This document shows positions 1 through 64,000 of a stretch of DNA of 64,000 bases, piece by piece. The notes under the pieces were generated by a model that ran no database searches, had not been told where the DNA came from, and saw nothing but the letters and a program-made list of their open reading frames with translations. Numbering within the stretch: position 1 is the stretch's first letter; each line of letters begins with the position of its first letter. The translations under genes and the position numbers were made by a program. Origin of the DNA: Parcubacteria group bacterium (GTDB taxonomy: Bacteria; Patescibacteriota; Patescibacteriia; UBA2169); contig JACOYR010000004.1 of the NCBI GenBank assembly GCA_016181765.1, positions 35,320-99,319 of the forward strand. The letters are read 5' to 3'.

Positions 1-1031
1 CCTGCGCCCATAAACAGCATGTCGGAGTTCCCGGGGTACAGGGCAAGCTCCGTAGCTGTCCGGGTCGTGGGAAGGGGCCGCGGAATCCAGTTGAACCCGC
101 CGTCCAGGGAGTGGTACAGGGTGGACGTGGTCCCGTAGAAAATCTCAAGCGGATTCTCCTGGTTTACCGCAACTGAATATATGTTAGCGTCCCGCGGACC
201 CGAAATCAAGGGCAAACTGGTCCAGTCCTCCCCATGGTTCAGGCTCCGCAGGAGCCCGTAGCGCGAAGCGTACACAATGCCGGATGGAACGAGCGCGTAG
301 CCGCGCGGGTCATTGGCGCCCGCAAAAGGCTTGAACTCCTCTTCAAAGTAGGACCAGTGCTCCCCCGCATCTTCGGAACGCGCGAGGCCCCTGCCGGAAA
401 CAAGCGCATACATAGTCTGGTCGCGCTGCGGGTGGAACTGCATGCGGGTGAGCGTAGTACCTGTGCCGAGCGATGCGTGCACGCGCCAGGATATGCCGGA
501 GTCGTCCGAAACCAGCAGATCGCCGATGCTCGTGGCCGCGTACACGGTCGCGGTGCGGCCGGGGCGCAGGGCAACGCTCGTGATGAGTATGCCCGGATTG
601 TCGCTGGTGTAGACGCTCTTCCACGTCACGCCCTCATCCGTTGACAGCGCTACTGTTGCGCCAACCGCCGCATAGATGCGGCTCGGGTTCTCGGGGTGTA
701 TGGCTATGTCAGCCACTCCGGTGTTCGGCAGGACCAAATCCCAAAAATGCCCCTGGTTCCACGAAAACCACAGCCCGCTCTTCTCGCTGATTGCGAACAG
801 TTTGCGCGGATCAGCCGGCGAGAACACGAACCGCGCGATATTCACCTCGCTGATGGTCTTCTCTGAAACGCGGTCCTTGTATATGGTTGAGCGCTGTTCC
901 CACGCCTCTCCATCGCTTGCGGAAACCCACACCCCGCCGTCAGACGCCGCAAGATTAGATCGTCCCGGCGTGCATGCCGCTCCGAGGAACAATGGAAATG
1001 CCAGTATGATGGCAAGTGATAAGGCGCGCAT
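1..1031 (-). CDS. BNR/Asp-box repeat (beta-propeller, Ycf48/sialidase-like) lipoprotein; C-terminal part runs off the window start
   Basis: ATG at 1031..1029 on the minus strand. It is missing from the ORF track because there is no stop codon inside the window. My translation begins MRALSLAIILAFPLFLGAAC (signal peptide with a lipobox-like Cys). Four Asp-box motifs of the SxDxGxTW type follow: STDEGVTW, SDDSGISW, SEDAGEHW, SLDGGFNW. Confidence 0.7.
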   Translation of the reverse strand, partial: MRALSLAIILAFPLFLGAACTPGRSNLAASDGGVWVSASDGEAWEQRSTIYKDRVSEKTISEVNIARFVFSPADPRKLFAISEKSGLWFSWNQGHFWDLVLPNTGVADIAIHPENPSRIYAAVGATVALSTDEGVTWKSVYTSDNPGILITSVALRPGRTATVYAATSIGDLLVSDDSGISWRVHASLGTGTTLTRMQFHPQRDQTMYALVSGRGLARSEDAGEHWSYFEEEFKPFAGANDPRGYALVPSGIVYASRYGLLRSLNHGEDWTSLPLISGPRDANIYSVAVNQENPLEIFYGTTSTLYHSLDGGFNWIPRPLPTTRTATELALYPGNSDMLFMGA

Positions 1032-1040
1032 ATTTTGTTT

Positions 1041-1814
1041 TTATAGTGAAATGATGAGGCGCTCCGCAACGAGCTGCCAGTTGCGCGCCTTGGGGTATGC
1101 CAAGGCCCGGATGAGGTCGCGCATGGCGCGGGCCAATGATTTTGAACGTGTTCCGGAAAGCCGGGAGCGCAGCTTGGGAAGCGCTTCCTGGAGCCAGGAG
1201 CGGATGTCGCCTTGGACGATGCCCGCGGAAAGCCACAAGCGCATGCGCGCAGGCGCCGAATCTGCCGCAAGCAGGGAGTGGATCAGGTGCTCCGGGCCGG
1301 TCGCGGGCCTATCCTCCCGCTCCGGGGCAACATGCAGGGCCACCACGCGCGAATACACAGTGGGAAGGATGCGCTTTGCATGATTTAAGAGCAAAAAAAT
1401 GTACGTACTATCGCTTGGCTCCTCCAAAATTTTCAAAAACGCATTCTGGGCTTCAGTGTTTAAGGTGTGCGCCTGGTTGATGATGAGCGCCTTTTTATCC
1501 GCGGCAAGGGGGGTCAGGGAAAGCCAGGACCGCGCCTCGCGCACCGTGCCGATGGTTATCACGTCTTCCTCCGGCCCAATGATTTTGATATCCGGATGCG
1601 CCATTGAATCAGCCGGAAAAAAATCTTTCAAGAACAGCCCAAGCAGTTCCATCTTGCCCGAATTCTCGGGCCCGATGAGCGCGTAGCCGTGCGCCAGCGT
1701 TTTGTTCTCTGATGCATGGTGCAGGTAAGAAAGAATATCCTGGTGCATGCATCCATTATACAAATAATTATGCAGGTGCGTCAAGGAAAAAGGTGTCAGG
1801 TACCTTTTTTTCAC
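1041..1814 (-). CDS. holB: DNA polymerase III delta-prime subunit (AAA+ clamp-loader)
   Basis: 257 aa ORF. It has a Walker-A-like GPENSGK motif, HAYLF-like HGYALIGP and the SRC-like YSRV motif, with the length typical of HolB. The true start may be an internal Met. Confidence 0.7.
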   Translation of the reverse strand: MKKRYLTPFSLTHLHNYLYNGCMHQDILSYLHHASENKTLAHGYALIGPENSGKMELLGLFLKDFFPADSMAHPDIKIIGPEEDVITIGTVREARSWLSLTPLAADKKALIINQAHTLNTEAQNAFLKILEEPSDSTYIFLLLNHAKRILPTVYSRVVALHVAPEREDRPATGPEHLIHSLLAADSAPARMRLWLSAGIVQGDIRSWLQEALPKLRSRLSGTRSKSLARAMRDLIRALAYPKARNWQLVAERLIISL

Positions 1815-1862
1815 CGTGGTACAGGGCTCTCATTTTTTTAACATGCACCTCAAGGTGAACGT

Positions 1863-2876
1863 TTAGCTGGTCGCGAGAATAGAGCGCTTGTAGGACTCAA
1901 GGTTTTCCAAAGCCACGCCCGTGCCCTTTGCCACGCACAGCAGAGCTTCGTCCGCGGTGTAGGCAGGCACGCCGGTTGCCTGGGCAATCAAGCGGTCCAT
2001 GTTCCGCAGGAGCGATGAACCGCCGGACAACACAATTCCCTTATCTATCACGTCCGCGGAAAGTTCCGGCGGCGTGCTCTGGAGCACGGTTTTGACGGAC
2101 GAGATGATGCCTTCCAGTTCAGCCTGGATTGCCTCGGTCACGTCATCGGACGACACCGTGACCGTGCGCGGCAAGCCCGACACCATGTCCCTGCCGCGCA
2201 CCTCGCTTGACATCTTCTTCTGCAGATACAAAGCAGAGCCGATGCTGATCTTGATTTCCTCGGCGCTGCGCTCGCCGATGGCCAGGTTGTACTTCTTGCG
2301 GATGTGCTCCATGATGGCCGCGTCAAACCGGTTCCCGCCGATGCGCACCGAGTTGTTTGCCACGATTCCGCCCAGCGAGATGACGGCCATTTCGCTCGTG
2401 CCGCCGCCCAGGTCTATGATCATGTGCCCGCTTGCGGAGCCAATTGGAATATTCGCGCCTATTGCCGCGGCAATGGGCTCTTTGATGATGTATGCCGCTT
2501 TTGCGCCTGCGGCAATGGTCGCGTCAATCACGGCTCTCCGCTCGGTTGAGGTGATGCCCGCAGGAACCGCAACCATCACCTCGGGCCGAAACAGCCGGAT
2601 GGATCCCACTGCCTTGTTGATGAAGTACTTGAGCATGGCCTCGGTGGTCTTGTAGTCCGCAATCACGCCCTCGCGCAAAGGCCGGGACGCCACAATGGTG
2701 TCCGGCGTGCGCCCGAGCATTTCCTTTGCCTCATCCCCCACTGCCAAGACCTCGCGGTCGCGCACCGACACCGCAACTACCGAAGGCTCGTTCAGGATAA
2801 TGCCTTTTCCGGGCACGTGCACCAGGGTGTTGGCCGTGCCCAGGTCAATGCCGATTTTTGATACAAACAGGCTCAT
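1863..2876 (-). CDS. mreB: rod shape-determining actin homologue MreB
   Basis: 337 aa. N-terminus GIDLGTANTLV, the phosphate-2 motif DLGGGTSE and overall MreB/actin-fold conservation. Confidence 0.9.
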   Translation of the reverse strand: MSLFVSKIGIDLGTANTLVHVPGKGIILNEPSVVAVSVRDREVLAVGDEAKEMLGRTPDTIVASRPLREGVIADYKTTEAMLKYFINKAVGSIRLFRPEVMVAVPAGITSTERRAVIDATIAAGAKAAYIIKEPIAAAIGANIPIGSASGHMIIDLGGGTSEMAVISLGGIVANNSVRIGGNRFDAAIMEHIRKKYNLAIGERSAEEIKISIGSALYLQKKMSSEVRGRDMVSGLPRTVTVSSDDVTEAIQAELEGIISSVKTVLQSTPPELSADVIDKGIVLSGGSSLLRNMDRLIAQATGVPAYTADEALLCVAKGTGVALENLESYKRSILATS

Positions 2877-2978
2877 AGTGAAGTCTTAACGTCAGTTCAT
2901 CTTATGCTTTTGAGCAGCGCGCGTCAAGCCAAAAACGCCCCGTTCAGAACCTCTGCTCCCGCGCCGGGCCTGCCACTC

Positions 2979-4886
2979 TTACTTTGTGAGCGTGATGGTG
3001 CGGTCGCGAGCCAGGTCCCACGCGCCCTGCACGCGGTTGCCTGATTCTTTATCCAGAACTTTTTGGGGTTCTCTCCGGTTGATGTTGAAAGGTACGGCGA
3101 GGTCAAGTTCTAATTGATGAGGAGTTGTTCCTCCCTGCTTTTGAATATACAGCGAGTATCGGCCCTCGGCAATGCGGCTCGCGAGTTCTTTCGGCAAGGT
3201 ATAGGTAAACGACAGAGTCTCCGAGGTGAGAGGCTCAATGGAAATGAACGTGCCGAACACAGTCTTTCCGTGCTCATCCGAAACCGCAACCGGCTCCTCG
3301 TTGCCCCGGGCCGCCACAAAGGTTGAGCCGCGGGGCACGTACAGCCGGGTGTAGGTCCGGTAGCGCGTGGTCTTCCAGTCAAAATCTCCGGTGTGCTCGT
3401 AGGTGACGGAAACCGTTGCGCTCATCTTCCCGTCCGCGCCCGGCGCTAATGCGTAGCTAATGGTTCGGTTGATGGCGGGATCGCTCTTGAGGCTGCCCAG
3501 ATTGGCATCAACCACGAAAAAGTAATCCCCGTCCGCGGGCGCCACCTGGCCCGCCCACTGCATGCTCTCTGCCAGGCGCTGCGCTACTTCGTCCTCAAAG
3601 TACACCAAGAGCTGCCGTTCGCCCAAAGCATCAAGCACAATGGGCACGAGCAAACGAAGCTGGTCCAGAGACATACTGAATACCTTTTCCTTGAGCTCGC
3701 GGGCCACGTCATCAATGATCTCCTTGCGGTTGTAGATGGTAATGCCCTCGCCCTTAAACCCAAGCTCAACGTGGTACGCGAGCTCATCAATCAGGTTTTG
3801 CGAAGTGAATTCCTTGCCGTTGACCGCAATCGGCCCGAGCACGCCCATCAATTCCTCCACAACCGTAGGGGTCAGAGCAATCACCCCGTCAAACCGAGAT
3901 ACCGGGCCGCGCTCATCTTTGTAAAACTGGATTGCGCGGGCCGCTGATGTGGGGAAATCCGGATCCCAGTTTGAATCCCTCAAAAACCACTGCGACTGCT
4001 TGATGTACCGCTGCAAGGGCGCGGGAGGGATCTTTTCGTTGTATGCTTTGGCCGGCTCATCCAGGTTATACACGTTGTCTGTGGTAAACGAAACCACGCC
4101 CGCGTTGCGGACCCGCAACACGCCGTACGTGCCAATGAACCCGCCGGTCGGCCGCAGCTCTGTATTATTCTGCAGGAGCAGGAGGTACGTCTTTTCGCCG
4201 GGGTACCCAAGCACGCGCGGGGCAGCCCCAATCCACGGGGACATGCGGTTAAACACGGTCTGGCCCGCCAAGAGCTTTTCCGAGAGCTGGTTTATTTTTG
4301 AATTTATTGATGAAAACCGCGTAGTGCGGCGCGCGTCTTCCAAAAACACCAGCGCCAAACCGGTCTGGTTGGCAACGCGCTCCCAAAGCACGGTTGAATC
4401 GCTTATCGCTTTCAAAAAAGCGGCTTTATCCTGCTCTGTAAGCTCGCTAAAAGAATTAACGCTCGTCTCTGACAACAGGGGCACTCCCTCTGCCCACAGG
4501 ATAACCGGCCGGGCAGACGCCAGCGAGAGCTTGCCCGCGGCGATGAGCGACCGGACGGACGCAGCTTCGTTTGAAACGAGCGGCAGGAGCGTAAATGGAT
4601 ACAGCTTGTCCAGGTCGCGCTCAAATTCGGAGAGATTGACTTCCGCCGCATCTAAAAGCGCTATGGTTCCCTGCCAGTCGCGGGCAGCTGCGGACGTTTT
4701 CAGGGGTTCCACCAGCCCGGCCATCTGCCGCGCATTACGGTATGCGTCTATCGCGAAATACCCGTAGTACACAACCAAAAACAGCGCAACCAGGCCCGCA
4801 GCCGCAATTCGCTGGTTTTTTTGGGGAACCAATTTCCGCATGCTCTCCCTGCTGAAATATGGCTTGAGGTCGGTAAGTTTAAGCAT
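2979..4886 (-). CDS. DUF4012-like membrane-anchored protein (cell-envelope / polysaccharide-cluster associated)
   Basis: 635 aa with an N-terminal TM helix. It contains the LLLQNNTELRPTGGFIGTYG block I associate with the DUF4012 family. It sits at the head of the glycosyltransferase cluster and overlaps the next GT2 gene by 8 nt. Confidence 0.6.
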   Translation of the reverse strand: MLKLTDLKPYFSRESMRKLVPQKNQRIAAAGLVALFLVVYYGYFAIDAYRNARQMAGLVEPLKTSAAARDWQGTIALLDAAEVNLSEFERDLDKLYPFTLLPLVSNEAASVRSLIAAGKLSLASARPVILWAEGVPLLSETSVNSFSELTEQDKAAFLKAISDSTVLWERVANQTGLALVFLEDARRTTRFSSINSKINQLSEKLLAGQTVFNRMSPWIGAAPRVLGYPGEKTYLLLLQNNTELRPTGGFIGTYGVLRVRNAGVVSFTTDNVYNLDEPAKAYNEKIPPAPLQRYIKQSQWFLRDSNWDPDFPTSAARAIQFYKDERGPVSRFDGVIALTPTVVEELMGVLGPIAVNGKEFTSQNLIDELAYHVELGFKGEGITIYNRKEIIDDVARELKEKVFSMSLDQLRLLVPIVLDALGERQLLVYFEDEVAQRLAESMQWAGQVAPADGDYFFVVDANLGSLKSDPAINRTISYALAPGADGKMSATVSVTYEHTGDFDWKTTRYRTYTRLYVPRGSTFVAARGNEEPVAVSDEHGKTVFGTFISIEPLTSETLSFTYTLPKELASRIAEGRYSLYIQKQGGTTPHQLELDLAVPFNINRREPQKVLDKESGNRVQGAWDLARDRTITLTK

Positions 4887-5715
4887 GGCGTTTTTCCGGC
4901 AGATTGAATCCCCACTTCCTAAAATATTTCAGGGCGCTCCCTAGATGTATCCAGGACATCTTGTTGAAGAACGATAAATAGAAATGGCTTGATACGGACG
5001 CGCGGCCGTGGTAGTGGATGATTTCCACATCCGAAAGGTACCGCACCTCAAAGCCTGCTTCCCAGAACCTGCGGCACCAGTCCGTGTCTTCCAGGAACAA
5101 AAAGAATCGCTCATCCATCAAGCCCACCTGTTTGATTGCCTCGCGCCGCGCGATCATGCACGAGCCCTGCACCCAGTCCACCTGCCGGTTGTCCGTGTGG
5201 TCCCAATCCATCATCAGGTACTTTTTGATTGCGCGCTGCGCGAACCCGAGCCGCGCAAGCGGCGTGCGGCGGTACATTAAAACCTGGGGCGAGGGGAAGC
5301 GGTACACAAAATACTGCAAGCTCCCGTCCGGCGAAAGCAATCGCGGACCCGCGATCCCGACGTTCGGGTTTGCGTCCATATAATCCGCCATTGCCTTGAG
5401 GGAGTTGTCCCAGATCACGATATCCGGATTCATGATGAGCGCATACCGCCCAGCCGAACGGCTGATGCCCAGATTATTGCCCGCGGAAAACCCCTTGTTC
5501 TCTTTAGACTCCAAAAGCTTGACCTGCGGAAACCGCGGCAAAATCTTTTCTTTGATATACGCAACCGACCCGTCCGTGGACGCGTTGTCCACGATGACAA
5601 TTTCATAATCAAGATCCGCGGTATGTTGAACCATGCCCTTGATGCAGGGCAGGAGGAAATCCTTGGTGTTGTAATTAAGTATGATGGCTGACAGGTCCAT
5701 ATTTTCGGATGTCAT
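4879..5715 (-). CDS. family 2 glycosyltransferase
   Basis: 278 aa. Motif EIVIVDNASTDGS, a DxD-type motif and GT2 length. The ATG at 5715..5713 lies inside a TGTCAT repeat element. Confidence 0.85.
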   Translation of the reverse strand: MTSENMDLSAIILNYNTKDFLLPCIKGMVQHTADLDYEIVIVDNASTDGSVAYIKEKILPRFPQVKLLESKENKGFSAGNNLGISRSAGRYALIMNPDIVIWDNSLKAMADYMDANPNVGIAGPRLLSPDGSLQYFVYRFPSPQVLMYRRTPLARLGFAQRAIKKYLMMDWDHTDNRQVDWVQGSCMIARREAIKQVGLMDERFFLFLEDTDWCRRFWEAGFEVRYLSDVEIIHYHGRASVSSHFYLSFFNKMSWIHLGSALKYFRKWGFNLPEKRHA

Positions 5716-5770
5716 TGCGAAGCGCCAATGAGGCGCTGAAGCAATCCTTGTCCCGAGCGAAGCGTGGGGA

Positions 5771-6655
5771 TTATCGTCGCAATAGGGGTACGTATATAAA
5801 TTTAAGCAGTTCGTACACGGCTACAAACGGCATGCGCCACCAGTCTCTCCATGAGAGATTTTTTTTGAGCATCAGCAAATGGTTCTTGTAACTCTCTTCT
5901 TTGGCCCAATCGTGCCGTGACTTCCTGTTACCTTTTGAGACCGCTCGTTGATGGAGAGCCATTGCTTTTATAGCTAGTCTTGATTCATAGCCCGTGCGAT
6001 TTAGCCGCCAGGCAAGGTCAGCGTCCTCTTTGTACATCCAAAACCTCTCGTCAAAGATGCCGTACTTATCTTTGGCTGATTCCAAGGCCGAAAGCCTATA
6101 AAGCGCGCATGCCCCGGACACGCCCCAGACCCTCTCTGTGGGCTCAAATTTTGCGTTTTCAAGCTTGTTTTCGCCAGTATTGGCCACCTGGCCCCAAGGC
6201 AGTATTTTAATGCCCAGTGAGTCAATTATGCCAGATTTTTGGCCAAAAGGCAATATTTTATAGGTTTTGGGGGCTACCGCGGCTATCCGACTTCCCCCCC
6301 CTGTAATCAGGGGGGGATTAAAGGGGGGGTCTGCCTCCATTTTAGCAACCATCTCCTTGAGGCACCCTTCTTGCAGTTCCACATCCGGATTCAACACTAA
6401 AACATACGGCGCTGCGCACTCCGCAAATCCTTGATTGTGCGCCCTTGCAAATCCCTTGTTGTCGTTATTGGTGATGACGCGAACTTCGGGATGATATTTT
6501 CGAACCCAATCAAGTGTCCCATCTGTTGATGCGTTGTCAATCACAAGAATATCAAAATCAACACCCTGCTGTTTTGCGATTCCCCTAAACAGGCGCTCAA
6601 GGTGTTCTTGCGAATTGTGTGTAACAATCTGGATTTGAACTTTCGGCATAATCAA
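5771..6655 (-). CDS. family 2 glycosyltransferase
   Basis: 294 aa with motif ILVIDNASTDGT. It contains an in-frame C8/G7 hairpin insertion encoding EADPPFNPPLITGGGS. Its ATG overlaps the hicA stop (ATGA). Confidence 0.85.
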   Translation of the reverse strand: MIMPKVQIQIVTHNSQEHLERLFRGIAKQQGVDFDILVIDNASTDGTLDWVRKYHPEVRVITNNDNKGFARAHNQGFAECAAPYVLVLNPDVELQEGCLKEMVAKMEADPPFNPPLITGGGSRIAAVAPKTYKILPFGQKSGIIDSLGIKILPWGQVANTGENKLENAKFEPTERVWGVSGACALYRLSALESAKDKYGIFDERFWMYKEDADLAWRLNRTGYESRLAIKAMALHQRAVSKGNRKSRHDWAKEESYKNHLLMLKKNLSWRDWWRMPFVAVYELLKFIYVPLLRR

Positions 6656-6879
6656 GAGTTAAGCAATTCAAAATACCGCTCCCTGCTCATGCCAGCGGTT
6701 TTGAGCAGGCCCTCTATGATATACACCGGAACCTGCCGATACATAGGGATGATGAGCGAACGCTTAGTGCCTGTCTTGTCATATACCAAATGGTCGCCCC
6801 TGGTTCTGATATGCGTGAAACCGTCCCGTACGAACACGTGCACCAGCTCCCTCCAATGTACCGGCGCCATCCTGGGCAT
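6652..6879 (-). CDS. hicA: HicA-family toxin (YcfA-like mRNA interferase)
   Basis: 75 aa. The sequence ELVHVFVRDGFTHIRTRGDHLVYDKTGTKRSLIIPMYRQVPVYIIEGLLKTAGMS matches the HicA/YcfA pattern (GSH-like RGDH, then PxH-type IP). Confidence 0.75.
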   Translation of the reverse strand: MPRMAPVHWRELVHVFVRDGFTHIRTRGDHLVYDKTGTKRSLIIPMYRQVPVYIIEGLLKTAGMSRERYFELLNS

Positions 6880-6882
6880 ACG

Positions 6883-7170
6883 CTAAATCGCCACGCTCAT
6901 CTTTTCGTGCTTGACAATCTCCGGAGGTTTCCACTCTTGATCGTACGTAAAACCCAGTTCTTCTAGTACATCCTTAGTCGTACCTTTACGTTCTGTCTCC
7001 TCGAAAAAAATCTCCGTGACTTCCTGTATATTTTTCCAGGCTTCCTCGACTGTATACCCGCACGACGAAAGCTGCAACAAAGGAATGTGTGCCACATACA
7101 TATCTCCTTCTTTCCAGATTTGGGTGTCCAGTTGCACAAATGATGACTGCATACGCCCACAGTATATCAA
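6883..7170 (-). CDS. hicB: HicB-family antitoxin (UPF0150-like N-terminal domain)
   Basis: 95 aa (or 89 aa from the second Met). It lies 3 nt upstream of hicA. The sequence YVAHIPLL..GYTVEEAWKNIQEVTEIFFEE is typical of HicB/UPF0150. It overlaps the 3' end of the Wzy-like gene by 4 nt. Confidence 0.7.
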   Translation of the reverse strand: MIYCGRMQSSFVQLDTQIWKEGDMYVAHIPLLQLSSCGYTVEEAWKNIQEVTEIFFEETERKGTTKDVLEELGFTYDQEWKPPEIVKHEKMSVAI

Positions 7171-8705
7171 GTATCCTGCTTTTTATCAACCAACCCCGTC
7201 ACCAACATCACGATGCTGATTCCTAAGGGATGGTTCAAGTACGGGCTTACGCCATGCGTGAGCACAACTGCAACAAGCCCGGCTAATGCGCCCAAGATGA
7301 AATAGTTCTTCTCGCGGCTCGCGATGCGCCAGCCGGACTTGAGGATGCGCCAGAGCAGATAGAGGTACGCGCCAACGCCGAGCAAGCCTATCTTCAGCCA
7401 CATCTCCAACCAGCCCAGTTCAAAGGCCGTAGTGGTGTAATTTCCGTCCGGATTATTTTTTAGCACGCGCGGGTCTTGGGATTGGTAGGTCACGCTGGTC
7501 CCGAATCCTGCGCCGAGCACCGGATGGTTCTTGATTGATTCAAGCAATGGTCGGATTTGCGCATAGCGGGACGAAACCGCTGCTTCGCCCGTGAATTTCC
7601 CGGCGCGGTTTTTTATGAGGTCAGCGTCCGCGTTGCTTGGCGGAATCGGGAACTGCATGGCAACCACGACAAGCCCTAAAGCCAATACGCCCGTGCCCGC
7701 GGTGATGGCGACAAAACGCCCGATGGTTTTGATGCGCTTGGGCATTATGACGAACAGCGCGATAATTAAAGCGACAAACGCAATAACCATTGCCAGCCAA
7801 AAACTGCGCGAAAAACTTGCAATGATGGCAGCCAAAGACAATACCAACAATCCAATAGTCATTGCGAGGCCATAGGCCGAAGCAATCTTATTGTCGCCAT
7901 AAGGCTTATTGCTTACATTAGGCTCCGTCTCGTTGTTAGGATTGCTTCGCTTCGCTCGCAATGACATAAAGAGAACACCGAGCAACATAAACACTCCGAA
8001 CACCAGCCAAATCTGGGACTGCATAAAGATGCGCGAGAGAATGGCAGTGGGATCCACGTTTGTAATTTCCGCAAGATGGCTGGCTCGCGACCATGCATAC
8101 AACACATCCTGCAATCCGAACAGTTCATGGCTGAAGATGTAAAACAAGATGACGGTCTTGGCCGCGAGGTATCCCATGGCCGCGGTTATGACAATGCCTA
8201 CGCGCCGCAGAGCGTCAGACGAAGAGAGCACATCATACATCGGAAATATCAAGGCAAAATATAAATAATTGTTGGCATCCGAAAAAACCAATCCCAGTTC
8301 ATTGCCGCGAAGTGCGCCCCATGCAATCCCCCAGCCGAGGATGACCGCAAGCGCCAAATAGGGTTTGAATAGTTTTGAATGTAAAAACTCAATCCTGCGC
8401 TTCTGCGCGGCGCGCGCTCCCCACGCCAGCATGACTGCAAGCCACAGCGCCATGCGGATTGACACCTCAAACCCGCCAATGGAAATTTCCAGCATCCTGC
8501 CGAATGAGCCAATCACCAGCTCACCAAAAACCAGCATCACCCCATGCTCAAGCCGGCGTATGGTCAAAACAATTGCGCTGACTGCAACAATGCCAAACAG
8601 CCACGCGCCTGTTTGCGGGGATGCGAATGACAGGAACGACAGCGCTTCAGCCAGAACTGCAAAAATGATTGAATATTTAAATAGAGTCATATGAGCGATT
8701 GTCAT
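7167..8705 (-). CDS. O-antigen ligase / Wzy-like polytopic membrane protein
   Basis: About 510 aa with at least 10 predicted TM helices and a large loop, as in the O-antigen ligase (Wzy_C) family. The upstream part of the ORF looks like non-coding extension. The start is uncertain (ATG 8705 or 8690). It contains an in-frame copy of the TGTCAT repeat, encoding RAKRSNPNNETEPNVSNKPYGDN. Confidence 0.65.
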   Translation of the reverse strand: MTIAHMTLFKYSIIFAVLAEALSFLSFASPQTGAWLFGIVAVSAIVLTIRRLEHGVMLVFGELVIGSFGRMLEISIGGFEVSIRMALWLAVMLAWGARAAQKRRIEFLHSKLFKPYLALAVILGWGIAWGALRGNELGLVFSDANNYLYFALIFPMYDVLSSSDALRRVGIVITAAMGYLAAKTVILFYIFSHELFGLQDVLYAWSRASHLAEITNVDPTAILSRIFMQSQIWLVFGVFMLLGVLFMSLRAKRSNPNNETEPNVSNKPYGDNKIASAYGLAMTIGLLVLSLAAIIASFSRSFWLAMVIAFVALIIALFVIMPKRIKTIGRFVAITAGTGVLALGLVVVAMQFPIPPSNADADLIKNRAGKFTGEAAVSSRYAQIRPLLESIKNHPVLGAGFGTSVTYQSQDPRVLKNNPDGNYTTTAFELGWLEMWLKIGLLGVGAYLYLLWRILKSGWRIASREKNYFILGALAGLVAVVLTHGVSPYLNHPLGISIVMLVTGLVDKKQDT

Positions 8706-8830
8706 TGCGAGGAGGCGTACTCGCCAACGAAGCAATCTTATCAGCGCGATGAGGAGGGTCATAGTAAAGACATACCTAAACGCGACGTTAAGTTTGCTTC
8801 GCCCTTGAGTACAGGGTCTCGCAATGACAA
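8700..8830. repeat. MITE-like element: two inverted ~38 nt TGTCATTGCGAG..GAAGCAATC units flanking a 54 nt core
   Basis: Left unit TGTCATTGCGAGGAGGCGTACTCGCCAACGAAGCAATC (8700-8737). Right unit in reverse orientation GTTTGCTTCGCCCTTGAGTACAGGGTCTCGCAATGACAA (8792-8830). Solo units at 5710-5747, 7939-7966 and 10889-10913. Confidence 0.6.
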
Positions 8831-8911
8831 TGGTATCATACCTTTTTTGGGCAAAAAAAACAGGGGGATCTCTCAAGACTATCCGAGAGTCCCCCTTGAT
8901 ACGCCGCAGGG

Positions 8912-9334
8912 CTACTTGCCCTTACTCCTCTTCTTTCCGCCTCCCTTGGACGCGATCAATCCTGCAATCCCACCCGTGATGGTTCCGGGTTTGGGATGGG
9001 CCTCGTCCTGCTGGGAGTGACTATGGGATGCGCCACTACCCTGCGATTTGGGCGACGGGGATGTTGGCTGTGCCCGCTTTGAACGGTCACTGGGCCGGCG
9101 CACCCTGGCCGTGTCATTCGGCGGGCCAAGCACGAGCTTCCACACCTGGACGTTGCCGCGGCCCAGACAGACCGTGCATTGGGGCGGCGCAAGCTGCAAG
9201 TCAACTTCAGCTTCATCCAGAACTGCCTGTACTTGCGGCCGCAACTTGGCGCACACCTTTTTGCACAAGCACTTGCCACTGCCTTTGCAGTGTTCACACA
9301 GCTTTGGCGTGGACACTGGTTGCCTGATTCTCAT
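8912..9334 (-). CDS. small DnaJ-type zinc-finger protein (two CxxCxGxG motifs) with C-terminal hydrophobic/poly-Lys tail
   Basis: Start ATG at 9334..9332 overlaps the stop of the upstream gene (ATGA). It carries CEHCKGSG and CTVCLGRG (canonical CxxCxGxG) plus CLCKKVC. The C-terminus is GGIAGLIASKGGGKKRSKGK. The region looks locally GC-rich. Confidence 0.55.
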   Translation of the reverse strand: MRIRQPVSTPKLCEHCKGSGKCLCKKVCAKLRPQVQAVLDEAEVDLQLAPPQCTVCLGRGNVQVWKLVLGPPNDTARVRRPSDRSKRAQPTSPSPKSQGSGASHSHSQQDEAHPKPGTITGGIAGLIASKGGGKKRSKGK

Positions 9335-10023
9335 CTCGCCGCCTCCCCATGCTCGCACAGACGCATGGTGGAAACCGCCTCCGCCTGCACAGCCTGTTTG
9401 ACGCACGGGAGAACGAGGCGAAGCCTGAACCTGGCGAACCACACGAAGCCGAACTCGAACCGGTCGACGTCCACGTAAAGCCTCTCGCGGTCGCCGAAGT
9501 AGAAGAAGGCGATGAAGAAGTTTCCTCCCGACTTGAAGAGAAAGAACGTCGCATGCCCGTCGGTGCGGAGCCAGCCGCGGTACTTCCTGATAAAGCCCAC
9601 AATCTGGCTCTGGGTCAGGCAGAGGCGGCCGGTATCAGCGGAGACCGAGCCGAACATCTGGCCGAACGTCGCGTCGCGAGCCAGTCTATAGACAGCAACC
9701 GGCGCGGCTGCTGTCGGGCCGCTCGCCTCGTTCGCACCCCAGTTGACGAAGTCCGGGTCAATGCCGCCGGTAAAAAGGTCCGTGGCGCCGGGGATGGTCT
9801 CCTGCCCGTCCGTCTCGTCTATGACGAGCGTCTTGCCGCCGGAGATGAGGCGGAGAATGGGCTCGACCCCCAATGACCCGAACCGGCCTTCGTGGAATGC
9901 CTGCAGGGCAGCGAGCGCCCGCTCCGGATCGTACGGATACTCATCCTGCCCGAGCTGGCGCAGGATTTCTCCGAGCCGCCTGCTTGCGGTTCTCTGCTGA
10001 TCGCCGGTGAGAATGTATCCCAC
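9331..10023 (-). CDS. hypothetical protein (no family recognised), first gene of a GC-rich two-gene cassette
   Basis: 230 aa. GTG start with a strong SD (GAGGGAGGA, 5 nt spacer). Translationally coupled to the zinc-finger gene downstream. Confidence 0.55.
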   Translation of the reverse strand: MGYILTGDQQRTASRRLGEILRQLGQDEYPYDPERALAALQAFHEGRFGSLGVEPILRLISGGKTLVIDETDGQETIPGATDLFTGGIDPDFVNWGANEASGPTAAAPVAVYRLARDATFGQMFGSVSADTGRLCLTQSQIVGFIRKYRGWLRTDGHATFFLFKSGGNFFIAFFYFGDRERLYVDVDRFEFGFVWFARFRLRLVLPCVKQAVQAEAVSTMRLCEHGEAAR

Positions 10024-10172
10024 GACAATCCTCCCTCTTGTAATGGCTTATACTCGCCAGCACCCCATGTGCCGACAAATACTCGCCGGTATGAAAAGAT
10101 CTACCACCCGTGAATAGCCACGGCGCTTCTGCCTCATTAATTGAGGCAATAATCTATAATACCACTTCCCCA

Positions 10173-11090
10173 CTACTTCGTCAAGTAGCGCCAGGCGCTA
10201 CGGAAAAACCACCACTGCTTTTGGACGGTTCCCGCCTGGCCGAATGACTGTCCTCCATGGTGGATGATGGACGTGCCGGGCCAGTACACTACTTTGAAGC
10301 CCGCACGCTTGGCGCGGCGGCAGAAATCAACCTCCTCAAACCAGATAAAGTACTTGTCATCCAGCGCTCCCACCCCCCCTTTGTCCCCCCCTCGGGCAGG
10401 GGGGGAAAGCTTTTCTATCGCACTGCGCCGGATGCACATAAACGCGCCCATGACCTGGTCCGCCTCTGACTCACGGGCATAGTCAAAATCTTTTGCCAGA
10501 TAATAATTCAACAAAGATGGAAACAGTTTGTACAGTTTGAAAAATATAATTGCGATGTCGCGCACACGCGGAAACCGCCGCACCGAGGGCTGGAGTGTGC
10601 CGTCCGGATTCAAGAGCTTGCATCCCAGAACGCCAATGGAGGTATCGCTCTCCATCTTATCAAACACCTTCTTGAGCGAGTTCTCGGTGAATTCGGTGTC
10701 CGGGTTCAGTAATAAAACATATTTCCCGGATGATTCTTTGATGGCGATATTGTTTGCCGCGGCAAAACCTAAATTTTTTGAATTACGAATCAGCTTGATT
10801 GTCATCCCGAGGGGGTATTCGCCCCCGAGGGATCCCTTGTACGTTCCATTTGCAGGCTGTAAGGGATTCCTCCACTCCGCTCGCCTTCGGCTCGCTTCGG
10901 TCGGAATGACATCAAAATTACTCTCCAGCATCTCCACTGTTCCATCGGATGACGCATTATCAACCACAATCACCTCAAAACCAACGCCTGCAGTATATGC
11001 ATATAAAGACTCCAGGCACTTCTCCAAAAGGCCTTTTACGTTCCAGGATATGATGATGACCGAGATATCCATACACCAGCACAGTAGCAT
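10173..11090 (-). CDS. family 2 glycosyltransferase (with two in-frame repeat-element insertions)
   Basis: 305 aa with motif EVIVVDNASSDGT and a DxD-like motif. The extra segments ASRRRAEWRNPLQPANGTYKGSLGGEYPLGMTI and SPPARGGDKGG are encoded by GC-hairpin/TGTCAT-like repeats. Confidence 0.8.
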   Translation of the reverse strand: MLLCWCMDISVIIISWNVKGLLEKCLESLYAYTAGVGFEVIVVDNASSDGTVEMLESNFDVIPTEASRRRAEWRNPLQPANGTYKGSLGGEYPLGMTIKLIRNSKNLGFAAANNIAIKESSGKYVLLLNPDTEFTENSLKKVFDKMESDTSIGVLGCKLLNPDGTLQPSVRRFPRVRDIAIIFFKLYKLFPSLLNYYLAKDFDYARESEADQVMGAFMCIRRSAIEKLSPPARGGDKGGVGALDDKYFIWFEEVDFCRRAKRAGFKVVYWPGTSIIHHGGQSFGQAGTVQKQWWFFRSAWRYLTK

Positions 11091-11412
11091 ATTTCGGGAA
11101 TAAAGGGCATTAACCCTATGTTAGCTCCTCGGCTCGGAAATGAAAAGAGTACTTTTCATTTCACTCGCTCTACGTCGCTAATAAAAAAAGAGGCCGCCCG
11201 GAAAATCCGACCGAGCGGCCCTGCCTCACCTTTCCAGGCTTCATCGCGTCACCGCGAGATCGCCGCAAGCGCGACGATGAGCAAGAGCACGGCCACAAAG
11301 AGAACACCAGTGCCGCCGTAATGGCAGAACCAGCTGTCCAGCCAGTTCCATATTCTGTCGCATTTTCTGCATTCCACGGCTCACCTCCGCCTTGTGGGCT
11401 AATAAGGAAACC

Positions 11413-11577
11413 CTAGCTTCGGACATACACCGCGCCGGCGAAAAAGCCCGAGTAGATGAACGCCAAAAACCAGTACGGAACCCCGCCGGTGATTGTCTTG
11501 AAGACCGGCAATGAAAGGACGAAAAACACGGCCCACATTCCGGCCGTGATGGCCAGCTTCACGGTCCGCGCGCTCAT
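11413..11577 (-). CDS. small membrane protein (54 aa, two TM segments)
   Basis: Translation MSARTVKLAITAGMWAVFFVLSLPVFKTITGGVPYWFLAFIYSGFFAGAVYVRS. SD AAAGGGGG lies 5 nt upstream. Its ATG overlaps the stop of an upstream 31 aa mini-ORF (ATGA). The ORF track shows a longer 87 aa version. Confidence 0.45.
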   Translation of the reverse strand: MSARTVKLAITAGMWAVFFVLSLPVFKTITGGVPYWFLAFIYSGFFAGAVYVRS

Positions 11578-11929
11578 CCCTGCCCCCTTTGCTGGCGAAT
11601 ATGGAACCTGCATACCAGCACGACGGCGACAAGCGCCGCCGAAATGGATATTACAAGCCAGGCATACATGGCTCAACCCTCCCTTTCTGACTAGAAATCC
11701 AGTTTCCTATCGCGCCCGTGCCGCCCATGCCCAGCAGAATACCGCCCGCGCACAGCATTATGGTGTTAGCCAACGCTTGCCTCCTCGAGTGAAAGTCGCT
11801 TTTTCATTTCAAGGAGCAAAACCGCCTCCTCGGTATATAGTTACACTACCTCTAATTTTTGACTTTGCCAAGACAAAAGAGGTATGCTTGTATCAATCGT
11901 TCATATCCCCATTACGAAAGAGGAAACAG

Positions 11930-12172
11930 GTGGATAAACACGAACGAGAACGGCATTGCGAAACCGCGAAGCGGCTGTACGCAGGAAGGCGCGTAAGCGT
12001 CACGTCCCGGGACTTCACTGAACCAGTAGTGCTGGACGTGCTCCGCGCGAACTCCAACCGCGGGTGCCCGTTTCAAGAGTTGTACTCCTTGTACGGCATA
12101 GACGTGCCAGGAGGCTTTGTTCGGGAGGTGGGGTTCTGGGAGGGAGACACATGCATCAACGTCATCGGCTGA
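11930..12172 (+). CDS. hypothetical small protein (80 aa)
   Basis: GTG start preceded by AAAGAGGAAACAG (good SD). Translation MDKHERERHCETAKRLYAGRRVSVTSRDFTEPVVLDVLRANSNRGCPFQELYSLYGIDVPGGFVREVGFWEGDTCINVIG. The upstream part of the 238 aa track ORF is low-complexity and rejected. Confidence 0.4.
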   Translation: MDKHERERHCETAKRLYAGRRVSVTSRDFTEPVVLDVLRANSNRGCPFQELYSLYGIDVPGGFVREVGFWEGDTCINVIG

Positions 12173-12230
12173 CCGCACGAATGCGGAAGCCAAAAAGGGC
12201 GGCTGCTCTCAAAGAGATGCGGCCGCCTCT

Positions 12231-12902
12231 TCACGTCAGGCTATGTTTTTGTTTGATCCGAGAAATAGCTGCCTGGTATTGTTTTACTTTTCTTCCAACG
12301 CCGAGTTTAGTCAAAAACGACGGCATCCAGGCGGACATGGTGCCGCCGGGCTTGACGGTAAACAGCGCCTCATCAATCCACTTCCCGACGTGCCCCTGCT
12401 CCAGCATAGTAAGCCACAAATCCCAATCTTGCAAGCGCTTGAGCGACTCGTCAAATCCCGGAAAGTGCTCCCGCCGCATAAGTGATGTGGTGTGGATATA
12501 GGGCATCTCGCGGAGCTTGTCCGCGCTGAACTCCCAGAGCCTGAACTTTTTCCATCCGAACTTGAATGATGAGTATGCGTACGACACACCCGGGTTCTCA
12601 TCAAGAACTTTTGACATTTTGGACAGCATGCCCGGCCGCATGACCACGTCCGCGTCGCAGAAGAGGATGTATTGGCCGGTTGATTCTTTGAACCCGCGAT
12701 TGCGCGCTGATGGAGCTCCTCTGTTCTCCTGCCGGATGACGCGAATGCTCGCGACATCGCTGACTGGCTCCCGCGACCCATCATCAACGATAATAATTTC
12801 AAAATTTTGAAATGTTTGATTTTTTATGGATTGCAAACATTGCGCAAGCTCTTTGGCGTGGTTATAGACGGGGATGATAATGGAAATTATGGGTGAGTTC
12901 AT
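12231..12902 (-). CDS. family 2 glycosyltransferase
   Basis: 223 aa. Motifs IIIPVYNHAKELAQCLQSI and EIIIVDDGS, and a DxD-like FCDADV. Confidence 0.85.
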   Translation of the reverse strand: MNSPIISIIIPVYNHAKELAQCLQSIKNQTFQNFEIIIVDDGSREPVSDVASIRVIRQENRGAPSARNRGFKESTGQYILFCDADVVMRPGMLSKMSKVLDENPGVSYAYSSFKFGWKKFRLWEFSADKLREMPYIHTTSLMRREHFPGFDESLKRLQDWDLWLTMLEQGHVGKWIDEALFTVKPGGTMSAWMPSFLTKLGVGRKVKQYQAAISRIKQKHSLT

Positions 12903-13939
12903 ATTTCTGTTTTCTGATAACCGTTTTCTATCTGCGTAATAATTGCCTCCGCAATCTGCCCGATATTACCCGGCTCAACCAAAACGCCATTATCCCCCAC
13001 GGCCTCGGGCACGCCGCCCACGCGTGACCCTATGACGGGTTTATTAAACATCTGCGCTTCTTTGTACACAATGCCATAGCCCTCAAAATCATTGGGATCG
13101 TCTGTGGGGGTGAGTATAAAGCAATCGCAGGCCGAGAGCCAGGCATACTTCTCCTCATCGCTCACTTCGCCGGTGAACATAACGTGTCCGCCCCGGCTGG
13201 ACAGTTCCAGCTCCCGCCTCTCTGTTCCATCGCCGACCACCACGTACACGAGCTCCGGAACAATCTTCCAAACCTCGCGCAATGAGCGCAACACAACATC
13301 AATCCCCTTTCGCTTTACCAGGCGGCCGACCGAAAGCAGGATCGGCCGTGCGCCGAGCGCGTACTTTTGGCGGAGTTCGGCTGCATGCGCCCGGTAGCGG
13401 GCGGGGTCAACCTTCGGAACGCGCGGGTAAGAAACGCGCGCGCGTGAAGGGTCAATGCCGTATTTTAGAAGCAATTGGCTCGTTGCACGGCTGTTCGCAA
13501 TAATCTCGGAAGCTTCGCGCAGAATCCTTGATGCCCACCATCGCTTCCAGGCTGAACGCCGCGCCATCACCAAATCAAGGCCGTGCACGTACACGCGATA
13601 CGGAATTTTGAATCTCCACTTCCACCACAAGGCGGCATAGCCAATAGGCAGGATATGGGAAATCCAGAGATAATCAGGCCGACCACCCCCTAACCCCCTC
13701 CTGGATACAGGAGGGGGAATCGCGCGCCACAACAATGGCAGCCAGTGCGGCCACTTGTCCCAGAAATGCTCCTCGGCCCTCATGACCCGAACCAACTCGC
13801 GTGACGCGCCAACTTCGCCGGCGAGATAGGTCGCAACCCCGCCATATTTCGGGGCCCCCAGCGATTCCTGCGGAATCGTCTGGGGTAAACTCGGCGGGTA
13901 CTCAAGCGTGAGCAGCAAGGGATGTTTTCTGTTCGGCAT
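12899..13939 (-). CDS. GT4-family (GT-B fold) glycosyltransferase with two in-frame palindromic insertions
   Basis: C-terminal GT4 signature EGYGIVYKEAQMFNKPVIGSRVGGVPE. N-terminal EYPP..GGVATY motif is split by an inserted segment. A second insertion PPPVSRRGLGGGRPDY is encoded by a GC-hairpin element. Start taken at MPNRK (13939), ahead of the EYPP block. Confidence 0.8.
   Translation of the reverse strand: MPNRKHPLLLTLEYPPSLPQTIPQESLGAPKYGGVATYLAGEVGASRELVRVMRAEEHFWDKWPHWLPLLWRAIPPPVSRRGLGGGRPDYLWISHILPIGYAALWWKWRFKIPYRVYVHGLDLVMARRSAWKRWWASRILREASEIIANSRATSQLLLKYGIDPSRARVSYPRVPKVDPARYRAHAAELRQKYALGARPILLSVGRLVKRKGIDVVLRSLREVWKIVPELVYVVVGDGTERRELELSSRGGHVMFTGEVSDEEKYAWLSACDCFILTPTDDPNDFEGYGIVYKEAQMFNKPVIGSRVGGVPEAVGDNGVLVEPGNIGQIAEAIITQIENGYQKTEI
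13683..13719. repeat. GC-hairpin repeat element, copy inside the GT4 coding sequence
   Basis: CCACCCCCTAACCCCCTCCT-ggatac-AGGAGGGGGAA. Same family as the copies at 21065, 37428 and 37563. Confidence 0.7.
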
Positions 13940-13943
13940 AGCG

Positions 13944-15386
13944 CTAGCGGCTGACCACGGATTTGAGCCACTGCCAGTCCTCTGACGTGTACGCGCGCAG
14001 GAGGAGGAGCAGCATGCCGTACAAGATGATCGCAACCGGGATGATGATGAGGAACGAGTACTCGCCCCGCAGATAGAGCACTACTTGCCCCATGAGAGCG
14101 GACGCAGCAACAATTTTAACGAGGCTTACTGCGAACCGCGCCGTGAATGTGGGGACGATATGGCGCGAGCGCACCCAGCCCAAGAACACAATCAAGATGC
14201 TGCAGAAGAGCGAGGCGTACACAGCCCCTAAAAATCCGTACAGCGGAATCAGGATCAGGTTTAAGCCCACGAACGCGGTTAACTGGATGCACCGGTTTAC
14301 GGTGTTGGCGCGCTCGTTGCCGGTCGCGTTCAAGAGCGACCCGAACGGGAACTCAACGTACAAGAACACCACGGCCCAGATGAGTATCTTGAGCGCAGGA
14401 ATGGAAGCGCTAAACTCGGGCCAAATCACGGTGATGATGGGATCCGCGAGCAGGTAGATGCCCACCGCAATGGGCAGGCTCACCGAGAAGAGGAGCTGCA
14501 AAGTCCGGGAAAAGATTGACTGCAGGCGCTCCTCTGATTCAACCGCATAGCGCGACATGGCCGGGTACACGGCCGCGGTGATGGCGAGCGCCACAAACGG
14601 GAACGTGAACACGATTTTCGCGGGAATGGCGTACAGGCCGACTGCCTCATCACCCACTAAGTTCTTAATCAAAATTGAATCAATGGTGTTGTACGCCTTA
14701 ATGAACCCGGCAGCCAAAAAAAACGGGGCCGCGCGCTCCATCCACTCCCGCGCAAGGGGCACGTTAATGCGCAGCCGGAAATCCAATGTTGTTTTGCGCT
14801 TGATGAGCACTGCGGAAAATATGACGTGGAACAAGCTGCCTGCCCCGATCACCAGAAGCAATGCGCGCAAGTCGGATGTTTTGGAAACCACAAAAAGCCC
14901 TGCCCCAAAAATGATGATCTGGAATATAACCGTTCCAAGCGCTTCGTAGAACAGGTTCTGCCGGGCGCGGAATACGGCGTAAAAGTAGGCGGTGAACGCG
15001 TCCATCACCATGATGACCGAGGTGATGGCGAGCAGGATCCGCAGTTCGCGCCCGTACCCCAGGGCCAACGTTACTCCGTGGAGCGCCAAAATGGCGGCAA
15101 ACGCCAAAAACATCCGGATGCCGAAGAGCGCGGTAAAGCGCTCTTTCTGCTTTGCGGGGTCCTGGCTGAACGTGCGTATGGCGAGCGGCACAATCCCGAA
15201 GTCAGCCACCAGGGAAAAAAATGCGGCAAACGAGAGCGCGAAAATGTAGGCGCCGAGCAATTCGGGCCCCAGGGCGCGCGCGAGCACGCTGAAGTACCCA
15301 AAGGAAAGGATTTTTTGGAACACCAGAGCCGCGGTGTACACGGCGCCCGAACGGGCGACTTGTTTGGGGTGGTGCATCTGCGGCAT
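13944..15386 (-). CDS. polysaccharide flippase (Wzx / MOP-superfamily)
   Basis: 480 aa with about 12-14 TM helices. Length and topology are typical of oligosaccharide flippases. Positioned at the end of the GT cluster. Confidence 0.75.
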   Translation of the reverse strand: MPQMHHPKQVARSGAVYTAALVFQKILSFGYFSVLARALGPELLGAYIFALSFAAFFSLVADFGIVPLAIRTFSQDPAKQKERFTALFGIRMFLAFAAILALHGVTLALGYGRELRILLAITSVIMVMDAFTAYFYAVFRARQNLFYEALGTVIFQIIIFGAGLFVVSKTSDLRALLLVIGAGSLFHVIFSAVLIKRKTTLDFRLRINVPLAREWMERAAPFFLAAGFIKAYNTIDSILIKNLVGDEAVGLYAIPAKIVFTFPFVALAITAAVYPAMSRYAVESEERLQSIFSRTLQLLFSVSLPIAVGIYLLADPIITVIWPEFSASIPALKILIWAVVFLYVEFPFGSLLNATGNERANTVNRCIQLTAFVGLNLILIPLYGFLGAVYASLFCSILIVFLGWVRSRHIVPTFTARFAVSLVKIVAASALMGQVVLYLRGEYSFLIIIPVAIILYGMLLLLLRAYTSEDWQWLKSVVSR

Positions 15387-15414
15387 ACTGCTATACTAGC
15401 ACCTTTTTGAGAGA

Positions 15415-15849
15415 TTACCGCTTTGACCACTGCGGGCTGCGGCGCGCGCGCTTCTTGCCCGGCTTCTTGCGCTCCTTGACCCTGCGGTCAACCGTCATAA
15501 ATCCCGCGGCGCGCAGCGCGGGCTTTAATTCCGCGTTATGCGAAACGAGCGCGCGCGCAATGCCCAGGCGCACCGCTTCGGCTTGGCCGTGGGCTCCGCC
15601 CCCGAACACGGACGCGTTTACGTCGTAGGCCTTGTCCGTGCCCAGTGCGGAAAGCGAAGCCCGGGCGATGTCTGCAAGGTCAGGCCGCGGAAAGTAATCC
15701 GAAAGCTCGCGCTTGTTCACCACGAATTTTCCGCTGCCGCGCACGTAGAGCTGTACGGAGGCGCTGGCGCTCTTCCGGCGGCCGATGCCGCGGATGTACT
15801 TGCGGCCCTTAAACTGGTTCTTCTCGCTTGTCTTTTCTTCGGTAACCAT
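15415..15849 (-). CDS. rpsI: 30S ribosomal protein S9
   Basis: C-terminus GGGAHGQAEAVRLGIARAL..DRRVKERKK..KRARRSPQWSKR is the classic S9 sequence. Confidence 0.9.
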   Translation of the reverse strand: MVTEEKTSEKNQFKGRKYIRGIGRRKSASASVQLYVRGSGKFVVNKRELSDYFPRPDLADIARASLSALGTDKAYDVNASVFGGGAHGQAEAVRLGIARALVSHNAELKPALRAAGFMTVDRRVKERKKPGKKRARRSPQWSKR

Positions 15850-15853
15850 CTTA

Positions 15854-16213
15854 TTATTCTTTCGCCCCTCTAATGGCTAATCGCTTGATCATGCTCTTGC
15901 GCAGGGAGTTCTTGGGCAGCATGCCGTACACGGCGCGCTTGAGCACTTCTTCGGGACGGCGGTTCAAAAGCTGGCGGAGGCTCTCGCTCCTCAAGCTCCC
16001 CGGGCGCCTGGTAGGGCGAAAGTAGAGCTTTTGGTCCATCTTGTCGCCGGTGATTCTCATCTTGGCGTAATTTTCAACCACCACGGCATCGCCGCAGTCT
16101 TGATACGGCACGTACGAAGCCTTGTTTTTTCCCATGAGCAGCCGGGCCGCCTGGGAGGCGATCCTGCCCAAGGGAATTCCGGATGCGTCTATGGTGTGGG
16201 TGGTGCGCTGCAT
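15854..16213 (-). CDS. rplM: 50S ribosomal protein L13
   Basis: 119 aa from MQRTT. GIPLGRIASQAARLLMGK..YVPYQDCGD aligns with the L13 N-terminus; YGMLPKN is also present. The longer track ORF has a non-coding-looking N-extension. Confidence 0.85.
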   Translation of the reverse strand: MQRTTHTIDASGIPLGRIASQAARLLMGKNKASYVPYQDCGDAVVVENYAKMRITGDKMDQKLYFRPTRRPGSLRSESLRQLLNRRPEEVLKRAVYGMLPKNSLRKSMIKRLAIRGAKE

Positions 16214-16232
16214 ATCGCTCGCTCTATGTCGC

Positions 16233-16583
16233 CTATACGAATGAAATGATAGCCTGCAGGCCGGAGTCGCCCGGCCGAGGGGTGGTTTTGCGGATCCGCA
16301 GGTACCCGCCCGGGCGGCCCTTATACTTGGGGCCGATAACCTCAAACAGCTTTTTGACGGCCCGCTTGTTGGCCAGGGAAATGACGGCCCTGCGGCGGCG
16401 CGCCACCGAATCGTCCGCGGCGCTCGTCACCAGTTTTTCCGCGTACGGGCGCAAAGCCTTTGCCTTTGCTTCCGTGGTTTCAATTGAATCGTACAGCACC
16501 AAGCTCGCCGCAAGCTGGCGCAAGAGCGCGCGCCGCTGCGAAGCGGTACTCCTCAATTTATTGGCTTTTTTCTGGTGCCGCAT
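16233..16583 (-). CDS. rplQ: 50S ribosomal protein L17
   Basis: 116 aa. MRHQKKANKLRSTASQRRALLRQLAASL is the L17 signature N-terminus. Confidence 0.9.
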   Translation of the reverse strand: MRHQKKANKLRSTASQRRALLRQLAASLVLYDSIETTEAKAKALRPYAEKLVTSAADDSVARRRRAVISLANKRAVKKLFEVIGPKYKGRPGGYLRIRKTTPRPGDSGLQAIISFV

Positions 16584-16592
16584 ATCTGATGC

Positions 16593-17393
16593 TTATTCTT
16601 TGGCCTCCTCCTCTTTCGCGCCTGCTTCTCCGGATCCCGGCTCCTCTGGTTCGGCTTCATCCGCGGCTTCCGAATCATCATCACCGGATTCCATAAGCGC
16701 ATCAAATTCGCTCACCAGCTTAAAGTGGCCGGAAAGGATGCCCGCGGCCTGCTTAACCGCGTCCGAAACCGTAATCGTGCCGTTCGTTTCAATCTGCATG
16801 ATGATTTTATCGTAATCGGTCCGGTCCCCCACGCGCACGTTGTCCACCTGGTAGCCCACCTGGTGCACGGGCGTGAAGATAGAATCAATGGCAATGGCGT
16901 TCACCTCCAAGTGCTCCTCTTTGCCGCGCGATTCCACGGTGTCATACCCGCGGCCGGGCCGCACCCACAACGCCATATCCACGGACGCAGCTTTATCGGT
17001 GAGCGTCATGATGACTTGGTCCGGGTTCGCGATCTCAATGTCGCTCGACTTCTCAATGTCGCCGGCGGTCACGGCCTGCTCTCCGGAGACGTTCAGCTTG
17101 AGCAAAACGGACTCGTTTGAAAAACTTTTGAGGTTCACGCGCTTCAAATTCAGCGAGATGTCCACCACGTCTTCTTTTACGTACTCAATGCTCGTAAACT
17201 CATGGGTCGCGCCCTTGATCTTGAATGCGTAAATCGCGGCTCCAGGCAGGGATCCGAGGAGCACGCGCCGCAAGGCGTTGGCAAGGGTCGGGCCGTATCC
17301 CGGATACAGCGGCTCAATGGTGAGTTCGCCCGCAAACTCGCTGCCGTCTCTCGGCGCAACCTTTATTTTTTTGGGGAGTGGAATAGATTCCAT
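16593..17393 (-). CDS. rpoA: DNA-directed RNA polymerase alpha subunit
   Basis: 266 aa. GYGPTLANALRRVLLGSLPGAAI matches the RpoA N-terminal domain. It has a short acidic C-terminal tail instead of a full CTD. Confidence 0.85.
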   Translation of the reverse strand: MESIPLPKKIKVAPRDGSEFAGELTIEPLYPGYGPTLANALRRVLLGSLPGAAIYAFKIKGATHEFTSIEYVKEDVVDISLNLKRVNLKSFSNESVLLKLNVSGEQAVTAGDIEKSSDIEIANPDQVIMTLTDKAASVDMALWVRPGRGYDTVESRGKEEHLEVNAIAIDSIFTPVHQVGYQVDNVRVGDRTDYDKIIMQIETNGTITVSDAVKQAAGILSGHFKLVSEFDALMESGDDDSEAADEAEPEEPGSGEAGAKEEEAKE

Positions 17394-17411
17394 AGCTGTA
17401 GTTTAAAAAAA

Positions 17412-18038
17412 TTATCTGGAGTAAAATTCAACGATTCTGCGGACGTTGATCTCGCGGCGCGGCTCGGTGACGTCGGGAAGAGCCACTACCGCGGCTTCGG
17501 CTTCGGCCGTGCGGCTAAGCCAGGAAGCGGGAGTGCGGTTGATTGCTTTCACTGCTTCCGAAAAACGCGGATTCTTCGCAACCCGGTCTATAACCGTGAT
17601 GGCGGCGCCCACAGGCACGAGCATGGAAGGGGTGCTCGCCTTTTTGCCGTTTACCCGAATGTGGCCGTGGTTCACCATCTGCCGCGCCGCGGGCCGCGTT
17701 TTTGCAAATCCCAGGCGGTACACCACGTTATCCAGCCTGCTTTCAAGCATGCCGAGCATCACGTCGCCCGTGTCCCCTTGGGCGCGGATGGCTTTTTGGT
17801 AGTAATTGCGGAACTGGCGCTCCAGAATGCCGTACATGCGCTTGGCTTTCTGTTTTTCCCGGAGCTGTATGCCGTAGTTGGAGACTTTGGCGCGCAAACC
17901 GCGCGGGCCGTGCATGCCCGGAAAATAGCTCTTGCGCGAAAGCGGCGATTTGGCGGTTCCGGCCTTATCCAAATCCGGGTGCAAATCAACCCCCTCTCTG
18001 CGCGAACGCTTGTATTTTGGCGATAGGTCTCGTGCCAT
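17412..18038 (-). CDS. rpsD: 30S ribosomal protein S4
   Basis: 208 aa. MARDLSPKYKRSRREG and the S4 domain VNGKKASTPSMLVPVG. Confidence 0.9.
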   Translation of the reverse strand: MARDLSPKYKRSRREGVDLHPDLDKAGTAKSPLSRKSYFPGMHGPRGLRAKVSNYGIQLREKQKAKRMYGILERQFRNYYQKAIRAQGDTGDVMLGMLESRLDNVVYRLGFAKTRPAARQMVNHGHIRVNGKKASTPSMLVPVGAAITVIDRVAKNPRFSEAVKAINRTPASWLSRTAEAEAAVVALPDVTEPRREINVRRIVEFYSR

Positions 18039-18043
18039 ACTGG

Positions 18044-18493
18044 TTAGACTCTGCGCGGCTTTTTGGCGCGCGGGCCGTTGTGCGGCACCGGCGTCTTGTC
18101 TTTAATTGATTGGATGGCTAATCCCAAGCCCGAAAGCGCGCGGATTGCTGCGTCCCGCCCCATGCCCACGCCCTTCACCACCACGTCAACCTGGGATAAT
18201 CCGGATTGTTTCACGAAATCAGCGAGCCCGCGCACCACCACTCCGGCTGCGTACGGGGTAGATTTCTTTGGCCCCTTGAATCCCGCTTTGCCCGAGGAAG
18301 CCCAGGCAACCACGTTGCCGGTTCCGTCCGCAATGGAAACCATAGTGTTGTTGTAGGTAGCATTCACGTAGGCAACCCCTTTTTTGAGGGAAACCTTGGA
18401 CTTCTTCTTGCGCTTGGGAGCGGCCTTTGCTTTGGAACCGGACTTCTTCGGCGTCGGCGCAGGAGTAACTGGATTTTGTGCTTCTTCGGTCAT
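18044..18493 (-). CDS. rpsK: 30S ribosomal protein S11
   Basis: C-terminal ADGTGNVVAWASSGKAGFKGPKKSTPYAAG..DVVVKGVGMGRDAAIRAL is the S11 core. It has a Lys/Ala-rich N-extension. Confidence 0.9.
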   Translation of the reverse strand: MTEEAQNPVTPAPTPKKSGSKAKAAPKRKKKSKVSLKKGVAYVNATYNNTMVSIADGTGNVVAWASSGKAGFKGPKKSTPYAAGVVVRGLADFVKQSGLSQVDVVVKGVGMGRDAAIRALSGLGLAIQSIKDKTPVPHNGPRAKKPRRV

Positions 18494-18500
18494 AGGGGGT

Positions 18501-18896
18501 TTAGGTCTTCTGGGCTGTCGGCTTCTTGCCGCTGGTTGCAGTCTTGCGCACGTTTCCGCGCACGGTCCGGGAGTTGGTCTTGGTGCGCTGGCCGCGCACG
18601 GGCAAGTGCCGGCTGTGGCGCAAACCGCGCCAGGTTCCGATCTCTTTCAAACGCTTGATGTTCCCATGCACCAGCCGCACCAAATCTCCCTCTAGCACAA
18701 TCTTGTTGCCGTCAATCACGGTGCGGATGCGGTTCACCTCTTCCTCGGTCAAATCCTTGCACCGCTTGGATTCGCCAATGTTGGCGCTCGCAAGCACTTT
18801 CCCGCTCGTTCTGCGGCCAATGCCCTTGAGGTAGGAGAGGGCGACCACAATCCGTTTGTTGTCCGGGAGCGTTACTCCCGCAATGCGTACTGCCAT
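18501..18896 (-). CDS. rpsM: 30S ribosomal protein S13
   Basis: [31 protein letters not shown] is the S13 signature. Confidence 0.9.
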
Positions 18897-18924
18897 TCTT
18901 CGTCTAAAACTTACATAATTATTC

Positions 18925-19038
18925 TTAACCCTGCCGCTGCTTATGCTTCGGGTTCTTGCAAATCACGACCAGGCGCCCCTTGCGGCGCACCACCTTGCAG
19001 TCTCTGCAGATCTTTTTTACCGAAGCGCGAACTTTCAT
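18925..19038 (-). CDS. rpmJ: 50S ribosomal protein L36
   Basis: Not in the ORF track (too short). My translation of the minus strand is [37 protein letters not shown], 37 aa, with the canonical L36 zinc-ribbon pattern. It sits in the expected position between infA and rpsM. Confidence 0.85.
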
Positions 19039-19044
19039 ACTGTT

Positions 19045-19299
19045 TTAATACCGATAGGTAATCCTGCCTTTGCCCGTGTCATAGGGGCTCATCTCCACCT
19101 TGACCTTGTCAAACGGGAGCAGGCGAATTTTAAACATCCGCATCTTGCCCGAGAGATGGGCAAGGATTTCGTGCCCGTTCTCCAGCTCCACCTTAAAGGT
19201 CGCGTTGGGAAGCAATTCCAGAACCTGGCCGTCTACCTCAATAAATCCCTTGCGGTTTACATTAAATCCCTGGGGCTCGGCCGTATTTTTTTGATCCAT
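19045..19299 (-). CDS. infA: translation initiation factor IF-1
   Basis: 84 aa. The S1-like OB fold [27 protein letters not shown]...I.PFDKV.VE.SPYD is the IF-1 hallmark. Confidence 0.9.
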
Positions 19300-19403
19300 G
19301 AAAAATCAAGTAAAAAGAAACCATTCAAGAGCTTTCGCTCTTAAGATAAGCCTATCAGTAAGCTCACTTTTTGCTTGGTATATAGGCGTTTATAGGTATG
19401 GTT

Positions 19404-19432
19404 ATACTAATAGAGTCTTTGAATAGTGTCAA
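19404..19432 (-). promoter_or_regulatory. sigma70-like promoter for the infA-rpmJ-rpsM-rpsK-rpsD-rpoA-rplQ operon
   Basis: On the minus strand: TTGACA (19432..19427), 17 nt spacer, TAGTAT (19409..19404). This is about 105 nt upstream of the infA ATG. A small hairpin (AAGAGCGAAAGCTCTT) lies in the leader. Confidence 0.5.
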
Positions 19433-19469
19433 GGGCTCCCTTGTGGGAAGCCAAAATGCCCGGTTTTGG

Positions 19470-20357
19470 CTAGGCCACCAGGAGCACGCCCGCGAACATC
19501 AGGGCAATGGCCGCGAATTTCTGTACGAGCACCCTGCGGCCTGCCTCCTCATGCAGGATGCGCGGGAACCAGGCGCTTAGAATCACGGCATAGAGCAGGA
19601 CAAAAAACGGCTGGGTTGATGCGAGCGCATTCACCAGGGTGATGTACCCGCCCAAGGCCGCAAACATAAAAATAAAGCTCGCGGCAAAATCCATGGACTC
19701 TATGCACCCGAGGATGATGAATACTTTTTTCCCGTGTTCTTTTGCGGTAGCGCGGATATCCGGGTAAGCTCTGATGAGCAGGGGGATAAGGACAATAGTT
19801 TGCCCCGCGTACATATAAAAAAGAGCCGTCCAGTACCCTGCCGCATCCAACAAGTATTTAGTGGCAATATTGCCAATGGCAACCAACACCGCGCAGAGCG
19901 CCATAAGCCAGAAAGCCTTATTCGGGGTCATGCGCCTGCCCGCGGCTTTTGGGGAAAGCAGCAGTGCGCCGAGCACAATGGCCGCGATTCCGAGGTATGT
20001 TTTTCCGGTAAAAAGTTCATTGAGAAAAATACCGGCAAGCAGTGCCGTAAAGAGCGGCACCACGTGGAGCAAGGGCGCAATGCGGGATATTTCCTCTGCT
20101 GTAATGGCATTAAAATAAAAAATTCCTGCAATCATATACAGGGCGCCGCCGGCCATGCCCAAAAGCCCGAGGTTCCGGGGAACCTCTTCAACGGTCCCCG
20201 AAAGCAACAGGACAAGAGCCGTGGTTCCGGCAAAAACCAAGGAGAGCGAAAACATCACCAGCGGATTTTTTACGTACCTGCTGACGACGTGCTTGTCCAG
20301 CACATTCACCCCGGCCCACAGCGCGGCGGATAGAATTGCAAAAAACTGCCAAGCCAT
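19470..20357 (-). CDS. EamA/DMT-superfamily transporter
   Basis: 295 aa with 10 TM helices arranged as two EamA-like halves. Confidence 0.7.
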   Translation of the reverse strand: MAWQFFAILSAALWAGVNVLDKHVVSRYVKNPLVMFSLSLVFAGTTALVLLLSGTVEEVPRNLGLLGMAGGALYMIAGIFYFNAITAEEISRIAPLLHVVPLFTALLAGIFLNELFTGKTYLGIAAIVLGALLLSPKAAGRRMTPNKAFWLMALCAVLVAIGNIATKYLLDAAGYWTALFYMYAGQTIVLIPLLIRAYPDIRATAKEHGKKVFIILGCIESMDFAASFIFMFAALGGYITLVNALASTQPFFVLLYAVILSAWFPRILHEEAGRRVLVQKFAAIALMFAGVLLVA

Positions 20358-20406
20358 TTAATTTAATTTGAAGTGAATGTATTTTCCAAATTTTACGTCT
20401 TGCATG

Positions 20407-21060
20407 CTATTTCTTGTTACGCATATCCATAAGATACATGTCCTTTTGGGTGCGGTATACCAGGACGAATGAATATGCAAAGAGGAGCGCGGCAAGGTAG
20501 GGCAAGGCTTTTTCAAACCACGGAACGCCAAGGTATATGATGCCCGCATTCAAAAGGATGATGGCAAGCCGGTACTCTGTGGGCCCGAACCCCAGGGACC
20601 CGATTTTGAACGCGTTGTACGCTGAAAACGAGAGAAAGGTGCTTACCGGGATGATGGTGCACGCGATGAAGAAGATGAAAAGCGCAAGCAGCGCGGATGC
20701 ATCAACCAAGAGCGCATACCCGATGAATACGCTAGCCGCGAACACAAAGTCCAATAGGTGGTCCGTGTAAAATCCCCAGCGCGCAAAACCGGAATTCCGG
20801 TAGCGACCAACAGCGCCATCCAGAGAGTCAGTGAGCCAGTGCAGTACCATGATGCCGGACGCGGCCCAGAGCCACCGGATGTCTGCCGCGGCCCAGTAAG
20901 AAAACCAGATAATGCCAGCGCTCCATGCAAGCGAAGCAAGGGTCAAATTCACGCCGTTCAAAAACCGCGGCGCTCGCGGCGCCATTGCGCCTACCAGCTT
21001 GTGCTCCCACGCGCTCAAGATGGAGGTGTTGATTTTCTTGTTTCCGTCAAACAGTTCCAT
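20407..21060 (-). CDS. CDP-alcohol phosphatidyltransferase family protein
   Basis: Motif DSLDGAVGR (the D-x2-D-G-x2-A-R class) in a 6-TM protein. Start taken at MELFDG. Upstream codons of the track ORF run into the GC-hairpin element. Confidence 0.7.
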   Translation of the reverse strand: MELFDGNKKINTSILSAWEHKLVGAMAPRAPRFLNGVNLTLASLAWSAGIIWFSYWAAADIRWLWAASGIMVLHWLTDSLDGAVGRYRNSGFARWGFYTDHLLDFVFAASVFIGYALLVDASALLALFIFFIACTIIPVSTFLSFSAYNAFKIGSLGFGPTEYRLAIILLNAGIIYLGVPWFEKALPYLAALLFAYSFVLVYRTQKDMYLMDMRNKK

Positions 21061-21064
21061 AGTA

Positions 21065-21102
21065 CCACCCCCTTGCCCCCTCCTCATTAGAGGAGGGGGG
21101 AA
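21065..21102. repeat. GC-hairpin repeat element at the murC / CDP-alcohol-PT junction
   Basis: CCACCCCCTTGCCCCCTCCTC-atta-GAGGAGGGGGGAA. The first 22 nt are identical to the copy at 37563. Confidence 0.7.
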
Positions 21103-22493
21103 TGTTTGGTTAAGTTCCGCGCAACTCGGTCCACGTCACCCGCGCCCATGATAATGACCACGTCATTGGGTTTGATTTTTTCTTTGAGCTGCTTTTCAGC
21201 ATCTTTGAGGTCAGGCGCGTACGTGACTTTAACGTCTCGCGACTTTTTTATGGCTTCAACCAAATCCTTCGACGACACGTCCTGGTCGCGCGAATCCTCG
21301 CGGCCGGACACGTCGTAAATTTCGCTGATGATGACCTCGTCAGCCCTGCCGAATGAATCCGCAAATTCATTAAACAGTTTCTTGGTGCGGTTGCGGTGGT
21401 GCGGCTGGAACAGGGCCAGGATGCGGTGGAAGGGGTACCAGTCCCGGGCTGCTCTGAGCGTAGCGCGGATTCCGTCCGGATGATGGCCGTAATCAGAGAT
21501 GACTAAAGCCTTGCGGTACTCGCCCGCCAGCTCAAACCTGCGCCAGGTCCCTTTGAACTTGGAGAGCGCTTTCAAAATTTTTTTGCGCGGAACTCCGGCC
21601 GAATCCGCCGCAACCGCGGCCGCAACCGCATTGGCCAGGTTGTGCTCCCCGGGCACGTGCATTTTGGCGTACCCCCAATCCTCGCTGTTGTCGCAGATGT
21701 TGAAGCTCAAATTCCCCACCCAGCCGCGCTCCCCGGACGTCTGGGCAATGCCTGCGGCGCGCACCCCGGAATTCCCCTTGACCCCGAACGTGCGCTTCAT
21801 GCCCCTCGGGATTTCAAGCGCTCTGCTCGCTTCGTCATCCCTGTTTATAATCACTATGCCGCTCTTGGAAACTGAATCAACCCACGCCTGAAAATGTTTG
21901 ATTATGTCATTCGTGTCCTTGTAAAAATCAAGGTGGTCAGCGCTGATGTTGGTGATGACTGCAATCAGAGGCTTGTAGTTGAGCATCTTGGCCGCGTACT
22001 CATCCGCCTCAATCACGAGCCAATCGGACTTTCCGATGCGAATATTGGAATCCCACTGCGCGACCCGCGTGCCCACCACCGCCGTGGGGTCATAGCCCGC
22101 TTCTTCAAGCATCAAGCCGACCATGGCCGTGGTAGTTGATTTGCCGTTGGTGCCCGAAATTGCAATGACCTTTTTGCCGCGCGAGAATGCTCCCCAGAAT
22201 CCGGCTGCCGGCATTTGTTTGATGCCGCGTCCGGCCGCCTGCATGCGCAGGGCATCGGTTTTTGGAACCGCCTCTGAATAGATGAGCACATCAACGCCAT
22301 CCGGGAGTTCCACATTCGCGCCGCGGGCAGCAACGCGAGCGCCCATGCGGACAAGCTCGTCCGTGATATCGCTCCGGGCCGTGTCAAACCCGGATACGTG
22401 CACACGGTGGTGCAGCAGCAATTTGGCAATGGCAGACACGCTAATGCCGCCAATGCCCGCCAGGTATGCATGCTTGAACTGCTTGAGGTTCAT
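21087..22493 (-). CDS. murC: UDP-N-acetylmuramate--L-alanine ligase
   Basis: 468 aa. N-terminal Rossmann motif YLAGIGGISVSAIAKLL, ATP-site ISGTNGKSTTTAM and Mur ligase middle and C-terminal domains. The last five codons (HSPLL) and the stop are supplied by a GC-hairpin element. Confidence 0.9.
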   Translation of the reverse strand: MNLKQFKHAYLAGIGGISVSAIAKLLLHHRVHVSGFDTARSDITDELVRMGARVAARGANVELPDGVDVLIYSEAVPKTDALRMQAAGRGIKQMPAAGFWGAFSRGKKVIAISGTNGKSTTTAMVGLMLEEAGYDPTAVVGTRVAQWDSNIRIGKSDWLVIEADEYAAKMLNYKPLIAVITNISADHLDFYKDTNDIIKHFQAWVDSVSKSGIVIINRDDEASRALEIPRGMKRTFGVKGNSGVRAAGIAQTSGERGWVGNLSFNICDNSEDWGYAKMHVPGEHNLANAVAAAVAADSAGVPRKKILKALSKFKGTWRRFELAGEYRKALVISDYGHHPDGIRATLRAARDWYPFHRILALFQPHHRNRTKKLFNEFADSFGRADEVIISEIYDVSGREDSRDQDVSSKDLVEAIKKSRDVKVTYAPDLKDAEKQLKEKIKPNDVVIIMGAGDVDRVARNLTKHSPLL

Positions 22494-23563
22494 ATGACTG
22501 CCGGTGAGCCCCCGAGCGACGCAATGATGTTTACCATGCGCTCCCGGGCGCCCTCTTTTAAGAGCCCGGCTAGGGCGCGGCCGAGCGCCTCGCGCTTTTC
22601 GGGCGATTCCAAAAGTTCGCGCACGCGCCGCACCACGGTTTCGTCTAGTTGGTCCTGCCGGTACACCACTGCCGCGCGCTCGCGGAGGCAGTAAAAGGCA
22701 TTGTCTTCCTGGTGCGTGCCAGGCATAGGGATGATGATGGCCGCCTTTCTGAGGTGCCCCAGTTCGGTAATAGTTCCTATGCCCCCGCGGGTGATGGCCA
22801 GGTCAGCGGCTGCCAAGGCGTGCGGCATGAGCGGACCTAAAAACTCAACCTGGCGGTAGCGCTCGTGCGTTTGAGAGGGATCCATTTTGCCGCGGCCCGC
22901 AAGGTGGACCACATTAGCCGCGCGGGTGAGGCTTAAGAGGTGCTTCCACACCCACGCGTTCAGGGCTTCTGCCCCGCTTGAGCCGCCGGTAATGAGCACC
23001 ACCGGGAGCGTTGCATCAAAATGAAATTCAGAGGCCGCAGCCAGGGGGTTTGCTTCTTTAAGCGCGTCCCGGGCCGGATTGCCGATCCACTCTGCCTTGG
23101 CCTTGGGGAAATCTTCTAAAGACTTTTTGAAGCTCACCGTAATCTTGGACGCGAAAGGCGCGCACAGCTTGTTGGAGAGCGTGGGGCGGATGTCCTGCTG
23201 GTGGATGATGATCTTTTTCCGGAACAGCCACCCGGCCCAGATAACAGGCACGGAAACGAACGAGCCCGCGCCAATGATCACATCCGGCTTTTCAACCATC
23301 ACAATCAAGAGGCTCCGCAGGAACGCGAGCGCCAAAAAGAAAGGGTCAACCAGCACGCGCAGGGAAAAGTACCTGCGCAGCTTGATGGCAGGCACCCACT
23401 CGTACCCAATGGAAAGGGGCCCGATCAGGGACCGCTCAATGCCGCTCCTGGTGCCCACCCAAAACCAGTCCCAGCTTTTATGCTGCTTCTTCGCCTCCTC
23501 GTACATTGCGATGAGCGGGTTTACGGACCCGAGGGTCCCGCCGCCCGCGAGCAGGATTTTCAT
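22490..23563 (-). CDS. murG: undecaprenyldiphospho-muramoylpentapeptide beta-N-acetylglucosaminyltransferase
   Basis: 357 aa, GT28 fold. N-terminus KILLAGGGTLGSVNP..; position between ftsW and murC. Confidence 0.9.
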   Translation of the reverse strand: MKILLAGGGTLGSVNPLIAMYEEAKKQHKSWDWFWVGTRSGIERSLIGPLSIGYEWVPAIKLRRYFSLRVLVDPFFLALAFLRSLLIVMVEKPDVIIGAGSFVSVPVIWAGWLFRKKIIIHQQDIRPTLSNKLCAPFASKITVSFKKSLEDFPKAKAEWIGNPARDALKEANPLAAASEFHFDATLPVVLITGGSSGAEALNAWVWKHLLSLTRAANVVHLAGRGKMDPSQTHERYRQVEFLGPLMPHALAAADLAITRGGIGTITELGHLRKAAIIIPMPGTHQEDNAFYCLRERAAVVYRQDQLDETVVRRVRELLESPEKREALGRALAGLLKEGARERMVNIIASLGGSPAVI

Positions 23564-23582
23564 AATGATGCCCTATGATGCC

Positions 23583-24710
23583 CTATGATGCCCTGTTCAT
23601 TTTGGAAATATTCAAAAGGATGCCGATCGCAACCAAGGTCACGACCAGCGAGCTTCCGCCGTAGGATACCAAGGGGAGCGTCAAACCAGTCAAGGGCAGT
23701 ACCCCGAGCATGGCGCCTATGTTGATGAACGCCTGCAGCGCAATCCACGTGCCCACTCCAAAAGCGGCCAGCTTGCCGAATCCGTCCCCCGCGCTCCGGG
23801 AAATGCGGATGCACTGCCAAAAAAAGAATAAAAACAGCGCCAGCACGAGCATGCTGCCCGCAAATCCGAGCTCTTCGGCAATGACCGCGAAAATGGAGTC
23901 CCCGGTCACCTCGGGCAGGTAGAGGTATTTTTGCAAGGACCGGGTGAGCCCGCGCCCGAATATCCCGCCCGAGCCCACGGCCAGGAGCGCCTGGGTGATG
24001 TGGTACCCCGCTCCCTGCGGGTCGGCCGAAGGGTCCAGAAACGCCGTAAACCGCGCAAGGCGGTACGGGGCGAGCGCGATCGCGGCTCCCAAGGCAACAG
24101 CTCCCGCGCCCAAGAGCCCGGCCAAGTGCTTGAGATCAGCGCCGCCCACAAAGTACATGCTTATGGCAATGGCGCAGATGATAATCAGGGTCCCCAAATC
24201 AGGCTGTTTGAGGATGAGGAACGCAATGGCGCCGAGCACGATGGTGAGCGGCAAGAGCCCGGTGTAAAAATCCCGTATGCCCGCCCGCCCGCGCTCCGAG
24301 AGCCAGGCCGCAAGGTACAAAATCAGGGTGAGTTTGGCCAGTTCGCTCGGCTGGAACCCGAACGGCCCGAGGTTGAGCCAGCGCTGCGCGCCCTGGCCCG
24401 CGATGCCGATTCCGGGCACCAACACGAGCACCAGGAGCGCCACGCTCGCAAGGAGAATGACAAACGACCAGCGCTGCCAGACCCGGTAGTCAATGCGGTA
24501 GGCAAGGTACGCCGCACCGAGCCCGAGCAGAAGGGCTATGAGCTGGCGCTTGATGAAGAAGTTGGGATCCCCGAACCGCTCAATGCCGACGGCAACGGAC
24601 GCGGAAAAAAGCATCAAGAGCCCGAACACCAGAATGGCCCCGCTCGCCGCAAAGAGCGGAATGTGGAGCGCGCTTCTCGGCGCTTGTTTGTGCGTGTACC
24701 GCGCGGTCAT
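23583..24710 (-). CDS. ftsW: SEDS-family peptidoglycan polymerase FtsW/RodA
   Basis: 375 aa, 10 TM helices, conserved SEDS blocks (for example GGSSLVVT near the C-terminus). It sits between murD and murG. Confidence 0.85.
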   Translation of the reverse strand: MTARYTHKQAPRSALHIPLFAASGAILVFGLLMLFSASVAVGIERFGDPNFFIKRQLIALLLGLGAAYLAYRIDYRVWQRWSFVILLASVALLVLVLVPGIGIAGQGAQRWLNLGPFGFQPSELAKLTLILYLAAWLSERGRAGIRDFYTGLLPLTIVLGAIAFLILKQPDLGTLIIICAIAISMYFVGGADLKHLAGLLGAGAVALGAAIALAPYRLARFTAFLDPSADPQGAGYHITQALLAVGSGGIFGRGLTRSLQKYLYLPEVTGDSIFAVIAEELGFAGSMLVLALFLFFFWQCIRISRSAGDGFGKLAAFGVGTWIALQAFINIGAMLGVLPLTGLTLPLVSYGGSSLVVTLVAIGILLNISKMNRAS

Positions 24711-26023
24711 AGGCCGGACACTGCCTTGCTGAAATCATCCCCGCGCGCGAACTCGTGCGGCCACAGGTTAAAGCTCGCTGCCGCAGGAGAGAACAGGATA
24801 ATGTCGCCCTTTGAAGCGGCAGAGGCGGCAATGCGTACGAGCACCCCAAGGTCGTTGTGGCCCGCAGTAAGCTTTTTGAATCCGGCCAAAGCTTTCTTCT
24901 GTTTGGCGCTCGCATCCCCAACCAGCAGGTGCGCCTGGCTGCAGTATTTGATAACGGAGCGCGCCCACTCGGTGAACACGAGCTTTTTGTCGGCCCCGCC
25001 GGCGATGAGGATGATATTCTTGCGCCTCCCGCCGAAGCGTTCCAATGCCGCAATGCCCGCCTCGGGCGTGGTCGCGGTCGTGTCGTTGACGTACACAACG
25101 CCCTTCTTGACGGCAATAATCTCCTGCCTGCCCGAAAGCACGGGCGGATTTTTTAAAACACTCCTGATGTCCCGGGCAGAAACGCCGTACTGTTTTGCCG
25201 CGGCAATCGCGGCCACCGCGTTTTCCAGGTTGTGGCGCCCGGCAAGCGCCATGCCCTTCATCAACGCACGGTGCTCGCCCTTTGAAAAGAATACCGCGTT
25301 TGGCGCCGCTTCCTTATGCCACTGCGCGAGCAGGCTATCATCTTTGTTGAGGATCAATATATGCTCGGCGGCCTGGTGCCGGAAAATTTCTTTTTTGGAC
25401 GCGTAGTAGTGCGCCAGGCTCTGGTAGCGGTTCAAATGGTCCGGGTATAAATTGGTGACCACCGCAATGTCCGGCGCGCCGCGCACGATGTTGAGGCCCT
25501 CAAGCTGCCAGCTGGAGAGCTCCAAAACCGCGAGGTGATGAGGTGTCATGCGGTCCAGCACATCCAGCATGAACGAGGTTTTGATGTTGCCCGCGAGCAC
25601 GGTGCGGGGATTTTTCTTTTTGCACATTGCGGCAATCAGGCTCGCGGTGGTGGATTTGCCGCGCGTGCCGGTAACCGCAATAATCGGGGCCTCGCACCGG
25701 TCAAAAAACAAGCTCGCCTCGTTATACACGGGCTTATTGAGCCTTCGGCCGAGCTGCAGGTACCGAGACTCTTTGGGCACGCCCGGGTTGTACACCACAT
25801 AATCAGCCCATTTCACGTCTCGCTCGCGGTGCCTGCCCAGCACATACACAATACCCGTCTGCTTTGCCAGCGCTTTTATGGACGGCTCAAGCAGCTTCCG
25901 GTCGCGCAGATCGGAAATAACAAGCTTGGCGCCATGCTTATGTAGCCACCGTGCCGTTGCCGCGCCCCCGCCGTGCAAACCCAGGCCCAGGAGCAGGATC
26001 TTTTTTCCGGCAATCGGAATCAT
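24707..26023 (-). CDS. murD: UDP-N-acetylmuramoylalanine--D-glutamate ligase
   Basis: 438 aa. N-terminus KKILLLGLGLHGGGAATARWLHKHGAKLVISD (MurD Rossmann) and P-loop VTGTRGKSTT. Confidence 0.9.
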   Translation of the reverse strand: MIPIAGKKILLLGLGLHGGGAATARWLHKHGAKLVISDLRDRKLLEPSIKALAKQTGIVYVLGRHRERDVKWADYVVYNPGVPKESRYLQLGRRLNKPVYNEASLFFDRCEAPIIAVTGTRGKSTTASLIAAMCKKKNPRTVLAGNIKTSFMLDVLDRMTPHHLAVLELSSWQLEGLNIVRGAPDIAVVTNLYPDHLNRYQSLAHYYASKKEIFRHQAAEHILILNKDDSLLAQWHKEAAPNAVFFSKGEHRALMKGMALAGRHNLENAVAAIAAAKQYGVSARDIRSVLKNPPVLSGRQEIIAVKKGVVYVNDTTATTPEAGIAALERFGGRRKNIILIAGGADKKLVFTEWARSVIKYCSQAHLLVGDASAKQKKALAGFKKLTAGHNDLGVLVRIAASAASKGDIILFSPAAASFNLWPHEFARGDDFSKAVSGL

Positions 26024-27078
26024 ACCAGCGCCGCATCAATCAAAAACAGAATCACCCCGAGCACGGCCGTGACCGAGGCAATCACCCAGAACCGCATCAC
26101 GATTTTGGGCTCGCTCCAGCCGATTGCCTCAAAGTGGTGGTGGATCGGGGTTGATATGAAAATCTTCCTGCCAAACCCTTTCTTTGAAATTGTCTGGATG
26201 ATGACGCTGCCTGATTCTATGACAAACAATAAGCCCACCACCGGCAAAAACAGGGCCGTATTTGTGAGCATGGCAACAATGCCGAGCGTGACCCCAAGCC
26301 CCATGGCTCCGGTATCCCCCATAAAGAACCGGGCCGGGTTGATGTTGAACCATAAAAACGCAAGGAGGCTGCCCACAATCACCCCGCAGAACGTGGCAAG
26401 CTCAAAGCGGCCGGAAATGAAAGCCATGGCGCCGAACGCCCCGAACGCGGCCAAGAGCAAGCCTCCGGCCAGGCCGTCCAGGCCGTCTGATTCGTTCACC
26501 GAGAACGCGGTTGCCACGATGATGAATACAAAAATGGGCACGTACCACCACCCGATTGCAAACGTGCCGAAGAACGGGACGTGCAGCAAATCCCACTCAA
26601 GCTTGTAGAAAAACCACCACGAGCCCGCGAGCGCGATGAGCGTGTAGATGATGAGGCGGTGCCACACGTTCAAACCGCCTTTGAAGGCGCCTCGCGCGCG
26701 GATGTTGAACCAGTCATCAGCCAAACCAACCAAGGATGAAGCAACCAGGGCGCCGAGCGGCAGGAGCGTTTCCCCGCGGTCCAAAAAATTGAACCGTGCC
26801 GCGCTTGATTCAGGAAAAAATTTTTCAACGTAAAAAAACACCAGCGCGAGCAGGAGCACTGTAACCCACACCAGCACCCCTCCCATGGTCGGGGTCCCGG
26901 CTTTCTTTTGGTGCAGCCGGGCAAACACCGGCGCCTGGGAGCTCGCGCGTATTGCCTTGCCCAGCTTATACTTGTACAAAAAGTGCGTCAGCAAGGGCGT
27001 TAAGGCAAACGCGATCACGAACCCAAGCGTGGTGAGGATAAAAATTTTAATCACCGGAAACAAGGATGGAACGTCCAT
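26020..27078 (-). CDS. mraY: phospho-N-acetylmuramoyl-pentapeptide transferase
   Basis: 352 aa polytopic membrane protein. Conserved MraY blocks (GLDGLAGG, HHHFE-like TPIHHHFE). Confidence 0.9.
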   Translation of the reverse strand: MDVPSLFPVIKIFILTTLGFVIAFALTPLLTHFLYKYKLGKAIRASSQAPVFARLHQKKAGTPTMGGVLVWVTVLLLALVFFYVEKFFPESSAARFNFLDRGETLLPLGALVASSLVGLADDWFNIRARGAFKGGLNVWHRLIIYTLIALAGSWWFFYKLEWDLLHVPFFGTFAIGWWYVPIFVFIIVATAFSVNESDGLDGLAGGLLLAAFGAFGAMAFISGRFELATFCGVIVGSLLAFLWFNINPARFFMGDTGAMGLGVTLGIVAMLTNTALFLPVVGLLFVIESGSVIIQTISKKGFGRKIFISTPIHHHFEAIGWSEPKIVMRFWVIASVTAVLGVILFLIDAALV

Positions 27079-27079
27079 G

Positions 27080-27406
27080 TTACGAAAGCCCTTTGAGTAC
27101 GGCTAATACCAATGAGACGAGTAGAATCATCTCCATCAAAAACGTCAGGCCCCCGAGCACGGCCTGCCACAGTTTGTTTCCGAAAAACGCGGACCGCGCC
27201 ACCAGCATGTTCACTGCGAGGATGACCGTGCCGAGCGTGGGAAACAAAAATAAATCGTATTTGGGGCCGAACCGGTCCAAGCCGAAGTAAATGGTGTAGT
27301 GCAGAGGCACAAAATCCTCGGATACCGAGAACCGCCACCCGGCAATGAACCACAGGATTCCGAGCTCCTTGATTTTAGACAATTGCATGCCCTCATCATA
27401 CAACAT
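27080..27406 (-). CDS. small membrane protein (3 predicted TM segments), dcw-cluster associated
   Basis: 108 aa hydrophobic ORF directly upstream of mraY. No recognisable family. Not FtsL-like in topology. Confidence 0.5.
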   Translation of the reverse strand: MLYDEGMQLSKIKELGILWFIAGWRFSVSEDFVPLHYTIYFGLDRFGPKYDLFLFPTLGTVILAVNMLVARSAFFGNKLWQAVLGGLTFLMEMILLVSLVLAVLKGLS

Positions 27407-27415
27407 TTTTGCCGG

Positions 27416-27865
27416 TTAGTCCACACCCATGCACTTGGCGCACCTGCACCCCTTGGGCTTGATGCGGTCATCAAAGTACTCCTTGCCGTAGTCGTACGTG
27501 AGCTCTTCCCCGGGCTTGATGTTCCGCCGGGCATAGACCTTGATGCGCTTTCCGTAGATGTCGGTCTCGCAGTTGGGGCGGCAGGAGTGGTTGATGTACC
27601 GCGCCGCGTTGCGGCGCGAAGAGCCGTCCACGGCCCAGTTGCGGTTTATCTGGAACAGGTACTTGGTATTGCGCTCCTGGGCTTTGGCGTCCGGAAGCAC
27701 TTGGCCCCGGTACTCAATCACAAACTGCCCGCGCCTGATTGCCTCTCGGGCAAACAAGCCCAAGCCCGCCGTGGCGCGGCGCACGGATACTGGCGCGGGC
27801 TTCTGCTTTGGCCTGCCTGCCCGCCGTATCGGCGGGCCGATTTTTTTGGGGGTTGATGAAGCCAT
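27416..27865 (-). CDS. SET-domain protein (putative protein-lysine methyltransferase)
   Basis: 149 aa. RYINHSCRPNCE (SET NHSC motif), ELTYDYG (ELxYDY) and a Cys-rich post-SET CRCAKC. Confidence 0.8.
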   Translation of the reverse strand: MASSTPKKIGPPIRRAGRPKQKPAPVSVRRATAGLGLFAREAIRRGQFVIEYRGQVLPDAKAQERNTKYLFQINRNWAVDGSSRRNAARYINHSCRPNCETDIYGKRIKVYARRNIKPGEELTYDYGKEYFDDRIKPKGCRCAKCMGVD

Positions 27866-28015
27866 AAACTGCTATGATAGCGCATCATAGCGGTTGATGC
27901 AAGCAACCTAATACAATTACTTTGGGGAATGGCTGGTAATTCCGAAACAACGTTATTCCTTCCACTTAATGGAACACCCCATGGAGGGGGGTTTTGATTT
28001 GCACGAGCCTGAATT

Positions 28016-28882
28016 TCAGATATTTTTATTTCTGATCTGTCGCGCGTTCTTGCCGGTAATTGCGCTGTTTCCGGTTTTTTTCTCTATGGACTTTCGGGCC
28101 GCGCCAGCCACGCTCCCGCCTTCGCGCGCCACGGTTTTATTTTCATCCAAATTTTTCGGTTCTCTTTTTTCCGATATTTCAGTGGTCGCGGTTTCGGCAA
28201 GCATATTCAAAACCAATTCCAAATTAGTCATATTGTCCCGCAGATTTTCTTTTTTCAGCCCTTTGAGATTTTTATACTCCTTGGTGGTCAATCCGGCCCA
28301 TGCCCGGCTTATCTCATCGGTTAGAATTGCAAACTCCAGACCTTGTTTCATGCCCCGTTTTTCCCATTCATCAGTAAGCGCTTTGCGGATTTCAATGCTT
28401 TTGAGGCGCTGATTGACCCACTCCGGGCTGTATCCTTTTTGCAGGTATGTTTTTAAGGCACGATTAATGGCCAATTCGGGATCTGCTGTTTCTTCCAAGC
28501 GCTCATAGCCCACTTGCGCCAGCCAAAGCTTAAATGGTTCGGCATTTGGCGAAGGTATTGACTGGATGAGCCGGAGCATAACCTCTGTATCGGTGGCATC
28601 TGTGGCATAATATTTGCCATCTTTAGCCATAAATTTCAGTTCGTGACATTTTGTCACGGACTGACTACCTTCTTCTTTTAGTCTTTGTTTTAACTTTCTC
28701 CAATATGCCCCGGCATCAATACTGTTAGTTAACACTCTCACCACATCAATCACAGAAAAATACCAGAGTTCTTTTTCATCATCCCAGTGGCGGCGAATTT
28801 GATTGCCCTCAAAAAGCGCGATGGATTTATTTTTTGATTGTTTCTTTTCGTTGTTCATATATAATCCGTTGCCATTTTCCAT
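28016..28882 (-). CDS. Bro-N / KilA-N-like DNA-binding domain protein (DinD/antirepressor-like)
   Basis: 288 aa. The N-terminal block IALFEGNQIRRHWDDEKELWYFSVIDVVRVL fits the Bro-N pattern (F.G..IR...D.E.WF...DV...L). The rest is alpha-helical. Confidence 0.55.
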   Translation of the reverse strand: MENGNGLYMNNEKKQSKNKSIALFEGNQIRRHWDDEKELWYFSVIDVVRVLTNSIDAGAYWRKLKQRLKEEGSQSVTKCHELKFMAKDGKYYATDATDTEVMLRLIQSIPSPNAEPFKLWLAQVGYERLEETADPELAINRALKTYLQKGYSPEWVNQRLKSIEIRKALTDEWEKRGMKQGLEFAILTDEISRAWAGLTTKEYKNLKGLKKENLRDNMTNLELVLNMLAETATTEISEKREPKNLDENKTVAREGGSVAGAARKSIEKKTGNSAITGKNARQIRNKNI

Positions 28883-28890
28883 TCTATCTC

Positions 28891-29196
28891 TTATTTGACA
28901 AATTGACTACCAAAAGCCCTGTGCAATATAGATTGCTCCAAAGCCGCCAAATCATCACGGGTTGATTTTTGGTATTCCTTTAGCCGCCGAACCTTCTCGG
29001 CAAGCTGGTGAAATGGGATGGTGAAATGGGGACATGACCCATTTTTGATGACCCATATTTCCCGTTTCTGCGTGACCAGCCGGAAATGACTCAATCGGTT
29101 GTAGTAGCTCTTATAGGAATACGCGATGAACTCGCTTGCATAACTCACCCAACCAAGCCCTTCGCAAAATTTATTTCTTACCCTTGCCGAAAACAA
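28891..29196 (-). pseudogene. remnant of a type I restriction-modification S subunit (HsdS C-terminal fragment)
   Basis: 101 aa ORF whose end LAEKVRRLKEYQKSTRDDLAALEQSILHRAFGSQFVK resembles the conserved C-terminal helix of HsdS (..L..LKQSILQKAF.G..). No complete target-recognition domains and no hsdM or hsdR nearby. Confidence 0.35.
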
Positions 29197-29692
29197 AATC
29201 TAGAGTAGGATCTAATTCTTTTAATAATTTTTTATGTTCTTGGAGAATTTCTTCTTGAATTTTTATTGATTCAGCCATACACCAATCACGTATAAGTTCA
29301 TAATTTTTGTTTTCCTTGCAATCTTTAGCTATCCCCTTTCCTTCAACCTCTTCCTTCATCATGTTTATTGCGAGTATAGAGATACATGCTTTTTTATCAT
29401 CTATGTATTGAGATAGCCCTGTATAACCCACTATTAGGTCGCTAAAGTCATCTCCATGTTTTGAGAATATAATCGCTATTTTAATCGCTTCTTTAATTTC
29501 GTCTTTTGAATAAGGCAATATAGAAATTGGCGCTCCAAAAACCATATAAGCTGATTTTTCCATTATCTTCCCATAATCATTGATTATTTTTTCAGCTTCT
29601 TTGACATCCATAGAGGGGAGAAAAAAGGTTTCAGGAATTGTTTTTATTGAGGGAACGATGACCTTGGTGGCGGTGATGGTGGGTGGATTCAT
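29171..29692 (-). CDS. hypothetical protein (AT-rich island)
   Basis: About 173 aa from MNPPTIT. No recognisable domain. Codon usage matches the AT-rich island. Confidence 0.45.
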   Translation of the reverse strand: MNPPTITATKVIVPSIKTIPETFFLPSMDVKEAEKIINDYGKIMEKSAYMVFGAPISILPYSKDEIKEAIKIAIIFSKHGDDFSDLIVGYTGLSQYIDDKKACISILAINMMKEEVEGKGIAKDCKENKNYELIRDWCMAESIKIQEEILQEHKKLLKELDPTLDFVFGKGKK

Positions 29693-29705
29693 GTTGATAT
29701 AAGGC

Positions 29706-31043
29706 TCATCTAAACAAACTTTTGAACCAACTTTGAATTCTCGAAAAGAAAATAAAATTAAGTTTTGACTCCGTCGTTTTCTCATTGCTGGTTTCAAAAT
29801 CAGTAATAATATCTTCTACGACAAATTGATTAGTTGTATTTATTTCTTCTGCAGTCTGTTCTGGCTCAATCTGGACGCACGAATTACCAACTTCTCTATA
29901 CCCGTCATCACACAGCCACACATCTGTTAGGCTTTCTACAGCATGCGCATGTTCTGGAATTTGTATGCAATATTTTTTATTTAACGAAAGAGCATATCCT
30001 TCATTACAATGGATACTTGCTTCTTTTTCTTCCCTAACCACTTCGCTAGAAAGCACCCTAGCTCCTGTTTCATTCTCTGTAGTTGTAGCCTCTATACCGG
30101 GTTGAGTATTTGTAGATTTATCAATAGATGGCGTAGCTACCACAGGAGTAGTAGGAGTATCTTGTTCTACAGTGGCAGGAGAAGCAAAAATTGGTTCGCG
30201 TTGATTTTGTTTATCACTATTGAATAGATTAACCCTTGAATTAAGATTATTCAACAATTGCTCGTAAGAATTGTCTACTTCCTCTATGCACCTCTCATTT
30301 TCAAAAATATACCCATAGTCACACTCGCATGTTTTCGAAGAAGAATCGTAACTTGAATAATAACCATAATTATCATGGCAGTATGAATCACCATCTACAC
30401 AGGTTTGCCCCCCAAATAAATTCGTATCCAGAACATACCCTCTGCCACACTTACAACTATCGGTTAAAATATCGTGTTCAGCATTCCATCCCAGCAACTC
30501 TTGACAATAATCATCTCGCGACACACACTTCCCGCCATTCAAAATATAGCCATAACTACATTTACACGAACTAGTCAGGGAGTTATAACTTGAATTATAG
30601 CCATACAAATTCCTACAATAGGTATTGCCAGAAACACATTCCTTATCACCAAAAATATTCGTATCCACTACATAGCTATAATTACACTCACATCCACCAG
30701 ACAACGAATCATATGAAGAGTTTAAAGGACACGAAGGCCTAGAAGGAATTGAGGGGGTTAGGAAATCGTAATTCAATGAAGGATATGTGTAATCAGGCGC
30801 TGGGGTGGTATAGCCAGTACCACCATCGCCCCAATGGCTATGTATAGGATCAGATGGTTGTGGTAATCCTTTATTGTTATGACAGTGGTACTCGCCATAA
30901 GACAACCCCCAAGAACTGCAGTTCGTTCTACAAGTATGGCAACCCGAGCCATCAGTGCCCCCGGGATGAGCGAAAGTAGAATCCGATAATCCAAATATGA
31001 CAAAGGTTGCCCCCAGTAGTATGAAAAAAAATCTAAGGCGCAT
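29706..31043 (-). CDS. secreted protein with N-terminal His/Cys-rich module and four tandem ~40 aa Cys-rich repeats
   Basis: 445 aa. Signal peptide MRLRFFFILLGATFVIFGLSDSTFA. N-terminal module HPGGTDGSGCHTCRTNCSSWGLSYGEYHCH. Four repeats of the form C(E/K)CxYGYxL..xxCVxxDxYC. A Thr/Pro-rich linker and an acidic C-terminal domain follow. Confidence 0.6.
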   Translation of the reverse strand: MRLRFFFILLGATFVIFGLSDSTFAHPGGTDGSGCHTCRTNCSSWGLSYGEYHCHNNKGLPQPSDPIHSHWGDGGTGYTTPAPDYTYPSLNYDFLTPSIPSRPSCPLNSSYDSLSGGCECNYSYVVDTNIFGDKECVSGNTYCRNLYGYNSSYNSLTSSCKCSYGYILNGGKCVSRDDYCQELLGWNAEHDILTDSCKCGRGYVLDTNLFGGQTCVDGDSYCHDNYGYYSSYDSSSKTCECDYGYIFENERCIEEVDNSYEQLLNNLNSRVNLFNSDKQNQREPIFASPATVEQDTPTTPVVATPSIDKSTNTQPGIEATTTENETGARVLSSEVVREEKEASIHCNEGYALSLNKKYCIQIPEHAHAVESLTDVWLCDDGYREVGNSCVQIEPEQTAEEINTTNQFVVEDIITDFETSNEKTTESKLNFIFFSRIQSWFKSLFR

Positions 31044-31070
31044 AATCTAATAGTGAGTCGGAAAACCTAT

Positions 31071-32537
31071 CTAAAGTTCCCATTTAAAGTAACGATTCAC
31101 CGCATATTCAACGCCTACGCGGAAACGATTAGTGCGCTTATCATTCTCAATTTCATGAATTTCCCGATCTAGCGCATCAATTTCTGATTTAACGCGATTT
31201 TTTTCTTTTTCTTTCATCTCATGATAACGCCTATCTATATCGCCAATACTTTCTTTAAGGACTTTCTCGTTCTGTGTAATTAGAGCATCCTTCCTTGTAT
31301 GAATATTTGTTATGTCTGTCTTTGTAGTTCTCACTTGGTTAAAAATTTTTTTTAAATGAGAATGTAGCCGCTTTACCGTGGGAGATGAGACAAAAAGGCC
31401 TTCAAATGGCTTTATTGCTGTACGCGATATCAACTCAATGATGAATAACACTAAACACACCAACCATTTAATTCCATATGTAATACTGCCGAGGAATGAT
31501 TTGATCGTCCTCCAAACAAGGCTCCACTCGGTATGGCTCAAAAATAATGCGGCAAGAAAACCAACCCCAAAAAATAGGGCTATATATACAAGGTCACTAA
31601 AATTTTCGTTTATATTTTCACGGCGATAAAAGTACAAAGAAACTGGAATACTTATAAGTGTAACAATACCTATCAATAGCGCTATTGCCTCAAACAACTT
31701 TTTCAATAAACTAGGACACGACTTGTGGTTGTGAAAAAATTTTACACCCTCAAAAGCGAAAACCATAATAACCATAAAAGCAATTGTAAATTGGATCAGA
31801 CTTATCCCGTCACCACGGTTCCACACGGGGATTGCGTCTATATTGAGTCGTGAGCTAATGTAATAATCTACAATGAGCAACACAATAAAAATCACAATTG
31901 GCCACCAATGCGCAACAGCACTAAATCCATCAAGCGATGTAGTTAATTTATCGTGCGTGTCCAATAGCCATTTTTTTGATGCTACTGTGATTGGATTTTT
32001 TCTTGCCTTTTGCTTCTCTTCTCTGTACTCCTTTTCCGCATCAAGAAGCGCAATAGTTAATCTTTCTTTTTCTGATTCAAATTTTGTCAATTTCTCAACC
32101 AAGCTCTGCAGTTCTATATCAAGTTTTTGAATTTCATTCTCCAAAGATTGCTTAAAATTGTTTAAATGTTTTTCTGCGTACTCGTGTTCATTTTTTAAAT
32201 TTTGCTCAAGACGCGCGACAAACTCTTTGCGTTCTTCTTCTAATTTAGTTTTTTTTAATCTCAATATTTCAATACGCTCCTGCATATTCGTCATAAATTT
32301 CGGCTTCGGAACACTATCCCAAATTCTGGACTTAGCTATGCCATGCTGTTTGTCTAGTGGCTCATTTTTAAACGAAGTATCAATTTCATTAAGAATACGA
32401 CGATTCAAATTCTTAGTAGCGATTCTGCCAACATTAACGCCGCGACCGAAACGGCTTGTATAGTACACAATAGTGGCCAGTAATGCAGCCCCTCCAATAC
32501 CCGGCACTGCGATTGCGATGATTTGCCAGTAATTCAT
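31071..32537 (-). CDS. membrane protein with flanking coiled-coil regions (unknown function)
   Basis: 488 aa. N-terminal TM, long heptad-like KE-rich helix, four central TM helices and a C-terminal coiled coil. No family recognised. Confidence 0.5.
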   Translation of the reverse strand: MNYWQIIAIAVPGIGGAALLATIVYYTSRFGRGVNVGRIATKNLNRRILNEIDTSFKNEPLDKQHGIAKSRIWDSVPKPKFMTNMQERIEILRLKKTKLEEERKEFVARLEQNLKNEHEYAEKHLNNFKQSLENEIQKLDIELQSLVEKLTKFESEKERLTIALLDAEKEYREEKQKARKNPITVASKKWLLDTHDKLTTSLDGFSAVAHWWPIVIFIVLLIVDYYISSRLNIDAIPVWNRGDGISLIQFTIAFMVIMVFAFEGVKFFHNHKSCPSLLKKLFEAIALLIGIVTLISIPVSLYFYRRENINENFSDLVYIALFFGVGFLAALFLSHTEWSLVWRTIKSFLGSITYGIKWLVCLVLFIIELISRTAIKPFEGLFVSSPTVKRLHSHLKKIFNQVRTTKTDITNIHTRKDALITQNEKVLKESIGDIDRRYHEMKEKEKNRVKSEIDALDREIHEIENDKRTNRFRVGVEYAVNRYFKWEL

Positions 32538-32541
32538 ATAG

Positions 32542-33918
32542 TTATCTACAAAGATGATTTAAATAAATACTGCGTTTAATTTGTGCGAAGCTCTCATCTT
32601 CGTCCTCATTCTTAAAAAGTTTAATACAAGCGTTAGAAGAGATAACAGCATTAAAAGTCGCGCCAATATCACTAATATACCGTTGAGGGCAAACGAGCGA
32701 AATATTGTAGAGAGGGTATTTCACCCTGGCTTCTTCTTGTGCTATTTCTGAATCAATCTCCTGGTGCTCTGTAATGTATTTTCTCTGTTGAGCGCTATTA
32801 TTATTATTCTGCTGTTGAAAATATGCCCCACAATCTTGCAAAAATTTCGCGTATGAATCTGATTCTATTTGGTATGTATTTTTCCAACCATATGTTTTAG
32901 GAAGACCAGTCATCGTGCCAGCAGTAACAATAACAACTTTATCATCCGACTCTTTCATAGAACTTAAATTCTCAACAGAAGGATCAAGGTAAAGCTTTTG
33001 TTGTGTGAACCAATCTTTAAAAGTATTTTGTAACACATCAGTCTCGTGCCAAGTACAACTAAATTTATCATTATTTTTAATGTCGCAAGTATGCTCTTTA
33101 ACAGTAGTTATATAAAGCACTTCAGTTTTTCGAGAATCGTCTCTTTCTTTTGCCATTCTAAAAATTGGGTATGATCGTTTTAACTCCAAAGTTAGTGTGC
33201 TGCCGTTTTCGGCTTTTGTTTCAAACTGCAAAGTGTCGCTGGAAGGAAGTTCTGATATGTATCCATTCACAATTCGAGTTATTTCTTTAATGTCATTTGA
33301 AGTAGTGGGCGCAAGAACCAACTTTGTTGTTGTGTTTGAATTTGTAAGTGTGGTAGTAAATGGGGGTTGTAATTCGGTATCTTCCCCTTCAATTTTTTGA
33401 CGCAGTTCAACCCAAACCTGTGGAGTAATCACTTCAGAATATCCATCCGCAATAAACTTAACTTTGTTTGCGATAGGATCAATCTCAAATGACTTTTTGA
33501 AATCCAGATTTTTCTGTTTATTGAGTATTGCGCTCCATACGCCAGGAGATTCTTGATCTCTTGCTTCATAAGGAAGAATAATAAGACAATAATCATCCAC
33601 ATCTGCACCCCTGAAAGTAAAAGCCGTATTGCCTTCTTTTTGATTACAAATAGAATCGAGAGGAGGAGGGTCCACAATCTTAAACATCCCAAACACAATC
33701 CCAGCCACAATCAAAATAATTACAGTAGCAACAATAATCGTTTCCTGTGTATCCTTGCGCTCTTTTAATCTATCACTCCCTGGCGGGACCTGTGGGTGTG
33801 TATCCATCATAGGAAGTAACGTTATCTCCTCTAGCCGTTGTTTCTCAATTTCTTTTCCACAGTTAGGACAAAAATTGTCTTTCTCTTTAAGTTGTTCTCC
33901 GCACTTACTGCAATACAT
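32542..33918 (-). CDS. zinc-ribbon / single-pass membrane protein with large extracytoplasmic domain (unknown function)
   Basis: 458 aa. N-terminus MYCSKCGEQLKEKDNFCPNCG (CxxC..CxxC zinc ribbon), one TM helix (IIVATVIILIVAGIVFGMF), then a roughly 370 aa Ser/Thr/Asn-rich ectodomain. Confidence 0.5.
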   Translation of the reverse strand: MYCSKCGEQLKEKDNFCPNCGKEIEKQRLEEITLLPMMDTHPQVPPGSDRLKERKDTQETIIVATVIILIVAGIVFGMFKIVDPPPLDSICNQKEGNTAFTFRGADVDDYCLIILPYEARDQESPGVWSAILNKQKNLDFKKSFEIDPIANKVKFIADGYSEVITPQVWVELRQKIEGEDTELQPPFTTTLTNSNTTTKLVLAPTTSNDIKEITRIVNGYISELPSSDTLQFETKAENGSTLTLELKRSYPIFRMAKERDDSRKTEVLYITTVKEHTCDIKNNDKFSCTWHETDVLQNTFKDWFTQQKLYLDPSVENLSSMKESDDKVVIVTAGTMTGLPKTYGWKNTYQIESDSYAKFLQDCGAYFQQQNNNNSAQQRKYITEHQEIDSEIAQEEARVKYPLYNISLVCPQRYISDIGATFNAVISSNACIKLFKNEDEDESFAQIKRSIYLNHLCR

Positions 33919-33944
33919 ATCCGAACCATAGCTAAATAAGCTTA

Positions 33945-34175
33945 TTATGGCAAGCTCTCACATGCCTCACCATCTTTATTCCCATCTAGCCGATGAATAT
34001 CATTACTTACCCCGCCACAGGACTCAAACACACGCTGTGCTTCTGCGCGTGTCTTAAAATCTGAACAGTTATAGGCATTGCTGTCACAAATTGTGTTGTT
34101 GGATGAGCCAGCGCTGCAACCTGTCAACGCCAAACTGGCAAGGAGCAGTAGCAAGATGTAGTGTAGTTGTCGCAT
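33945..34175 (-). CDS. Excalibur (extracellular Ca-binding) domain lipoprotein
   Basis: 76 aa from MRQLHY. Lipobox LTGC. DxDxDGxxCE-type motif LDGNKDGEACE. Near-identical to the C-terminal 55 aa of the adjacent thermonuclease. Confidence 0.6.
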   Translation of the reverse strand: MRQLHYILLLLLASLALTGCSAGSSNNTICDSNAYNCSDFKTRAEAQRVFESCGGVSNDIHRLDGNKDGEACESLP

Positions 34176-34197
34176 ATAATTTAGTTTAATGCCAAAT

Positions 34198-35091
34198 TTA
34201 AGGTAAACTCTCGCACGCCTCGCCATCGCCATCCGCATCAAGACGATGGATGTCGTTTGCCACGCCGCCACACTGCTCAAACGCGGCCTGGGCTTCTGCG
34301 TGCGTTGTAAAGTTACTGCAGTTGTAAACATTGTTTGAACAATCGTACTGGCCTTGCGCTTGTGGCTCTGTATCTGGTTCTATAGTCGAGGGGGGTGGAG
34401 CGCTTGGTGCTGGCTCCCCTTGCTCTACTTCATCTGCGTCCGCGCACACGCCATCCGCCCACAGACCGCGCTTTGCTACGCGCGCCTCGTCCTCGGCTTG
34501 TTTAAATTGTTCTTGATACTTATATGGCAGGTTGTAGGTGTATTCGTGTCCATACCCCTCGCGTATCATCAAGTCGCTAAAGTTGGCGCCATCTTCAAAA
34601 AAAACGTAACGAAGCAAACGGCTGTACTTGTCGCGCTCGCCCTGGGTTGGATCTGCTTCCAGTCGGACACGATTACCGCTTAATACCTCCTTGGCTTTGT
34701 TGGATGCCTCTATGCCAAAACACTGTACTGGCTTTCGGGGATCAACTGTTTCTGGCGTGTCTATGCCAATGAGGCGTATAGTTTCGCTTGAGCCGTCCAT
34801 GTCAACAGCAATCGTATCCCCGTCAACTACTCTCACAACATCATATAATACTTCATCTGTGCTGGTTGCATTTTTATCCGTGTCATTATGTCCTTCAACT
34901 GGTTCAATAGCATCGTCATCTACGGCTGATTCATTTGAAACACTTGCGCCTTCAGCTTGTTGATTTTGGTCTGAAATATTCTGTGTCGGCGCGCTCGCGG
35001 ATTGACTTTTTGCATTACGAACATTATCTGAAGAAGATGTACATCCGCTTAATATAATAGATAAAATACTTAAAACAACGATCTTCTTCAT
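34198..35091 (-). CDS. thermonuclease (SNase-like) lipoprotein with C-terminal Excalibur domain
   Basis: 297 aa. Lipobox ILSGC. SNase core VDGDTIAV..IRLIGIDTPE..GE..ASNKAKEVL..RLLRYVF..REGYG. The C-terminus is an Excalibur motif LDADGDGEACE. Confidence 0.75.
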   Translation of the reverse strand: MKKIVVLSILSIILSGCTSSSDNVRNAKSQSASAPTQNISDQNQQAEGASVSNESAVDDDAIEPVEGHNDTDKNATSTDEVLYDVVRVVDGDTIAVDMDGSSETIRLIGIDTPETVDPRKPVQCFGIEASNKAKEVLSGNRVRLEADPTQGERDKYSRLLRYVFFEDGANFSDLMIREGYGHEYTYNLPYKYQEQFKQAEDEARVAKRGLWADGVCADADEVEQGEPAPSAPPPSTIEPDTEPQAQGQYDCSNNVYNCSNFTTHAEAQAAFEQCGGVANDIHRLDADGDGEACESLP

Positions 35092-35231
35092 AAAATTTTA
35101 TGGTTGTTATAAGGATATATGGCCTAACGTTTCGGCATATGATGCTGTATGAGCAATACGGGTGGAGTGAAGCGGAACCGCATACACGCCGTTGTACGAT
35201 GTAATGAAAAAAGTTTTAATTTCTAGTGCAA

Positions 35232-36464
35232 TTATTTTCTTGCTATTTTTTCCATAATTTTATGGTCATTTCCGAATCTGCACATCGCATCGCAGTTTCC
35301 ACTAAGATCTGACGATAAGATGTATCGTATGTCCAATCCCTTTTCTTTGACCGATGGTCTGCTGAGTTGGATTTTAATATCTTTTTCTCTTTCATCCGGT
35401 ATCGCAATGTAAAGTTTTGAACTATGTAATGGCAATGACAGTGATAAATCAGCAAGCCGCAAAATACCTGAATAAATTGATGTGCTTTTTTCTACTTCAA
35501 AAGCGCACACAATTATATTCGTGCCTTTTACAAACCAAACAACATCAATCAAACAAATAGTCTTGAATATATCTTGGTTTACATCTAACTCGGGAAACTT
35601 ATTTAAGCTGATGAAAGAAAATTTATTATCCCGATAGGTCTTTGAACGATCATTTGCGGCGGCAATTACGTCATATCCGAGTGCGTGGCCGATCTTAAGT
35701 AATTGATATTGCATCTCTGTATGCAATTCATCTTCGTGTTTTTCATTCTCAACTTTTGAATGGCGTTTATGAAGTTGTGCCAATATTTTTTCCCGATCTT
35801 TTTCTGAAAGTGACGCTCCTTTATCCACTAAAATATTGTTTGCCCCTATTTCGAATAAAAATCCCGCAAATGCACCTAAATCATTTGAAAAATGCCTTAG
35901 AAATTCATTATTTTTTTGAATTATTATCTCTCTCATTTTTAAGTATTCTTTCCAAGAACCCAATTTGATTTTTTCACGAAATAAAGTATTAAAACCTTTT
36001 ACGATTGCCGTATTGCATGGCGGAATAATTGTTGGATGCAGAAAATATAAAATACTACCAACTGCAGGTCCAAGCCCTTTAATATTTTTTTCATTCAGTT
36101 TTATGATTTCCGATATGATTGTTTCTTTGTTTGAGGTATTTAAACAATTTTCTAAAAATTGACCGAAATATTTTTTATTTTCCTGATTTTCATAGATATC
36201 CGGTATTCTTAATTTCGGTTTCCAATAAAATGGATGAGCCGCCCCTTCAAATACTTCTTTTTGTTCAGTAATGCAATTAAGAACAAACTCCAGTGAACTG
36301 CCCTTAAAGTCGTTTGGGAAATGCCCATTTTTTATGTCGTCAATTACCTGAATTACACCTCTTCTTACAGAACGAAAAGCTTTCAGTCTCTCTTCGCTAT
36401 TTACAAACCAAGTATGGTAAACCAAGTCATGGTTGTTTTTATATTGTTTGATAAGCTCGTCCAT
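35232..36464 (-). CDS. putative PD-(D/E)xK-fold nuclease with HhH-like motif (restriction-endonuclease-like)
   Basis: 410 aa and AT-rich. IKGLGPAVGSILYFLHP resembles a helix-hairpin-helix. Near the C-terminus IDVVWF..IIVCAFEVEKS fits the D..(D/E)xK nuclease core. No adjacent methyltransferase. Confidence 0.4.
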   Translation of the reverse strand: MDELIKQYKNNHDLVYHTWFVNSEERLKAFRSVRRGVIQVIDDIKNGHFPNDFKGSSLEFVLNCITEQKEVFEGAAHPFYWKPKLRIPDIYENQENKKYFGQFLENCLNTSNKETIISEIIKLNEKNIKGLGPAVGSILYFLHPTIIPPCNTAIVKGFNTLFREKIKLGSWKEYLKMREIIIQKNNEFLRHFSNDLGAFAGFLFEIGANNILVDKGASLSEKDREKILAQLHKRHSKVENEKHEDELHTEMQYQLLKIGHALGYDVIAAANDRSKTYRDNKFSFISLNKFPELDVNQDIFKTICLIDVVWFVKGTNIIVCAFEVEKSTSIYSGILRLADLSLSLPLHSSKLYIAIPDEREKDIKIQLSRPSVKEKGLDIRYILSSDLSGNCDAMCRFGNDHKIMEKIARK

Positions 36465-36575
36465 AATCTAAAGATACCTTTTATGATTATTTCTAAAACC
36501 ATTAGTGGAAAGAAATACTAAAACTTTTCATTATTTCGCCTAACTACTTGCTACCCCAAACACGCACAATGTGTA

Positions 36576-37265
36576 CTATTTCTTTTGCTTAAAAATAAAT
36601 ATCACAAACAAACCTATAACCACAAAATCAATCGCACCCCACAACGTCTTGTTATACAAATAAATAGGCATGATTGGATTAAACAGAATAGCAACAGCTA
36701 CAAAGCACCAAAACCAAAATCCTTTTTTCCGCAATGCCCGGTATAAGTAGTAGGCGTAGTAAATAGACGAGGCAGTCACAATAATCTTGGTAATAGTATA
36801 AAAACCATACGGCATCGGAAATACTGACAGAAACAGCACTATTGAGCTTACTATGGCGGGCCATCGGTAGAATTCAAGTTTGGAATGAACATGCGCCATA
36901 TGATTTTGCTCTGATTTTATCTTATTTGAGTGTAATAAATCCGTATTACGGCCATTTTCTTCTGTCTTTTCTACACTAGAAACATCACCGCCTAACAAAT
37001 ATATGCCATTTTTATAAACCACGACATCATGGCCAATAATCGTATTTATCTTATAACGATATTGCCTAATATGGTCTTCGGAGTAATCCTTTTCCCTATC
37101 CAAAAAATCGCCAATATCCGTTACTGTACCTTGCTTATTTGCGCATAAAAAAACAAGCACGCGGTAAGCGTTGCCGGTTAAGCGTAACTCCTTATTATGT
37201 TCATCAAAAACTTGCCTGCTATTAGTATCTAAACTAAAAAATTTATGTTTATACAACATATTCAT
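36576..37265 (-). CDS. ToxR/CadC-like membrane-anchored transcriptional regulator (OmpR-type winged HTH + C-terminal TM domain)
   Basis: 229 aa. The N-terminal ~90 aa (..ELRLTGNAYRVLVFLCANKQGTVTD..L..) fit the OmpR/PhoB C-terminal wHTH pattern. The C-terminal half has 3-4 TM helices. Confidence 0.5.
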   Translation of the reverse strand: MNMLYKHKFFSLDTNSRQVFDEHNKELRLTGNAYRVLVFLCANKQGTVTDIGDFLDREKDYSEDHIRQYRYKINTIIGHDVVVYKNGIYLLGGDVSSVEKTEENGRNTDLLHSNKIKSEQNHMAHVHSKLEFYRWPAIVSSIVLFLSVFPMPYGFYTITKIIVTASSIYYAYYLYRALRKKGFWFWCFVAVAILFNPIMPIYLYNKTLWGAIDFVVIGLFVIFIFKQKK

Positions 37266-37427
37266 CTCGTATTGTTGCTGTCAATCTATCATTTTCCAGC
37301 CTAAAAATCAACCCAAAACTCCCGCCTCCTCGGTGGGCAGACGGCTCATCCCAAAACAGCCGATCGGCTCATTTACACCATTTGAGCCGATCGCGGCCCG
37401 GATATGAGCCGATTTACCATCCCCCAA

Positions 37428-37464
37428 CCACCCCCTCGCCCCCTCCTTGGTAAAGGAGGGGGAA
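37428..37464. repeat. GC-hairpin repeat element (island / pilus-operon boundary, copy 1)
   Basis: CCACCCCCTCGCCCCCTCCTT-ggta-AAGGAGGGGGAA. Confidence 0.7.
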
Positions 37465-37508
37465 TTAATCGCGGCCGCTTGAAGCGTCCGCGCCACTCCC
37501 TATCATCC

Positions 37509-37543
37509 CCTTGTATCAAATCATCACTTTCTGGTATAATACA
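37509..37543 (+). promoter_or_regulatory. putative sigma70 promoter (extended -10) for the pilus operon
   Basis: TTGTAT (-35), 18 nt spacer, TGgTATAAT, about 75 nt upstream of the pilB ATG. The leader contains a GC-hairpin repeat element. Confidence 0.45.
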
Positions 37544-37562
37544 CACAGGCAAAAATATCACC

Positions 37563-37602
37563 ACCCCCTTGCCCCCTCCTTAAAATAAAAGGAGGGGGAA
37601 CG
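37563..37602. repeat. GC-hairpin repeat element (pilB leader, copy 2)
   Basis: CCACCCCCTTGCCCCCTCCTT-aaaataa-AAGGAGGGGGAA. Confidence 0.7.
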
Positions 37603-37617
37603 CGAAAGTAAAATAAA

Positions 37618-39384
37618 ATGCTCTCCGATAAAAAAACAAAAGAAATACTGGAACAAAACAATCTCCTTGAGGCAAGCGAAGTTGCCAAGTACCAGGAAGA
37701 GGCGGAAAAGAAGAATCTTCAGCTGGATGACTACCTGCTCCAGGCAGGGGTCGTGACCGAAGACATCCTCTACAGCGCGGTCGCAACCACGCACCAGGCG
37801 CCGTTTGTGAACCTCAAGGACCAGGCCATTGATAAGGATGTCCTGTTTTTGATACCCGAGCCCATTGCCACCACCTACCACATCATCGCGTTCGCGAAGA
37901 CGGATAAGGACATTTCGGTTGCCATGATTGACCCGGATGACGTGCAGACCATTGAGTTCATCCAGCGCAAAACGAGCCTGCCCGTAAAAGTGCACATCGC
38001 GACCCCGAGCGCCATTGCCGAGGCTGCCAAAGCCTACCACCAGAGCCTGGAAACCGAGCTTGCGGGCATCAACAAAAAAACCGGCGGAATCGGAGTGGGC
38101 GCGGAACTGCCGGAGAAGGATGAAAACGGCAAACCCAAGGACTTGGAAAACCTGGCCCGGGACGTGCCCGTGATCCGCGTGGTGGACACTTTGCTTGAGT
38201 ACGCAATTTTTGAAGGGGCCTCGGACATCCACATAGAGCCCGGCGAAATCAACCTGCTCATCCGGTTCAGGATTGACGGAATCCTGCGCGAGGTCATGAA
38301 TCTGCCGCGCGCGCTCGCGGACGGGATTGTGGCGCGCATCAAAATCCTCTCCAACTTAAAGCTTGACGAGCACCGGCTCCCCCAGGACGGCAGGTTTAAG
38401 ATTGAAACCAAAGACTACAAAATATCGTTCCGCGTGTCCATCATCCCGGTGTTTGACGGGGAAAAGGTGGTGATGCGCTTGCTGGATGAGGGAAAGAAAA
38501 TGCTTGATTTGCCCGCGCTCGGGTTGAATGACCAGGCCCTGGAACTCGTAAAGCAGAACATTGCAAAGCCGCACGGCATGATTCTCGTGACCGGGCCAAC
38601 CGGCTCCGGCAAGACGACCACCTTGTACACCATGATGCACATTTTGAATACCCCGAAGGTGAACATCTCAACCATTGAGGACCCCATTGAGTACCGCATG
38701 CCCCGCATCAACCAGTCCCAGGTAAACCCCAAGATTGAATTCACGTTCGCGCGCGGGCTTCGCGCACTGTTGCGGCAGGACCCAAACATCATCATGGTCG
38801 GCGAGATTCGCGACTCGGAGACCGCGAACATTGCCGTGAACGCGGCCATGACCGGGCATTTGGTGCTCTCCACCTTGCACACCAATGACGCGCCCACCAC
38901 GCTCCCCCGCTTGGTTGACATGGGTATTGAGCCGTTCCTGGTTTCAACCACCGTAAACGTGATCATGGCCCAGCGGTTGGTGCGCAAGCTCTGCAAGCAC
39001 TGCCTCACCAGCTACACCATGACTGCTGATGAGGTGAAGAGGCTGGAAAAGGACCACGGCATTAACCTGGCAACACTCATGGCGCTCGTGTCCAAGGCAG
39101 AGGGAGACCAAACGGGCGCCGAAGACGTCGGGGCCATCCTGTTCTTTAAGGGCAAGGGCTGCAACAAATGCGGGGGACAAGGCTACAAGGGCAGAATCGG
39201 GATTTACGAAGTCCTGCCCATGACCGATTCCATGAAGCACCTGGTGTCAAGCGGGGCCACTTCCCAAGAGATCCATGACGAAGCGCGCAAAGCAGGCATG
39301 ATCACCATCCTGGAAGACGGGTTCTTGAAAGCCAAGCAGGGCATTACGAGCATTGAGGAAGTGTTGAGGGTCACTAAAGAGTAA
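37618..39384 (+). CDS. pilB: type IV pilus assembly ATPase PilB (GspE-family)
   Basis: 588 aa. N-terminal GspE_N-like domain, Walker A GPTGSGKTTTLY, Asp box, Walker B and a tetra-Cys motif CKHC..CNKCGG. Confidence 0.9.
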   Translation: MLSDKKTKEILEQNNLLEASEVAKYQEEAEKKNLQLDDYLLQAGVVTEDILYSAVATTHQAPFVNLKDQAIDKDVLFLIPEPIATTYHIIAFAKTDKDISVAMIDPDDVQTIEFIQRKTSLPVKVHIATPSAIAEAAKAYHQSLETELAGINKKTGGIGVGAELPEKDENGKPKDLENLARDVPVIRVVDTLLEYAIFEGASDIHIEPGEINLLIRFRIDGILREVMNLPRALADGIVARIKILSNLKLDEHRLPQDGRFKIETKDYKISFRVSIIPVFDGEKVVMRLLDEGKKMLDLPALGLNDQALELVKQNIAKPHGMILVTGPTGSGKTTTLYTMMHILNTPKVNISTIEDPIEYRMPRINQSQVNPKIEFTFARGLRALLRQDPNIIMVGEIRDSETANIAVNAAMTGHLVLSTLHTNDAPTTLPRLVDMGIEPFLVSTTVNVIMAQRLVRKLCKHCLTSYTMTADEVKRLEKDHGINLATLMALVSKAEGDQTGAEDVGAILFFKGKGCNKCGGQGYKGRIGIYEVLPMTDSMKHLVSSGATSQEIHDEARKAGMITILEDGFLKAKQGITSIEEVLRVTKE

Positions 39385-39388
39385 GCTG

Positions 39389-40591
39389 ATGGAAGAACAA
39401 ACAACCACTGAAAATGCGCCCTTGAAAACCGGCGCGCACAAGAAGATTGAGCAGAATTCCGGAACGTCCACCGGAGCTTTTGAAGCGCTTGAGCAAAAGA
39501 TTTTAAATCCCCAGGGAATCAACGCCAAGTTTGACAAGTGGACTGATTTCGCGCGCGCGGTCAAGGAAGAAGAAAAAATATTCTTTACCCAGAATTTGGG
39601 AGTGATGTTAAAGAGCGGCCTCTCCGCTTCGCGCGCCCTGCGGACCTTGACCCTGCAGTCATCCAACCCCAAGTTCCAACGCGCTCTGGCTGTGATTACG
39701 CGCTCCGTGGAAAAAGGCCAGCCCATCGCGACTGCCATGGAAGCGTACACCAGCATATTTCCCCCGATATTCGTAAACATGATACGCGCCGGGGAGAAAT
39801 CCGGCCAGCTGGAGCGCGTATTGAAAGAGCTCACCAACCAGCTCAAGCGCTCGCACGAATTGCGCGCCAAAGTAAAAGGCGCCATGATGTACCCGGTGGT
39901 GGTGATGGTGGCAATGATCCTGATCGGCGCGGGCATGCTGGTGTTCGTGATTCCAAAACTGCTCGGCATCTTTAAGGAGGTGAATGCGGAACTGCCCTTG
40001 CCCACCCAAATCCTGATTACCGTAAGCACTGCGCTGAATGAGCACATCCTCATTTACGGGCCCGCGTTTGTCCTCTCGGTTGGGGCGTTGATATACGCGA
40101 CCCGGAAAGGGCCGGGCCAGCGCATATGGCACTCAATGATTTTGCGCATGCCCGTGATTTCAAAAATCGCGGTCAAAATCAATCTCGCCAAAATCGCGCG
40201 CACCCTGGGGTCTTTGATGGCAACGGACATGCCGGTTGTTGATTCGTTGAAATTAACCGGCGGCGTGGTATCAAACATTCACTACCGCCTGTCCTTGGCG
40301 GCGGTTGCCGGCGAGGTGGAAAAGGGCAAAACAATCTCCTCGGAGCTTGGCAATTTCAGCAAGCTCTACCCCCCGGTTGCCCAGCAGATGATACAGGTGG
40401 GCGAGGAAACCGGGGAAATCGGGAATATCCTGATACAGCTCGCGGAGTTCTACGAGGAAGACGTCAAGCAGACCATGGAATCCCTGCCCACCATCATTGA
40501 ACCGATTATGATATTAATCCTCGGGGGGGCCGTGGGAGGCATGGCAATCGCGGTCATCATGCCCATGTTCTCTTTAGCAAATGCTGTGTAG
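39389..40591 (+). CDS. pilC: type IV pilus platform protein PilC (GspF-family)
   Basis: 400 aa with two GspF repeats and three TM segments. Immediately downstream of pilB. Confidence 0.85.
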   Translation: MEEQTTTENAPLKTGAHKKIEQNSGTSTGAFEALEQKILNPQGINAKFDKWTDFARAVKEEEKIFFTQNLGVMLKSGLSASRALRTLTLQSSNPKFQRALAVITRSVEKGQPIATAMEAYTSIFPPIFVNMIRAGEKSGQLERVLKELTNQLKRSHELRAKVKGAMMYPVVVMVAMILIGAGMLVFVIPKLLGIFKEVNAELPLPTQILITVSTALNEHILIYGPAFVLSVGALIYATRKGPGQRIWHSMILRMPVISKIAVKINLAKIARTLGSLMATDMPVVDSLKLTGGVVSNIHYRLSLAAVAGEVEKGKTISSELGNFSKLYPPVAQQMIQVGEETGEIGNILIQLAEFYEEDVKQTMESLPTIIEPIMILILGGAVGGMAIAVIMPMFSLANAV

Positions 40592-40621
40592 AGCCAAAGG
40601 GTTTGCAGGGGGCGCCATTTA

Positions 40622-41074
40622 ATGCAAAAATTCAAAAATAAGTTTAAGGCGCTCACGCTGATTGAACTTTTGGCGGTGATTGCAATCATGGGTGTGCTCG
40701 CTTCAATAAGCGCGGGCTTTATCCGCGCGTACCAGCCCAACATTAAGCTGTACACGGAAACACGGCAGCTGCACGAGGCCCTGGAGGAAGCGCGTTCGCG
40801 CACCATCGCGGAACAGCAGGCGTACGGGGTCAGATTTTTCCGGGAACAGGGCCGGTACGAGCTCGTAAGCCTGGAGGGAGCCGGCACGGTGATTGGCGCC
40901 TACACCCTGCCCAATGAAGTATGGTTCGCAAGCATTGCGGCGTTTGAAAATGATACGGCCCAATTCAACAAAGCAGGGGCTGCGCGCGAATCCGGGGACG
41001 TGGCGCTCCAAAATTCAAACAGCGACCAGCGCACCGTATCCATCAACCCTTCGGGGTACATAGAAACCAAATAA
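40622..41074 (+). CDS. prepilin-type N-terminal cleavage/methylation domain protein (pilin/pseudopilin)
   Basis: Class III signal peptide KALTLIELLAVIAIMGVLASIS (G/F-TLIE motif). Confidence 0.8.
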   Translation: MQKFKNKFKALTLIELLAVIAIMGVLASISAGFIRAYQPNIKLYTETRQLHEALEEARSRTIAEQQAYGVRFFREQGRYELVSLEGAGTVIGAYTLPNEVWFASIAAFENDTAQFNKAGAARESGDVALQNSNSDQRTVSINPSGYIETK

Positions 41075-41075
41075 C

Positions 41076-41498
41076 ATGAAACGCGCGCGCGACAACAGAG
41101 GCATAACATTAGTTGAAGTGCTCATCAGCATGGCCGTGCTCTCAATCGGCATCCTGGGCTTGCTCCAGGCGTTTCCGCTCGCAACCAGAACCGAGCGCTC
41201 TTTGGAAATGGAGGCCATAGCAAACCACTTGGCGCAGGAAAAGATGGAATCGTTCCAGGCGCTTGCGTATGAGGACATTGCGATTGGTACGCTTGAGAGC
41301 GGCGTGGCTGCGGACGCGGACATCACGAGCCCATTCTACATCTTTACCCGCACCACCACCGTGGCCTATGTGGACCAAAACCTCGCAACCAGCCAAACCG
41401 ACCTGGATCTCAAGCGCATCAGCATCACCATTTCCTGGCCCCGGCCTTCGGGAGCCGGCACCAGCACCACTTCGCTCGTAACGTTACGGAGCAAATAA
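41076..41498 (+). CDS. prepilin-type minor pilin (PilV/GspI-like)
   Basis: RGITLVEVLISMAVLSIGILGL prepilin leader and hydrophobic helix. Confidence 0.75.
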   Translation: MKRARDNRGITLVEVLISMAVLSIGILGLLQAFPLATRTERSLEMEAIANHLAQEKMESFQALAYEDIAIGTLESGVAADADITSPFYIFTRTTTVAYVDQNLATSQTDLDLKRISITISWPRPSGAGTSTTSLVTLRSK

Positions 41499-41499
41499 C

Positions 41500-42060
41500 A
41501 TGAAATCACAGGGCGGATTTACGCTGTTTGAAACCCTCATCGCCATGACCATTGGCGTGACGCTCTTGGGCTTGCTGTTTTCCATCTACAGCCTCTCAAC
41601 CAAGTCCCTCTCTCTCGGCCAGGCCCGGGCAGAGTTGACCCAGACTTCCCGCAGCGTGATAGAGCGCATCACCCGCGACGTCCGCGAAACGCAGAGCCTC
41701 GCATCTCCCCTTCCGCCGGACGCCGATGACCCGGGGAATCCTCCTGTATCCGAACTGCAGATGGAAGACGGGCACGCAGGGACTCTGCAATATATCCGCT
41801 ATTACCTGGACGGCGCAAATGTGGGCCGCCAAACCGTGCAGTACTACTTTATGGAAGAGCCGGAGATTTTGGTGCCGTACAACGCGGAAGACGAGCTCGG
41901 CAATCCGCCGGTGGTGAATATTATTGAAGACAATGTGGTGGGCCAGTATGTGAACAGCATGCTATTCTACGGCCAGAACCCGATATACGTTGAGCTTGAG
42001 CTTGAAAAAAACGCAGTCACGCACGCCACGCGCACCACGCTCTATGGAAGAAACCTCTAA
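41500..42060 (+). CDS. prepilin-type minor pilin (PilW/GspJ-like)
   Basis: GGFTLFETLIAMTIGVTLLGLLFS prepilin leader. Confidence 0.75.
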   Translation: MKSQGGFTLFETLIAMTIGVTLLGLLFSIYSLSTKSLSLGQARAELTQTSRSVIERITRDVRETQSLASPLPPDADDPGNPPVSELQMEDGHAGTLQYIRYYLDGANVGRQTVQYYFMEEPEILVPYNAEDELGNPPVVNIIEDNVVGQYVNSMLFYGQNPIYVELELEKNAVTHATRTTLYGRNL

Positions 42061-43261
42061 CACCAAACAAAAAGGCTTCCTCTTGATAGCTTCCCTGTTC
42101 GTGCTCTCAACCATGATGGTGATAGTCGGCTTTTACGTGTCCTCGGTAACACAGGAGGTGAAAGTCGCCTCAATCGTTGATACCGCGCCCCAGGCATACT
42201 ACCTGGCCGAAGCAGGGATTGTGGACGCGCGCTGGAAGCTTTCCAATGACGCGGCGTACAAAACGAACTTTGAGACAAACCCTTCGTGGAGCACGTCTTT
42301 TACGCGCACTGACGCGCTCATTCCCGGAGCCTCGTACGCCGTGAGCATAGAGAACAGCGGGCTCGCGAATGCCGTGATTACCGCAACCTCAACCGTGTCC
42401 GTGCGCGACACGCAAACCCAGCGCGTGGTGCGCGCGAACGCGTTTAAGGCCTTAAACGACACCCCGACCGCGGGCATTGCCGTGTACGCGAAAGGCGAAC
42501 TCTACGGAGCCGGCTCAAACGTTTCCGCAATCGGAGGTGATTTTTATGCGGGAAGCGAGATTGACTTGAATTTGTTCAGCTCCTGGACAACGGATGGGGA
42601 CGCCTTGTCAGCCGGCACGATTGACGTAAGCATTACCTCGGACCTTTCTGCAACCGGCGTGTATGACCAGGGCAATCCGCCCATTCCCGGATACATAGAC
42701 ATGCCGCAGATTGATTTTGACTCAAGCGACCCAAGCTCGTTCAAATCACGGGCAAACCAGACCTACAATACCGGAGAGTGGAACCAGCTCTTGCGCGATT
42801 TTCCGGTTTTGACTCTTGAGGGCATCACGTATGTGACCGGCAACGCGGAAATCAAAAAAGGCACCGCCCTCACCATCAACGGAATACTCGTGGCGGACGG
42901 ATCCATCAAGATCGGAAACGGCTACTCGTCCCAGCAGGACCCGGCCCGCGTGATCGTGAATAAAACACCGGGCGAGCCCTCGGGCCTCATTGCCAAGAAT
43001 GACATAGACATCGGGGGATACAGCTCGGACATAGACGTCGCGGGCCTCATCTACGCGGGCTCGCGGCTGCGCGTGCTGGACGGCATGACCCAGAACGTCA
43101 CGCTGGACGTTGCCGGCGGCATTGTGGCGCAGAACGTTGAGGTCCTGGTTGCCTGGCAGCCCCTGACCGTGACCTTTGACCAGGCCGCGGTGAGCGACGC
43201 GCTCGGAGAGCCCTTGTTCTCGCAGGTCATTATCACGGACCATTGGGAGGAAGAGTACTAA
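42044..43261 (+). CDS. PilX/GspK-like minor pilin (large, non-canonical leader)
   Basis: Start taken at MEETSNTKQKGFLLIASLFVLSTMMVIVGFYVSS. The PilX_N-like hydrophobic segment is followed by a roughly 350 aa beta-rich domain. Confidence 0.6.
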   Translation: MEETSNTKQKGFLLIASLFVLSTMMVIVGFYVSSVTQEVKVASIVDTAPQAYYLAEAGIVDARWKLSNDAAYKTNFETNPSWSTSFTRTDALIPGASYAVSIENSGLANAVITATSTVSVRDTQTQRVVRANAFKALNDTPTAGIAVYAKGELYGAGSNVSAIGGDFYAGSEIDLNLFSSWTTDGDALSAGTIDVSITSDLSATGVYDQGNPPIPGYIDMPQIDFDSSDPSSFKSRANQTYNTGEWNQLLRDFPVLTLEGITYVTGNAEIKKGTALTINGILVADGSIKIGNGYSSQQDPARVIVNKTPGEPSGLIAKNDIDIGGYSSDIDVAGLIYAGSRLRVLDGMTQNVTLDVAGGIVAQNVEVLVAWQPLTVTFDQAAVSDALGEPLFSQVIITDHWEEEY

Positions 43262-43284
43262 GTATGGTATCATACGAATGAAGG

Positions 43285-43370
43285 TGTGCAGGCGATGTAA
43301 ATTTTTTTGCGAGAATGATGGAGCGAAGCGACCCTTCGGAGTAAAAAAATTTACATCGCCGAACACCTGA
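43285..43370. repeat. large imperfect palindrome in the pilX-like / pilM intergenic region
   Basis: Perfect 18 bp arms GGCGATGTAAATTTTTTT / AAAAAAATTTACATCGCC, extendable to about 25 bp, around a 34 nt loop that has its own small hairpin (CGAAG..CTTCG). Confidence 0.6.
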
Positions 43371-43374
43371 TACT

Positions 43375-44418
43375 ATGGACATTCTCACAGATACATTTGA
43401 CGCATTCGGGCTGGACATAGGCGACCGGTCCCTCAAAGCCGTGCACCTTGCGGGCCGCGGCAAAAACATCCGGGTGCGCACGCACGGCTCTTGCGAGGTG
43501 CCCAAGGGCGTGTTTGAGAAGGGAACATTGGTTGCGCCGGACAAGCTGTGCGCGTCCCTGCGCGCCCTGCTTGCATCATGCGCCCCGAAAAAAATCAAAA
43601 CCCGCTACGTGCACGCCTGTTTGCCGGAAACCCACACCTTCATCAAGCTCCTTGAGTTTTCGGATGTTTCGGGGCCGGAGCTCGGCGCGCGGGTGCGGGA
43701 GGAACTGCCGAGCCACGTTCCGCTGGATATTGATGACGCGTACATTGACTGGACCGTGGTGGGAACCACGGATCAAGGCGGCCTCCGCGTGCTCGCCGGG
43801 GCCATTCCCAAGCAAACGTCAGACTCCTACACCAACGCGCTACGGGCATGCGGGCTCATTCCCCTCTCCTTGCAGGTGGAGGCCCAGGCAATCGTGCGGG
43901 CGCTGGTTGACCGGAACGCGCCCCTGCAGGGGCCGCTCGCCATTGTGGACATCGGCGCCACGCGCTCAAGCTTTATACTGTACGACCGGGGCTCAATCCA
44001 GTTCACGGTGAGCATCCCCTCATCCGGCGAAGATGCGACCGAAGCAATCGCGTCCAAATTATCTATTTCCTACGAAGAAGCCGAGAACGCCAAGCGCACC
44101 ATGGGCCTGGATCCAGGATTAGGAGAGGGAACCGTGGCTAAAATCCTTGCCCCTATGGCGCTCTCCCTCACAAGCGCTATACAAAAAAACTGCATGTTCT
44201 ACGGGGAGCACTTTCCGGGGACTCAACCGGTTGCGGGCATTCTCTTGTGCGGGGGCGGGGCGGCCATGCCCGGATTTTTGGGCACGCTCTCGGATACCAT
44301 GCCCGGCATTGCCATTGCCCACGGCAACCCCGTTCTGCACGTGGCAGGCGGGGAAGAAGCGGGGCTCGGGCTCTCGCACACCACGGCAATCGGCTTGGCT
44401 TTGACACAGCTCATCTGA
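43375..44418 (+). CDS. pilM: type IV pilus assembly protein PilM (actin-like ATPase fold)
   Basis: 347 aa. N-terminus FGLDIGDRSLKAV and internal DIGATRSSF, the actin-fold phosphate motifs typical of PilM/FtsA. Confidence 0.8.
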   Translation: MDILTDTFDAFGLDIGDRSLKAVHLAGRGKNIRVRTHGSCEVPKGVFEKGTLVAPDKLCASLRALLASCAPKKIKTRYVHACLPETHTFIKLLEFSDVSGPELGARVREELPSHVPLDIDDAYIDWTVVGTTDQGGLRVLAGAIPKQTSDSYTNALRACGLIPLSLQVEAQAIVRALVDRNAPLQGPLAIVDIGATRSSFILYDRGSIQFTVSIPSSGEDATEAIASKLSISYEEAENAKRTMGLDPGLGEGTVAKILAPMALSLTSAIQKNCMFYGEHFPGTQPVAGILLCGGGAAMPGFLGTLSDTMPGIAIAHGNPVLHVAGGEEAGLGLSHTTAIGLALTQLI

Positions 44419-44419
44419 C

Positions 44420-44977
44420 ATGCGCCAACCCTACCTCAACTTAATTCCGGAAGCGCACAAGCTCGTGCTGGCGCGCGAGCGCATGTTCTACTTTGTGCAC
44501 ACCATTGTCGGGATACTCGTGGTGGCGCTTGCCGCAAACAGCATCCTCCTCATCCTCGCCCGCTTTATCCTGGTAGACTACGCAAACCAGCTGAAAGACG
44601 ACACGTCGCTGGTTTCGGTGCGGCACTCCAGCTTGCACAAGGAAGTCCAGCGCATCAACCGCGCGCTTTCGGACACTGCCCAGGTCCAGGCCAATTTCGT
44701 GAAATACAGCGATCTGCTCTCGGATGTGGCGGTACTCCTGGGAAACGGCGTCACCATTGACTTTTTGCACGTAAACACGGATGCAAACACCTTGCGCGTG
44801 ACCGGAACTGCCCAAAACCGCGAGGCGCTGGTTCGCGCGCAGGACGCCCTCAAATCCCTGCCCGGCGTGGTTTCACTGGATTCACCGCTTGAGAATTTCC
44901 TTGAGCGCGAAAACATCAGCTTCCGGTTCAATGCGGTGCTTTTGGACAACATTTACCATAATCCCCCGGCCGAATAG
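44420..44977 (+). CDS. pilN: PilN-like bitopic pilus assembly protein
   Basis: 185 aa. Short cytoplasmic N-terminus (LNLIPE motif), one TM helix and a periplasmic domain. Directly downstream of pilM. Confidence 0.7.
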   Translation: MRQPYLNLIPEAHKLVLARERMFYFVHTIVGILVVALAANSILLILARFILVDYANQLKDDTSLVSVRHSSLHKEVQRINRALSDTAQVQANFVKYSDLLSDVAVLLGNGVTIDFLHVNTDANTLRVTGTAQNREALVRAQDALKSLPGVVSLDSPLENFLERENISFRFNAVLLDNIYHNPPAE

Positions 44978-44980
44978 CCT

Positions 44981-45538
44981 ATGCGAGGACTTCTGAAAAA
45001 CCGATTCATGATATCAACCATTGCGTTCGCCCTGCTCCTGGTGGCGCTCGCAGCGCTCATCATATTCCCCTCGTACCGCGAAATCAAGGTCATCAACCAG
45101 CAAGTCCTGGAGGAGCGCATGAGGCTGGAAAAACTCTACACCCAGGGGCAATTGCAGAAGGCGGTGCAGCAGAACTATGAATCAATCAAACAGGAGATCG
45201 GGTTCCTGGATGAGGTCATGCTCGCTGAACGCGAAGAGCTCGCCTACATCACGGCCGTGGAACGCGTTGCCGAAGAGGCGGGGGTTGAGCTTGACCTCGC
45301 AATCGGGGATGCAAAGCGCGTGCCGGACCAGCGCTTCTCGGAACTCGGATTCACGCTTACGGCGCGGGGCGATTGGGAACAGCTGGTGCGCTTTGTCGGG
45401 CGCTTGGAGTCACTGCCCTACTACACGAACATTTCCGAAATGACCACAAGCGCGCGCGAGAACGAGCCCGGCGCGAGCAGGCACGCGGCCATGACCATTG
45501 GAGCCGCCACGTACTGGAGGATTCCGTCCATTCAATGA
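44981..45538 (+). CDS. pilO: PilO-like bitopic pilus assembly protein
   Basis: 185 aa. N-terminal TM, coiled-coil, then a ferredoxin-like PilO-type domain. Confidence 0.65.
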   Translation: MRGLLKNRFMISTIAFALLLVALAALIIFPSYREIKVINQQVLEERMRLEKLYTQGQLQKAVQQNYESIKQEIGFLDEVMLAEREELAYITAVERVAEEAGVELDLAIGDAKRVPDQRFSELGFTLTARGDWEQLVRFVGRLESLPYYTNISEMTTSARENEPGASRHAAMTIGAATYWRIPSIQ

Positions 45539-45545
45539 TACCCGC

Positions 45546-45911
45546 ATGAATCTCCCTTTTTTGCACAAACGAAACACAACCGCGGCCCCCGGCGATTTGG
45601 ACAAGCTCCACGCGGTGCGGCTTGGGGTGATTACTGTAATCGCGCTCTTGCTCGCGAGCGTGTTGGTGTTTTTGTACCGCGACTTTTACCAGACCATTGT
45701 CCAGGCAAAACAAGTAATCGTGCTCAAGCAGGAGGTGGCCCTGGAGAACATTGACCTGAAGCTCTGGAACAGCGTGTCCGCAATCCATAAGTACAAAATA
45801 GCGCCTCAAGCGGCCGGACCCATTGCTGACCCGTTTAAGACGGTCACCATTCCCGCCCCCGAGCCCCCGAGCCAGGCCGAACCTGGGGCGGGCGCGTCCG
45901 ATGCGCTATGA
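45546..45911 (+). CDS. small bitopic membrane protein (possible PilP-like component)
   Basis: About 121 aa from MNLPFLHK, one TM helix and a Pro-rich tail. It overlaps the pilO end in another frame. Weak assignment. Confidence 0.4.
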   Translation: MNLPFLHKRNTTAAPGDLDKLHAVRLGVITVIALLLASVLVFLYRDFYQTIVQAKQVIVLKQEVALENIDLKLWNSVSAIHKYKIAPQAAGPIADPFKTVTIPAPEPPSQAEPGAGASDAL

Positions 45912-46849
45912 TGAACAACGTGCACAAAACTGAATTCAGCGCATTCACCTGGCACAACGTGACTGACAACGGGGAACAGGAGATCCGGTATCTGCGGGAT
46001 AAGTTTGGCTTTGAATCCGCTGACTTGCAGGTGGTGGCAAGCCCCCCGCTGCGGCCCAAGCTTGACCTGAACCCCGCGTACCTCTTTATCGTGCTCCCCT
46101 ATCCGGTGCACGAGCGCAAGACCAGTGTGGTCACCACGAGCGAGTTGGACCTGTTTCTGATGAAGAACGCGGTAGTCACGGTGCATAAAAATGAAATCCA
46201 GGCCCTGCGGGACATAAGCCAGCGCATGGAGGCGGAGCCGCGGTTTCGGGAAAAGTACAGCCGCGCGAACCCGCTCAAGTTCACGCTGGACATGATAGAA
46301 ACCCTTGATCTTTCGCTCTACCCCATGCTTGACCACTTCTCCTGGGACATAGACGCCATAGACAAAATTCTCTTCACGGGCCGCGAACGCGAGCTCGTGG
46401 GCTCAATCCTCGCCATCAAGCGCAACATCGTGGCCGTGCGCAAATCCCTGGGCGGCCAGAAAGACGTAATTGAAGAAATGCAGGAGCACGCCAAAGAGTA
46501 CGTGGGCGCCAAAGCCCTGGACCGCGCCACGGAAGCGCAGTTCAGGAACATCAGAAACCTCTCAAAAGACCTGTGGGTGCAGATGGAGAACCATATGGCA
46601 ACCATTGGCGCGCTCCAGCAGACCAACGAATCCTTGATTTCGTTCCGCTTAAACGACATCATGAAGACGCTCACCATGCTCTCGTTGGTTGTGTTTCCCT
46701 TAACGCTCCTCGCCGCAATCTTCGGCATGAACACCACCGGCGGCATGCCGTTTGTGGAAAGCATGGGCGGGTTCTGGCGGGTCATCGCAATCATGCTCTC
46801 GGGCATGCTCTTTATGCTCTACTGGTTCAAGCGGCATCGGTGGATATAA
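45908..46849 (+). CDS. corA: CorA-family Mg2+/Co2+ transporter
   Basis: 313 aa. Two C-terminal TM helices with the GMN motif (FGMNTTGGMP). Confidence 0.85.
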   Translation: MMNNVHKTEFSAFTWHNVTDNGEQEIRYLRDKFGFESADLQVVASPPLRPKLDLNPAYLFIVLPYPVHERKTSVVTTSELDLFLMKNAVVTVHKNEIQALRDISQRMEAEPRFREKYSRANPLKFTLDMIETLDLSLYPMLDHFSWDIDAIDKILFTGRERELVGSILAIKRNIVAVRKSLGGQKDVIEEMQEHAKEYVGAKALDRATEAQFRNIRNLSKDLWVQMENHMATIGALQQTNESLISFRLNDIMKTLTMLSLVVFPLTLLAAIFGMNTTGGMPFVESMGGFWRVIAIMLSGMLFMLYWFKRHRWI

Positions 46850-46854
46850 AAAGA

Positions 46855-46898
46855 ACCCTCCCAAGACTCCAGCGCGCTGGCCGAAATCTTGAGAGGGT
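46855..46898. terminator. putative bidirectional hairpin between convergent corA and the large GTPase-like gene
   Basis: 11 bp imperfect stem ACCCTCCCAAGA / TCTTGAGAGGGT around a 20 nt loop. No clean U-tract on either side. Confidence 0.35.
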
Positions 46899-46984
46899 CC
46901 GTACAAAGGACTACGTACTGAAGAGCGATGCCTCCTTTCTGCGGGGGCGTTGTTGATGTTGGTGTATGTTGAGGTGTCGGTGAG

Positions 46985-49900
46985 TTACGGGCCGCCGACA
47001 GCTGCGCCGCGGGCCGGGTGCATGACCTGGTTCGGGTAGGTGACTCCGAAGTCCAGGAACCACTCATCCGGCTGGAAGAACTGCGCCGCCAGGATGCAGA
47101 CCATGTCCGCGGTCGGAATGGTTTCCTTGAACATGCTCCGGATCCTGACCGCTTCCGCGCCGCCTTCGGCAGTGTTCATAACTACATCATGGGCGTACGC
47201 GCACCAGTTGGCGAACGCCTGCACCGCGAGGTTTGAGGCCTCCCCGCACTCCAGGCCGCCTGCCTTCGCGCACCTCTCTATCCAGGATTCGTGCGCAGCC
47301 TGGTACCGCTTGTGCCGGGACACTAGGTCCAGGGCGTATGCCAACTTCTTTGCCCGAAGGCTCCGTTCCTCAAAACCTCCCAGGTGATTGATGAACCTAA
47401 CGTGCCACACCCCCCGGGCATCCTGGAACAGCGGGCACTCGGGGTGCATGGGCTCATCCGGGCCAAGGATCGCAACCCGGACTCCCTTCTCGGTTACGAA
47501 CGAGAGCCGCGCCCATGCCGCATCCGGATGCGCGGGATTGTATTCCGCGATACCCGGATTCAAAAGGAGCGCTGCAGCCGCGCGCCGGTGCCAGCGCGCG
47601 GTCTCCTCATCCGCGATCCGCGGGGCGTGCCGGTACCGGCCCAGGGGGAACACGGTCAGAGTCTCGGTGAATCCGCTCCGGTTGGTGTCGTCCCTCCGCT
47701 CCCGGGCTTCAGCGTTGATGGCTTCCTCAAGCACGGCATCGTCCTCGCACAAACTTGCGATTGCCGAGCTCGGCAGGGTGTCCACCTGCTTGAACACGAA
47801 CACAGCGGGAACATCCGCGTAGAATACGCGCACCTCGCCCCTGCTGAACCGGAGCGTTTCAACGAATCCGGCGAGCGATCGGGGGCACACCAGCACCGTG
47901 CGCCGGGTCGGGCCCTCAAGTTCCTGCAGACCCTGCTCGTCGATGCGGATGAACGGCTCGGACTCCCGCAGGTGGTCTGCGATGAACTGCCGCGCGTCCG
48001 GGTGCCTGGTGAAGAGATCCTCAAACGATACGGAAATACCGTCCGGCACGCCGATGATATCCTCAAACGGGCAATCCGTGCGCGCAAGCGCGTCCGGCGA
48101 ATCCCAGGAGAACATGGACGCAAAGGCAGATGCAACCGCGCCCTCATCCACAACCAGCGAAGCCGCAAGCGCCTGGTCGTCCGGGAACAGCGAAAGCCGA
48201 ACCGCCGACTTCTCGGCGCGGCCCTGCACGAGCGCTTTCTCCACCTCATCGCGCGCGCGGCCAACTTCCGCGGCGAGATCATCGCGCGCCGCCGTAAAGA
48301 GCGCAATCTGCGCGTCCAGCTCCGCACACACCAGGCCGCGGAGCGCAGCCATTTTGGCGGTGAGCATATGCCGGAGCACGGCTCCCGCAATGGTGCTGAT
48401 CCCTTGGACCATGGATGATACTGCATCATTCAGGTCCTTGTCGGCTTTCGCGCGCGCGGAAGCGATAGCCGGGGATGGTATATTGAAGAGCGCCCGAAAC
48501 CATCCCGGTTGCAAGGCCTCGGCCACAGCATGGGAAGACTTCGCGTCCACAACAGCCGAGCCGGCGCTGATCGCGGCAGATCTGTCCGCGGACAGGAAGT
48601 GGTCCACGGGCCTCTGCTCGGTTCCCTCTCGCGAGTCAAGGGACACCCGAGCCGCAACAAGCGCATCCAGAACGCGGAGCACTCCCATATTCGGAAGCGC
48701 ATTGCGGACCCGCGTTCGCAGATCTGTGATGCGGTCGCCCGCAATCCGAAACACTTCTGCTTCCGGCAATTGGGCATCCACGAACTCGGGGATGGACCGG
48801 ATTGCAGCGACCGTTGCCAAACCGGTTGCCGCGGGATCGTGGATCAGATCCTCCCGAAGCTTGATCTGGTCAAAGACCGGCGCCAGGGACGCGCCCTCGT
48901 TAGCCGAGCGCATCACCCGCTGTTCCCACTGCTCTATGGTCCGCCGGGCGCCGGCTTGCGTAATCGGAGCCGCGAGCGCGGCCGGCTCCGAACCCGGATT
49001 CCCCTCGCGCATGCGGCCAAGCACTGCCGCGCGCTTGCCGAGCGCCGCGATCCGCGGCAACTCGCGCCAGAGCTCGCACACGTGCAGCGCGATAGAGCTC
49101 CACACGAACGGCATGCGCATGGCAGCCGGAACCGCCTTGGCCATGTCCTCGTGCAGCTCAACCGCGAGGAACGATGCCAGTTCCGGAACCTGGGACAAAT
49201 AGTACAGGTAGTCAGCAACCATCCGCTGGGCGTCCTCAAACGAGAGCGCCTGGTCCTTGTCGTTCTTGCCTTCCACCAGAATGATCTGGCCCAGGCAGCC
49301 GGGCTCCACATCCTCGGAAAACCCCGGAAGCAAACCGCCGAAGTGGGGATGGTCTGGATCCGTGCCCAGGAGCACCAACCGGTCCCAGATGCGCGCTGCC
49401 GCAGCCATGATGATCTTGTGCCTGCGGTCGCGCTGGGGATCCCCGGTGATCGGGTACAGCTCCGGCCCCAAGACAATGAGGCGCTGGATCAGCCCGGGGT
49501 TCATCTGCCACCTCCACGCCGCGTGCATGATCGCGGATGCGAGGCCCGTCCCCCCGGTTCCGGCCACGTAGCTGACCTCGCGATCAGCTGACGCGAGCGA
49601 CCGGTCCGCGGAGTCAAACGAGGCATCCACAAATGCGAGCCACTGGGTCACGTGCTGGCGCTCCATGGCGTTCAGCGCAGCCGCAATCACGGGCTGCTTG
49701 TCCACGCCCGAACGCCCTAGGTTGCACCCCGGAAGCCCGTGCCGGGACTGGAGGAACTGAAGCGGCAGATCACGCTCCCACTCCCTCTCATGCTGCCCAA
49801 ACACGGCAGTAAAGTTGGTGACCGACCTGCCCAGGACGTACTCCCTAAGCCAGGGCGAGCGCCGAGTCCGGGATAACAGCTTGTTATTGTTGAGGCAGGC

Positions 49901-50134
49901 GTCTACTGCTCCGATCCGTACCTGCCGGCTGCGGCGCGGGTTTAACCGCAGCATTTGGTCCACCTGCACACCGACCAAGCTGCCCGCGCCGCCGCAGAAC
50001 TGCATCACGTGCCTTCTGTACCGGGTGTCGGCCGCCTCGTTGGCGGGCTCCGCGGCAACAACCGGCTCATGGCGCTCTGGCGCGCCCGCACCCGGACTTT
50101 CGTCCACTGCGGCCGCAACGATTGTGTCTGCCAT
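46985..50134 (-). CDS. large (1049 aa) protein with N-terminal FtsZ/tubulin-superfamily-like GTPase motifs and ~700 aa alpha-helical C-terminal extension
   Basis: T1-like FCGGAGSLVG, T2-like IGAVDACLNN, T3-like GLPGCNLGRSG, T4-like SYVAGTGGTGLASAI and a T7-like LSFEDAQ. Start ATG at 50134 overlaps the stop of the upstream vWA gene by 1 nt (TGATG). SD AGGAGG. Family assignment is inference. Confidence 0.5.
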   Translation of the reverse strand: MADTIVAAAVDESPGAGAPERHEPVVAAEPANEAADTRYRRHVMQFCGGAGSLVGVQVDQMLRLNPRRSRQVRIGAVDACLNNNKLLSRTRRSPWLREYVLGRSVTNFTAVFGQHEREWERDLPLQFLQSRHGLPGCNLGRSGVDKQPVIAAALNAMERQHVTQWLAFVDASFDSADRSLASADREVSYVAGTGGTGLASAIMHAAWRWQMNPGLIQRLIVLGPELYPITGDPQRDRRHKIIMAAAARIWDRLVLLGTDPDHPHFGGLLPGFSEDVEPGCLGQIILVEGKNDKDQALSFEDAQRMVADYLYYLSQVPELASFLAVELHEDMAKAVPAAMRMPFVWSSIALHVCELWRELPRIAALGKRAAVLGRMREGNPGSEPAALAAPITQAGARRTIEQWEQRVMRSANEGASLAPVFDQIKLREDLIHDPAATGLATVAAIRSIPEFVDAQLPEAEVFRIAGDRITDLRTRVRNALPNMGVLRVLDALVAARVSLDSREGTEQRPVDHFLSADRSAAISAGSAVVDAKSSHAVAEALQPGWFRALFNIPSPAIASARAKADKDLNDAVSSMVQGISTIAGAVLRHMLTAKMAALRGLVCAELDAQIALFTAARDDLAAEVGRARDEVEKALVQGRAEKSAVRLSLFPDDQALAASLVVDEGAVASAFASMFSWDSPDALARTDCPFEDIIGVPDGISVSFEDLFTRHPDARQFIADHLRESEPFIRIDEQGLQELEGPTRRTVLVCPRSLAGFVETLRFSRGEVRVFYADVPAVFVFKQVDTLPSSAIASLCEDDAVLEEAINAEARERRDDTNRSGFTETLTVFPLGRYRHAPRIADEETARWHRRAAAALLLNPGIAEYNPAHPDAAWARLSFVTEKGVRVAILGPDEPMHPECPLFQDARGVWHVRFINHLGGFEERSLRAKKLAYALDLVSRHKRYQAAHESWIERCAKAGGLECGEASNLAVQAFANWCAYAHDVVMNTAEGGAEAVRIRSMFKETIPTADMVCILAAQFFQPDEWFLDFGVTYPNQVMHPARGAAVGGP

Positions 50135-51918
50135 CAGATGTAAACCTCCTCGGTTGATAGTTCTTGAACTGTTGGTTGGATGACGGCGCTATCTGCCGCA
50201 ACACTGGGCACTACTGCCCCATCCACCTGGTATGCCTGATTCACTGCATCCAGGATCTGGACTGACTGGGCAACCAGGGGGTACATCTTCCCGGGCTGCA
50301 TCGGAACCCTGTCTATGCCCGCCGCACTCCCGGAAAGCGGGAACATGCTGCATGGAACGCGCGGGCCGATGTAGATGCCGTTCGGAGTCGGAACGACGGC
50401 GATGTTCCTCACCTCAAACCACGTGCTCCTGATCGGCCTCACTTGGCCATTGCAGGCAATGTGCCCCACAACACCGCTGGTATCCTGCGGCAGCGCTCGG
50501 CTGGTAACAGTATGCTCGCTCCAGGCCCGCATGCGCCGAGCAGCCACGAAAAGCATCGCAACAGCGAACACAAGGATCGCGGCAATGCCGAGGAGCTTGT
50601 CCGGAATCCAATCCCGGTACAGCCATGCCCGCCGCTCCGCGAGAATGGCAGGCCGGTTCCCACGCTCCGTAAGGCTCACGCTCCCATGCGGCACGAGCTT
50701 CACCTTGCACGGGACTGGCCGTGAGAGCGGCCAGAGCACGTCCCCGGGAGGCGGCGACTCTTCGTTGAATGCGACAAAGACCTCAACTTCTGCCTTGTCC
50801 GGAATCACGAGTCCCTCGGAAAACGGGATTGGCTCGCTTTCGGAACCGCGGATCTTCCAGAACCCGAGCACATGTGCGGCATCGCTTGAGTTCTCGGAAT
50901 CTGCAACTAGAACCGCAGTAAAAAGCTCGCCGGATGCCCGCGTTGGCGCATCCAGCAAAAGCTCATACACTCCGGCCAAGTACATCTCTCCAAGGCCGGA
51001 AACCAAAATCCGGGCCGGCTCGTTAAGATTTGCCCATGAGTAGGAGCCGTTCAGCTCCCGGTCAATGGCCTCAAACCGCTTGCGCACATCAGCCCAGGAT
51101 CCGGCCGGGTACACCGGGAAATCCGCATTCCCGAACAAGCTGCGCAGGTGCACCTCCCCTGGGTACTCCATATCGCGTGTGTTCACAGACACAAGCTCCA
51201 CCGAGAACATGCCTTTGCGTTCCTGCGGAACGCGGGACATGCACTCCTGGAGCGCTTCCTGGAAAAACCACGAATCCTGGCCGGCAGGCTCATCATTCCA
51301 GCCGTCTCCCACAATGGTCGCGTGGAACCGGATTCCGGACTCTTTCAACTCAATGAACCCGTTCTCCATGTCAGTCAGGAGCGGGAGCGCGTAGTTGGTG
51401 TACGCGGTTTCGGCTTTCCCGAAAGCGTGCCTGGTCAGGTAGTCCTTTACCATTGCGGCAAGTACTGCGCGCCCCGAGTCCGAGGCTGCCGTTGGCCAGG
51501 GCACATAGCTCGTACCCACCAGGCGCACGGTTACTTTGTTCGCGCCGGACACGGCAAGAATCCGGTCGCGGACAATTGCCGCGGCCTCGTCACGTTCCTC
51601 CTCTGAAAGCGAAGCCGAGATGTCCAAATACACCACCTCATGGTACGTGCCGTTGGGCGTGTTCCACCCAGGAACCTCAACGCCGCCGTGCACAGGCAAG
51701 GCTGATTCCGCCGCTGGCGCGGCGCGCTCAACCAAAGGCGCGCTTACACCGGCCGTATCACGATCCCACACCGTACGAACCGGAGGGACCATGGTCTCCC
51801 CGGTGTGCGATGGGTCATCATCCGGAACACCCATATTGGGGTCAAAACCGCACCCGAACACGGAAACAGTCCCTAACGCGGCAGCGCACAACGCCAAAAA
51901 CAACTTTCTCTCGCGCAT
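50134..51918 (-). CDS. von Willebrand factor A (vWA) domain membrane lipoprotein
   Basis: 594 aa. Lipoprotein signal LGTVSVFGC. MIDAS-like VVYLDISASL (DxSxS) with downstream T and D residues (IVGDGWND). TM helix LLGIAAILVFAVAMLFVAA at about aa 440 and a C-terminal domain. SD GGGAGGG 8 nt upstream of the ATG. Own promoter upstream. Confidence 0.55.
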   Translation of the reverse strand: MRERKLFLALCAAALGTVSVFGCGFDPNMGVPDDDPSHTGETMVPPVRTVWDRDTAGVSAPLVERAAPAAESALPVHGGVEVPGWNTPNGTYHEVVYLDISASLSEEERDEAAAIVRDRILAVSGANKVTVRLVGTSYVPWPTAASDSGRAVLAAMVKDYLTRHAFGKAETAYTNYALPLLTDMENGFIELKESGIRFHATIVGDGWNDEPAGQDSWFFQEALQECMSRVPQERKGMFSVELVSVNTRDMEYPGEVHLRSLFGNADFPVYPAGSWADVRKRFEAIDRELNGSYSWANLNEPARILVSGLGEMYLAGVYELLLDAPTRASGELFTAVLVADSENSSDAAHVLGFWKIRGSESEPIPFSEGLVIPDKAEVEVFVAFNEESPPPGDVLWPLSRPVPCKVKLVPHGSVSLTERGNRPAILAERRAWLYRDWIPDKLLGIAAILVFAVAMLFVAARRMRAWSEHTVTSRALPQDTSGVVGHIACNGQVRPIRSTWFEVRNIAVVPTPNGIYIGPRVPCSMFPLSGSAAGIDRVPMQPGKMYPLVAQSVQILDAVNQAYQVDGAVVPSVAADSAVIQPTVQELSTEEVYI

Positions 51919-51995
51919 TTCGGCATCCCTCCCGTGAATAGTGCGAGTGATTGCTTACTGATTGTCAATGTTCTGTTTTTGTTTGCTAGATGATA

Positions 51996-52024
51996 TTTAT
52001 ACTATATTATATTAGAATTGTCAA
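51996..52024 (-). promoter_or_regulatory. sigma70-like promoter for the vWA/GTPase-like operon
   Basis: Minus strand: TTGACA (52024..52019), 17 nt spacer, TATAAA (52001..51996). About 70 nt upstream of the vWA gene start. Confidence 0.5.
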
Positions 52025-52032
52025 TAATTTTC

Positions 52033-52076
52033 AAAAAAAGAACCCTCTGCCTCTCAAAACCGAGAAAGACAGAGGG
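52033..52076 (-). terminator. Rho-independent terminator of the coiled-coil protein gene
   Basis: Minus strand: stem CCCTCTG..CAGAGGG followed by TTCTTTTTTTG. It lies 60 nt downstream of the 52139 stop. Confidence 0.6.
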
Positions 52077-52138
52077 TTTTGGACGTATGGCCAACAAACA
52101 ATAGCGAGTGTACAGAGTGAACAGCTACTGGGTGCGGC

Positions 52139-53881
52139 TCACTCCCTTGCCTTCGGGCGCGTTGCGCGTCCGCGCACCGGATGCGCTTCACGGCCATTGT
52201 CTTGCCCTGGACCCGATGTATCCGCAAGCCGTGCCGACTCGGGTGCCGGCTTGCCGCGCTCCAGCGCAGGCCGGGCTTCTCCGCCGAGCAGTGCGGCTGC
52301 GTCCAGGCGGAATCCATCCTGAATCCCGCGGTCCGACATGCCTGCCGCGCGCAAGGCAATGGCTGCCTGCACGCGAGTGCTCTCGCTGTTGATAAGCCCG
52401 GCGGCTTCATTGAGCCGCGCCCGGACAGCCGGAATCGTATTCGCGACAATAACGACGCGTGCCTGTATGTCCACTTCCGAGACGCGCCGCGCCACCTCGG
52501 CTTGCGCGTGGGCCTCAACCGCGTCCTTGAGCTCCTGGTCGCGCTGTGCGATCCCCTCCTCCAGACTCTTGAGGAGCGGCCGCACGAACTCTTCGCGCGC
52601 AACCTGGAGCACGATCAGAGTGAGCGCTTCGCGGTCAGCGCCTGGAATGCGGTCCAGAAACTCCTGGACTTTAGGACGCTGATCTTCTGTGCGCTTCTTC
52701 AGCCGCGCTTCTTCTGCCTCGAGGCTCGCGCGCTTCTCTTCCAGCTTCGCGATGAGTTCCGTGCGGTCATCAGGCGTGATTCGCGCATCATTCCTGACCT
52801 GCTGTCCGATGCTTGGAACGGACCCGAGGTCCGCCCTTTCAATCGCGCGGCCAAGGCCAGTAAGCGCGTTTGCGCGCTGCTTTTCCTTGAGCTCTGCCTC
52901 GCGTTCATCAAGCGCGTGGTAGAGCTCATCCTTGCGCTCCCGGGAAATCGCGGCAGCCGCCACGATTTCCCGCGTCGCCGCAACGTCGTCCGTGCCCTTG
53001 ACCGCGGCTGTGAGGTGTACCTCGGCGCGCTTCTCCCACGCGGCTATGAGCCGTGCCGCGTTCTCCGCGTCCAAGGCTCCCGTCTGGGCGCTCTCGGACA
53101 CACGGCCGCGAATCGGCCAGAACTTGTCCCGACCCTCGGAAGCGATGGACGCGCTGATCTCGCGAACCAGAGCTTCCTGCGCCTCCTCGCGCTTGCGGAT
53201 GTGCTCCGGCGGCCGGACATCAACCGTCACGTCCTTGAACGAAAACACGTTGCCCTCGTTCGCAAGCCCCGCAAGCGCGCCCTTCATAGCATCTCGAATC
53301 TCGCTTGCAAGCTGTGACTCCCGGGACACGCCTGCATGTCCCGGCAACCCGAGAACCCTGTGCTCGGAGTATGTCCGGCTGCCGAGAATCTCGGCAAACG
53401 GGCTTGTGAGCATGTCCCGAGCAGCCTGCCAATCCCCGGACAGGACGTACGGCAGGCCCTGCTGGGTGCGCGCGAGCAACGCAGGCATGCTGGCGACCTG
53501 GGCCGTGCCGCAGACTACCACGTCCAGTGGAATTGCCTCGCCCGCGCCAGGCTTGGTCGGAATGCCCGGGTAGATCCACTGGAAGCTGAACGTGTTCGTG
53601 TGTACCACAAATGGCATCATGCTGTCTATCGCCGGGCTCTCGCCCCGGGCGACGACCCGAAGCCCTGTCGGCGTCATCACGAGGAATGTGGCGCCGGCGC
53701 GCGAGAGCAAGCGCCTGCGGACCGGTGCCAATTTCGCGGCGAGCGATGCTCTCGGCGCCGTGATGATGAGGGGCACCGCACCAGACTGGTCACCCCTCCC
53801 CAGAAACTCCAGGTCCTCGGACACATTGACTCGGTCCAGCGTTGTGACGCTGGTCCCGGTTACTGCAATCTTCTGTGCCAT
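52139..53881 (-). CDS. hypothetical protein: N-terminal ~220 aa globular domain + long Glu/Arg/Ala-rich coiled-coil
   Basis: Start taken at ATG (MAQKIAVTG) preceded by AAGGAGGGG with 7 nt spacer. The ORF track starts 12 codons earlier at a TTG. No family recognised. Separately terminated from the downstream vWA operon. Confidence 0.55.
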   Translation of the reverse strand: MAQKIAVTGTSVTTLDRVNVSEDLEFLGRGDQSGAVPLIITAPRASLAAKLAPVRRRLLSRAGATFLVMTPTGLRVVARGESPAIDSMMPFVVHTNTFSFQWIYPGIPTKPGAGEAIPLDVVVCGTAQVASMPALLARTQQGLPYVLSGDWQAARDMLTSPFAEILGSRTYSEHRVLGLPGHAGVSRESQLASEIRDAMKGALAGLANEGNVFSFKDVTVDVRPPEHIRKREEAQEALVREISASIASEGRDKFWPIRGRVSESAQTGALDAENAARLIAAWEKRAEVHLTAAVKGTDDVAATREIVAAAAISRERKDELYHALDEREAELKEKQRANALTGLGRAIERADLGSVPSIGQQVRNDARITPDDRTELIAKLEEKRASLEAEEARLKKRTEDQRPKVQEFLDRIPGADREALTLIVLQVAREEFVRPLLKSLEEGIAQRDQELKDAVEAHAQAEVARRVSEVDIQARVVIVANTIPAVRARLNEAAGLINSESTRVQAAIALRAAGMSDRGIQDGFRLDAAALLGGEARPALERGKPAPESARLADTSGPGQDNGREAHPVRGRATRPKARE

Positions 53882-53984
53882 CACTTGCCCCTCCTTCAGG
53901 TGGGCGTACTTGCGCAAAGGTTAGGGTTGATTCAGCGAATTTGTACACAACACTGATTTTCAAATAACAACAAAACTACAGTTA

Positions 53985-54052
53985 GTTATACATAATTGCT
54001 TATTTTTGTCAAGTTTTTGCACATTGACAAATAAATAGAAATGTGATATTAA
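53985..54052. promoter_or_regulatory. divergent back-to-back promoters with an inverted-repeat putative operator
   Basis: Minus: TTGACA (54012..54007), 16 nt spacer, TATAAC (53990..53985), serving the coiled-coil gene. Plus: TTGACA (54024-54029), 17 nt spacer, TATTAA (54047-54052), serving the 54168 operon. The -35 boxes form TTGTCAA-N12-TTGACAA, a perfect 7 bp inverted repeat. Confidence 0.5.
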
Positions 54053-54167
54053 GACTAAAGAAATCTAACTCGGTCGTTGACAACCTATTATTTAGGATAC
54101 AACACAAACAAAATCACCTGACTTCCCGCAACTTCCACAGCGCAACTATTGCGAAGGAGATGATCGC

Positions 54168-54407
54168 ATGAACGCAGCAACAGCGCCTGGCCAAAGCCAG
54201 ACAGTGGAACAGGCCAGGGAACGCGCGCGCCAGAAAGCGGCGCAGATCACGGAACAGATGGCTGTGGCAAAGACCGCGGCCGCTGTCCGGGCTATCCTGG
54301 ACACCCTGCCCGGCGCAAACCAGGTCGGCGAACTTACGCCTGATGATTTGGCCAGGCTTACGGAGCATGGCCAGTCCCTGGAGCCGAGCCGACCCCAGCC
54401 GCAATGA
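54168..54407 (+). CDS. small hydrophilic protein (79 aa), first gene of plus-strand operon
   Basis: SD GAAGGAG 8 nt upstream. Stop overlaps the next gene start (ATGA). Ala/Gln-rich and helical. Confidence 0.5.
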   Translation: MNAATAPGQSQTVEQARERARQKAAQITEQMAVAKTAAAVRAILDTLPGANQVGELTPDDLARLTEHGQSLEPSRPQPQ

Positions 54408-54937
54408 CGAACAAGCGCGCGCACATCAAGCGCGTGCTCATCCGGTGCGGCGAGTTTGATCTCGCCCGCGCGCGGACCGTGGGCCTCGTCACGCCATTCC
54501 TGGGAACTAAGCCAAAGCGCTGGAGAAAAGAGCGCACAGGCGGGCTGCTGGACGGTCCGCAGTACCACGCGGAAAACCCGGACGACACACAAGAAATCCG
54601 GGATCACCTAAAGGCGCTCGCAGATACCCGGCGCAGAAGCATCAAGCGCGCGCGCCGATGGTTTTGCCTGTGCTCGCTCATACTACTCTTCGCGGGCCCG
54701 GTCCTGGTGATGCTTACCAAGGCTCCGGTCACCCGTCTAGATATCATCCCGTTCATTGTGCGCCATCCCTTCATGATGGCGGCAGTTCCGATCTCATTCG
54801 CGGCGATCCTCGCCGCGAACCGCATTCCAGGACATGGCATCGCGTGGATAGGGGCGCTCCAGGGAAACTGGATGGCCAAACTCTTCGCTATCACGGCCTG
54901 GATCTGGCTCTTCACCATGATACTCACCCACTCCTAG
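54404..54937 (+). CDS. membrane protein (3-4 TM), unknown function
   Basis: 177 aa. Translationally coupled to the preceding gene. Basic N-terminus then hydrophobic helices. Confidence 0.5.
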   Translation: MTNKRAHIKRVLIRCGEFDLARARTVGLVTPFLGTKPKRWRKERTGGLLDGPQYHAENPDDTQEIRDHLKALADTRRRSIKRARRWFCLCSLILLFAGPVLVMLTKAPVTRLDIIPFIVRHPFMMAAVPISFAAILAANRIPGHGIAWIGALQGNWMAKLFAITAWIWLFTMILTHS

Positions 54938-54951
54938 AAGCAGAGGCTACC

Positions 54952-55587
54952 ATGAATCAGCAACAGCGCGGAGGCCAAGGCCGCCGCAACAGAAACCGCG
55001 GAGGTGGCGGGCAGGGCGGCAACGCCCTGAACATCCCAGGTGTTCCGCAGCAGGTAATCAGGAACGCGCTGGACCAGATAGAGGTCGGCGAACTCGGAGA
55101 TGAAATCCTTGACCATCTGCAGGCAGACGGCCGAAGAGCTGAAGAGAGGCACAGGGCCGACATCGCCAAGATGGCCGCTGAAACCGATCGTGTCAAAGTA
55201 GAAACCGAAGCAAAGCGGGCTACGGACGCGAGGGCTGCCGAAAAAGATCGCAAAGAGGCGGAATCCGCGTCCAAGGCTTCGCGGCAGAAAGCGAACTTCT
55301 TGGTTGCGCAAGCCTTGTCCGAGTACCTTGCGAGCATCAACGGCATCACGGCGCTCGCAGAGCTCCATCGCAGGCGGATCACGGTCCAGTTCCTGGACAA
55401 ACTCACTCCGGCTGCATTGGAGCACTTCCGCGCCTCGCTCGGGCAGATGGCTCAAGAGGGCGCCGAAAACACGTCCGATAAAATCCAAAAAATACTTGCG
55501 CTACTCGGGAAAACCGAGAGCGACACCGAACGGTTCCGCATCGCATGTGCGCTCGGGCTCTTGCCCGAGCAGTACCAGAGGAGTTGA
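54952..55587 (+). CDS. hypothetical protein with N-terminal Arg/Gly-rich (RGG-like) segment and coiled-coil
   Basis: 211 aa from MNQQQRGGQGRRNRNRGGGGQGG. SD-like GCAGAGG upstream. The upstream part of the 309 aa track ORF overlaps the previous gene and is rejected. Confidence 0.5.
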   Translation: MNQQQRGGQGRRNRNRGGGGQGGNALNIPGVPQQVIRNALDQIEVGELGDEILDHLQADGRRAEERHRADIAKMAAETDRVKVETEAKRATDARAAEKDRKEAESASKASRQKANFLVAQALSEYLASINGITALAELHRRRITVQFLDKLTPAALEHFRASLGQMAQEGAENTSDKIQKILALLGKTESDTERFRIACALGLLPEQYQRS

Positions 55588-55589
55588 AG

Positions 55590-56288
55590 ATGAAAAAACT
55601 CAATGAGATATTCAACAAATTGTTTGAAGAGACGGTTGGCCAGGTTGGCGCGGGCTTTGTGAACCGGACCATCCTCGGAGGGAGCGGGGAACCGGTGCAG
55701 GTATCGGTTCCACGGATCTCGGGGCTGCATACGTTCCGCGCGGGCATTCTGCCGAGCCTCGGGCTTGCTGATGAAAGCGCGTTCGGCGGGGACATAGCCC
55801 TGTTCAATGAATGGGCCGCCAGACTCTACGGCACATCCGCAAATCCGGTCATTGCCGAGTTCATCGGGAAGTTGGTGCGCCTGCGCCAAACCGAGCCCTG
55901 GAGGGCAACACTCCTGCGCGTCATCATCACCAAGCATCCACACGAGGCCGCGCAGCGCCAGATACTCGTATTCCTCGCGAACAGCAGCGGGTACGACGAT
56001 TTCTACAACAGAGTCTGCATGCTCGTTCCGGAGAAGCAGTTGTCAACCAAAGCCGGCGAGTGGCTGCGCCGAAACGTCCTGAATTGGGGCGCCGTAAAGA
56101 AACACGCGCGCTCCGGCCGAGATTTCACTGTGCGGCACGCGCGGCGCGGCGACAGCTATGTCGCCCGCACCGCGGTACCCCCGGTCCGCGCAAAGCGCGT
56201 GGCGTGGAACGCAAGCCTGGATCGCACAGCGCGCCGCATTGAGCAGAACGGCGGCAGGCTCTCCACTAAGTGGTGGCTCCCCTTCTGA
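55590..56288 (+). CDS. hypothetical protein (232 aa)
   Basis: Start MKKLNEIF preceded by GAGGAG. It starts 3 nt after the previous stop. No family recognised. Confidence 0.5.
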   Translation: MKKLNEIFNKLFEETVGQVGAGFVNRTILGGSGEPVQVSVPRISGLHTFRAGILPSLGLADESAFGGDIALFNEWAARLYGTSANPVIAEFIGKLVRLRQTEPWRATLLRVIITKHPHEAAQRQILVFLANSSGYDDFYNRVCMLVPEKQLSTKAGEWLRRNVLNWGAVKKHARSGRDFTVRHARRGDSYVARTAVPPVRAKRVAWNASLDRTARRIEQNGGRLSTKWWLPF

Positions 56289-56320
56289 ACCCAACACACC
56301 AAAAACAAGGAGTAAGGACA

Positions 56321-58735
56321 ATGAGCGGACTTCTGAAAGAACTGCTGGAAATCCTCCTGGGATTCCTGCGGTTTGACTTCCGGGTCACGTGGGCAGTCGC
56401 ATCCGGCGCCGCCAGGCGCCTGTTTGTCTCCATCGGCATTGAGCTCATCGCCATCGTGGCCTTCGCCGCCCTGGCGCAGTTCAATCCGTACTGGTATCTG
56501 GCCTGCGCCGGTGCCACTCTGGCCATCTCCGTGTACCAGTACGCGTTTCTCGCGGCAATCACGATTCCCATGGCCGCGAATTTCGCGCTTGAGCATCAGC
56601 TCTCGCTGGTCCTGGTCCAGATTCTGGGTGCGGCCCAAGTGCCGCTCGCCAAAATCGCAACTGCGGTAGCCGAGTTCCGGGGGAAGATCGGCCAGATCAT
56701 CGCCCAGCCCGAAGGGGAAATCGGCGATTCCATCATGACGCTCCTCCTCCAAGTTGTAAGGCCATTGGAGCTGCCGAACGCCATCGTGAACCTGGCCGCG
56801 GATCCCATGATCGCGGTTATCAGGGCCGTGGACAAATCCATCCAGGAGCTGCCCGGAAAAACCTGGCAGCAAATCAAAAAGGTTGCCGGCCCGGTGCTCT
56901 CCGGCTTCCTGGTGTTCCAGTGGTTCAGTGTCGCCGGATGGGCGCTGCTCGCGGCGAGCCCGCCCGCCATCGTGTGGGCTCCGATATTCGCGGCAGCAGT
57001 CGGCGCGATTCTCACGCTGCTCGCGATTCCAAGCCGCAAAGAACAACACCCGCGCACGCGGTTTGAGAATGCCATGCTCTGGGTGCTCGGTGTGTCTCTC
57101 GTGTACGCAGCCTACATGTACTACGATGAATCGCTGTTCGTGCTCCCGCTGCTCGTGGTGCCGATCATGGCCGCACTCCTCTTTGCCCTCGCGTGTTGGG
57201 GATTGCGGTTTGGAGGCAGCATGCTGGTACTGGTTGTGGGTGTATGGGGCATTGTCTCGCCCCAGCACTGGCTCGCAACCCGGAACTCGTTCGGCGGCTT
57301 GAACCAGAGCGCGCCCGAGTACGCGGAAGTGCGCAATCCCTGCCAGGCGTACCAGCCTGGCCGCGGCAGGACCTACGTCCGTGATCCGACCATCAAGCCC
57401 CTCAAAGAGGGAGATGTATTGCGGCTCGCGCGCAGCTCTTCGTTTGAGTCTCCGACAAGCGATTCAAAAGACAACCTCTGGCTGGAAATGGTTGGAGTGG
57501 TTGATGTTGCCACGGGTATGGTTGACCCAGGCGCCAAGAACTTCTGGGTACCCTTGGGCTACGTCAAGCAAACCGGCTGGGATCCTGCGGAGGTGGCAGT
57601 CGGCGCAACCGGAGGCGCGCAGGGCGCCTTGCCCTACAATCCCTACGCCATCTGGGACCAGACCGCAGAACCGCCGGTCAAAGTGGCAAGCTTCAACCCG
57701 GGGTTGGACGCGCCCGCCGAAGTGCGGCCCAACACCACTCCGCTCATGCACCCGCTCGGCGACTACCGCATCACGCCCATTGTCTACTATGGCACCATCC
57801 GGCAACGGGACGGCATGCGGAACTGGAGCGATGTGTTCCCGGCTTCCGTTGGCACGCCAGTGCGCGCTGGCGCGGCAGGAACCGTGATCGCCGTGCATCC
57901 GGCCAAACGCCACGAGGTAAGCGCTATCGTGCTTCGCCACGACAACAGTGAACGAGGCACGTTCTACACGCGCTACCTGGAGGTGGGCACGATCCTGGTT
58001 GCCGTGGGAAACACAGTCAGCCAGGGAGATACTATCGCGCGATCCGACGGCAGGCCCGGAGCCAGCGGTACAATGAGCGACGCGCAAGAACCCCACATCG
58101 GGTTTGAGGTGTGGGCCGTCGTAGAGGGTCCCAACACCTGGTTTCCGGTGGACACTATGCGGTGGATCAATGGAGTGGCCGCCCAGAAAGTGGTGATAGC
58201 GCCCCAGGAATTCACCGCCTACCCCCTGTACCCCATCCCCGGAACCGAAGACGAGTATGAGGTTCCGGTCAACCGGCCCGTAAGTATTCTCGCGGACCGC
58301 GTACGGTTGGGGAATCTAGTGGACATCCGGGTTCTCTCTCCAGAAGCGGGCTATGTCATCAACGGCCGGGAGGAACACCGCGCCTACTTCCGGGAGCCCA
58401 TCGCGCTGTTGGGCAAACCGTACCCCAAGGTCAAGGGTACGGACGCGTTCGTGTGGCAGACCTACTCCTTCTACACGGACCACGAACAGGCAAAGTACGG
58501 CCAGCTCATTGCCGGCATCAACGGCTTTGAGACTGCGTATGGCCTGCACTACGGCGCAACGAGGTTCACGGCGGAGGAAGACGGCGCCGTCTGCATCGGC
58601 ATCAACGAGGCGGTGGGCATCCGCGCGAATAACGAGCGCTTGGTGGATGCGTCCGCCGACAACTACGTCAGGGACTCAACCCGTGATGTGGTCCGCGTCA
58701 AGGTCGCCATCAGGCGCGGCGGTTCCGCAATCTGA
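56321..58735 (+). CDS. polytopic membrane protein (about 9-10 TM) with C-terminal degenerate M23/LytM-like peptidase domain
   Basis: About 805 aa from MSGLLKELLE (SD AAGGAG). The N-terminal ~330 aa are hydrophobic. The C-terminal region GDYRITPIVYYG..VGTPVRAGAAGTVIAVH..GTFYTRYLEVGTILVAVGNTVSQGDTIARSDGRPGASGT..PHIGFEVW follows M23 topology but lacks the full HxH (HIGFE), so it is probably non-catalytic. Confidence 0.55.
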   Translation: MSGLLKELLEILLGFLRFDFRVTWAVASGAARRLFVSIGIELIAIVAFAALAQFNPYWYLACAGATLAISVYQYAFLAAITIPMAANFALEHQLSLVLVQILGAAQVPLAKIATAVAEFRGKIGQIIAQPEGEIGDSIMTLLLQVVRPLELPNAIVNLAADPMIAVIRAVDKSIQELPGKTWQQIKKVAGPVLSGFLVFQWFSVAGWALLAASPPAIVWAPIFAAAVGAILTLLAIPSRKEQHPRTRFENAMLWVLGVSLVYAAYMYYDESLFVLPLLVVPIMAALLFALACWGLRFGGSMLVLVVGVWGIVSPQHWLATRNSFGGLNQSAPEYAEVRNPCQAYQPGRGRTYVRDPTIKPLKEGDVLRLARSSSFESPTSDSKDNLWLEMVGVVDVATGMVDPGAKNFWVPLGYVKQTGWDPAEVAVGATGGAQGALPYNPYAIWDQTAEPPVKVASFNPGLDAPAEVRPNTTPLMHPLGDYRITPIVYYGTIRQRDGMRNWSDVFPASVGTPVRAGAAGTVIAVHPAKRHEVSAIVLRHDNSERGTFYTRYLEVGTILVAVGNTVSQGDTIARSDGRPGASGTMSDAQEPHIGFEVWAVVEGPNTWFPVDTMRWINGVAAQKVVIAPQEFTAYPLYPIPGTEDEYEVPVNRPVSILADRVRLGNLVDIRVLSPEAGYVINGREEHRAYFREPIALLGKPYPKVKGTDAFVWQTYSFYTDHEQAKYGQLIAGINGFETAYGLHYGATRFTAEEDGAVCIGINEAVGIRANNERLVDASADNYVRDSTRDVVRVKVAIRRGGSAI

Positions 58736-58837
58736 ATCACATATCAACTAGGAGGGGAAACACAAAAACAAAAACACAAAACATATGCGGCGTAACGCTC
58801 GCATATGTTCGTTCGTTCCACTGCGCCAATGCAGTCG

Positions 58838-58892
58838 GTCCCCCGCCTATTGATAGGTCAAGTCTGATCTCTCAAGCGGGGGATCTTTTTTT
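58838..58892 (+). terminator. Rho-independent terminator after the plus-strand operon
   Basis: Stem CCCCCGC..GCGGGGG with an internally structured loop, followed by ATCTTTTTTT. Confidence 0.6.
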
Positions 58893-58927
58893 ACGCAAAT
58901 TTCCTCAAGGGTTTCCCTCTCAATTTC

Positions 58928-60013
58928 CTATTTCCTGCTCCGCTTCTCCCACGCAACGAGCAGGGGGGACGCGAGGAAGATGGACGAGTAGGTTCCGGCA
59001 ACCACGCCGATCATCAGAGCCAGCACAAAGTTCTTGATGGACTCCCCGCCGAAGAGGTACACCGCGAGCAGAACAACGAACGTGGTAAGGGCTGTAAACA
59101 CGGACCTGCGGACAGTTTCGTTGACGCTCGTGTTCACGATCCATTCAAACTCGTGCTTCCAGTGGTCGCGGGACAAATTCTCCCGCGTCCTGTCAAACAC
59201 CACAATGGTGTCATTCACTGAGTACCCGAGGATGGTTAAAAGCGCCGTCACAAACAGGATGTCCACCTCAACGCCCGCAAGCTTTCCCAACACCGCGAAT
59301 ATGCCCGTGGGGATTGCCACGTCATGGATGAGAGCAATAATTGCGGTGATGCCGTACTTCCAGCTGGAGACGGGCTTGGACACTTTCCGGAACGCCCAGG
59401 CAATGTAGAGTATAATGGAAATAATCACCGCAATGATGGCGTACGCGGACTTCTGCTTGAGCTCCTGCCCAATGGTCGGGCCGATTGACTCAAACCTATC
59501 TTCACTTACAAGCACAAGCCCGCCAATGGTAGTGACCGGCGATGAGATAACCGCTCCCCCGTCGCCCTCAACCTGAATGTCAACGGGGTTGCCCTGGCTG
59601 TCAGTTGCCTGAATCTTGGGTACTCCGGCAGGAGCGCTCTCTGGCTTGGCAGCCTCTTTGGAGCGTTCACTCTCGGGCAGTTGGCCAGCGAACTCCGTAT
59701 TCAAGCGCCCCGCAATGGCCTGGTGCTCTTCCTCGCTTATATCCCGAAACCGCAGTAAAAACCCATGCTCCCCGGTTTTCTGGACCTGCACTGAATCAAT
59801 AAGTTTTGTTCCATTCTCATCAGGGCGGGTGAGTATTTCGGCGATGGATGCGGCATCAGCCTCAATCCGCTCGTCAACCGTAATTTCCAAGAGCGATCCG
59901 CCCGTAAAATCAATGCCCAAGCGCAAGCCGAATACCGCAACCGCAAGAACGCTTGCTCCGACGAGCACCCCTGAAATGGCGAAATAGATGTTGCTGTGCT
60001 TGATGATTTGCAT
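58928..60013 (-). CDS. secF: protein translocase subunit SecF
   Basis: 361 aa. N-terminus FAISGVLVGASVLAVAVFGLRLGIDFTGGS, six TM helices, the usual SecD/F periplasmic domain. Confidence 0.85.
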   Translation of the reverse strand: MQIIKHSNIYFAISGVLVGASVLAVAVFGLRLGIDFTGGSLLEITVDERIEADAASIAEILTRPDENGTKLIDSVQVQKTGEHGFLLRFRDISEEEHQAIAGRLNTEFAGQLPESERSKEAAKPESAPAGVPKIQATDSQGNPVDIQVEGDGGAVISSPVTTIGGLVLVSEDRFESIGPTIGQELKQKSAYAIIAVIISIILYIAWAFRKVSKPVSSWKYGITAIIALIHDVAIPTGIFAVLGKLAGVEVDILFVTALLTILGYSVNDTIVVFDRTRENLSRDHWKHEFEWIVNTSVNETVRRSVFTALTTFVVLLAVYLFGGESIKNFVLALMIGVVAGTYSSIFLASPLLVAWEKRSRK

Positions 60014-60019
60014 AGGATA

Positions 60020-61714
60020 TTAGGCGCCCCAGAGCCACCTCTGCTTGGAGAGCCATCTGCTGCGGCCCGCGAATTCAATAAACACGCGCGTGATGATGAT
60101 GGCGCTGAACATGGAAACCAGGACCCCGATGCCGAGCGTAATGGCAAAGCCCTTTACCACGCTGGAACCGAACCACGCGAGGATCAGGCACGTGATGAGC
60201 GTTGATGCGTTTGAGTCGCGGATGGAATTCCACGCGCGGTCAAAGGCAACCCCAACCGCGTGCCCGAACGCATTGCCCAGGCGCAGCTCTTCCCGGAGCC
60301 GCTCAAAAATCAAAACATTCGCGTCCACGGCCATGCCGATGGAGAGCAAGAACCCGGCAATGCCGGCCAAGGTCAGGGTGACGGGAATGAGCTTGAAAAA
60401 CGAAAACACGATTGCCGCGTACCACACGAGCGCGAGAACGGCGAGCAAGCCCGCGGCCCGATAGATGCCGAGCATGAGGAGCCCTACGAGCGCGAATCCG
60501 ATTAAGCCCGCGGTAATGCTCTTTGCAACCGAGGCAGTGCCAAGCGTGGGGCCCACGGTCTGCTGGGAAATGAGGTTAATGGGCACGGGCAATGCCCCGG
60601 CGTTCAAGCGTTCCACGAGCTCGCGCGCCTCGGGAATAGTGAAATTTCCGGTGATGACCGCCTGGCCGCCCGGGATCCGGTTCTGCACCACGGGCGCGGA
60701 AATCAAACCTCCGTCAAGAAAAATGCCAATGCGCTTTCCCACGTTTTTGTCCGTGAGCTCTTCAAACAGCCTGGCTCCCTCATCATCAAACTGCAAGCCG
60801 ACCTGGCTGGCCCCGGAGTAGCTGTCAAACTGCACTTCACTGCGATTGAGCTGCTTGCCGCCGAGCTCGGTTTGGGCCCAGGGCTGGTAGTCCGGCACGT
60901 CCCCTTCCAGGCTCTGGGTGCGGAACAGGATGTGCCGTGCGCGCACCTCTTCCGCTTCAAAACCCGTATCATCCGTAACCACGCGCGATTCCAGGCGCTG
61001 GATGATGTGGTACCCGAACTCGGTTTCAACGGGCTCAAGCGTGGTTTCGCCTTCCCCGACAAGCTCGCCATAGAGCACGTCCCCGAAGGGCTTCACTAAA
61101 AGTTCACGCCGCATGAAACCCAAATCCCCGCCCGCTTGCGCGCTGCCCGGGTCCTCGGAGAGTTCAGTCGCAAGCTCCGCAAAGTTCTGGCCTTGCGCAT
61201 CTATGATTTTCTGGATGGTTTCTTCGGCTTTCTTGAACTGGGAAGCGTTGAACTGCTCGCGCTTTGCCCGTTCTTCCGCGCTTACGGGCACTGGTTCCGG
61301 AGCAATGGCTTCGGTCTTAAATTCCAAGAGCGGGGTTGCGCCGATCTGGCGAATGGCTTCGTTGACATCAAACACGCCGGCAAGCTCCACAATGATGCGC
61401 AGGTGCTCACCAACTTTCGCGGTCTGCACCACGGGCTCGGAAACGCCCAGGGCATTGACTCTCGCCTCTATGACGTCGCGCACTCCGGAAATCGCGGTCT
61501 CGGCGTCATCCAGCCCAACCTGGGACGTGTCAGCCTCATAGACGAGATGCGCGCCTCCCTGCAAATCAAGCCCCAGGTGGGTCCTGAACCGCTCAAACCA
61601 GTACTTTGCCGGCCATTTCGCGGGGAGCGTGTCAAGAAAAATAGACCCGGAAATAAATCCAAGGACTATGATGAGCGCGAATAGTATCCAAACTTGTTGC
61701 CGGGTGCTAGCCAT
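60020..61714 (-). CDS. secD: protein translocase subunit SecD
   Basis: 564 aa. N-terminal TM, large periplasmic domain (LGLDLQGG), C-terminal six TM helices. Directly upstream of secF. Confidence 0.85.
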   Translation of the reverse strand: MASTRQQVWILFALIIVLGFISGSIFLDTLPAKWPAKYWFERFRTHLGLDLQGGAHLVYEADTSQVGLDDAETAISGVRDVIEARVNALGVSEPVVQTAKVGEHLRIIVELAGVFDVNEAIRQIGATPLLEFKTEAIAPEPVPVSAEERAKREQFNASQFKKAEETIQKIIDAQGQNFAELATELSEDPGSAQAGGDLGFMRRELLVKPFGDVLYGELVGEGETTLEPVETEFGYHIIQRLESRVVTDDTGFEAEEVRARHILFRTQSLEGDVPDYQPWAQTELGGKQLNRSEVQFDSYSGASQVGLQFDDEGARLFEELTDKNVGKRIGIFLDGGLISAPVVQNRIPGGQAVITGNFTIPEARELVERLNAGALPVPINLISQQTVGPTLGTASVAKSITAGLIGFALVGLLMLGIYRAAGLLAVLALVWYAAIVFSFFKLIPVTLTLAGIAGFLLSIGMAVDANVLIFERLREELRLGNAFGHAVGVAFDRAWNSIRDSNASTLITCLILAWFGSSVVKGFAITLGIGVLVSMFSAIIITRVFIEFAGRSRWLSKQRWLWGA

Positions 61715-61940
61715 GATGCTGTTTCATCTCAAAATCTTCCAAAACATCCCCTTCAGAGAGCCCTTTCCCTTTGAGCGCCTCGCGTACGGTTCGCGCGCCC
61801 GCGAGGAATGTATCCTTTTTCAACAACAAAATTCGGTGCTTAAGGGCATCCTCAACAAACGACTTCTCGCTCGCATAGCCATGCGCTTTTGCAGCGGAAG
61901 AAACCTCTTTTTCCAATGTTTCTGATAAAGTAACAACCAT
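61707..61940 (-). CDS. ribbon-helix-helix (CopG/Arc-like) small protein, possible antitoxin/regulator
   Basis: 77 aa. Predicted beta-strand VVTLS followed by two helices (ETLEKEVSSAAKAHG / SEKSFVEDALKHRI). Overlaps the secD start by 8 nt. Confidence 0.4.
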   Translation of the reverse strand: MVVTLSETLEKEVSSAAKAHGYASEKSFVEDALKHRILLLKKDTFLAGARTVREALKGKGLSEGDVLEDFEMKQHHG

Positions 61941-61954
61941 ATGAGCTTATAGTA

Positions 61955-62182
61955 TCATAATATGCACTTACCGGCAATGTACTCAAATCTTTTTACGTTG
62001 CGGCCGTCCACTTCCACTTCTCCCATAAACATCGCCAAAGGCCGCACCCATAAACGGGACGCTGTATTGTTATAAAGCGCTTCATACACCACAAGGTCTT
62101 CCAGGGTTTCGCTGTGCTTTGCCGGCCCGATAACCCGATACTCGCCGCCCTTGTAGTGCCTGTATATTCCTAATGCAAGCAT
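61955..62182 (-). CDS. DUF1653-family small protein
   Basis: About 75 aa from MLALGIYRHYKGGEYRVIG..YEALY..W.RP..F...VEVDG, the DUF1653 hallmark (YRHYKGGEY). Confidence 0.6.
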   Translation of the reverse strand: MLALGIYRHYKGGEYRVIGPAKHSETLEDLVVYEALYNNTASRLWVRPLAMFMGEVEVDGRNVKRFEYIAGKCIL

Positions 62183-62183
62183 G

Positions 62184-62792
62184 TTATTTCCTTCCGATAA
62201 TCTGCAGCCAAGTGGTTTTATGCATTGGCGTGGCAGATTCAAATACTGCTTCCATACCAAGTTCTTTTAGATAGCCGCGCAATTCTTCCTTGGTAAAATA
62301 ACTGAAAAACCGTTCGTATTGGTATCCATAACCCTCCTCAACCACAACCTGTTCCTCGTCCTGCCCCTCCCACTTCTCTTTGACTGCAATGTAGAGATGT
62401 CCGCCTTTTTTCAATCGGCTGGCCAGGCCTTTCAGTACGGCAATGACTTCTTTTTTTGGAATGTGCAGAAGTGAAGCTTGGCTAAAAATTCCATCAAACT
62501 CCCGCTCAAGCGTTCCGGCATCTTTCATGTCTATCACTAAAAACTCAACACCCGGAACGTCCCGCTTGGCGATTTCAATCAGCTTATCGGAAAAATCAAT
62601 GCCTAAAACACACAGTCCTTTTTCCGAAAGATATTTTGATTTAACACCCGCGCCGCAACCCACGTCCAGCACAGAACCGCCTTTCGGCAAAAACGAAACA
62701 AACGCATCTGTTCCCTCAACCCACCATGAATCACTCTTATGATCTTTATACCAATCTTCCGCGATTCGATTGTAGGTGTCTTTAAGATTCAT
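62184..62792 (-). CDS. class I SAM-dependent methyltransferase
   Basis: 202 aa with motif I VLDVGCGAGVKSKYL and a post-I acidic residue. Rossmann-fold MTase. Confidence 0.8.
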   Translation of the reverse strand: MNLKDTYNRIAEDWYKDHKSDSWWVEGTDAFVSFLPKGGSVLDVGCGAGVKSKYLSEKGLCVLGIDFSDKLIEIAKRDVPGVEFLVIDMKDAGTLEREFDGIFSQASLLHIPKKEVIAVLKGLASRLKKGGHLYIAVKEKWEGQDEEQVVVEEGYGYQYERFFSYFTKEELRGYLKELGMEAVFESATPMHKTTWLQIIGRK

Positions 62793-63213
62793 GCGAGCCG
62801 CCTATCTTTGTTAAAAATTCAGTCGGCGCAACAATGGGAATGCCATCAAATGACCCCAACTCCAGGAGGTGGCGGTCTCCGGAAACGATAAAGGAAGCCC
62901 GGGCCGCAAGCGCGCAGGATAAGAACTTGTCGTCTTTTGGATCCTCGGCAACCACATCAATCGGAAACCGCTCTCCCGGAACGTACTCTGCTACCTCCCA
63001 AAACTCCTCTACCAAAGCCTGCGGCGTTTTTCCGATTGACGCAAATACGCGCGTGAACTTTGGCCGGTTGAGCACGTCCAGCAGCTCATCCATTGTATCC
63101 CGCGACACGCACAGGGTAATGACTCCTGACCGCGCAAACTCAAAAATGTCGCTCGTGCTCCCGCGCCACAGCAACGCTGATACCAAAACGTTCGTGTCCA
63201 GCACTACGCGCAT
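62782..63213 (-). CDS. PIN-domain nuclease (VapC-like toxin)
   Basis: 143 aa. MRVVLDTNVLVSAL plus downstream acidic residues (D..E..D) with PIN spacing. Confidence 0.75.
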   Translation of the reverse strand: MRVVLDTNVLVSALLWRGSTSDIFEFARSGVITLCVSRDTMDELLDVLNRPKFTRVFASIGKTPQALVEEFWEVAEYVPGERFPIDVVAEDPKDDKFLSCALAARASFIVSGDRHLLELGSFDGIPIVAPTEFLTKIGGSHES

Positions 63214-63221
63214 ACCAACTG

Positions 63222-63467
63222 CTATGGCCGCCCGGAACGAACCTCACGAACCGTGTCATCAATATCTTTTGCCGTAATGCCCCTCCCCGCGGACTTAAGC
63301 TTTTTCCAGGTCTTCCAAAATTCCGGCTCCGGCTCCGGCACCCGCTTGAGCGTAATCATGTCTTCCGATGAAATCATAAGCACGTCAGCGCCTTCCCAGG
63401 ACTTTTGCAGATCCTTGGGCAAAAAATCCACTTTGTCCTTATCAAGTTTTACCGTCTGCGTGGTCAT
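63222..63467 (-). CDS. AbrB/MazE-like (SpoVT-AbrB fold) antitoxin partner of the PIN toxin
   Basis: About 81 aa from MTTQTVKLDKDKVDFLPKDLQKSWEGADVLMISSEDMITLKRV, the swapped-hairpin pattern. Lies 8 nt upstream of the PIN gene. Confidence 0.55.
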   Translation of the reverse strand: MTTQTVKLDKDKVDFLPKDLQKSWEGADVLMISSEDMITLKRVPEPEPEFWKTWKKLKSAGRGITAKDIDDTVREVRSGRP

Positions 63468-63520
63468 AGTATCTGTATGATACCAATTGTTAGGGGTGGT
63501 GTCCAGCGTGCGCAAGCATA

Positions 63521-64000
<480 letters not shown>

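Follow-up and report, generated by a model that had tools for sequence, protein, structure and literature searches.

Palindromic repeats among glycosylation genes of a Parcubacteria genome are probably CGTC-tagged REPs rather than a gene-start signal

A short palindromic repeat recurs among the polysaccharide genes of a Parcubacteria contig, close to the starts of some genes and inside others. Does it form part of a conserved leader, comparable to JUMPstart/ops, that provides these genes with a start codon, as a first-pass annotation had suggested, or is it selfish-type DNA? We examined this in a stretch of 64,000 nucleotides (the window). The existence of a second dispersed repeat family, asserted in that annotation, proved correct. 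The exact 11-mer GTCATTGCGAG occurs at 7858(+), 7955(-), 8701(+) and 8818(-), with one mismatch at 5711(+), and GAAGCAATC is the pairing partner of every occurrence; by our own arithmetic, ∼0.03 exact matches to such an 11-mer are expected by chance on both strands of 64 kb. We recognized seven clear units and one degenerate unit, all within 5710-10911 (Table 1). Six are paired into inverted doublets whose tags face outward (7857-7966, 8698-8831 and 10800-10911); the seventh stands alone, accompanied by the remnant (5710-5771). Searching the window at ≤2 mismatches revealed no further copies outside 5.7-10.9 kb (30 matches versus 21 by chance). The confinement of all window units to a single 5.2-kb stretch is unlike the behavior of a freely dispersing element. 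The copies at 7939-7966 and 10889-10913, initially listed as degenerate and solitary, are real, but both are halves of doublets: the former has perfect termini and an overlooked partner at 7857-7889, and the latter is the end of a unit (10863-10911) whose partner at 10800-10836 was likewise overlooked.

Table 1. Repeat units and neighboring features in the window
Feature	Position	Strand	Details
Solo unit, probably CGTC-type REP	5710..5748	+	TGTC tag, stem ATTGC/GCAAT, GA/GAA loop, upper stem GCGCC/GGCGC, tail CCT
Degenerate unit (tentative), ATCCC/GGGAT subtype (TGTC-CCGAGCGAAGCGTGGGGAT)	5749..5771	+	in tandem with solo unit, adjoins GT2b stop codon
Unit with AGTC tag, upper stem GGCC/GGCC	7857..7889	+	z = -2.9; half of doublet within Wzy-like gene
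Shortest unit, TGTCATTGCGAGCGAAGCGAAGCAATCCT	7938..7966	-	second half of doublet within Wzy-like gene
Intergenic doublet, tags outward	8698..8831		units 8700-8739 (+) and 8790-8829 (-); 54-nt partly palindromic spacer
Mixed-subtype doublet, tags outward	10800..10911		10800-10836 (+) ATCCC/GGGAT; 10863-10911 (-) ATTCC/GGAAT
GT2a glycosyltransferase	4879..5700	-	conserved start is ATG at 5700; element ATG 5715 would add MTSEN
GT2b glycosyltransferase	5771..6649	-	C-terminus PLLRR-stop (CTATTGCGACGATAA)
Wzy_C (O-antigen ligase/polymerase-like) membrane protein	7167..8690	-	bears in-frame doublet; conserved start is ATG at 8690
Intrinsic-terminator-like hairpin and T-run (8895 to 8853), then -10-like GGTATGAT (8840 to 8835)	8835..8895	-	conserved, upstream of Wzy
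GT2c glycosyltransferase	10173..11072	-	contains doublet and poly-G hairpin insertion (10370-10405)

The units share an anatomy, within the terminal pattern ATTGCGAG...GAAGCAAT: an unpaired (T/C)GTC tag is followed by a 5-bp base stem beginning with AT, an internal loop of GA/GAA interrupts the pairing, a GC hairpin of variable sequence sits above it, and the first base of the tail is C. In the window the tag is TGTC in six cases (counting the 5749 remnant) and AGTC in one, the base stems are ATTGC/GCAAT, ATCCC/GGGAT and ATTCC/GGAAT, and the tails are CCT, CTT and CCC, with only the leading C common to all. The upper stems vary between units yet remain paired; tag and internal loop are constant, and both stems covary. 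The solo unit (-18 kcal/mol, z = -3.2) occupies the 70-nt gap between the GT2b stop (5771-5773) and the GT2a start (5700), whereas the call of its degenerate neighbor is tentative since the fold is not significant. The intergenic doublet had been described as a MITE-like inverted pair, and indeed 8698-8754/8775-8831 constitutes the longest inverted repeat of the window and folds as a single hairpin (-62.8 kcal/mol, z = -9.7). A classical MITE derives from a DDE insertion sequence and combines terminal inverted repeats with a target-site duplication. Inverted ends are present here; no parent IS was seen, no target-site duplication was visible at the three doublets or on comparing filled with empty sites, and no target motif for insertion could be defined. 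No Rfam covariance model reached its gathering score in the window, and none matched 5500-11200 at E ≤ 5.

The repeat recurs well beyond these few sites. Unit termini are present in at least 120 genome, at least 120 viral and at least 120 metagenome contigs from many phyla, where units adjoin unrelated genes, including on viral contigs; the terminal pattern also matches Bradyrhizobium, Micavibrio and Sphingomonas. In 120 genome loci among the matches listed, the base preceding GTC was C (106), T (57), A (6) or G (2), and CCA was the commonest tail (80 of 171 units). Doublets with tags outside (HH) predominated in the genome loci listed (31 HH, 4 TT, 3 HT) as in metagenomes (42, 2 and 1, respectively), where 82/121 Parcubacteria-type units lay in such doublets and 17 and 54 nt were recurrent spacer lengths. 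With TGC set aside, base-stem triplets were fully complementary in 41 of 72 cases, compared to 7.5 with shuffled partners. No protein family recurred near units in 240 loci, and no RAYT or other HUH/Y1-like gene was found beside ∼430 units or among the neighbors in the 240 loci. The sole flanked transposase (locus L050) belongs to an IS256-like IS bearing its own inverted repeats.

These features indicate that the window units, short non-autonomous palindromic repeats that here mostly form REPIN-like doublets with outward tags, are probably members of the superfamily of CGTC-tagged REPs (Di Nocera, De Gregorio & Rocco 2013, BMC Genomics 14:522; PMC3733652). The assignment was made via the published description of tag, stem, tail and doublets. 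In that description (PMC3733652), members carry a CGTC/TGTC tag, an 8-9 bp stem whose first two positions are complementary A/T and which exists in complementary variants, a 4-5 nt loop and a short unpaired 3′ tail, mostly CCA. HH dimers with conserved spacers of 20-100 bp predominate. The repeats are present in several phyla, Bradyrhizobium, Micavibrio and Sphingomonas among the reported hosts, and they also occur in frame inside genes, without a linked transposase (PMC3733652). The superfamily includes Neisseria dRS3 (dRS3/NIMEs being CGTC-1) and Rickettsia RPE-4 (CGTC-4) and RPE-6 (CGTC-1); Parcubacteria (Patescibacteria) are not among the taxa named in the available text (PMC3733652).

The correspondence extends to the tag, both in the window and in the genome loci listed, to the AT-first stem with its complementary variants (three stem types, covariation), to the C-first tail (CCA the commonest in the genome loci listed, the leading C alone in the window), to the three HH dimers, to location between same-direction genes as well as in frame within them, and to the lack of a linked transposase (240 loci). 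The window units differ in their mostly TGTC tag, their CTT/CCT tails, their Parcubacteria host and their restriction to a single gene cluster. Furthermore, most of their stems are longer, 5 bp interrupted by the GA/GAA loop and topped by a highly variable hairpin, and only the shortest unit (7938-7966) approaches a stem of 8-9 bp with a loop of 4-5 nt. Deviant loops are described for Bradyrhizobium CGTC-1, and some paired bases are drawn as loop (PMC3733652).

Like Rickettsia RPE-4/RPE-6, to which they are likened by description, the window units are transposase-less palindromic insertions translated in frame in coding genes. RPEs are known from an intracellular alphaproteobacterium, whereas here they are found in glycosylation enzymes of a groundwater-type member of the Parcubacteria with a small genome. 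Neisseria dRS3 has the form ATTCCC-N8-GGGAAT, and the 10863-10911 unit and a unit of the related locus L121 (GTCATTCCCGCGG...) share with it an ATTCC(C)/GGAAT base stem after the GTC tag. Neisseria units are short, form large intergenic arrays and are used by a prophage as integration sites; neither such arrays nor prophage integration were seen with the window units. Similarly to the GTAG REPs of the REPIN-RAYT system, which flank a RAYT gene whose product cleaves the tag, two inverted repeats with a spacer make one long hairpin that is present or absent at orthologous sites without target-site duplication, but the tag is CGTC/TGTC and no RAYT was found alongside the ∼430 units, which sets the window units apart from that system.

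Between related Parcubacteria, one orthologous site may have acquired a copy, exchanged it for another or lost part of it. Across loci, the GT2b/GT2a junction holds nothing (L366, L369, L370), a solo ATTGC unit, an ATCCC-type dimer (L367) or both types; a unit also sits there in L122 and L123/L368, with different but compensated upper stems, and the degenerate unit is missing from L122 and L123. GT2b ends in PLLRR-stop in place of the ...AIFETRNLKAY... tail of element-free orthologues, and this terminus may be a decayed left unit. The intergenic doublet is an insertion that separates a conserved -10-like box from the start codon of Wzy. Of four syntenic loci the window alone has it, the corresponding place being empty in L121, L122 and L123; in L122 and L123 the ATG comes 6 nt after the -10-like box. 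(The terminator-like hairpin further upstream was read off this four-way comparison and is absent from the list of the automated scan.) The doublet's spacer is 80% identical to a copy within the Wzy gene of L121, an unrelated site in another genome, and entire doublets, 54-nt spacer included, are met again at unrelated sites as well as in further genomes. Relatives carry at the GT2c site the two-subtype doublet, a different doublet (L121), a 17-nt palindrome GTCATTCCCGGGATGAC (L122) or nothing. Since GT2c is a recombinant mosaic, some of these presence/absence differences may reflect allele exchange and not transposition.

Two doublets lie within coding sequence. The proposal that the ribosome reads through copies in frame, adding loops to the protein, was borne out: homologue alignments confirmed that both are in-frame insertions, in the Wzy-like protein and in a GT2. 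The 110-nt doublet 7857-7966 is translated on the minus strand as ...MSLRAKRSNPNNETEPNVSNKPYGDNKIASAYGLAMT...; the closest Wzy homologues (P0001, P0003) have a doublet in this position, P0002 has one unit and P0004-P0006 have none. The doublet within GT2c, a protein 100% identical to P0121 of a Parcubacteria MAG, is translated as VIPTEASRRRAEWRNPLQPANGTYKGSLGGEYPLGMT and splits the Pfam GT2 match in two; the site is uninterrupted in 16/23 homologues. The AlphaFold model of GT2c is confident as a whole but loses confidence at the insertion (pLDDT 49-69 at residues 61-90, against 87.7 overall), low values being limited to two repeat-derived segments. Copies persist in short intergenic gaps and, stop-free and in frame, in stretches missing from homologues.

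Placement exactly at gene starts, with the TGTCAT end supplying the ATG, had been the basis for the comparison with JUMPstart/ops. In-frame ATGs do exist at 5715 and 8705, two of the four loci have a copy within 15 nt of a gene start, and a gene caller placed the L122 GT2a start at the element ATG. The other two loci do not adjoin a start, and orthologues begin 15 nt downstream of each element ATG, at 5700 (MDLS...) and 8690 (MTLF...), as does the NCBI protein for GT2a on the source contig at 5700 (P0241, 273 aa). In L123 the gene is not in the reading frame of the element ATG, ATG 8705 is paired inside the -62.8 kcal/mol stem, and L366, L369 and L370 start the GT2 gene at a matching ATGGA(T/G)CT without any element. 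The ops octamer GGCGGTAG is missing from the cluster, its two matches in the window (22852, 40282) corresponding to the chance count. The only likeness is the polysaccharide/glycosylation neighborhood; the element is palindromic, multicopy including within genes, without a fixed leader place, and beside unrelated genes in many phyla and on viral contigs. A conserved gene-start module is therefore largely refuted, and we regard it as very unlikely. Selection of the inserted peptides as functional modules of the Wzy-like and GT2 proteins appears less credible still. The insertions are in frame and stop-free in several related genomes, but the peptide is not conserved, the Wzy spacer is read in a different frame in the window than in L121 and L123, L122 lacks most of the insertion in both proteins, and the GT2c segment lies, at low confidence, outside the well-modeled core. 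As we read the conserved termini, a unit can be translated in five of its six frames without meeting a stop, so in-frame survival needs no selection for function.

Two further explanations address the hairpins themselves. Transcribed hairpins could be selected by the host to stabilize, process or uncouple glycosylation operon mRNAs, a role proposed for many REPs and compatible here with the hairpin that follows GT2b, the structured leader ahead of Wzy and covarying stems. The usual REP place is just past the stop of the upstream gene in a same-direction pair, with the repeats transcribed (PMC3733652), and the solo unit starts right past the GT2b stop in L122 and L123/L368, a remnant lying in between in the window. 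The 20-nt termini are identical between genomes with only 42-69% identity at fourfold-degenerate sites; such identity despite near-saturated synonymous sites could mean host selection on the termini, which would also argue against spread as REPs. However, the GT2b/GT2a junction is element-free in three orthologous clusters and bears a different subtype in another, units also lie in coding sequence where ribosomes would unwind them, a U-tract is absent, and solo units, without bias, point along the flanking gene about as often as against it (29 gene-oriented, 31 opposite, in three sets). We consider selection for RNA structure improbable. Alternatively, short palindromic seeds might expand in place, kept perfect by template switching or slippage in replication, each locus evolving its own hairpin and the family likeness reflecting a shared mutational mechanism. 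Wholly different yet paired upper stems at orthologous sites, (GCGAA)n-like upper regions of varying repeat number and the 17-nt palindrome of L122 are in keeping with this. Such growth would leave unexplained the 20 identical terminal bases across phyla and the spacer shared by unrelated sites of different genomes; since the GT2c site lacks a palindrome in 16 of 23 homologues, a remnant left by deletion is the better reading of the L122 17-mer. In-place growth without transposition thus seems most unlikely.

How might CGTC-tagged REPs spread? The element would move as a single-stranded DNA hairpin, its tag and mismatched stem recognized by an enzyme acting in trans, whose gene would lie elsewhere in the genome or on a phage. 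The analogy is to GTAG REPs, which are acted on by HUH/Y1 transposases (RAYT, IS200/IS605). Homologous recombination would also carry copies between alleles. Since no mobilizing enzyme was found, we infer mobility from presence/absence patterns alone. Effects on the host would be by-products: a hairpin in the mRNA between two cistrons, secondary structure in the 5′ leader of Wzy, an ORF-lengthening ATG and ∼35 extra residues in two proteins. It is conceivable, though doubtful, that populations of Parcubacteria harbor CGTC REPs active today, with phage-like contigs as their vehicles; if so, turnover at hot spots would offer a small-genome system for finding their long-missing mobilizing activity. 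The alternative is that no such activity exists and that copies spread by host replication or repair and allelic recombination alone.

We conclude that the repeat is real but most likely ordinary selfish-type DNA among sugar-coat genes, not a special gene-start signal. It probably belongs to an already described, widespread bacterial class, to which Parcubacteria (Patescibacteria) genome and viral contigs would be added, and extends the in-frame colonization of proteins known from Rickettsia to Parcubacteria glycosylation enzymes. In a few cases the data allow filled, empty and remnant sites to be compared cleanly, and reduced genomes like the source genome shorten the list of candidates for the mobilizer of CGTC REPs, a question posed in PMC3733652. 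For annotation, recognizing units guards against over-interpretation: they yield spurious short ORFs (..CHCE..EAI.., ..SLR..KQS.., ..LLRFARND.., ..LAMT..), their ATGAC end lengthens N-termini, and they split Pfam matches, as in GT2c.

The exact 11-mer GTCATTGCGAG was found at 7858 and 8701 on the plus strand and at 7955 and 8818 on the minus strand, with a one-mismatch copy at 5711 (plus), on scanning both strands of the 64 kb; by our own arithmetic, about 0.03 exact copies would be expected by chance. Every copy was followed within 6-20 nt by a partner, GAAGCAATC or GAAGCAAAC, and the rest of the window showed no excess over chance at up to two mismatches (30 matches versus 21 expected). Two more units have the architecture of the GTCATTGCGAG units but other base stems. 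Together with a degenerate unit, these copies define a family of three inverted doublets, with GTC tags outward, and one solo unit with a remnant. The first-pass annotation had described a repeat family comprising a MITE-like inverted pair and two degenerate solo copies. Family and pair are real, the pair being one of the three doublets, but the two solos are doublet halves, so described because their partners at 7857-7889 and 10800-10836 were overlooked.

Features of the repeat-bearing stretch and other repeats (GT2a-c, GT2 glycosyltransferase genes; Wzy, the O-antigen ligase/polymerase-like gene; L122 and L123, syntenic comparison loci)
Feature	Position	Strand	Remark
Unit	10800-10836	+	Base stem ATCCC/GGGAT
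Unit	10863-10911	-	Base stem ATTCC/GGAAT
Degenerate unit	5749-5771		
Inverted doublet, GTC ends outward	7857-7966		Inside Wzy
Inverted doublet, GTC ends outward	8698-8831		Intergenic, 134 nt
Inverted doublet, GTC ends outward	10800-10911		Inside GT2c
Solo unit and remnant	5710-5771		GT2b/GT2a junction
Terminator-like hairpin and T-run, then GGTATGAT	8835-8895	-	Also L122 4720-4790, L123 730-760
DUF4012 protein	2979-4886	-	
GT2a	4879-5700	-	
GT2b	5771-6649	-	
HicA and HicB-like protein	6652-7170	-	
Wzy_C protein (Wzy)	7167-8690	-	
Two unknown ORFs	8912-10023	-	Between Wzy and GT2c
GT2c	10173-11072	-	
Poly-G/poly-C hairpins	6296-6330, 10370-10405, 13679-13720, 21061-21102, 37424-37465, 37557-37598		Separate family

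Each unit consists of (T/A)GTC, a 5-bp stem beginning AT, GA(G), a variable GC-rich hairpin, (C)GAA, the other side of the stem, and C plus two bases. Among the matches listed, taken from 2.05 Mb of fetched loci, the partner triplet was fully complementary in 41 of the 72 units with a first stem triplet other than TGC, versus 7.5 for shuffled partners; the variants were TCT/AGA, TCC/GGA, CCC/GGG and CCT/AGG. The stems therefore covary around a conserved tag and GA/GAA mismatch loop. Folding predicted a single hairpin for the intergenic doublet (-62.8 kcal/mol, z = -9.7) and gave z of about -4 for the doublets inside Wzy and GT2c. No Rfam family matched the units at the gathering score or at a permissive E-value, and a hammerhead-like or K-turn reading of the loop was rejected on this ground and on its unfit topology. 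No tRNA genes were found in the window.

The element is not unique to these few sites: the pattern GTCATTGCGAG-N(3-30)-GAAGCAATC matched at least 120 stretches in species-representative genomes across phyla and at least 120 in IMG/VR viral contigs, and with a Parcubacteria-type tail at least 120 stretches of metagenome contigs. Genome matches listed include Bradyrhizobium, Sphingomonas, Micavibrio, Pedobacter, Mucilaginibacter, Chloroflexi, Nostoc, Zixibacteria, Planctomycetes, Helicobacter, Sporomusa and Patescibacteria, and the commonest unit among the matches listed was GTCATTGCGAG-CGAAGC-GAAGCAATC-CAG, along with a 12-nt-loop form. In several IMG/VR contigs (L127, L139, L160, L170), 3-6 units all occupied one strand, lying between genes and at gene N-termini, and in one contig four units formed a tandem array; phage-like DNA therefore commonly carries CGTC units.

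Di Nocera, De Gregorio and Rocco (2013) defined a superfamily of CGTC-tagged REPs (PMC3733652). They describe short tails, mostly CCA, dimers chiefly of the HH type (tags outside) whose 20-100 bp spacers are often conserved, locations between same-direction and convergent genes and also within ORFs, and no associated transposase; Neisseria dRS3 and Rickettsia conorii RPE-6 are assigned to CGTC-1, and R. conorii RPE-4 to CGTC-4 (PMC3733652). Our counts among the genome matches listed agree with this description: the tag base was C in 106 units and T in 57, the tail was CCA in 80/171, and doublets were 31 HH, 4 TT and 3 HT. The window units share the tag, the AT stem, the leading C of the tail, the HH arrangement and the lack of a transposase, but their stems are longer and interrupted, where the published format is an 8-9 bp stem and a 4-5 nt loop. 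The element belongs to this published class, an assignment made at the superfamily level from the published description. Literature searches for the same DNA strings, the peptide strings and palindromic in-frame repeats in CPR bacteria returned nothing relevant.

Translation of copies in frame, proposed from the sequence, was borne out by homologue alignments for both proteins concerned. In the Wzy alignment (18 sequences), MSLR...KQS...KIAS...LAMT, which is the doublet at the DNA level, occupied one shared position in the window protein and in homologues P0001 and P0003 (69-72% identical); P0002 retained one unit and part of the spacer, and P0004-P0006 (55-59% identical) had nothing there. 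The GT2c site was uninterrupted (...NFP-x-VKLI...) in 16 of 23 homologues. At this site, window GT2c bears a 32-residue insert bordered by VIP and GMT, the syntenic locus L121 a different doublet, and L122 only GTCATTCCCGGGATGAC (VIPGMT), that is, the two outer doublet ends joined, best read as the remnant of an internal deletion. Pfam split its GT2 domain match at the insert, and the AlphaFold model of GT2c (mean pLDDT 87.7) had low confidence at two segments only, residues 61-90 (the doublet) and 221-240 (an insert from a different repeat family, of poly-G hairpins). Units are tolerated in intergenic gaps and in stretches absent from homologues. As we read the conserved ends, stops are absent from five of a unit's six frames, which accounts for the ease with which in-frame survivors arise; long open frames spanned 15-24% of units, an upper bound only because GC-rich DNA yields long spurious ORFs.

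The poly-G/poly-C hairpins (CCCCC...loop...GGGGG) are also translated in frame, as PPFNPPLITGGGS in GT2b and SPPARGGDKGGVG in GT2c, the latter being the second low-confidence segment. Wzy-like and GT2c homologues from other Parcubacteria contain many further in-frame segments that are specific to particular lineages and have peptides typical of translated repeats (HPDRAYSRVEGS, RHSEAKPKNL...FASAQDDG, HPNPLPxGEG, PLAPSLVKEG, FPFLYQGGGKGV). Hairpin repeats therefore seem to have colonised these glycosylation proteins in frame quite commonly.

We then considered the suggestion that the element acts as a JUMPstart/ops-like leader supplying start codons. In L122 and L123/L368 the GT2b/GT2a junction reads, in gene orientation, GT2b stop, unit, ATGACA, 6-7 nt, then ATGGA(C/T)CT (MDLS...); the order in the window is the same except that a degenerate remnant unit comes after the stop and the start lies 9 nt beyond ATGACA. 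Orthologous loci L366, L369 and L370 have no element at this junction, yet their GT2a start codon is identical, and the element ATG in L123 is out of frame with GT2a. NCBI's GT2a protein for this contig likewise begins at the downstream ATG. Upstream of Wzy, the terminator-like hairpin with its T-run, followed by GGTATGAT, is common to four syntenic loci. The Wzy ATG follows GGTATGAT by six bases in L122 and L123, and only in the window does the doublet intervene before ATG 8690, with a protein start (MTLF) the same as in L122; element ATG 8705 is predicted to be base-paired within the long hairpin. The arrangement in L122 and L123 suggests a leaderless Wzy mRNA; in the window the doublet interrupts it. 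The ops octamer was not found in the cluster, and a promoter/terminator scan gave nothing above shuffles, missing the conserved terminator upstream of Wzy. The leader or start-codon role fails. Host-level effects might include a hairpin in the mRNA downstream of GT2b and a structured leader ahead of Wzy. GT2b ends ...YVPLLRR* (CTATTGCGACGATAA, 5771-5790) in element-bearing genomes, and runs on as ...AIFETRNLKAY... in L366, L369 and L370, overlapping or approaching GT2a. The short tail has the look of a left-hand unit that has decayed and now provides the final codons and stop.

At fourfold-degenerate sites of the flanking genes, the window, L121, L122 and L123 shared only 42-69% identity; despite this, the units had identical 20-base termini, and their upper stems were wholly different. 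Our first reading was purifying selection on an ancient junction copy. More orthologues, with varied occupants including an ATCCC-type dimer in L367, revealed the GT2b/GT2a junction as a turnover hot spot, which weakened that reading. Compared with element-free L365, GT2c was 92-97% identical over its first ~120 nt and about 87-93% over its 3' third, and just upstream of the doublet only 62% (about 82% to L122); GT2c is, on these nucleotide identities, a recombinant mosaic. The spacer of the intergenic doublet was 80% identical to the L121 Wzy copy and only 65% to the window's own Wzy copy. Among the metagenome matches listed, tags-outward doublets, the recurring form, accounted for 82 of 121 Parcubacteria-type units; spacers of 17 and 54 nt recurred, those of 54 nt being partly palindromic. 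Taken together, the site comparisons, mosaic, spacers and metagenome doublets lead us to favour a picture in which a REPIN-like doublet of roughly 110-135 nt continues to be gained, replaced, partly deleted and exchanged between alleles.

No GIY-YIG, RAYT or other gene was linked in cis when ORFs within 600-1500 nt of about 430 units were clustered among the matches listed: only generic families (ABC ATPases, methyltransferases, proteins shared between viral contigs) and spurious repeat translations appeared, and no two ORFs with a unit on either side were alike. RAYT and IS200/IS605 HUH transposases recognise a 5' tetranucleotide and imperfect hairpin (PMC3733652); by analogy, a trans-acting enzyme might recognise the single-stranded hairpin, with phage-like contigs as possible vehicles. 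On Patescibacteria contig L050, two CGTC doublets flank an IS256-like element (556-1838; Transposase_mut) that has inverted repeats of its own (TAATTAGTACCCTAATGG) and may exemplify an IS landing in REP clusters.

All genes across the repeat-bearing stretch are on the minus strand, and the cluster reaches 15.4 kb with more glycosyltransferases and a Polysacc_synt flippase-like protein. Recorded proteins 100% identical to GT2c (P0121) and GT2a (P0241) come from a 281,315-bp contig in a "Parcubacteria group bacterium" MAG, and all close homologues from Parcubacteria or Patescibacteria. The HicA toxin and weak HicB-like antitoxin pair lies between GT2b and Wzy; a HicA gene also adjoins GT2b in L366, and L123/L368 lack the pair, GT2b directly following Wzy. 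The two overlapping ORFs between Wzy and GT2c encode 176 aa (Cys-rich, with CxxC motifs) and 230 aa without Pfam match, and Pfam-less ORFs occupy a similar position upstream of Wzy in L121, L122 and L123. Further along, 28000-38000 forms a low-GC island (37-42% versus about 57%), probably acquired, encoding Bro-N domain, zinc-ribbon, staphylococcal-nuclease/Excalibur, DUF6804 and unknown proteins, and bordered near 37.4-37.6 kb by poly-G hairpin repeats.

Follow-up and report, generated by a model that had tools for sequence, protein, structure and literature searches.

A probably frozen, orphan homologue of DGR variable proteins beside a resident gene for a predicted zinc-binding protein in a Patescibacteria polysaccharide locus

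Two short, overlapping minus-strand genes lie between a Wzy-like gene and a GT2 gene of a Parcubacteria group bacterium, and the question they raise is whether they belong together. A preliminary description saw a two-gene cassette, in which an unknown protein is coupled to a small DnaJ-type zinc-finger protein. We analysed them within a window of 64,000 nucleotides, part of a 281-kb contig, and all coordinates below refer to this window. The layout described earlier can be read directly from the sequence. ORF1 and ORF2 carry the locus tags HYT31_02660 and HYT31_02655. ORF1 (9331–10023, 230 codons) starts with a GTG at 10023, where its homologues have ATG, 3′ of an SD (AGAGGGAGGATTGTC); its TGA (9333–9331) overlaps the ATG (9334–9332) of ORF2, which ends at 8912, in an ATGA arrangement; and Pfam matches to Wzy_C (7170–8876) and Glycos_transf_2 (10176–11090) identify the neighbors on either side. 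The reading that we favor, at a probability of roughly 70%, is that ORF1 is a frozen, orphan copy of a Patescibacteria DGR variable protein, and that ORF2 is a resident gene with a separate history.

Both genes would be expressed from a single small transcription unit, running from a promoter near 10170 through a structured leader, ORF1 and ORF2 to a terminator near 8870. The candidate sigma-70-like promoter (TTGACG-17-TATTAT with TG; 10156–10184, minus strand) agrees with the consensus at 10 of 12 positions. It lies upstream of ORF1, where it overlaps the GT2 gene at its 3′ end, and the interval 8600–10400 contains no other site of this kind. An intrinsic terminator, GGGGGACUCUC...GAGAGAUCCCCC followed by U8 (8853–8896, minus strand), closes the unit and shares 90% identity with locus L086; a terminator follows ORF2 in all five loci that carry it. 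A bulge in the stem caused a simple scanner to miss the copy in the window. The leader contains a conserved, G-U-rich hairpin of 17 bp (10045–10087, minus strand), some 15 nt 5′ of the SD, with a folding z-score of –4.6. Across seven aligned sequences, 119 of 119 cells are paired and 8 of the 17 pairs vary compatibly, with one double change only. The same leader occurs 5′ of genes with other C-terminal domains, and the block at 10108–10190 is conserved in two syntenic loci (L090 and L093). No Rfam family matched the leader, and a metagenome scan for its motif returned mostly chance matches, with 6 true leaders among 120.

The composition of the pair had suggested foreign DNA. ORF1 (63.5% GC) has the highest GC3 among the 50 long ORFs of the window, 0.805, and ORF2 reaches 60% GC with a GC2 of 0.53, both above the 48–51% GC of the flanking GT and Wzy genes. 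To this extent the suggestion stands, but the window averages 54 ± 8% GC per ORF and other genes in it reach 65%, and in composition the sugar genes, with their low GC, are no less atypical than the ORF1–ORF2 pair. A HicA/HicB pair at 6652–7170 is a separate neighboring module.

What, then, is ORF1? Neither ORF1 nor ORF2 has an above-threshold match in Pfam, NCBIfam, PHROGs or PADLOC, and neither matches an anti-phage defense system in PADLOC or a Pfam toxin–antitoxin family. At the level of these collections the earlier statement that ORF1 has no recognizable domain holds, but homology searches change the picture: they recover 40 homologues with a conserved core, all from Patescibacteria, which establishes ORF1 as a genuine gene with coding potential and removes its label as an unknown protein. 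By homology, ORF1 belongs to a Patescibacteria-specific family of DGR variable proteins. We collected 79 family loci from GTDB and called a locus DGR-linked when a reverse transcriptase (RT), Avd or template repeat (TR) lies within about 1.5 kb. By this definition 48 of the 79 are DGR-linked and share one fixed layout, in which the TR lies about 430 nt downstream of the variable-protein gene and adjoins Avd and the RT. For example, in locus L001 a homologue of ORF1 is followed by bAvd and RVT_1, and 22 of 23 mismatches in its 124-nt pair of variable region (VR) and TR fall at template adenines; L007, at 59% identity the closest homologue in GTDB, is also DGR-linked. Across 44 loci, template adenines account for 749 of 781 VR/TR mismatches (95.9%). 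In this family, the C-terminal β-rich surface is rewritten from the TR by adenine-specific mutagenic retrohoming.

The AF2 model of ORF1 has a pLDDT of 85.6 overall and above 93 in the core (residues 56–205), and no signal peptide or transmembrane (TM) helix was found. Ahead of the core lies a helical module of about 50 residues (MGYILTGDQQ...EGRF; 9874–10023, minus strand), which recurs at about 80% identity in two proteins, P0039 and P0040, joined there to unrelated C-terminal domains.

The region equivalent to the VR (residues 169–206; 9406–9519, minus strand) was located by homology to the VR of L001. The window has the codons TTC, TAC, GAC, GGC or CGC at the majority of AAY positions, defined as codons whose first two bases are A in 50% or more of the family TRs. 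We read these NNC codons, which fall within residues 173–201, as the footprint of past adenine mutagenesis. No TR for this region was found in the 64-kb window by a generic repeat search, sensitive blastn or an adenine-tolerant ungapped scan, in which the best non-self site had 31 non-adenine mismatches in 114 nt. Likewise, tblastn queries of the window with the RT and Avd proteins of the family gave nothing below E = 1.6; compared with each other, the family RTs reach 1e-100 or better.

The 3′ end of ORF1 provides a second line of evidence. In most family genes the last codons before the stop are CCG CAA CTG, and a hairpin and T-run usually come next; VR/TR homology extends a median of 5.5 nt past the codon equivalent to Pro206. 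ORF1 departs from the family right after this CCG (9406) and passes into the leader of ORF2; the family stop codon, the last bases of VR/TR homology and the downstream hairpin are all absent. In place of the family ending is a 24-codon extension (9331–9405, minus strand) that contains one copy of the ORF2 leader (9373–9387), a degenerate copy of ORF2 codons 7–15 (9349–9375) and a second leader copy with the SD (9334–9348). The end of the gene would have been cut at the Pro206 codon and replaced by a duplicate of the ORF2 leader, so that the ORF1 frame continues for 24 codons more, into the ATGA overlap. An intact VR 3′ end and a downstream hairpin are cis elements for retrohoming in characterized DGRs. 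By analogy with the element of the Bordetella phage, loss of these 3′ elements suggests that ORF1 is no longer diversified, and it may now be a ligand-binding protein whose specificity is fixed.

Could a DGR at another genomic site instead still rewrite the VR in trans? Remote targets are known for DGRs, and surveys limited to single contigs overlook them (PMC8144416). Our search covered 64 kb of the 281-kb contig; 21 of the 79 family loci have no local RT, yet 15 of these keep the canonical gene end; one family locus (L066) is multi-target, with variable-protein genes on either side of its RT; and the VR in the window is in a diversified state. Against active retargeting, ORF1 lacks the last 5–10 nt of VR/TR homology and the hairpin/terminator typical of the family, and the window holds no TR, RT or Avd. 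In addition, all eight contigs with this protein encode it without any difference, and it is alone in its 90% cluster, which is weak evidence pointing the same way. We therefore regard an active remote target as unlikely, and retain the interpretation of ORF1 as a frozen copy.

ORF2 could, in principle, be a spurious reading frame in GC-rich DNA, for example the decayed remnant of a TR/Avd region from an earlier DGR. A word-indexed search returned only ORF2 itself, its GC2 is high, and several overlapping ORFs occupy other frames around it. An exhaustive HMMER search, by contrast, found five homologues with 36–62% identity and conserved cysteines, histidine and glycines, a family of six members among 5.8 billion proteins. 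Moreover, the N-terminal domain is under purifying selection (Ka/Ks 0.26–0.52; the tail is about neutral). We also searched 8877–9405 against 85 family loci by tblastx, blastn and tblastn for a TR/Avd remnant and found no likeness. A spurious ORF is thus scarcely credible, and we treat ORF2 as a genuine gene.

ORF2 (8912–9334, minus strand) encodes 140 residues rather than the 141 given before. The protein has the previously listed motifs CEHCKGSG, CLCKKVC and CTVCLGRG, the Ser/Pro-rich stretch and the GGGKKRSKGK end, and the conservation of the Cys and Gly residues in all five homologues upholds the zinc-finger motifs. Twelve residues are invariant (C13, H15, C16, G18, G20, C22, C24, C28, C53, C56, G58 and R59). 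They fall in an N-terminal domain (residues 1–72; 9119–9334) that AF2 models with a pLDDT of 77–87 and whose first 70 residues are predicted to bind zinc through seven cysteines and one histidine. The knuckles comprise one canonical, invariant CxxCxGxG, one CxxCxGR(G/K/R) and a non-canonical CxCx2-3C. Beyond this domain, the basic tail is disordered and lacks conservation.

Synteny separates the histories of the two genes. In five genomes the order GT2, variable slot, ORF2, terminator, Wzy is constant. The slot upstream of ORF2 in the relatives holds unrelated ORFs of 215, 201 or 57 residues, or nothing, so the pairing is not conserved: among the five loci compared, ORF1 and ORF2 occur together only in this genome. 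The nearest relatives of ORF1 have other neighbors: they lie 5′ of ruvB or are flanked by RHH/ParE toxin–antitoxin repeats. We considered the slot ORFs of L090 and L092 as distant relatives of ORF1, but hhalign probabilities were below 1%; the L092 slot protein is homologous to the C-terminal domain of P0039. The two-gene cassette proposed earlier is not borne out, and its alternative, an unrelated inserted module, fits ORF1 but not ORF2, which is a resident gene of the sugar-polymer cluster. ORF1 and ORF2 are real genes, but they are not a co-evolved pair, and the ORF1–ORF2 unit would have been put together from two parts with separate histories.

These results bear on the proposal that the genes form a functional cassette, in which a TM-anchored DnaJ-type zinc-finger protein acts as a holdase or redox module for its partner or for membrane proteins such as Wzy. 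The CxxCxGxG-type knuckles, the first of them invariant, the constant position of ORF2 next to Wzy and the ATGA overlap speak for such a cassette, and the only Pfam hint is to the DnaJ central domain (PF00684). That hint scores 15.7 bits (E = 0.019) against a cut-off of 32.7, no single stretch of ORF2 passing the cut-off by itself, and so the DnaJ-type assignment made earlier does not hold up. A search of PDB profiles gave a weak match to a plant DnaJ-like zinc-finger protein (E = 0.87), but Foldseek with the ORF2 model found no DnaJ-like match above noise, and no significant structural or profile match emerged from Pfam, NCBIfam, PHROGs, PADLOC, PDB profiles or Foldseek. There are two knuckles, not four, and no J domain. 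The supposed membrane anchor is also untenable: a C-terminal anchor calls for a hydrophobic helix of about 18–22 residues that is conserved in homologues, and the hydrophobic stretch of ORF2 (ITGGIAGLIAS) is too short and weak and is confined to the window copy, being absent from all five homologues. The maximal 19-residue Kyte–Doolittle mean is 0.71, with its peak outside the tail. Finally, a terminator separates ORF2 from wzy in every locus, and the pairing with ORF1 is peculiar to this genome. A DnaJ-type cassette is consequently unlikely. Returning to ORF2 as a resident gene, its synteny with GT2 and Wzy makes a role tied to the polysaccharide locus plausible; its motifs and position would tentatively fit a cytoplasmic zinc-knuckle adaptor or holdase for that locus, perhaps co-produced with whichever protein fills the exchangeable upstream slot.

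A different view of the slot is that ORF2 is a constant subunit with an exchangeable, translationally coupled partner, domains being swapped by recombination at shared leader sequences. In three of five loci (the window, L090 and L092), the slot ORF overlaps the start of ORF2 by 4 nt, and these ORFs have 200–230 residues; the recurrence could reflect real functional coupling of ORF2 with an upstream partner. Short conserved sequences mark the slot edges (5′ AGCGCCGTGGC.ATTCACGG and 3′ CAGGCGGAGGCGGTGAG), the 3′ boundary is duplicated in the window, and at other sites different C-terminal domains are found behind this promoter, leader and N-terminal module. The ‘QAEAVR’ tails of the slot ORFs are encoded by the ORF2 leader, and the same leader is present in L093 without a slot gene; the overlap may just reflect read-through of the ORF2 ribosome-binding region. 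Furthermore, a substantial slot gene is missing from two of the five loci, the genes that share the leader and N-terminal module mostly adjoin ruvB rather than ORF2, and five loci are a very small sample. We judge this arrangement very unlikely.

More broadly, and as a speculation with a low chance of being right, the ORF1 family may represent a DGR-diversified scaffold other than the C-type lectin. In this Parcubacteria lineage, frozen copies would be shuffled with unrelated C-terminal domains behind a shared promoter, leader hairpin and module of about 50 residues, into defined slots upstream of ruvB or ORF2. Such shuffling would give ligand binding a second, recombinational layer of diversification, in which ORF2 serves as the constant partner, coupled through translation.

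Under the favored reading of a frozen ORF1 beside a resident ORF2, an anonymous pair of ‘unknown protein plus zinc finger’ becomes interpretable. It would illustrate how DGR variable-protein genes of candidate-phyla bacteria can leave the retroelement and be captured, with fixed specificity, in a cell-surface polysaccharide locus. Orphans make up about a quarter of family copies (21/79), so surveys that count only RT-linked targets miss them. ORF2 offers a clean case of a very narrow, predicted zinc-binding micro-family, which word-indexed searches miss and an exhaustive profile search finds. These results refine annotation and leave the understanding of DGRs and of Wzy-dependent synthesis unchanged.

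Comparison with known systems places ORF1 among the Patescibacteria/CPR targets of ‘DGR clade 2’, which have no TM segment and no recognizable domain (Roux et al. 2021, PMC8144416). ORF1 shares both traits with them; its residues 56–206 are homologous to proteins with a C-terminal VR of about 120 nt, and its N-terminus is modular, as in other Patescibacteria DGR targets. It differs from such targets in several ways: the 64 kb contain neither TR nor Avd nor RT; its 3′ end is cut off at the boundary of the VR and joined to the ORF2 leader; and it is part of a polysaccharide locus, not of a DGR cassette. Mtd of Bordetella phage BPP-1, TvpA of Treponema denticola and TaqVP of Thermus aquaticus have C-type lectin folds. 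As in these proteins, the hypervariable residues of the ORF1 family lie within the last ~40 residues and are encoded by AAY-templated codons; in the ORF1 model they alternate along β strands. Nevertheless, Foldseek of this confident model against the whole PDB gave no match (best E 1.1, TM about 0.13) and returned none of these C-type lectin variable proteins, and a family profile search of PDB sequences was negative. A confidently predicted structure with no detectable PDB neighbor bears on the question, left open by Roux et al. (2021; PMC8144416), of whether CPR targets are new C-type lectin variants or another scaffold.

For ORF2 the comparison is with DnaJ/Hsp40, from which it departs in its sub-threshold PF00684 score, its two knuckles rather than four, its extra invariant CxCx(2-3)C and histidine, its lack of a J domain, a substrate-binding domain or a structural match, and a family of so few members. 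The DnaJ central domain has four CxxCxGxG repeats and two zinc centers, with repeats 1 and 4 ligating one zinc, and stand-alone DnaJ-like zinc-finger proteins include plant BSD2-type proteins. In the manner of repeats 1 and 4, the C13–G20 knuckle of ORF2 and the CxxCxG(R) about 35 residues farther on could together ligate one zinc.

Two minus-strand ORFs, ORF1 (9331–10023, 230 aa) and ORF2 (8912–9334, 140 aa), lie between genes that Pfam assigns as Wzy_C (7170–8876) and GT2 (10176–11090), within a longer polysaccharide locus that also encodes a Wzx-type flippase, GT4, several GT2s, DUF4012 and MreB. The preliminary description of this region was largely right in its observations and partly right in its interpretation. 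Both ORFs are as it reported, as are their position next to a Wzy-like gene, the SD sequence (AGAGGGAGGATTGTC) before the ORF1 GTG start, the ATGA overlap that sets the ORF1 TGA on the ORF2 ATG, and the ORF2 motifs CEHCKGSG, CLCKKVC and CTVCLGRG with a Ser/Pro-rich stretch and a GGGKKRSKGK end; the length given for ORF2 was one residue too long (141 aa). Its suggestion of foreign composition holds in part. ORF1 (63.5% GC; GC3 0.805, the highest among 50 long ORFs) and ORF2 (60% GC) differ from the adjoining sugar genes (48–51%), a genuine contrast, though not an extreme one because GC content rises to 65% in other genes of the window and the mean per ORF is 54% ± 8. Much more foreign in composition is a sharp low-GC island at about 28000–37300, where ORFs have 33–39% GC versus the window mean of 54% and several of 400–490 aa have no significant Pfam match.

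Searches of Pfam, NCBIfam, PHROGs and PADLOC give no match above threshold to either protein, and in these databases the 230-aa protein is as domain-less as first described. It is, nevertheless, a homologue of variable proteins of diversity-generating retroelements (DGRs). We found 40 homologues of about 210–230 aa, all from Patescibacteria, with a conserved core (ORF1 residues 56–206) and variable N-termini. In one relative's locus (L001), genes for bAvd and an RVT_1 reverse transcriptase (RT) come after the homologue, and the final 124 nt of the homologue's gene recur 429 nt downstream with 81% identity, the downstream copy having adenine at 22 of 23 differences, the pattern that marks a DGR. 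Scanning the GTDB species genomes yielded 79 loci, again only in Patescibacteria: 48 are DGR-linked in a single fixed layout (target gene, template repeat (TR) about 430 nt downstream, Avd on the opposite strand, then RT), 21 are orphans, called with flanks of at least 2.5 kb on each side, and 10 were left unclassified. Across 44 pairs of variable region (VR) and TR, 749 of 781 mismatches (95.9%) fall at template adenines, the mutated ones occupying positions 1–2 of AAY codons equivalent to ORF1 residues 173–201. Elsewhere in the family, the VR (6410–6519) and TR (6861–6970) of L067 are identical across 110 nt and those of L081 differ at just 2 positions, so that both look like undiversified or newly reset targets; in L035, two variable-protein genes separated by 2.4 kb have identical VRs, and the flanks contain no RT.

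The window copy carries the footprint of this mutagenesis. At most template-AAY positions ORF1 has TTC, TAC, GGC, GAC or CGC, a diversified state in which the third-position C is kept, and 9406–9519 therefore derives from a VR that underwent mutagenesis. Queries with the family RT and Avd match nothing in the 64-kb window, and no TR turned up there by sensitive blastn or by an adenine-tolerant scan; the top non-self site, inside an AT-rich island, differs at 31 non-A positions in 114 nt. A DGR in another part of the 281-kb contig, or in the remaining genome, could possibly act on ORF1 in trans. The 3′ end of the gene is also broken. The ending CCG CAA CTG (Ala) stop is found in most family members, 15 of the 21 orphans among them. 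A CT-rich spacer usually comes next, and then a hairpin bearing a T-run; VR/TR homology extends a median of 5.5 nt beyond the Pro206 codon. In ORF1, family homology ends exactly after CCG (9406), and 24 further codons read through to the ATGA. Because the VR 3′ end and downstream hairpin direct retrohoming in characterised DGRs, we infer that this copy is probably no longer open to diversification. The homologue P0004 loses family homology at the same point (L098, about 1270, after CTC CCG codons), directly after the Pro206 codon at the VR 3′ edge, where the stop codon of P0003 is lost; recombination may have broken repeatedly at the VR boundary.

The 5′ side of ORF1 is shared more widely than its C-terminal part. 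A promoter-like site lies about 150 nt upstream, and the promoter and ~120-nt leader (10024–10190, minus strand) are conserved at 80–89% nucleotide identity. This identity extends over the leader and first ~50 codons to the genes for P0002, P0004, P0039 and P0040 and to two metagenomic genes, which differ in their C-terminal domains; loci with this promoter and leader (L004, L098, L094, L096, L132 and L116) encode an ORF1-like N-terminal ~50 aa and unrelated C-terminal domains. The leader folds well (z = −4.6) and contains a G-U-rich, 17-bp hairpin (10045–10087, minus strand) that is fully paired in seven distinct sequences (119 of 119 cells). Eight pairs vary compatibly, although covariation support is weak because just one shows a double change. 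Rfam contains no match for the leader, which may represent a cis-regulatory RNA not yet described or a site for protein binding. The genes for P0039, P0040, P0003 and P0004 (L094, L096, L097 and L098), which share the leader and N-terminal module, all lie directly upstream of ruvB (4/4), which looks like a second exchangeable slot, its C-terminal domain being of the DGR-variable-protein, P0039 or P0040 type.

ORF2 has a different history. A word-indexed search returned only itself; exhaustive HMMER searching found four homologues (36–62% identity) and a profile search one more, a total of six among 5.8 billion proteins. The residues that never vary are M1, R2, Q5, V7, C13, H15, C16, G18, G20, C22, C24, C28, R32, C53, C56, G58, R59, Q63, L69 and P72. 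The zinc-finger motifs are conserved, and the seven Cys and one His would be enough for two zinc sites. Ka/Ks is 0.26–0.52 across the N-domain; the tail evolves close to neutrally. AF2 predicts, with moderate confidence (pLDDT 77–87), a strand–knuckle–helix–knuckle–strand N-domain and a disordered tail, for which we found no PDB neighbour. Membership in the DnaJ family, as first proposed, falls well short (DnaJ_CXXCXGXG, 15.7 bits versus a cut-off of 32.7), and the supposed C-terminal membrane anchor is a hydrophobic stretch confined to the window protein that forms no TM helix. Wherever genomic context is available (5/5 genomes), the order is GT2, ORF2, a terminator made of a strong hairpin and T8, and then Wzy. 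The window and L086 are collinear (71–76% nucleotide identity over GT2, ORF2 and Wzy), and L086 has no counterpart of ORF1 or its leader. ORF2 is a genuine, rare, resident gene of the locus.

The Wzy surroundings contain other small elements. Wzy and the next GT2 are separated by an inserted pair of genes (6652–7170, minus strand), for a HicA toxin (E = 4.9e-10) and for an antitoxin with a weak likeness to HicB; the small genes at this place in L086 are different. A short palindromic element (CATTGCGAG...CGAAGCAA), with no copies expected by chance, occurs as two inverted pairs, one in frame within Wzy (7860–7885(+), 7942–7963(−)) and one in the spacer that runs from the ORF2 terminator to the start of Wzy (8703–8735(+), 8794–8826(−)), a spacer of ~220 nt in the window versus only ~86 nt in relatives; these look like MITE insertions. 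Elsewhere in the window, a dispersed ~42-nt repeat with a C-run/G-run hairpin (CCACCCCCT..GCCCCCTCCT....AGGAGGGGG; 13679–13720, 21061–21102, 37424–37465 and 37557–37598) may be a shared terminator or REP-like element.

The slot between GT2 and ORF2 is occupied by ORF1 in the window, by unrelated ORFs of 215 aa in L090 and 201 aa in L092, by a 57-aa ORF in L086 and by nothing in L093. All three long slot ORFs end in KQxxQAEAV(R) and overlap the ORF2 start by 4 nt, this tail being encoded by the ORF2 leader, CAGGCGGAGGCGGTGAG(A/G)TGAGA, which L093 likewise carries with no ORF upstream. The window has two copies of the leader, separated by a degenerate repeat of ORF2 codons 7–15 (VSTMRLCEH versus VSTPKLCEH), an arrangement that is the scar of the recombination that installed ORF1. 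The 5′ junction with the GT2–ORF2 locus falls at a 20-nt element (AGCGCCGTGGC.ATTCACGG) common to both kinds of locus. The nearest relatives of ORF1 (P0002–P0004, 60–67% identity) occupy other sites, either upstream of ruvB or flanked by 300-nt direct repeats of RHH/ParE, and have no ORF2. ORF1 and ORF2 are thus not the two-gene cassette originally envisaged, and their pairing is not conserved. In the L004 locus of P0002, the closest homologue, the repeats (5482–5781 and 6842–7141, 93% identical) each contain a gene resembling an RHH antitoxin and a partial ParE/YafQ-like toxin gene, suggesting duplication or insertion within a toxin–antitoxin array.

The initial choice between an accessory factor and an inserted module is therefore divided between the two genes: a link to the polysaccharide locus is plausible for ORF2, and the inserted module is ORF1. 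We propose that ORF1 and ORF2 are expressed as one transcript, from the promoter of ORF1 to the terminator at 8853–8896. ORF2 may be a cytoplasmic two-zinc knuckle protein that serves the locus, or its upstream partner, as adaptor or holdase, and ORF1 would be a frozen binding protein of fixed specificity. A Patescibacteria-restricted DGR clade has already been described, with targets that lack TM segments or recognisable domains and VR domains that are not detectably C-type lectin (PMC8144416), and ORF1 therefore belongs to a type that is already known.

Follow-up and report, generated by a model that had tools for sequence, protein, structure and literature searches.

What are the short GC-rich hairpins that recur, both between and within genes, in a 64-kb stretch of a Parcubacteria genome (the window, meaning the whole stretch of DNA analysed)? 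Judged by their sequence pattern, they are purine-motif intrastrand triplex motifs of the boxC/PIT/TM class, of a different sequence family from those described previously. We estimate a probability of roughly 70% that they are solo copies of a mobile, DNA-level repeat of this class, with a DUF559 nuclease gene as its likely source of mobility.

A three-part repeat with a mirrored third strand

A preliminary description of this DNA proposed a family of GC-rich hairpins with four canonical copies and two C7/G7 variants. The family is borne out: all four canonical copies were found, far above the level in shuffled sequence, and the six copies together compare with ∼0.25 expected by chance in a looser scan against shuffles. 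The canonical pattern, CCACCCCCT-NN-CCCCCTCCT-loop-AGGAGGGGGAA, starts on the + strand at 13683, 21065, 37428, and 37561; the first three starts agree with those given earlier, and the last had been placed at 37563. Exactly four matches to CCCCCTCCT-N3-12-AGGAGGGGG occur in the window (0.00 expected from shuffles), as do exactly four matches to CCACCCCCT (0.45 expected). The canonical stems are 10 bp long and the loops 4 nt, except for 7 nt in the fourth copy (37561). Folded as DNA, the four hairpins reach −10.7 to −12.5 kcal/mol (z = −2.4 to −3.7) and leave the box free. The copies at 21065 and 37561 are identical over 20 element bases plus one base before, which makes 21 nucleotides rather than the 22 first counted. 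Flanking bases are Y-T before the element and T-K after it. The variants at 6294 and 10369 share the three-part architecture of the canonical copies and are real: a generic triplex-motif finder run over the 64 kb picked up both and returned exactly these six sites and no others, each with at most one mismatch.

The third part of the element is what assigns it to a class. Its 3′ G/T box mirrors the purine arm of the stem, with G opposite G and T or A opposite A; equivalently, the leading CCACCCCCT box, read on the other strand, is a G/T third strand mirroring the purine arm, which places the element among purine-motif intrastrand triplexes. The mirror rule holds well beyond the window. Among 263 unique copies, 259 have T or A directly after the G-box. 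The base following that one varies with stem pair 9: with T-A it is T in 114 of 153 copies, and with C-G it is G in 50 of 56. This three-way covariation between box and stem pair 9 (Fisher p = 4e-30) holds separately in the genome and viral sets, and since the counts take in related copies the p-values overstate independence. Motif variants with other arms follow the rule too. As a non-circular control, we compared perfect mirror with direct-order third strands at hairpins with asymmetric purine arms; mirror strands prevailed by 52:1, 7:0, 158:8, and 112:6 in four locus sets. We infer from these patterns that the window's sequence family would form triplexes.

Copies within genes and at gene junctions

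Three of the six window copies lie within coding sequence, all of them in frame in glycosyltransferase genes. The C7/G7 copy at 6294..6330 (+ strand, the G-rich strand on +) reads CCCCCCCCTG-TAAT-CAGGGGGGG-ATTAAA-GGGGGGGT, its arm of A and seven Gs being mirrored by a box of seven Gs and T. It runs antisense through a GT2 gene (5771-6655, minus), where it encodes DPPFNPPLITGGGS. The other variant, at 10371..10406 (− strand; TCCCCCCCT-GCCCG-AGGGGGGGA-CAA-AGGGGGGGTG), lies sense in a second GT2 gene (10173-11090, minus) and encodes SPPARGGDKGGVG; at the corresponding point the gene's paralogue (4879-5715) shows AIKQVGLMDERFF without a break. The canonical copy at 13682..13717 (− strand; CCCCCTCCTG-TATC-CAGGAGGGGG-TTA-GGGGGTGGT) encodes PPPVSRRGLGGGRP in a GT4 gene (12899-14035, minus), which translates across it as IPPPVSRRGLGGGRP. 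In-frame read-through had been claimed for all three sites and stands.

The remaining copies are at gene junctions. At 21063..21099 (− strand) a canonical copy joins murC to a CDP-alcohol phosphatidyltransferase gene, and the earlier reading that it supplies the end of murC and adjoins the next gene is correct. MurC ends ...HSPLL; the copy contributes its last five codons, and the TAA stop (21087-21089) falls within the loop of the hairpin. An ATG (21058-21060) in frame with the phosphatidyltransferase ORF downstream of murC lies 4 nt beyond the end of the G/T box GGGGGTGG. Two further canonical copies lie, as had been noted, where an AT-rich island meets the pilus operon, both between the DUF6804 gene (36576-37265, minus) and pilB. 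One (37426..37462, − strand) is intergenic at the island's edge. The other (37559..37598, − strand), with the 7-nt loop, lies between an extended −10-like TGGTATAAT (37532-37540) and pilB, 19 nt ahead of the pilB ATG (37618); the pilB mRNA would carry the C-rich strand of this copy.

Filled and empty sites in relatives

Insertion polymorphism was assessed in orthologous genes of two syntenic relatives, L001 and L004, which carry two copies in 12 kb and six copies in 11.5 kb, respectively, most of them within coding sequence. The comparison reveals clean in-frame insertions of 33 and 36 nt. At one GT2 site the window is empty (canonical SIKNQTFQNFEIIIVDDGS) and both relatives are filled by 33 nt; a second GT2 site is filled only in L004, by exactly 36 nt. 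Only L004 likewise has copies at the GT4/GT2 junction and at an internal murC site. The 3′ end of murC is filled in the window and empty in L001, where murC ends ...ARNLVK. Both relatives share the GT4 copy at 13682..13717, and ∼9 aa are missing there in most homologues. Clean filled and empty sites in two syntenic relatives indicate that the elements inserted, in the manner of the Rickettsia palindromic elements (RPEs) with which the preliminary description compared them. With regard to the criteria for MITEs, gene-less inverted pairs and motif-flanked DUF559 units exist, and the one insertion whose boundaries are precise shows no visible target-site duplication.

A widespread family of a known class

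The elements had been taken for an apparently undescribed family of this lineage. Neither part of that view holds. A form of the motif specified at 23 bases is present in at least 120 stretches of genomes belonging to many phyla, as well as in 89 stretches of viral contigs; the window's family is found in CPR bacteria, Bacteroidota, Acidobacteriota, Thiomargarita, cyanobacteria, and viral contigs. In genome and viral stretches, as in the relatives, the motif is dispersed and multi-copy, with inverted pairs. The kind of element is also known: the triplex motif TM_ECO, identical with the PIT element and boxC, occurs in E. coli and other Proteobacteria (PMC4666352; Hoyne et al. 2000 cited there).

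TM_ECO has the same architecture, including a TTA second loop (Holder et al. 2015, PMC4666352). Both kinds of element consist of a C-rich arm, a first loop (3–6 nt in TM_ECO), a purine arm, a short second loop (3 nt in TM_ECO, often TTA), and a G-rich third strand mirroring the purine arm. They are also alike in size, in being dispersed and multi-copy with frequent inverted pairs, and in presence/absence variation by site. As single-stranded DNA, TM_ECO forms a stable triplex by CD and NMR and is protected from DMS in vitro; DMS footprinting detected no triplex in vivo (Holder et al., PMC4666352). The two differ in sequence: the window family reads CCCCTCCTY / RAGGAGGGG / GGGGTGGTK where TM_ECO reads CCCTCNCCC / GGGNGAGGG / GGGNGAGGG. 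The window copies, with CCCCCTCCT / AGGAGGGGG / GGGGGTGG, depart from the TM_ECO consensus CCCTCNCCC-N3-6-GGGNGAGGG-N3-GGGNGAGGG and thus form a different sequence family of the same class. Their sequence type is absent from the accessible part of the supplementary tables of Holder et al. (PMC4666352). TM_ECO has been recorded only in Proteobacteria, whereas the window family spans the CPR, Bacteroidota, Acidobacteriota, cyanobacteria, Thiomargarita, and viral contigs; in MG1655, TM_ECO is described as 'always intergenic', whereas the window family often lies inside coding sequence; and Holder et al. associated no gene with TM_ECO, whereas we find an association with DUF559. The frequent in-frame insertion into coding sequence and the strong association with DUF559 genes appear to be new.

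Several other systems share single traits with these elements. RPEs are likewise palindromic, lie in frame in protein-coding genes whose surface loops tolerate them, and are revealed as clean insertions by orthologues without the insert. They are ∼100–150 bp long and known only from Rickettsia, so that length sets them apart from the 33–40-nt window elements, and we know of no triplex third strand or DUF559 link reported for them. A survey of REPs treated R. conorii repeats together with GTAG/CGTC-tagged repeats. REP/REPIN sequences and their RAYT genes (REPtrons) resemble our elements in being ∼35-nt hairpin repeats whose inverted copies bracket a small gene, in the many gene-less solo and paired copies, and in the occasional intragenic copies. 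However, the REPtron gene encodes a Y1 HUH transposase and the gene bracketed here a PD-(D/E)XK (DUF559) nuclease, and REPs carry a GTAG/CGTC tag where the window elements have none but possess an additional covarying third strand.

Association with DUF559 nucleases

In 80 loci picked by DUF559 homology alone, 105 motifs (in 49 loci) are no more than 300 nt from the gene and eight lie elsewhere, a density of 1.47 vs 0.056 per kb, or a 26-fold enrichment near the gene. The motifs usually form inverted flanks; in almost every case a sense copy precedes the gene and an inverted copy follows it. Conversely, all five DUF559 genes in motif-selected loci abut motif copies. In two loci (L300 and L301) the window's own motif family surrounds a DUF559 gene inserted in conserved operons, and a DUF559 unit was also found in frame inside an MmeI-family gene. 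The association extends to E. coli, where TM_ECO #9 adjoins the DUF559 gene ycjD, ∼170 nt downstream of it, and a degenerate motif lies in the ycjD 3′ end. We found no published link between DUF559 and triplex motifs. The 64-kb window and the L001 and L004 loci contain no DUF559 gene.

DUF559 belongs to the Vsr-like PD-(D/E)XK fold family, which includes a group I intron homing endonuclease, and its profile matches a mobile-intron protein (PDB 3r3p). Like these Vsr/EDxHD homing endonucleases, which are free-standing or intron-borne, DUF559 units behave as selfish insertions in operons and genes; they differ in having no intron or intein, in being bounded by triplex-motif inverted repeats, and in allowing in-frame read-through. 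The similarity of DUF559 proteins shows no correspondence to the sequence type of their motifs (permutation p about 0.14), and a single unit often has different motif types at its two ends.

A model and its rivals

In the model that we favour, a DUF559 nuclease may be the missing partner of the motifs across many phyla. The repeat unit is 33–40 nt long. It consists of a C-rich arm, a purine arm (R-AGGAGGGGG) joined to it by a short loop, and, past a turn of 2–3 nt, a G/T strand (GGGGGTGG-T-K). Once its G-rich strand is single-stranded, the arms would pair as a 10-bp hairpin, and the G/T strand would fold back antiparallel on the purine arm to give G.G:C and T.A:T (or A.A:T) triples. New sites were filled during divergence of this Parcubacteria lineage. 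Because the genome has almost no intergenic space, surviving copies are found at gene junctions, which gain from them a stop codon and a Shine-Dalgarno-like box, or in enzyme surface loops, to which an in-frame 33- or 36-nt unit adds a Pro-rich ... Arg/Lys ... Gly-rich peptide. Mobility probably derives from the small DUF559 gene, which in many phyla stands between inverted motifs much as RAYT does between REPs; its non-autonomous derivatives would be the solo copies and the gene-less inverted pairs. We conjecture that DUF559 would act catalytically in moving the motifs, and a PD-(D/E)XK nuclease alone cannot account for cut-and-paste insertion. A wider proposition, which we advance tentatively and would not bet on, is that boxC/PIT/TM motifs in general are the ends and non-autonomous derivatives of a widespread, hitherto unrecognised class of mobile elements with DUF559 as the only gene, termini that act as folded hairpin-triplex DNA, and a capacity for in-frame remodelling of proteins in compact CPR genomes.

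The DUF559 association fits equally well with homing of DUF559 into motif pairs already present. The nuclease would then be a parasite of the motif rather than its mobiliser, and the motifs would spread or arise otherwise, for example by replication or repair at non-B DNA or through another transposase. The gene's position between inward-facing copies, an arrangement common to many gene-less pairs, agrees with this account, as do the independence of DUF559 similarity from motif type, the homing endonuclease in its fold family, and units within operons and even in frame in a gene. However, this account leaves the mobility of solo copies without explanation, and ORF clustering of the neighbours in the 120 motif-selected loci listed revealed no other recurrent gene and no RAYT or other transposase. 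On balance we think it unlikely. The same clustering, in which no Y1 family recurs and the recurrent neighbour is DUF559, bears on mobilisation by a RAYT (an IS200/IS605-like tyrosine transposase). The size (∼35 nt), GC-rich hairpin, dispersed copies, inverted pairs, and some intragenic copies all suit a REP/REPIN-type element, but the terminal GTAG or CGTC tag is absent and a conserved mirror third strand is foreign to REPs, so that we give this possibility hardly any weight.

The hairpins could instead act in RNA, through Shine-Dalgarno sequestration, translational coupling, or mRNA stabilisation, as controls of pilB and of the gene downstream of murC. The purine arm AAGGAGGGGG and the box GGGGGTGG do resemble Shine-Dalgarno sequences, the C-rich arm resembles the 16S 3′ end, and at two junctions, that of murC and the GT4/GT2 junction of L004, the box falls 2–4 nt ahead of the following start codon. 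Sequestration in the pilB leader, as first suggested, is nonetheless an unlikely purpose for the element, since the AGGAGG there is 19 nt from the ATG. Copies also occur in both orientations relative to genes, inside coding sequence as well as between genes, and no terminator-like tail was found; no Rfam family matches the elements. Earlier work cited in Holder et al. (PMC4666352) found the E. coli elements to be without promoter or terminator activity. The third-strand covariation obeys reverse-Hoogsteen rather than Watson-Crick rules and is left unexplained at the RNA level, and purine-motif triplexes are reported not to form in RNA. A regulatory role in RNA is therefore quite improbable.

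Implications

BoxC/PIT/TM motifs have been known in E. coli for ∼30 years without an origin, mobility mechanism, or function, and DUF559 is a large nuclease family without an assigned role. The 26-fold enrichment across phyla, together with E. coli ycjD, joins the two in a single hypothesis open to testing, in which structured DNA ends have a nuclease as their partner; E. coli is an accessible test system for it. Should DUF559 prove irrelevant, the result would be solid and modest: a known repeat class would gain a new sequence family that is very widespread and whose copies are tolerated within coding sequence. In the CPR, a selfish repeat adds loops of 11–12 residues to core enzymes (murC, cell-envelope glycosyltransferases) and rewires gene junctions, and such in-frame repeats bear on the annotation and protein evolution of minimal genomes. 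As a point of annotation, the GT4 gene likely starts at MPNRK.

Structure and coding context of the window copies

The window, which comes from a Parcubacteria-group (CPR) metagenome-assembled genome, contains six copies of a GC-rich hairpin element, four canonical (starting at 13683, 21065, 37428 and 37561) and two C7/G7 variants (6294 and 10369). Scanning the window for the hairpin CCCCCTCCT-N3-12-AGGAGGGGG returned exactly four matches, at 13694, 21076, 37439 and 37572, where 0.00 were expected. The leading box CCACCCCCT likewise matched exactly four times, each directly upstream of a canonical hairpin (0.45 expected). These matches bear out the four canonical copies of the preliminary description, the last of which begins at 37561 rather than 37563. 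All four are on the plus strand and have 10-bp stems; their loops are 4 nt long, except for 7 nt in the fourth copy. The C7/G7 variants, proposed earlier as relatives, have the same three-part layout, and a degenerate scan for a C-rich-arm hairpin followed by a G-box recovered the six window sites versus 0.25 in shuffled sequences. MAFFT placed the differences in loop length at the 5′ end, so the searches relied on custom scans, controlled against shuffled sequence, rather than on a covariance model.

The coding context described earlier holds on translation. The reading frame of the GT4 gene (Pfam Glycos_transf_1 and Glyco_transf_4) continues through the 13683 copy, giving IPPPVSRRGLGGGRP, and both C7/G7 variants are in frame within GT2 genes. 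The 21065 copy supplies the murC C-terminus (HSPLL) and its stop codon, which falls within the hairpin loop; the ATG of the downstream CDP-alcohol phosphatidyltransferase gene follows 4 bases past the element's box. Five of the six copies share one orientation, on the G-rich (probably leading) strand. We did not take this pattern as evidence of a strand bias, since the copies are few, gene direction confounds the comparison, and two other loci with the same motif family (L300 and L301) contain both orientations.

The third strand follows a triplex code

Written on the G-rich strand, the element reads YT-CCCCTCCT-Y-loop-R-AGGAGGGG-(2–3 nt)-GGGGTGG-T-K. The terminal box repeats the purine arm in reverse order, without complementing it, and has T in place of A. 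Purine-motif (reverse-Hoogsteen) triplexes consist of G.G:C and T.A:T (or A.A:T) triples, made by a G/T strand that runs antiparallel to the duplex's purine strand. Judged from the sequence, the mirror relation between box and arm corresponds to the code of such a triplex.

Covariation across 263 unique copies agrees with this code. The base facing the first A of the arm is T in 238 copies, A in 21 and another base in four. The base after that covaries with stem pair 9: of 153 copies with T-A there, 114 have T, and of 56 with C-G, 50 have G (Fisher p = 4e-30; genome set alone, 1e-23; viral set alone, 5e-9). Kinship among copies of the same lineage means that these p-values overstate independence. 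Even so, the wide variety of arms argues for a structural constraint. Mirror correspondence is kept in the C7/G7 copies of the window (seven Gs and then T in the box), at two other motif loci (L061, arm GGGAGGGGG and box GGGGG-T-GGG; L049, arm GGAGGAG and box GTGGTGG), and in several further motif families found at loci of the small nuclease gene DUF559 (see below). As a non-circular control, hairpins with an asymmetric purine arm were detected first and the downstream sequence was then scored under a mirror or a direct-order rule. Perfect mirror matches outnumbered direct-order matches in four locus sets (52 versus 1, 7 versus 0, 158 versus 8 and 112 versus 6). We also considered a G-quadruplex and rejected it: such a structure has no need of a C-rich arm, and it gives no reason for T to mirror A.

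Insertion polymorphism in relatives

Two syntenic relatives were retrieved via the GT4 protein: L001 (76% GT4 identity), with two element copies in 12 kb, and L004 (67%), with six in 11.5 kb. GT2 site A is empty in the window, which has the canonical SIKNQTFQN-FEIIIVDDGS, and is filled by 33 nt in both L001 (SPSFTKEGVGGG) and L004 (SPSFVKEGVGGG). GT2 site B is empty in the window and L001 and filled in L004 by exactly 36 nt (PPPLMRRGSGGG), an insert that reads CCCCC…GGTGGT. The GT4/GT2 junction and an internal murC site (SPSFSRRGRGGGH) are also filled in L004 only. At the murC 3′ end, the window copy is matched by a variant in L004 and by an empty site in L001 (…ARNLVK*). The GT4 loop is filled in all three genomes, and most other GT4 homologues are ∼9 residues shorter there. 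At this shared site the window and L001 stems differ by two compensatory pairs, a difference that selection on structure might explain, or else a replacement by another copy. The one insertion with precise bounds shows no target duplication. Since orthologous sites occur both filled and empty, the elements are insertions rather than GC-rich stretches of ordinary coding sequence.

Distribution and relationship to known triplex motifs

To survey the family we used a pattern with 23 fixed bases, CCCCTCCT-N4-11-AGGAGGGG-N2-6-GGGGTGG, for which we estimate less than one chance match. It occurs in at least 120 stretches of a species-representative genome collection and in 89 viral-contig stretches, some contigs having seven or eight copies. 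Hosts among the matches listed include Hymenobacter, Pontibacter, Rufibacter, Terriglobia and other Acidobacteriota, Thiomargarita, Permianibacter, Sphingomonas, Balneolaceae, Dehalococcoidia, a cyanobacterium, Geobacteraceae, many CPR groups and one Bathyarchaeia MAG. Inverted pairs 40–100 nt apart are common. The flanks lie outside the pattern and are conserved: of 155 copies, 116 have T at −1 and 140 have T at +1. ORF calls on these motif-selected loci are crude and noisy, making the coding fraction outside CPR unreliable. In a Thiomargarita MAG (L064, 7128–7322), five motifs stand in tandem with a 41-nt period, with other copies and inverted pairs close by.

Rfam, searched at gathering threshold with the window and by E-value with seven loci, gave no corresponding family, only spurious miRNA-hairpin matches to inverted pairs. 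Literature searches with the motif strings, and for REP together with CPR, gave nothing relevant. The architecture is nonetheless published. Holder et al. 2015 (PMC4666352) described an intrastrand triplex motif, TM_ECO, earlier called boxC or PIT, as CCCTCNCCC-N3-6-GGGNGAGGG-N3-GGGNGAGGG, with TTA or CCG as the second loop. They counted 23 copies in E. coli MG1655, including five inverted pairs, and 3,610 in 262 proteobacterial genomes. As single-stranded DNA, TM_ECO forms a stable triplex by CD and NMR; a triplex was not detected in vivo, and purine-motif triplexes were stated to be unable to form in RNA (PMC4666352). The motif is "always intergenic" in MG1655, has no promoter or terminator activity and is not associated with mobility genes, and local variability between strains was raised (PMC4666352).

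The window elements share the class definition of TM_ECO but depart from its consensus. Their family spans a much wider range of hosts and is unusual in lying inside coding sequence. None of the strings AGGAGGGG, CCCCTCCT and GGGGTGG appears in those supplementary tables of PMC4666352 that were searched. By sequence, the window element would thus be a new family, or a variant, of an already described class of triplex motif. The preliminary description had likened the elements to Rickettsia palindromic elements and considered them an apparently undescribed family of this lineage. It is confirmed in part: the analogy holds in that these are insertions which genes tolerate in frame, but elements of this kind were already described, and the family is not confined to the lineage, as the same motif recurs across many phyla and viral contigs.

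Triplex motifs cluster around DUF559 nuclease genes

Clustering of ORFs from 120 motif-selected loci identified a small DUF559 gene (PF04480, a Vsr-like PD-(D/E)XK nuclease) in five loci. The motif abuts the gene in all five, and inverted copies bracket it in three. In a cyanobacterial MAG (OY969811.1), an MmeI-family restriction-modification enzyme (L068, 278–3700) has its methyltransferase domain interrupted in frame by a motif-DUF559-motif unit; an additional solo motif is in frame downstream, and the ORF is open throughout.

As an unbiased test, 80 metagenome loci were picked by DUF559 homology alone and scanned with a generic triplex finder. Within 300 nt of the DUF559 gene there were 105 motifs, in 49 of the 80 loci, compared with eight elsewhere (1.47 versus 0.056 per kb, ∼26-fold; many of these contigs stop at the gene). 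Usually a sense copy lies 30–50 nt upstream and an inverted copy 0–40 nt downstream, with third strands facing the gene; the second loop of the upstream copy is often a mini-hairpin. Two further loci carry exactly the motif family of the window, with seven copies each and a motif-flanked DUF559 gene, inserted in a conserved ABC-2 permease/auxiliary component operon (L300) or between dnaK and dnaJ (L301). The gene is absent from the window, L001 and L004. On one short contig (L293), a small GIY-YIG nuclease gene (66–407) accompanies a motif-flanked DUF559 gene.

Among PDB structures, the DUF559 profile hits 3hrl (E = 4e-34) and, weakly, 3r3p (E = 1e-3), a mobile-intron protein. In a survey of PD-(D/E)XK enzymes, DUF559 falls into one group with Vsr and a group I intron homing endonuclease. 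Inversion targets listed in a survey of programmed inversions were 14-fold enriched for DUF559 genes, an enrichment that fits the inverted motif flanks.

The E. coli member, ycjD, provides independent support for the link. In K-12, TM_ECO #9 lies ∼170 nt downstream of ycjD, a proximity with a chance of ∼0.3% by our estimate for 18 motif loci in 4.6 Mb. A degenerate motif lies inside the ycjD 3′ end, which is partially duplicated between the gene and TM_ECO #9. The fabI-ycjD-sapF locus (L219, 5030–5840) is polymorphic: of 5,426 complete E. coli genomes, 3,346 are arranged as in K-12, and in many others similarity stops ∼40 nt before TM_ECO #9. The sole alternative arrangement looked at (L303) is an unrelated TetR/RND efflux island without the motif, and is thus uninformative on an empty ycjD site. 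A literature search found no link of DUF559 or ycjD to boxC, PIT or triplex motifs; the cross-phylum association appears both strong and unreported.

Origin and spread of the elements

On the most likely account, the motif is selfish DNA, its G-rich strand adopts a hairpin-triplex fold whenever it is single-stranded, and new copies enter other sites. As spacer DNA is almost absent from a CPR genome such as this, copies would survive only at gene junctions or in tolerant protein loops, the latter with lengths in multiples of three, and junction copies may have been co-opted as a stop codon and a Shine-Dalgarno-like box. From its association with the motifs, DUF559 would be the best candidate enzyme, making breaks or nicks that drive copying, but a nuclease alone does not explain insertion.

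Caution about this role is also advised by the absence of the gene from the window, L001 and L004, by the lack of a visible target duplication, and by two observations on type: DUF559 protein similarity shows no significant correlation with motif type, and the two ends of a single unit may differ in type. The main alternative is that DUF559 genes home into already existing motif pairs. Regulation by the elements at the RNA level is contradicted by specific tests. Membership in the REP/RAYT system is contradicted as well, as ORF clustering of the 120 motif-selected loci yielded no transposase, the largest clusters being ABC ATPases, ribosomal proteins and similar. The interest of these triplex motifs lies in their in-frame colonization of core genes and their link to DUF559, which is directly testable in E. 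coli, more than in the CPR copies themselves.

Other inserts and the AT-rich island

The window contains further in-frame inserts. One of ∼100 nt (10782–10916, minus strand; 'PTEASRRRAEWRNPLQPANGTYKGSLGGEYPLGM') lies in the GT2 gene at 10173–11090, is bounded by an inverted repeat (GTCATTCCGAC … CTCGGGATGAC) and is missing from the paralogous GT2 gene at 4879–5715; by sequence it looks like a different, MITE-like element. The Wzy_C/O-antigen-ligase-like gene at 7167–8876 has an in-frame insert at 7845–7958 (minus strand; 'NETEPNVSNKPYGDNKIASAYGLAMT') containing GAAGCAATC … GATTGCTTC and …CTCGCAATGAC. The similar insert 'SNKPYGDVKIATVESTLPRNDN' in a GT4 homologue (P0011) suggests another widespread repeat tolerated in coding sequence. 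A 15-residue insert in the GT4 N-terminus (13832–13903, minus strand; 'SLPQTIPQESLGAPKY') is patchy, occurring in only three of 18 close homologues (P0001, P0006 and P0007), and has only the short inverted repeat CGATTCC/GGAATCG inside. An AT-rich island spans ∼28000–37600 (GC 0.37–0.42 versus 0.52–0.65 elsewhere); its last gene encodes a DUF6804 protein (36576–37265), and it ends at two triplex-motif copies just before pilB.
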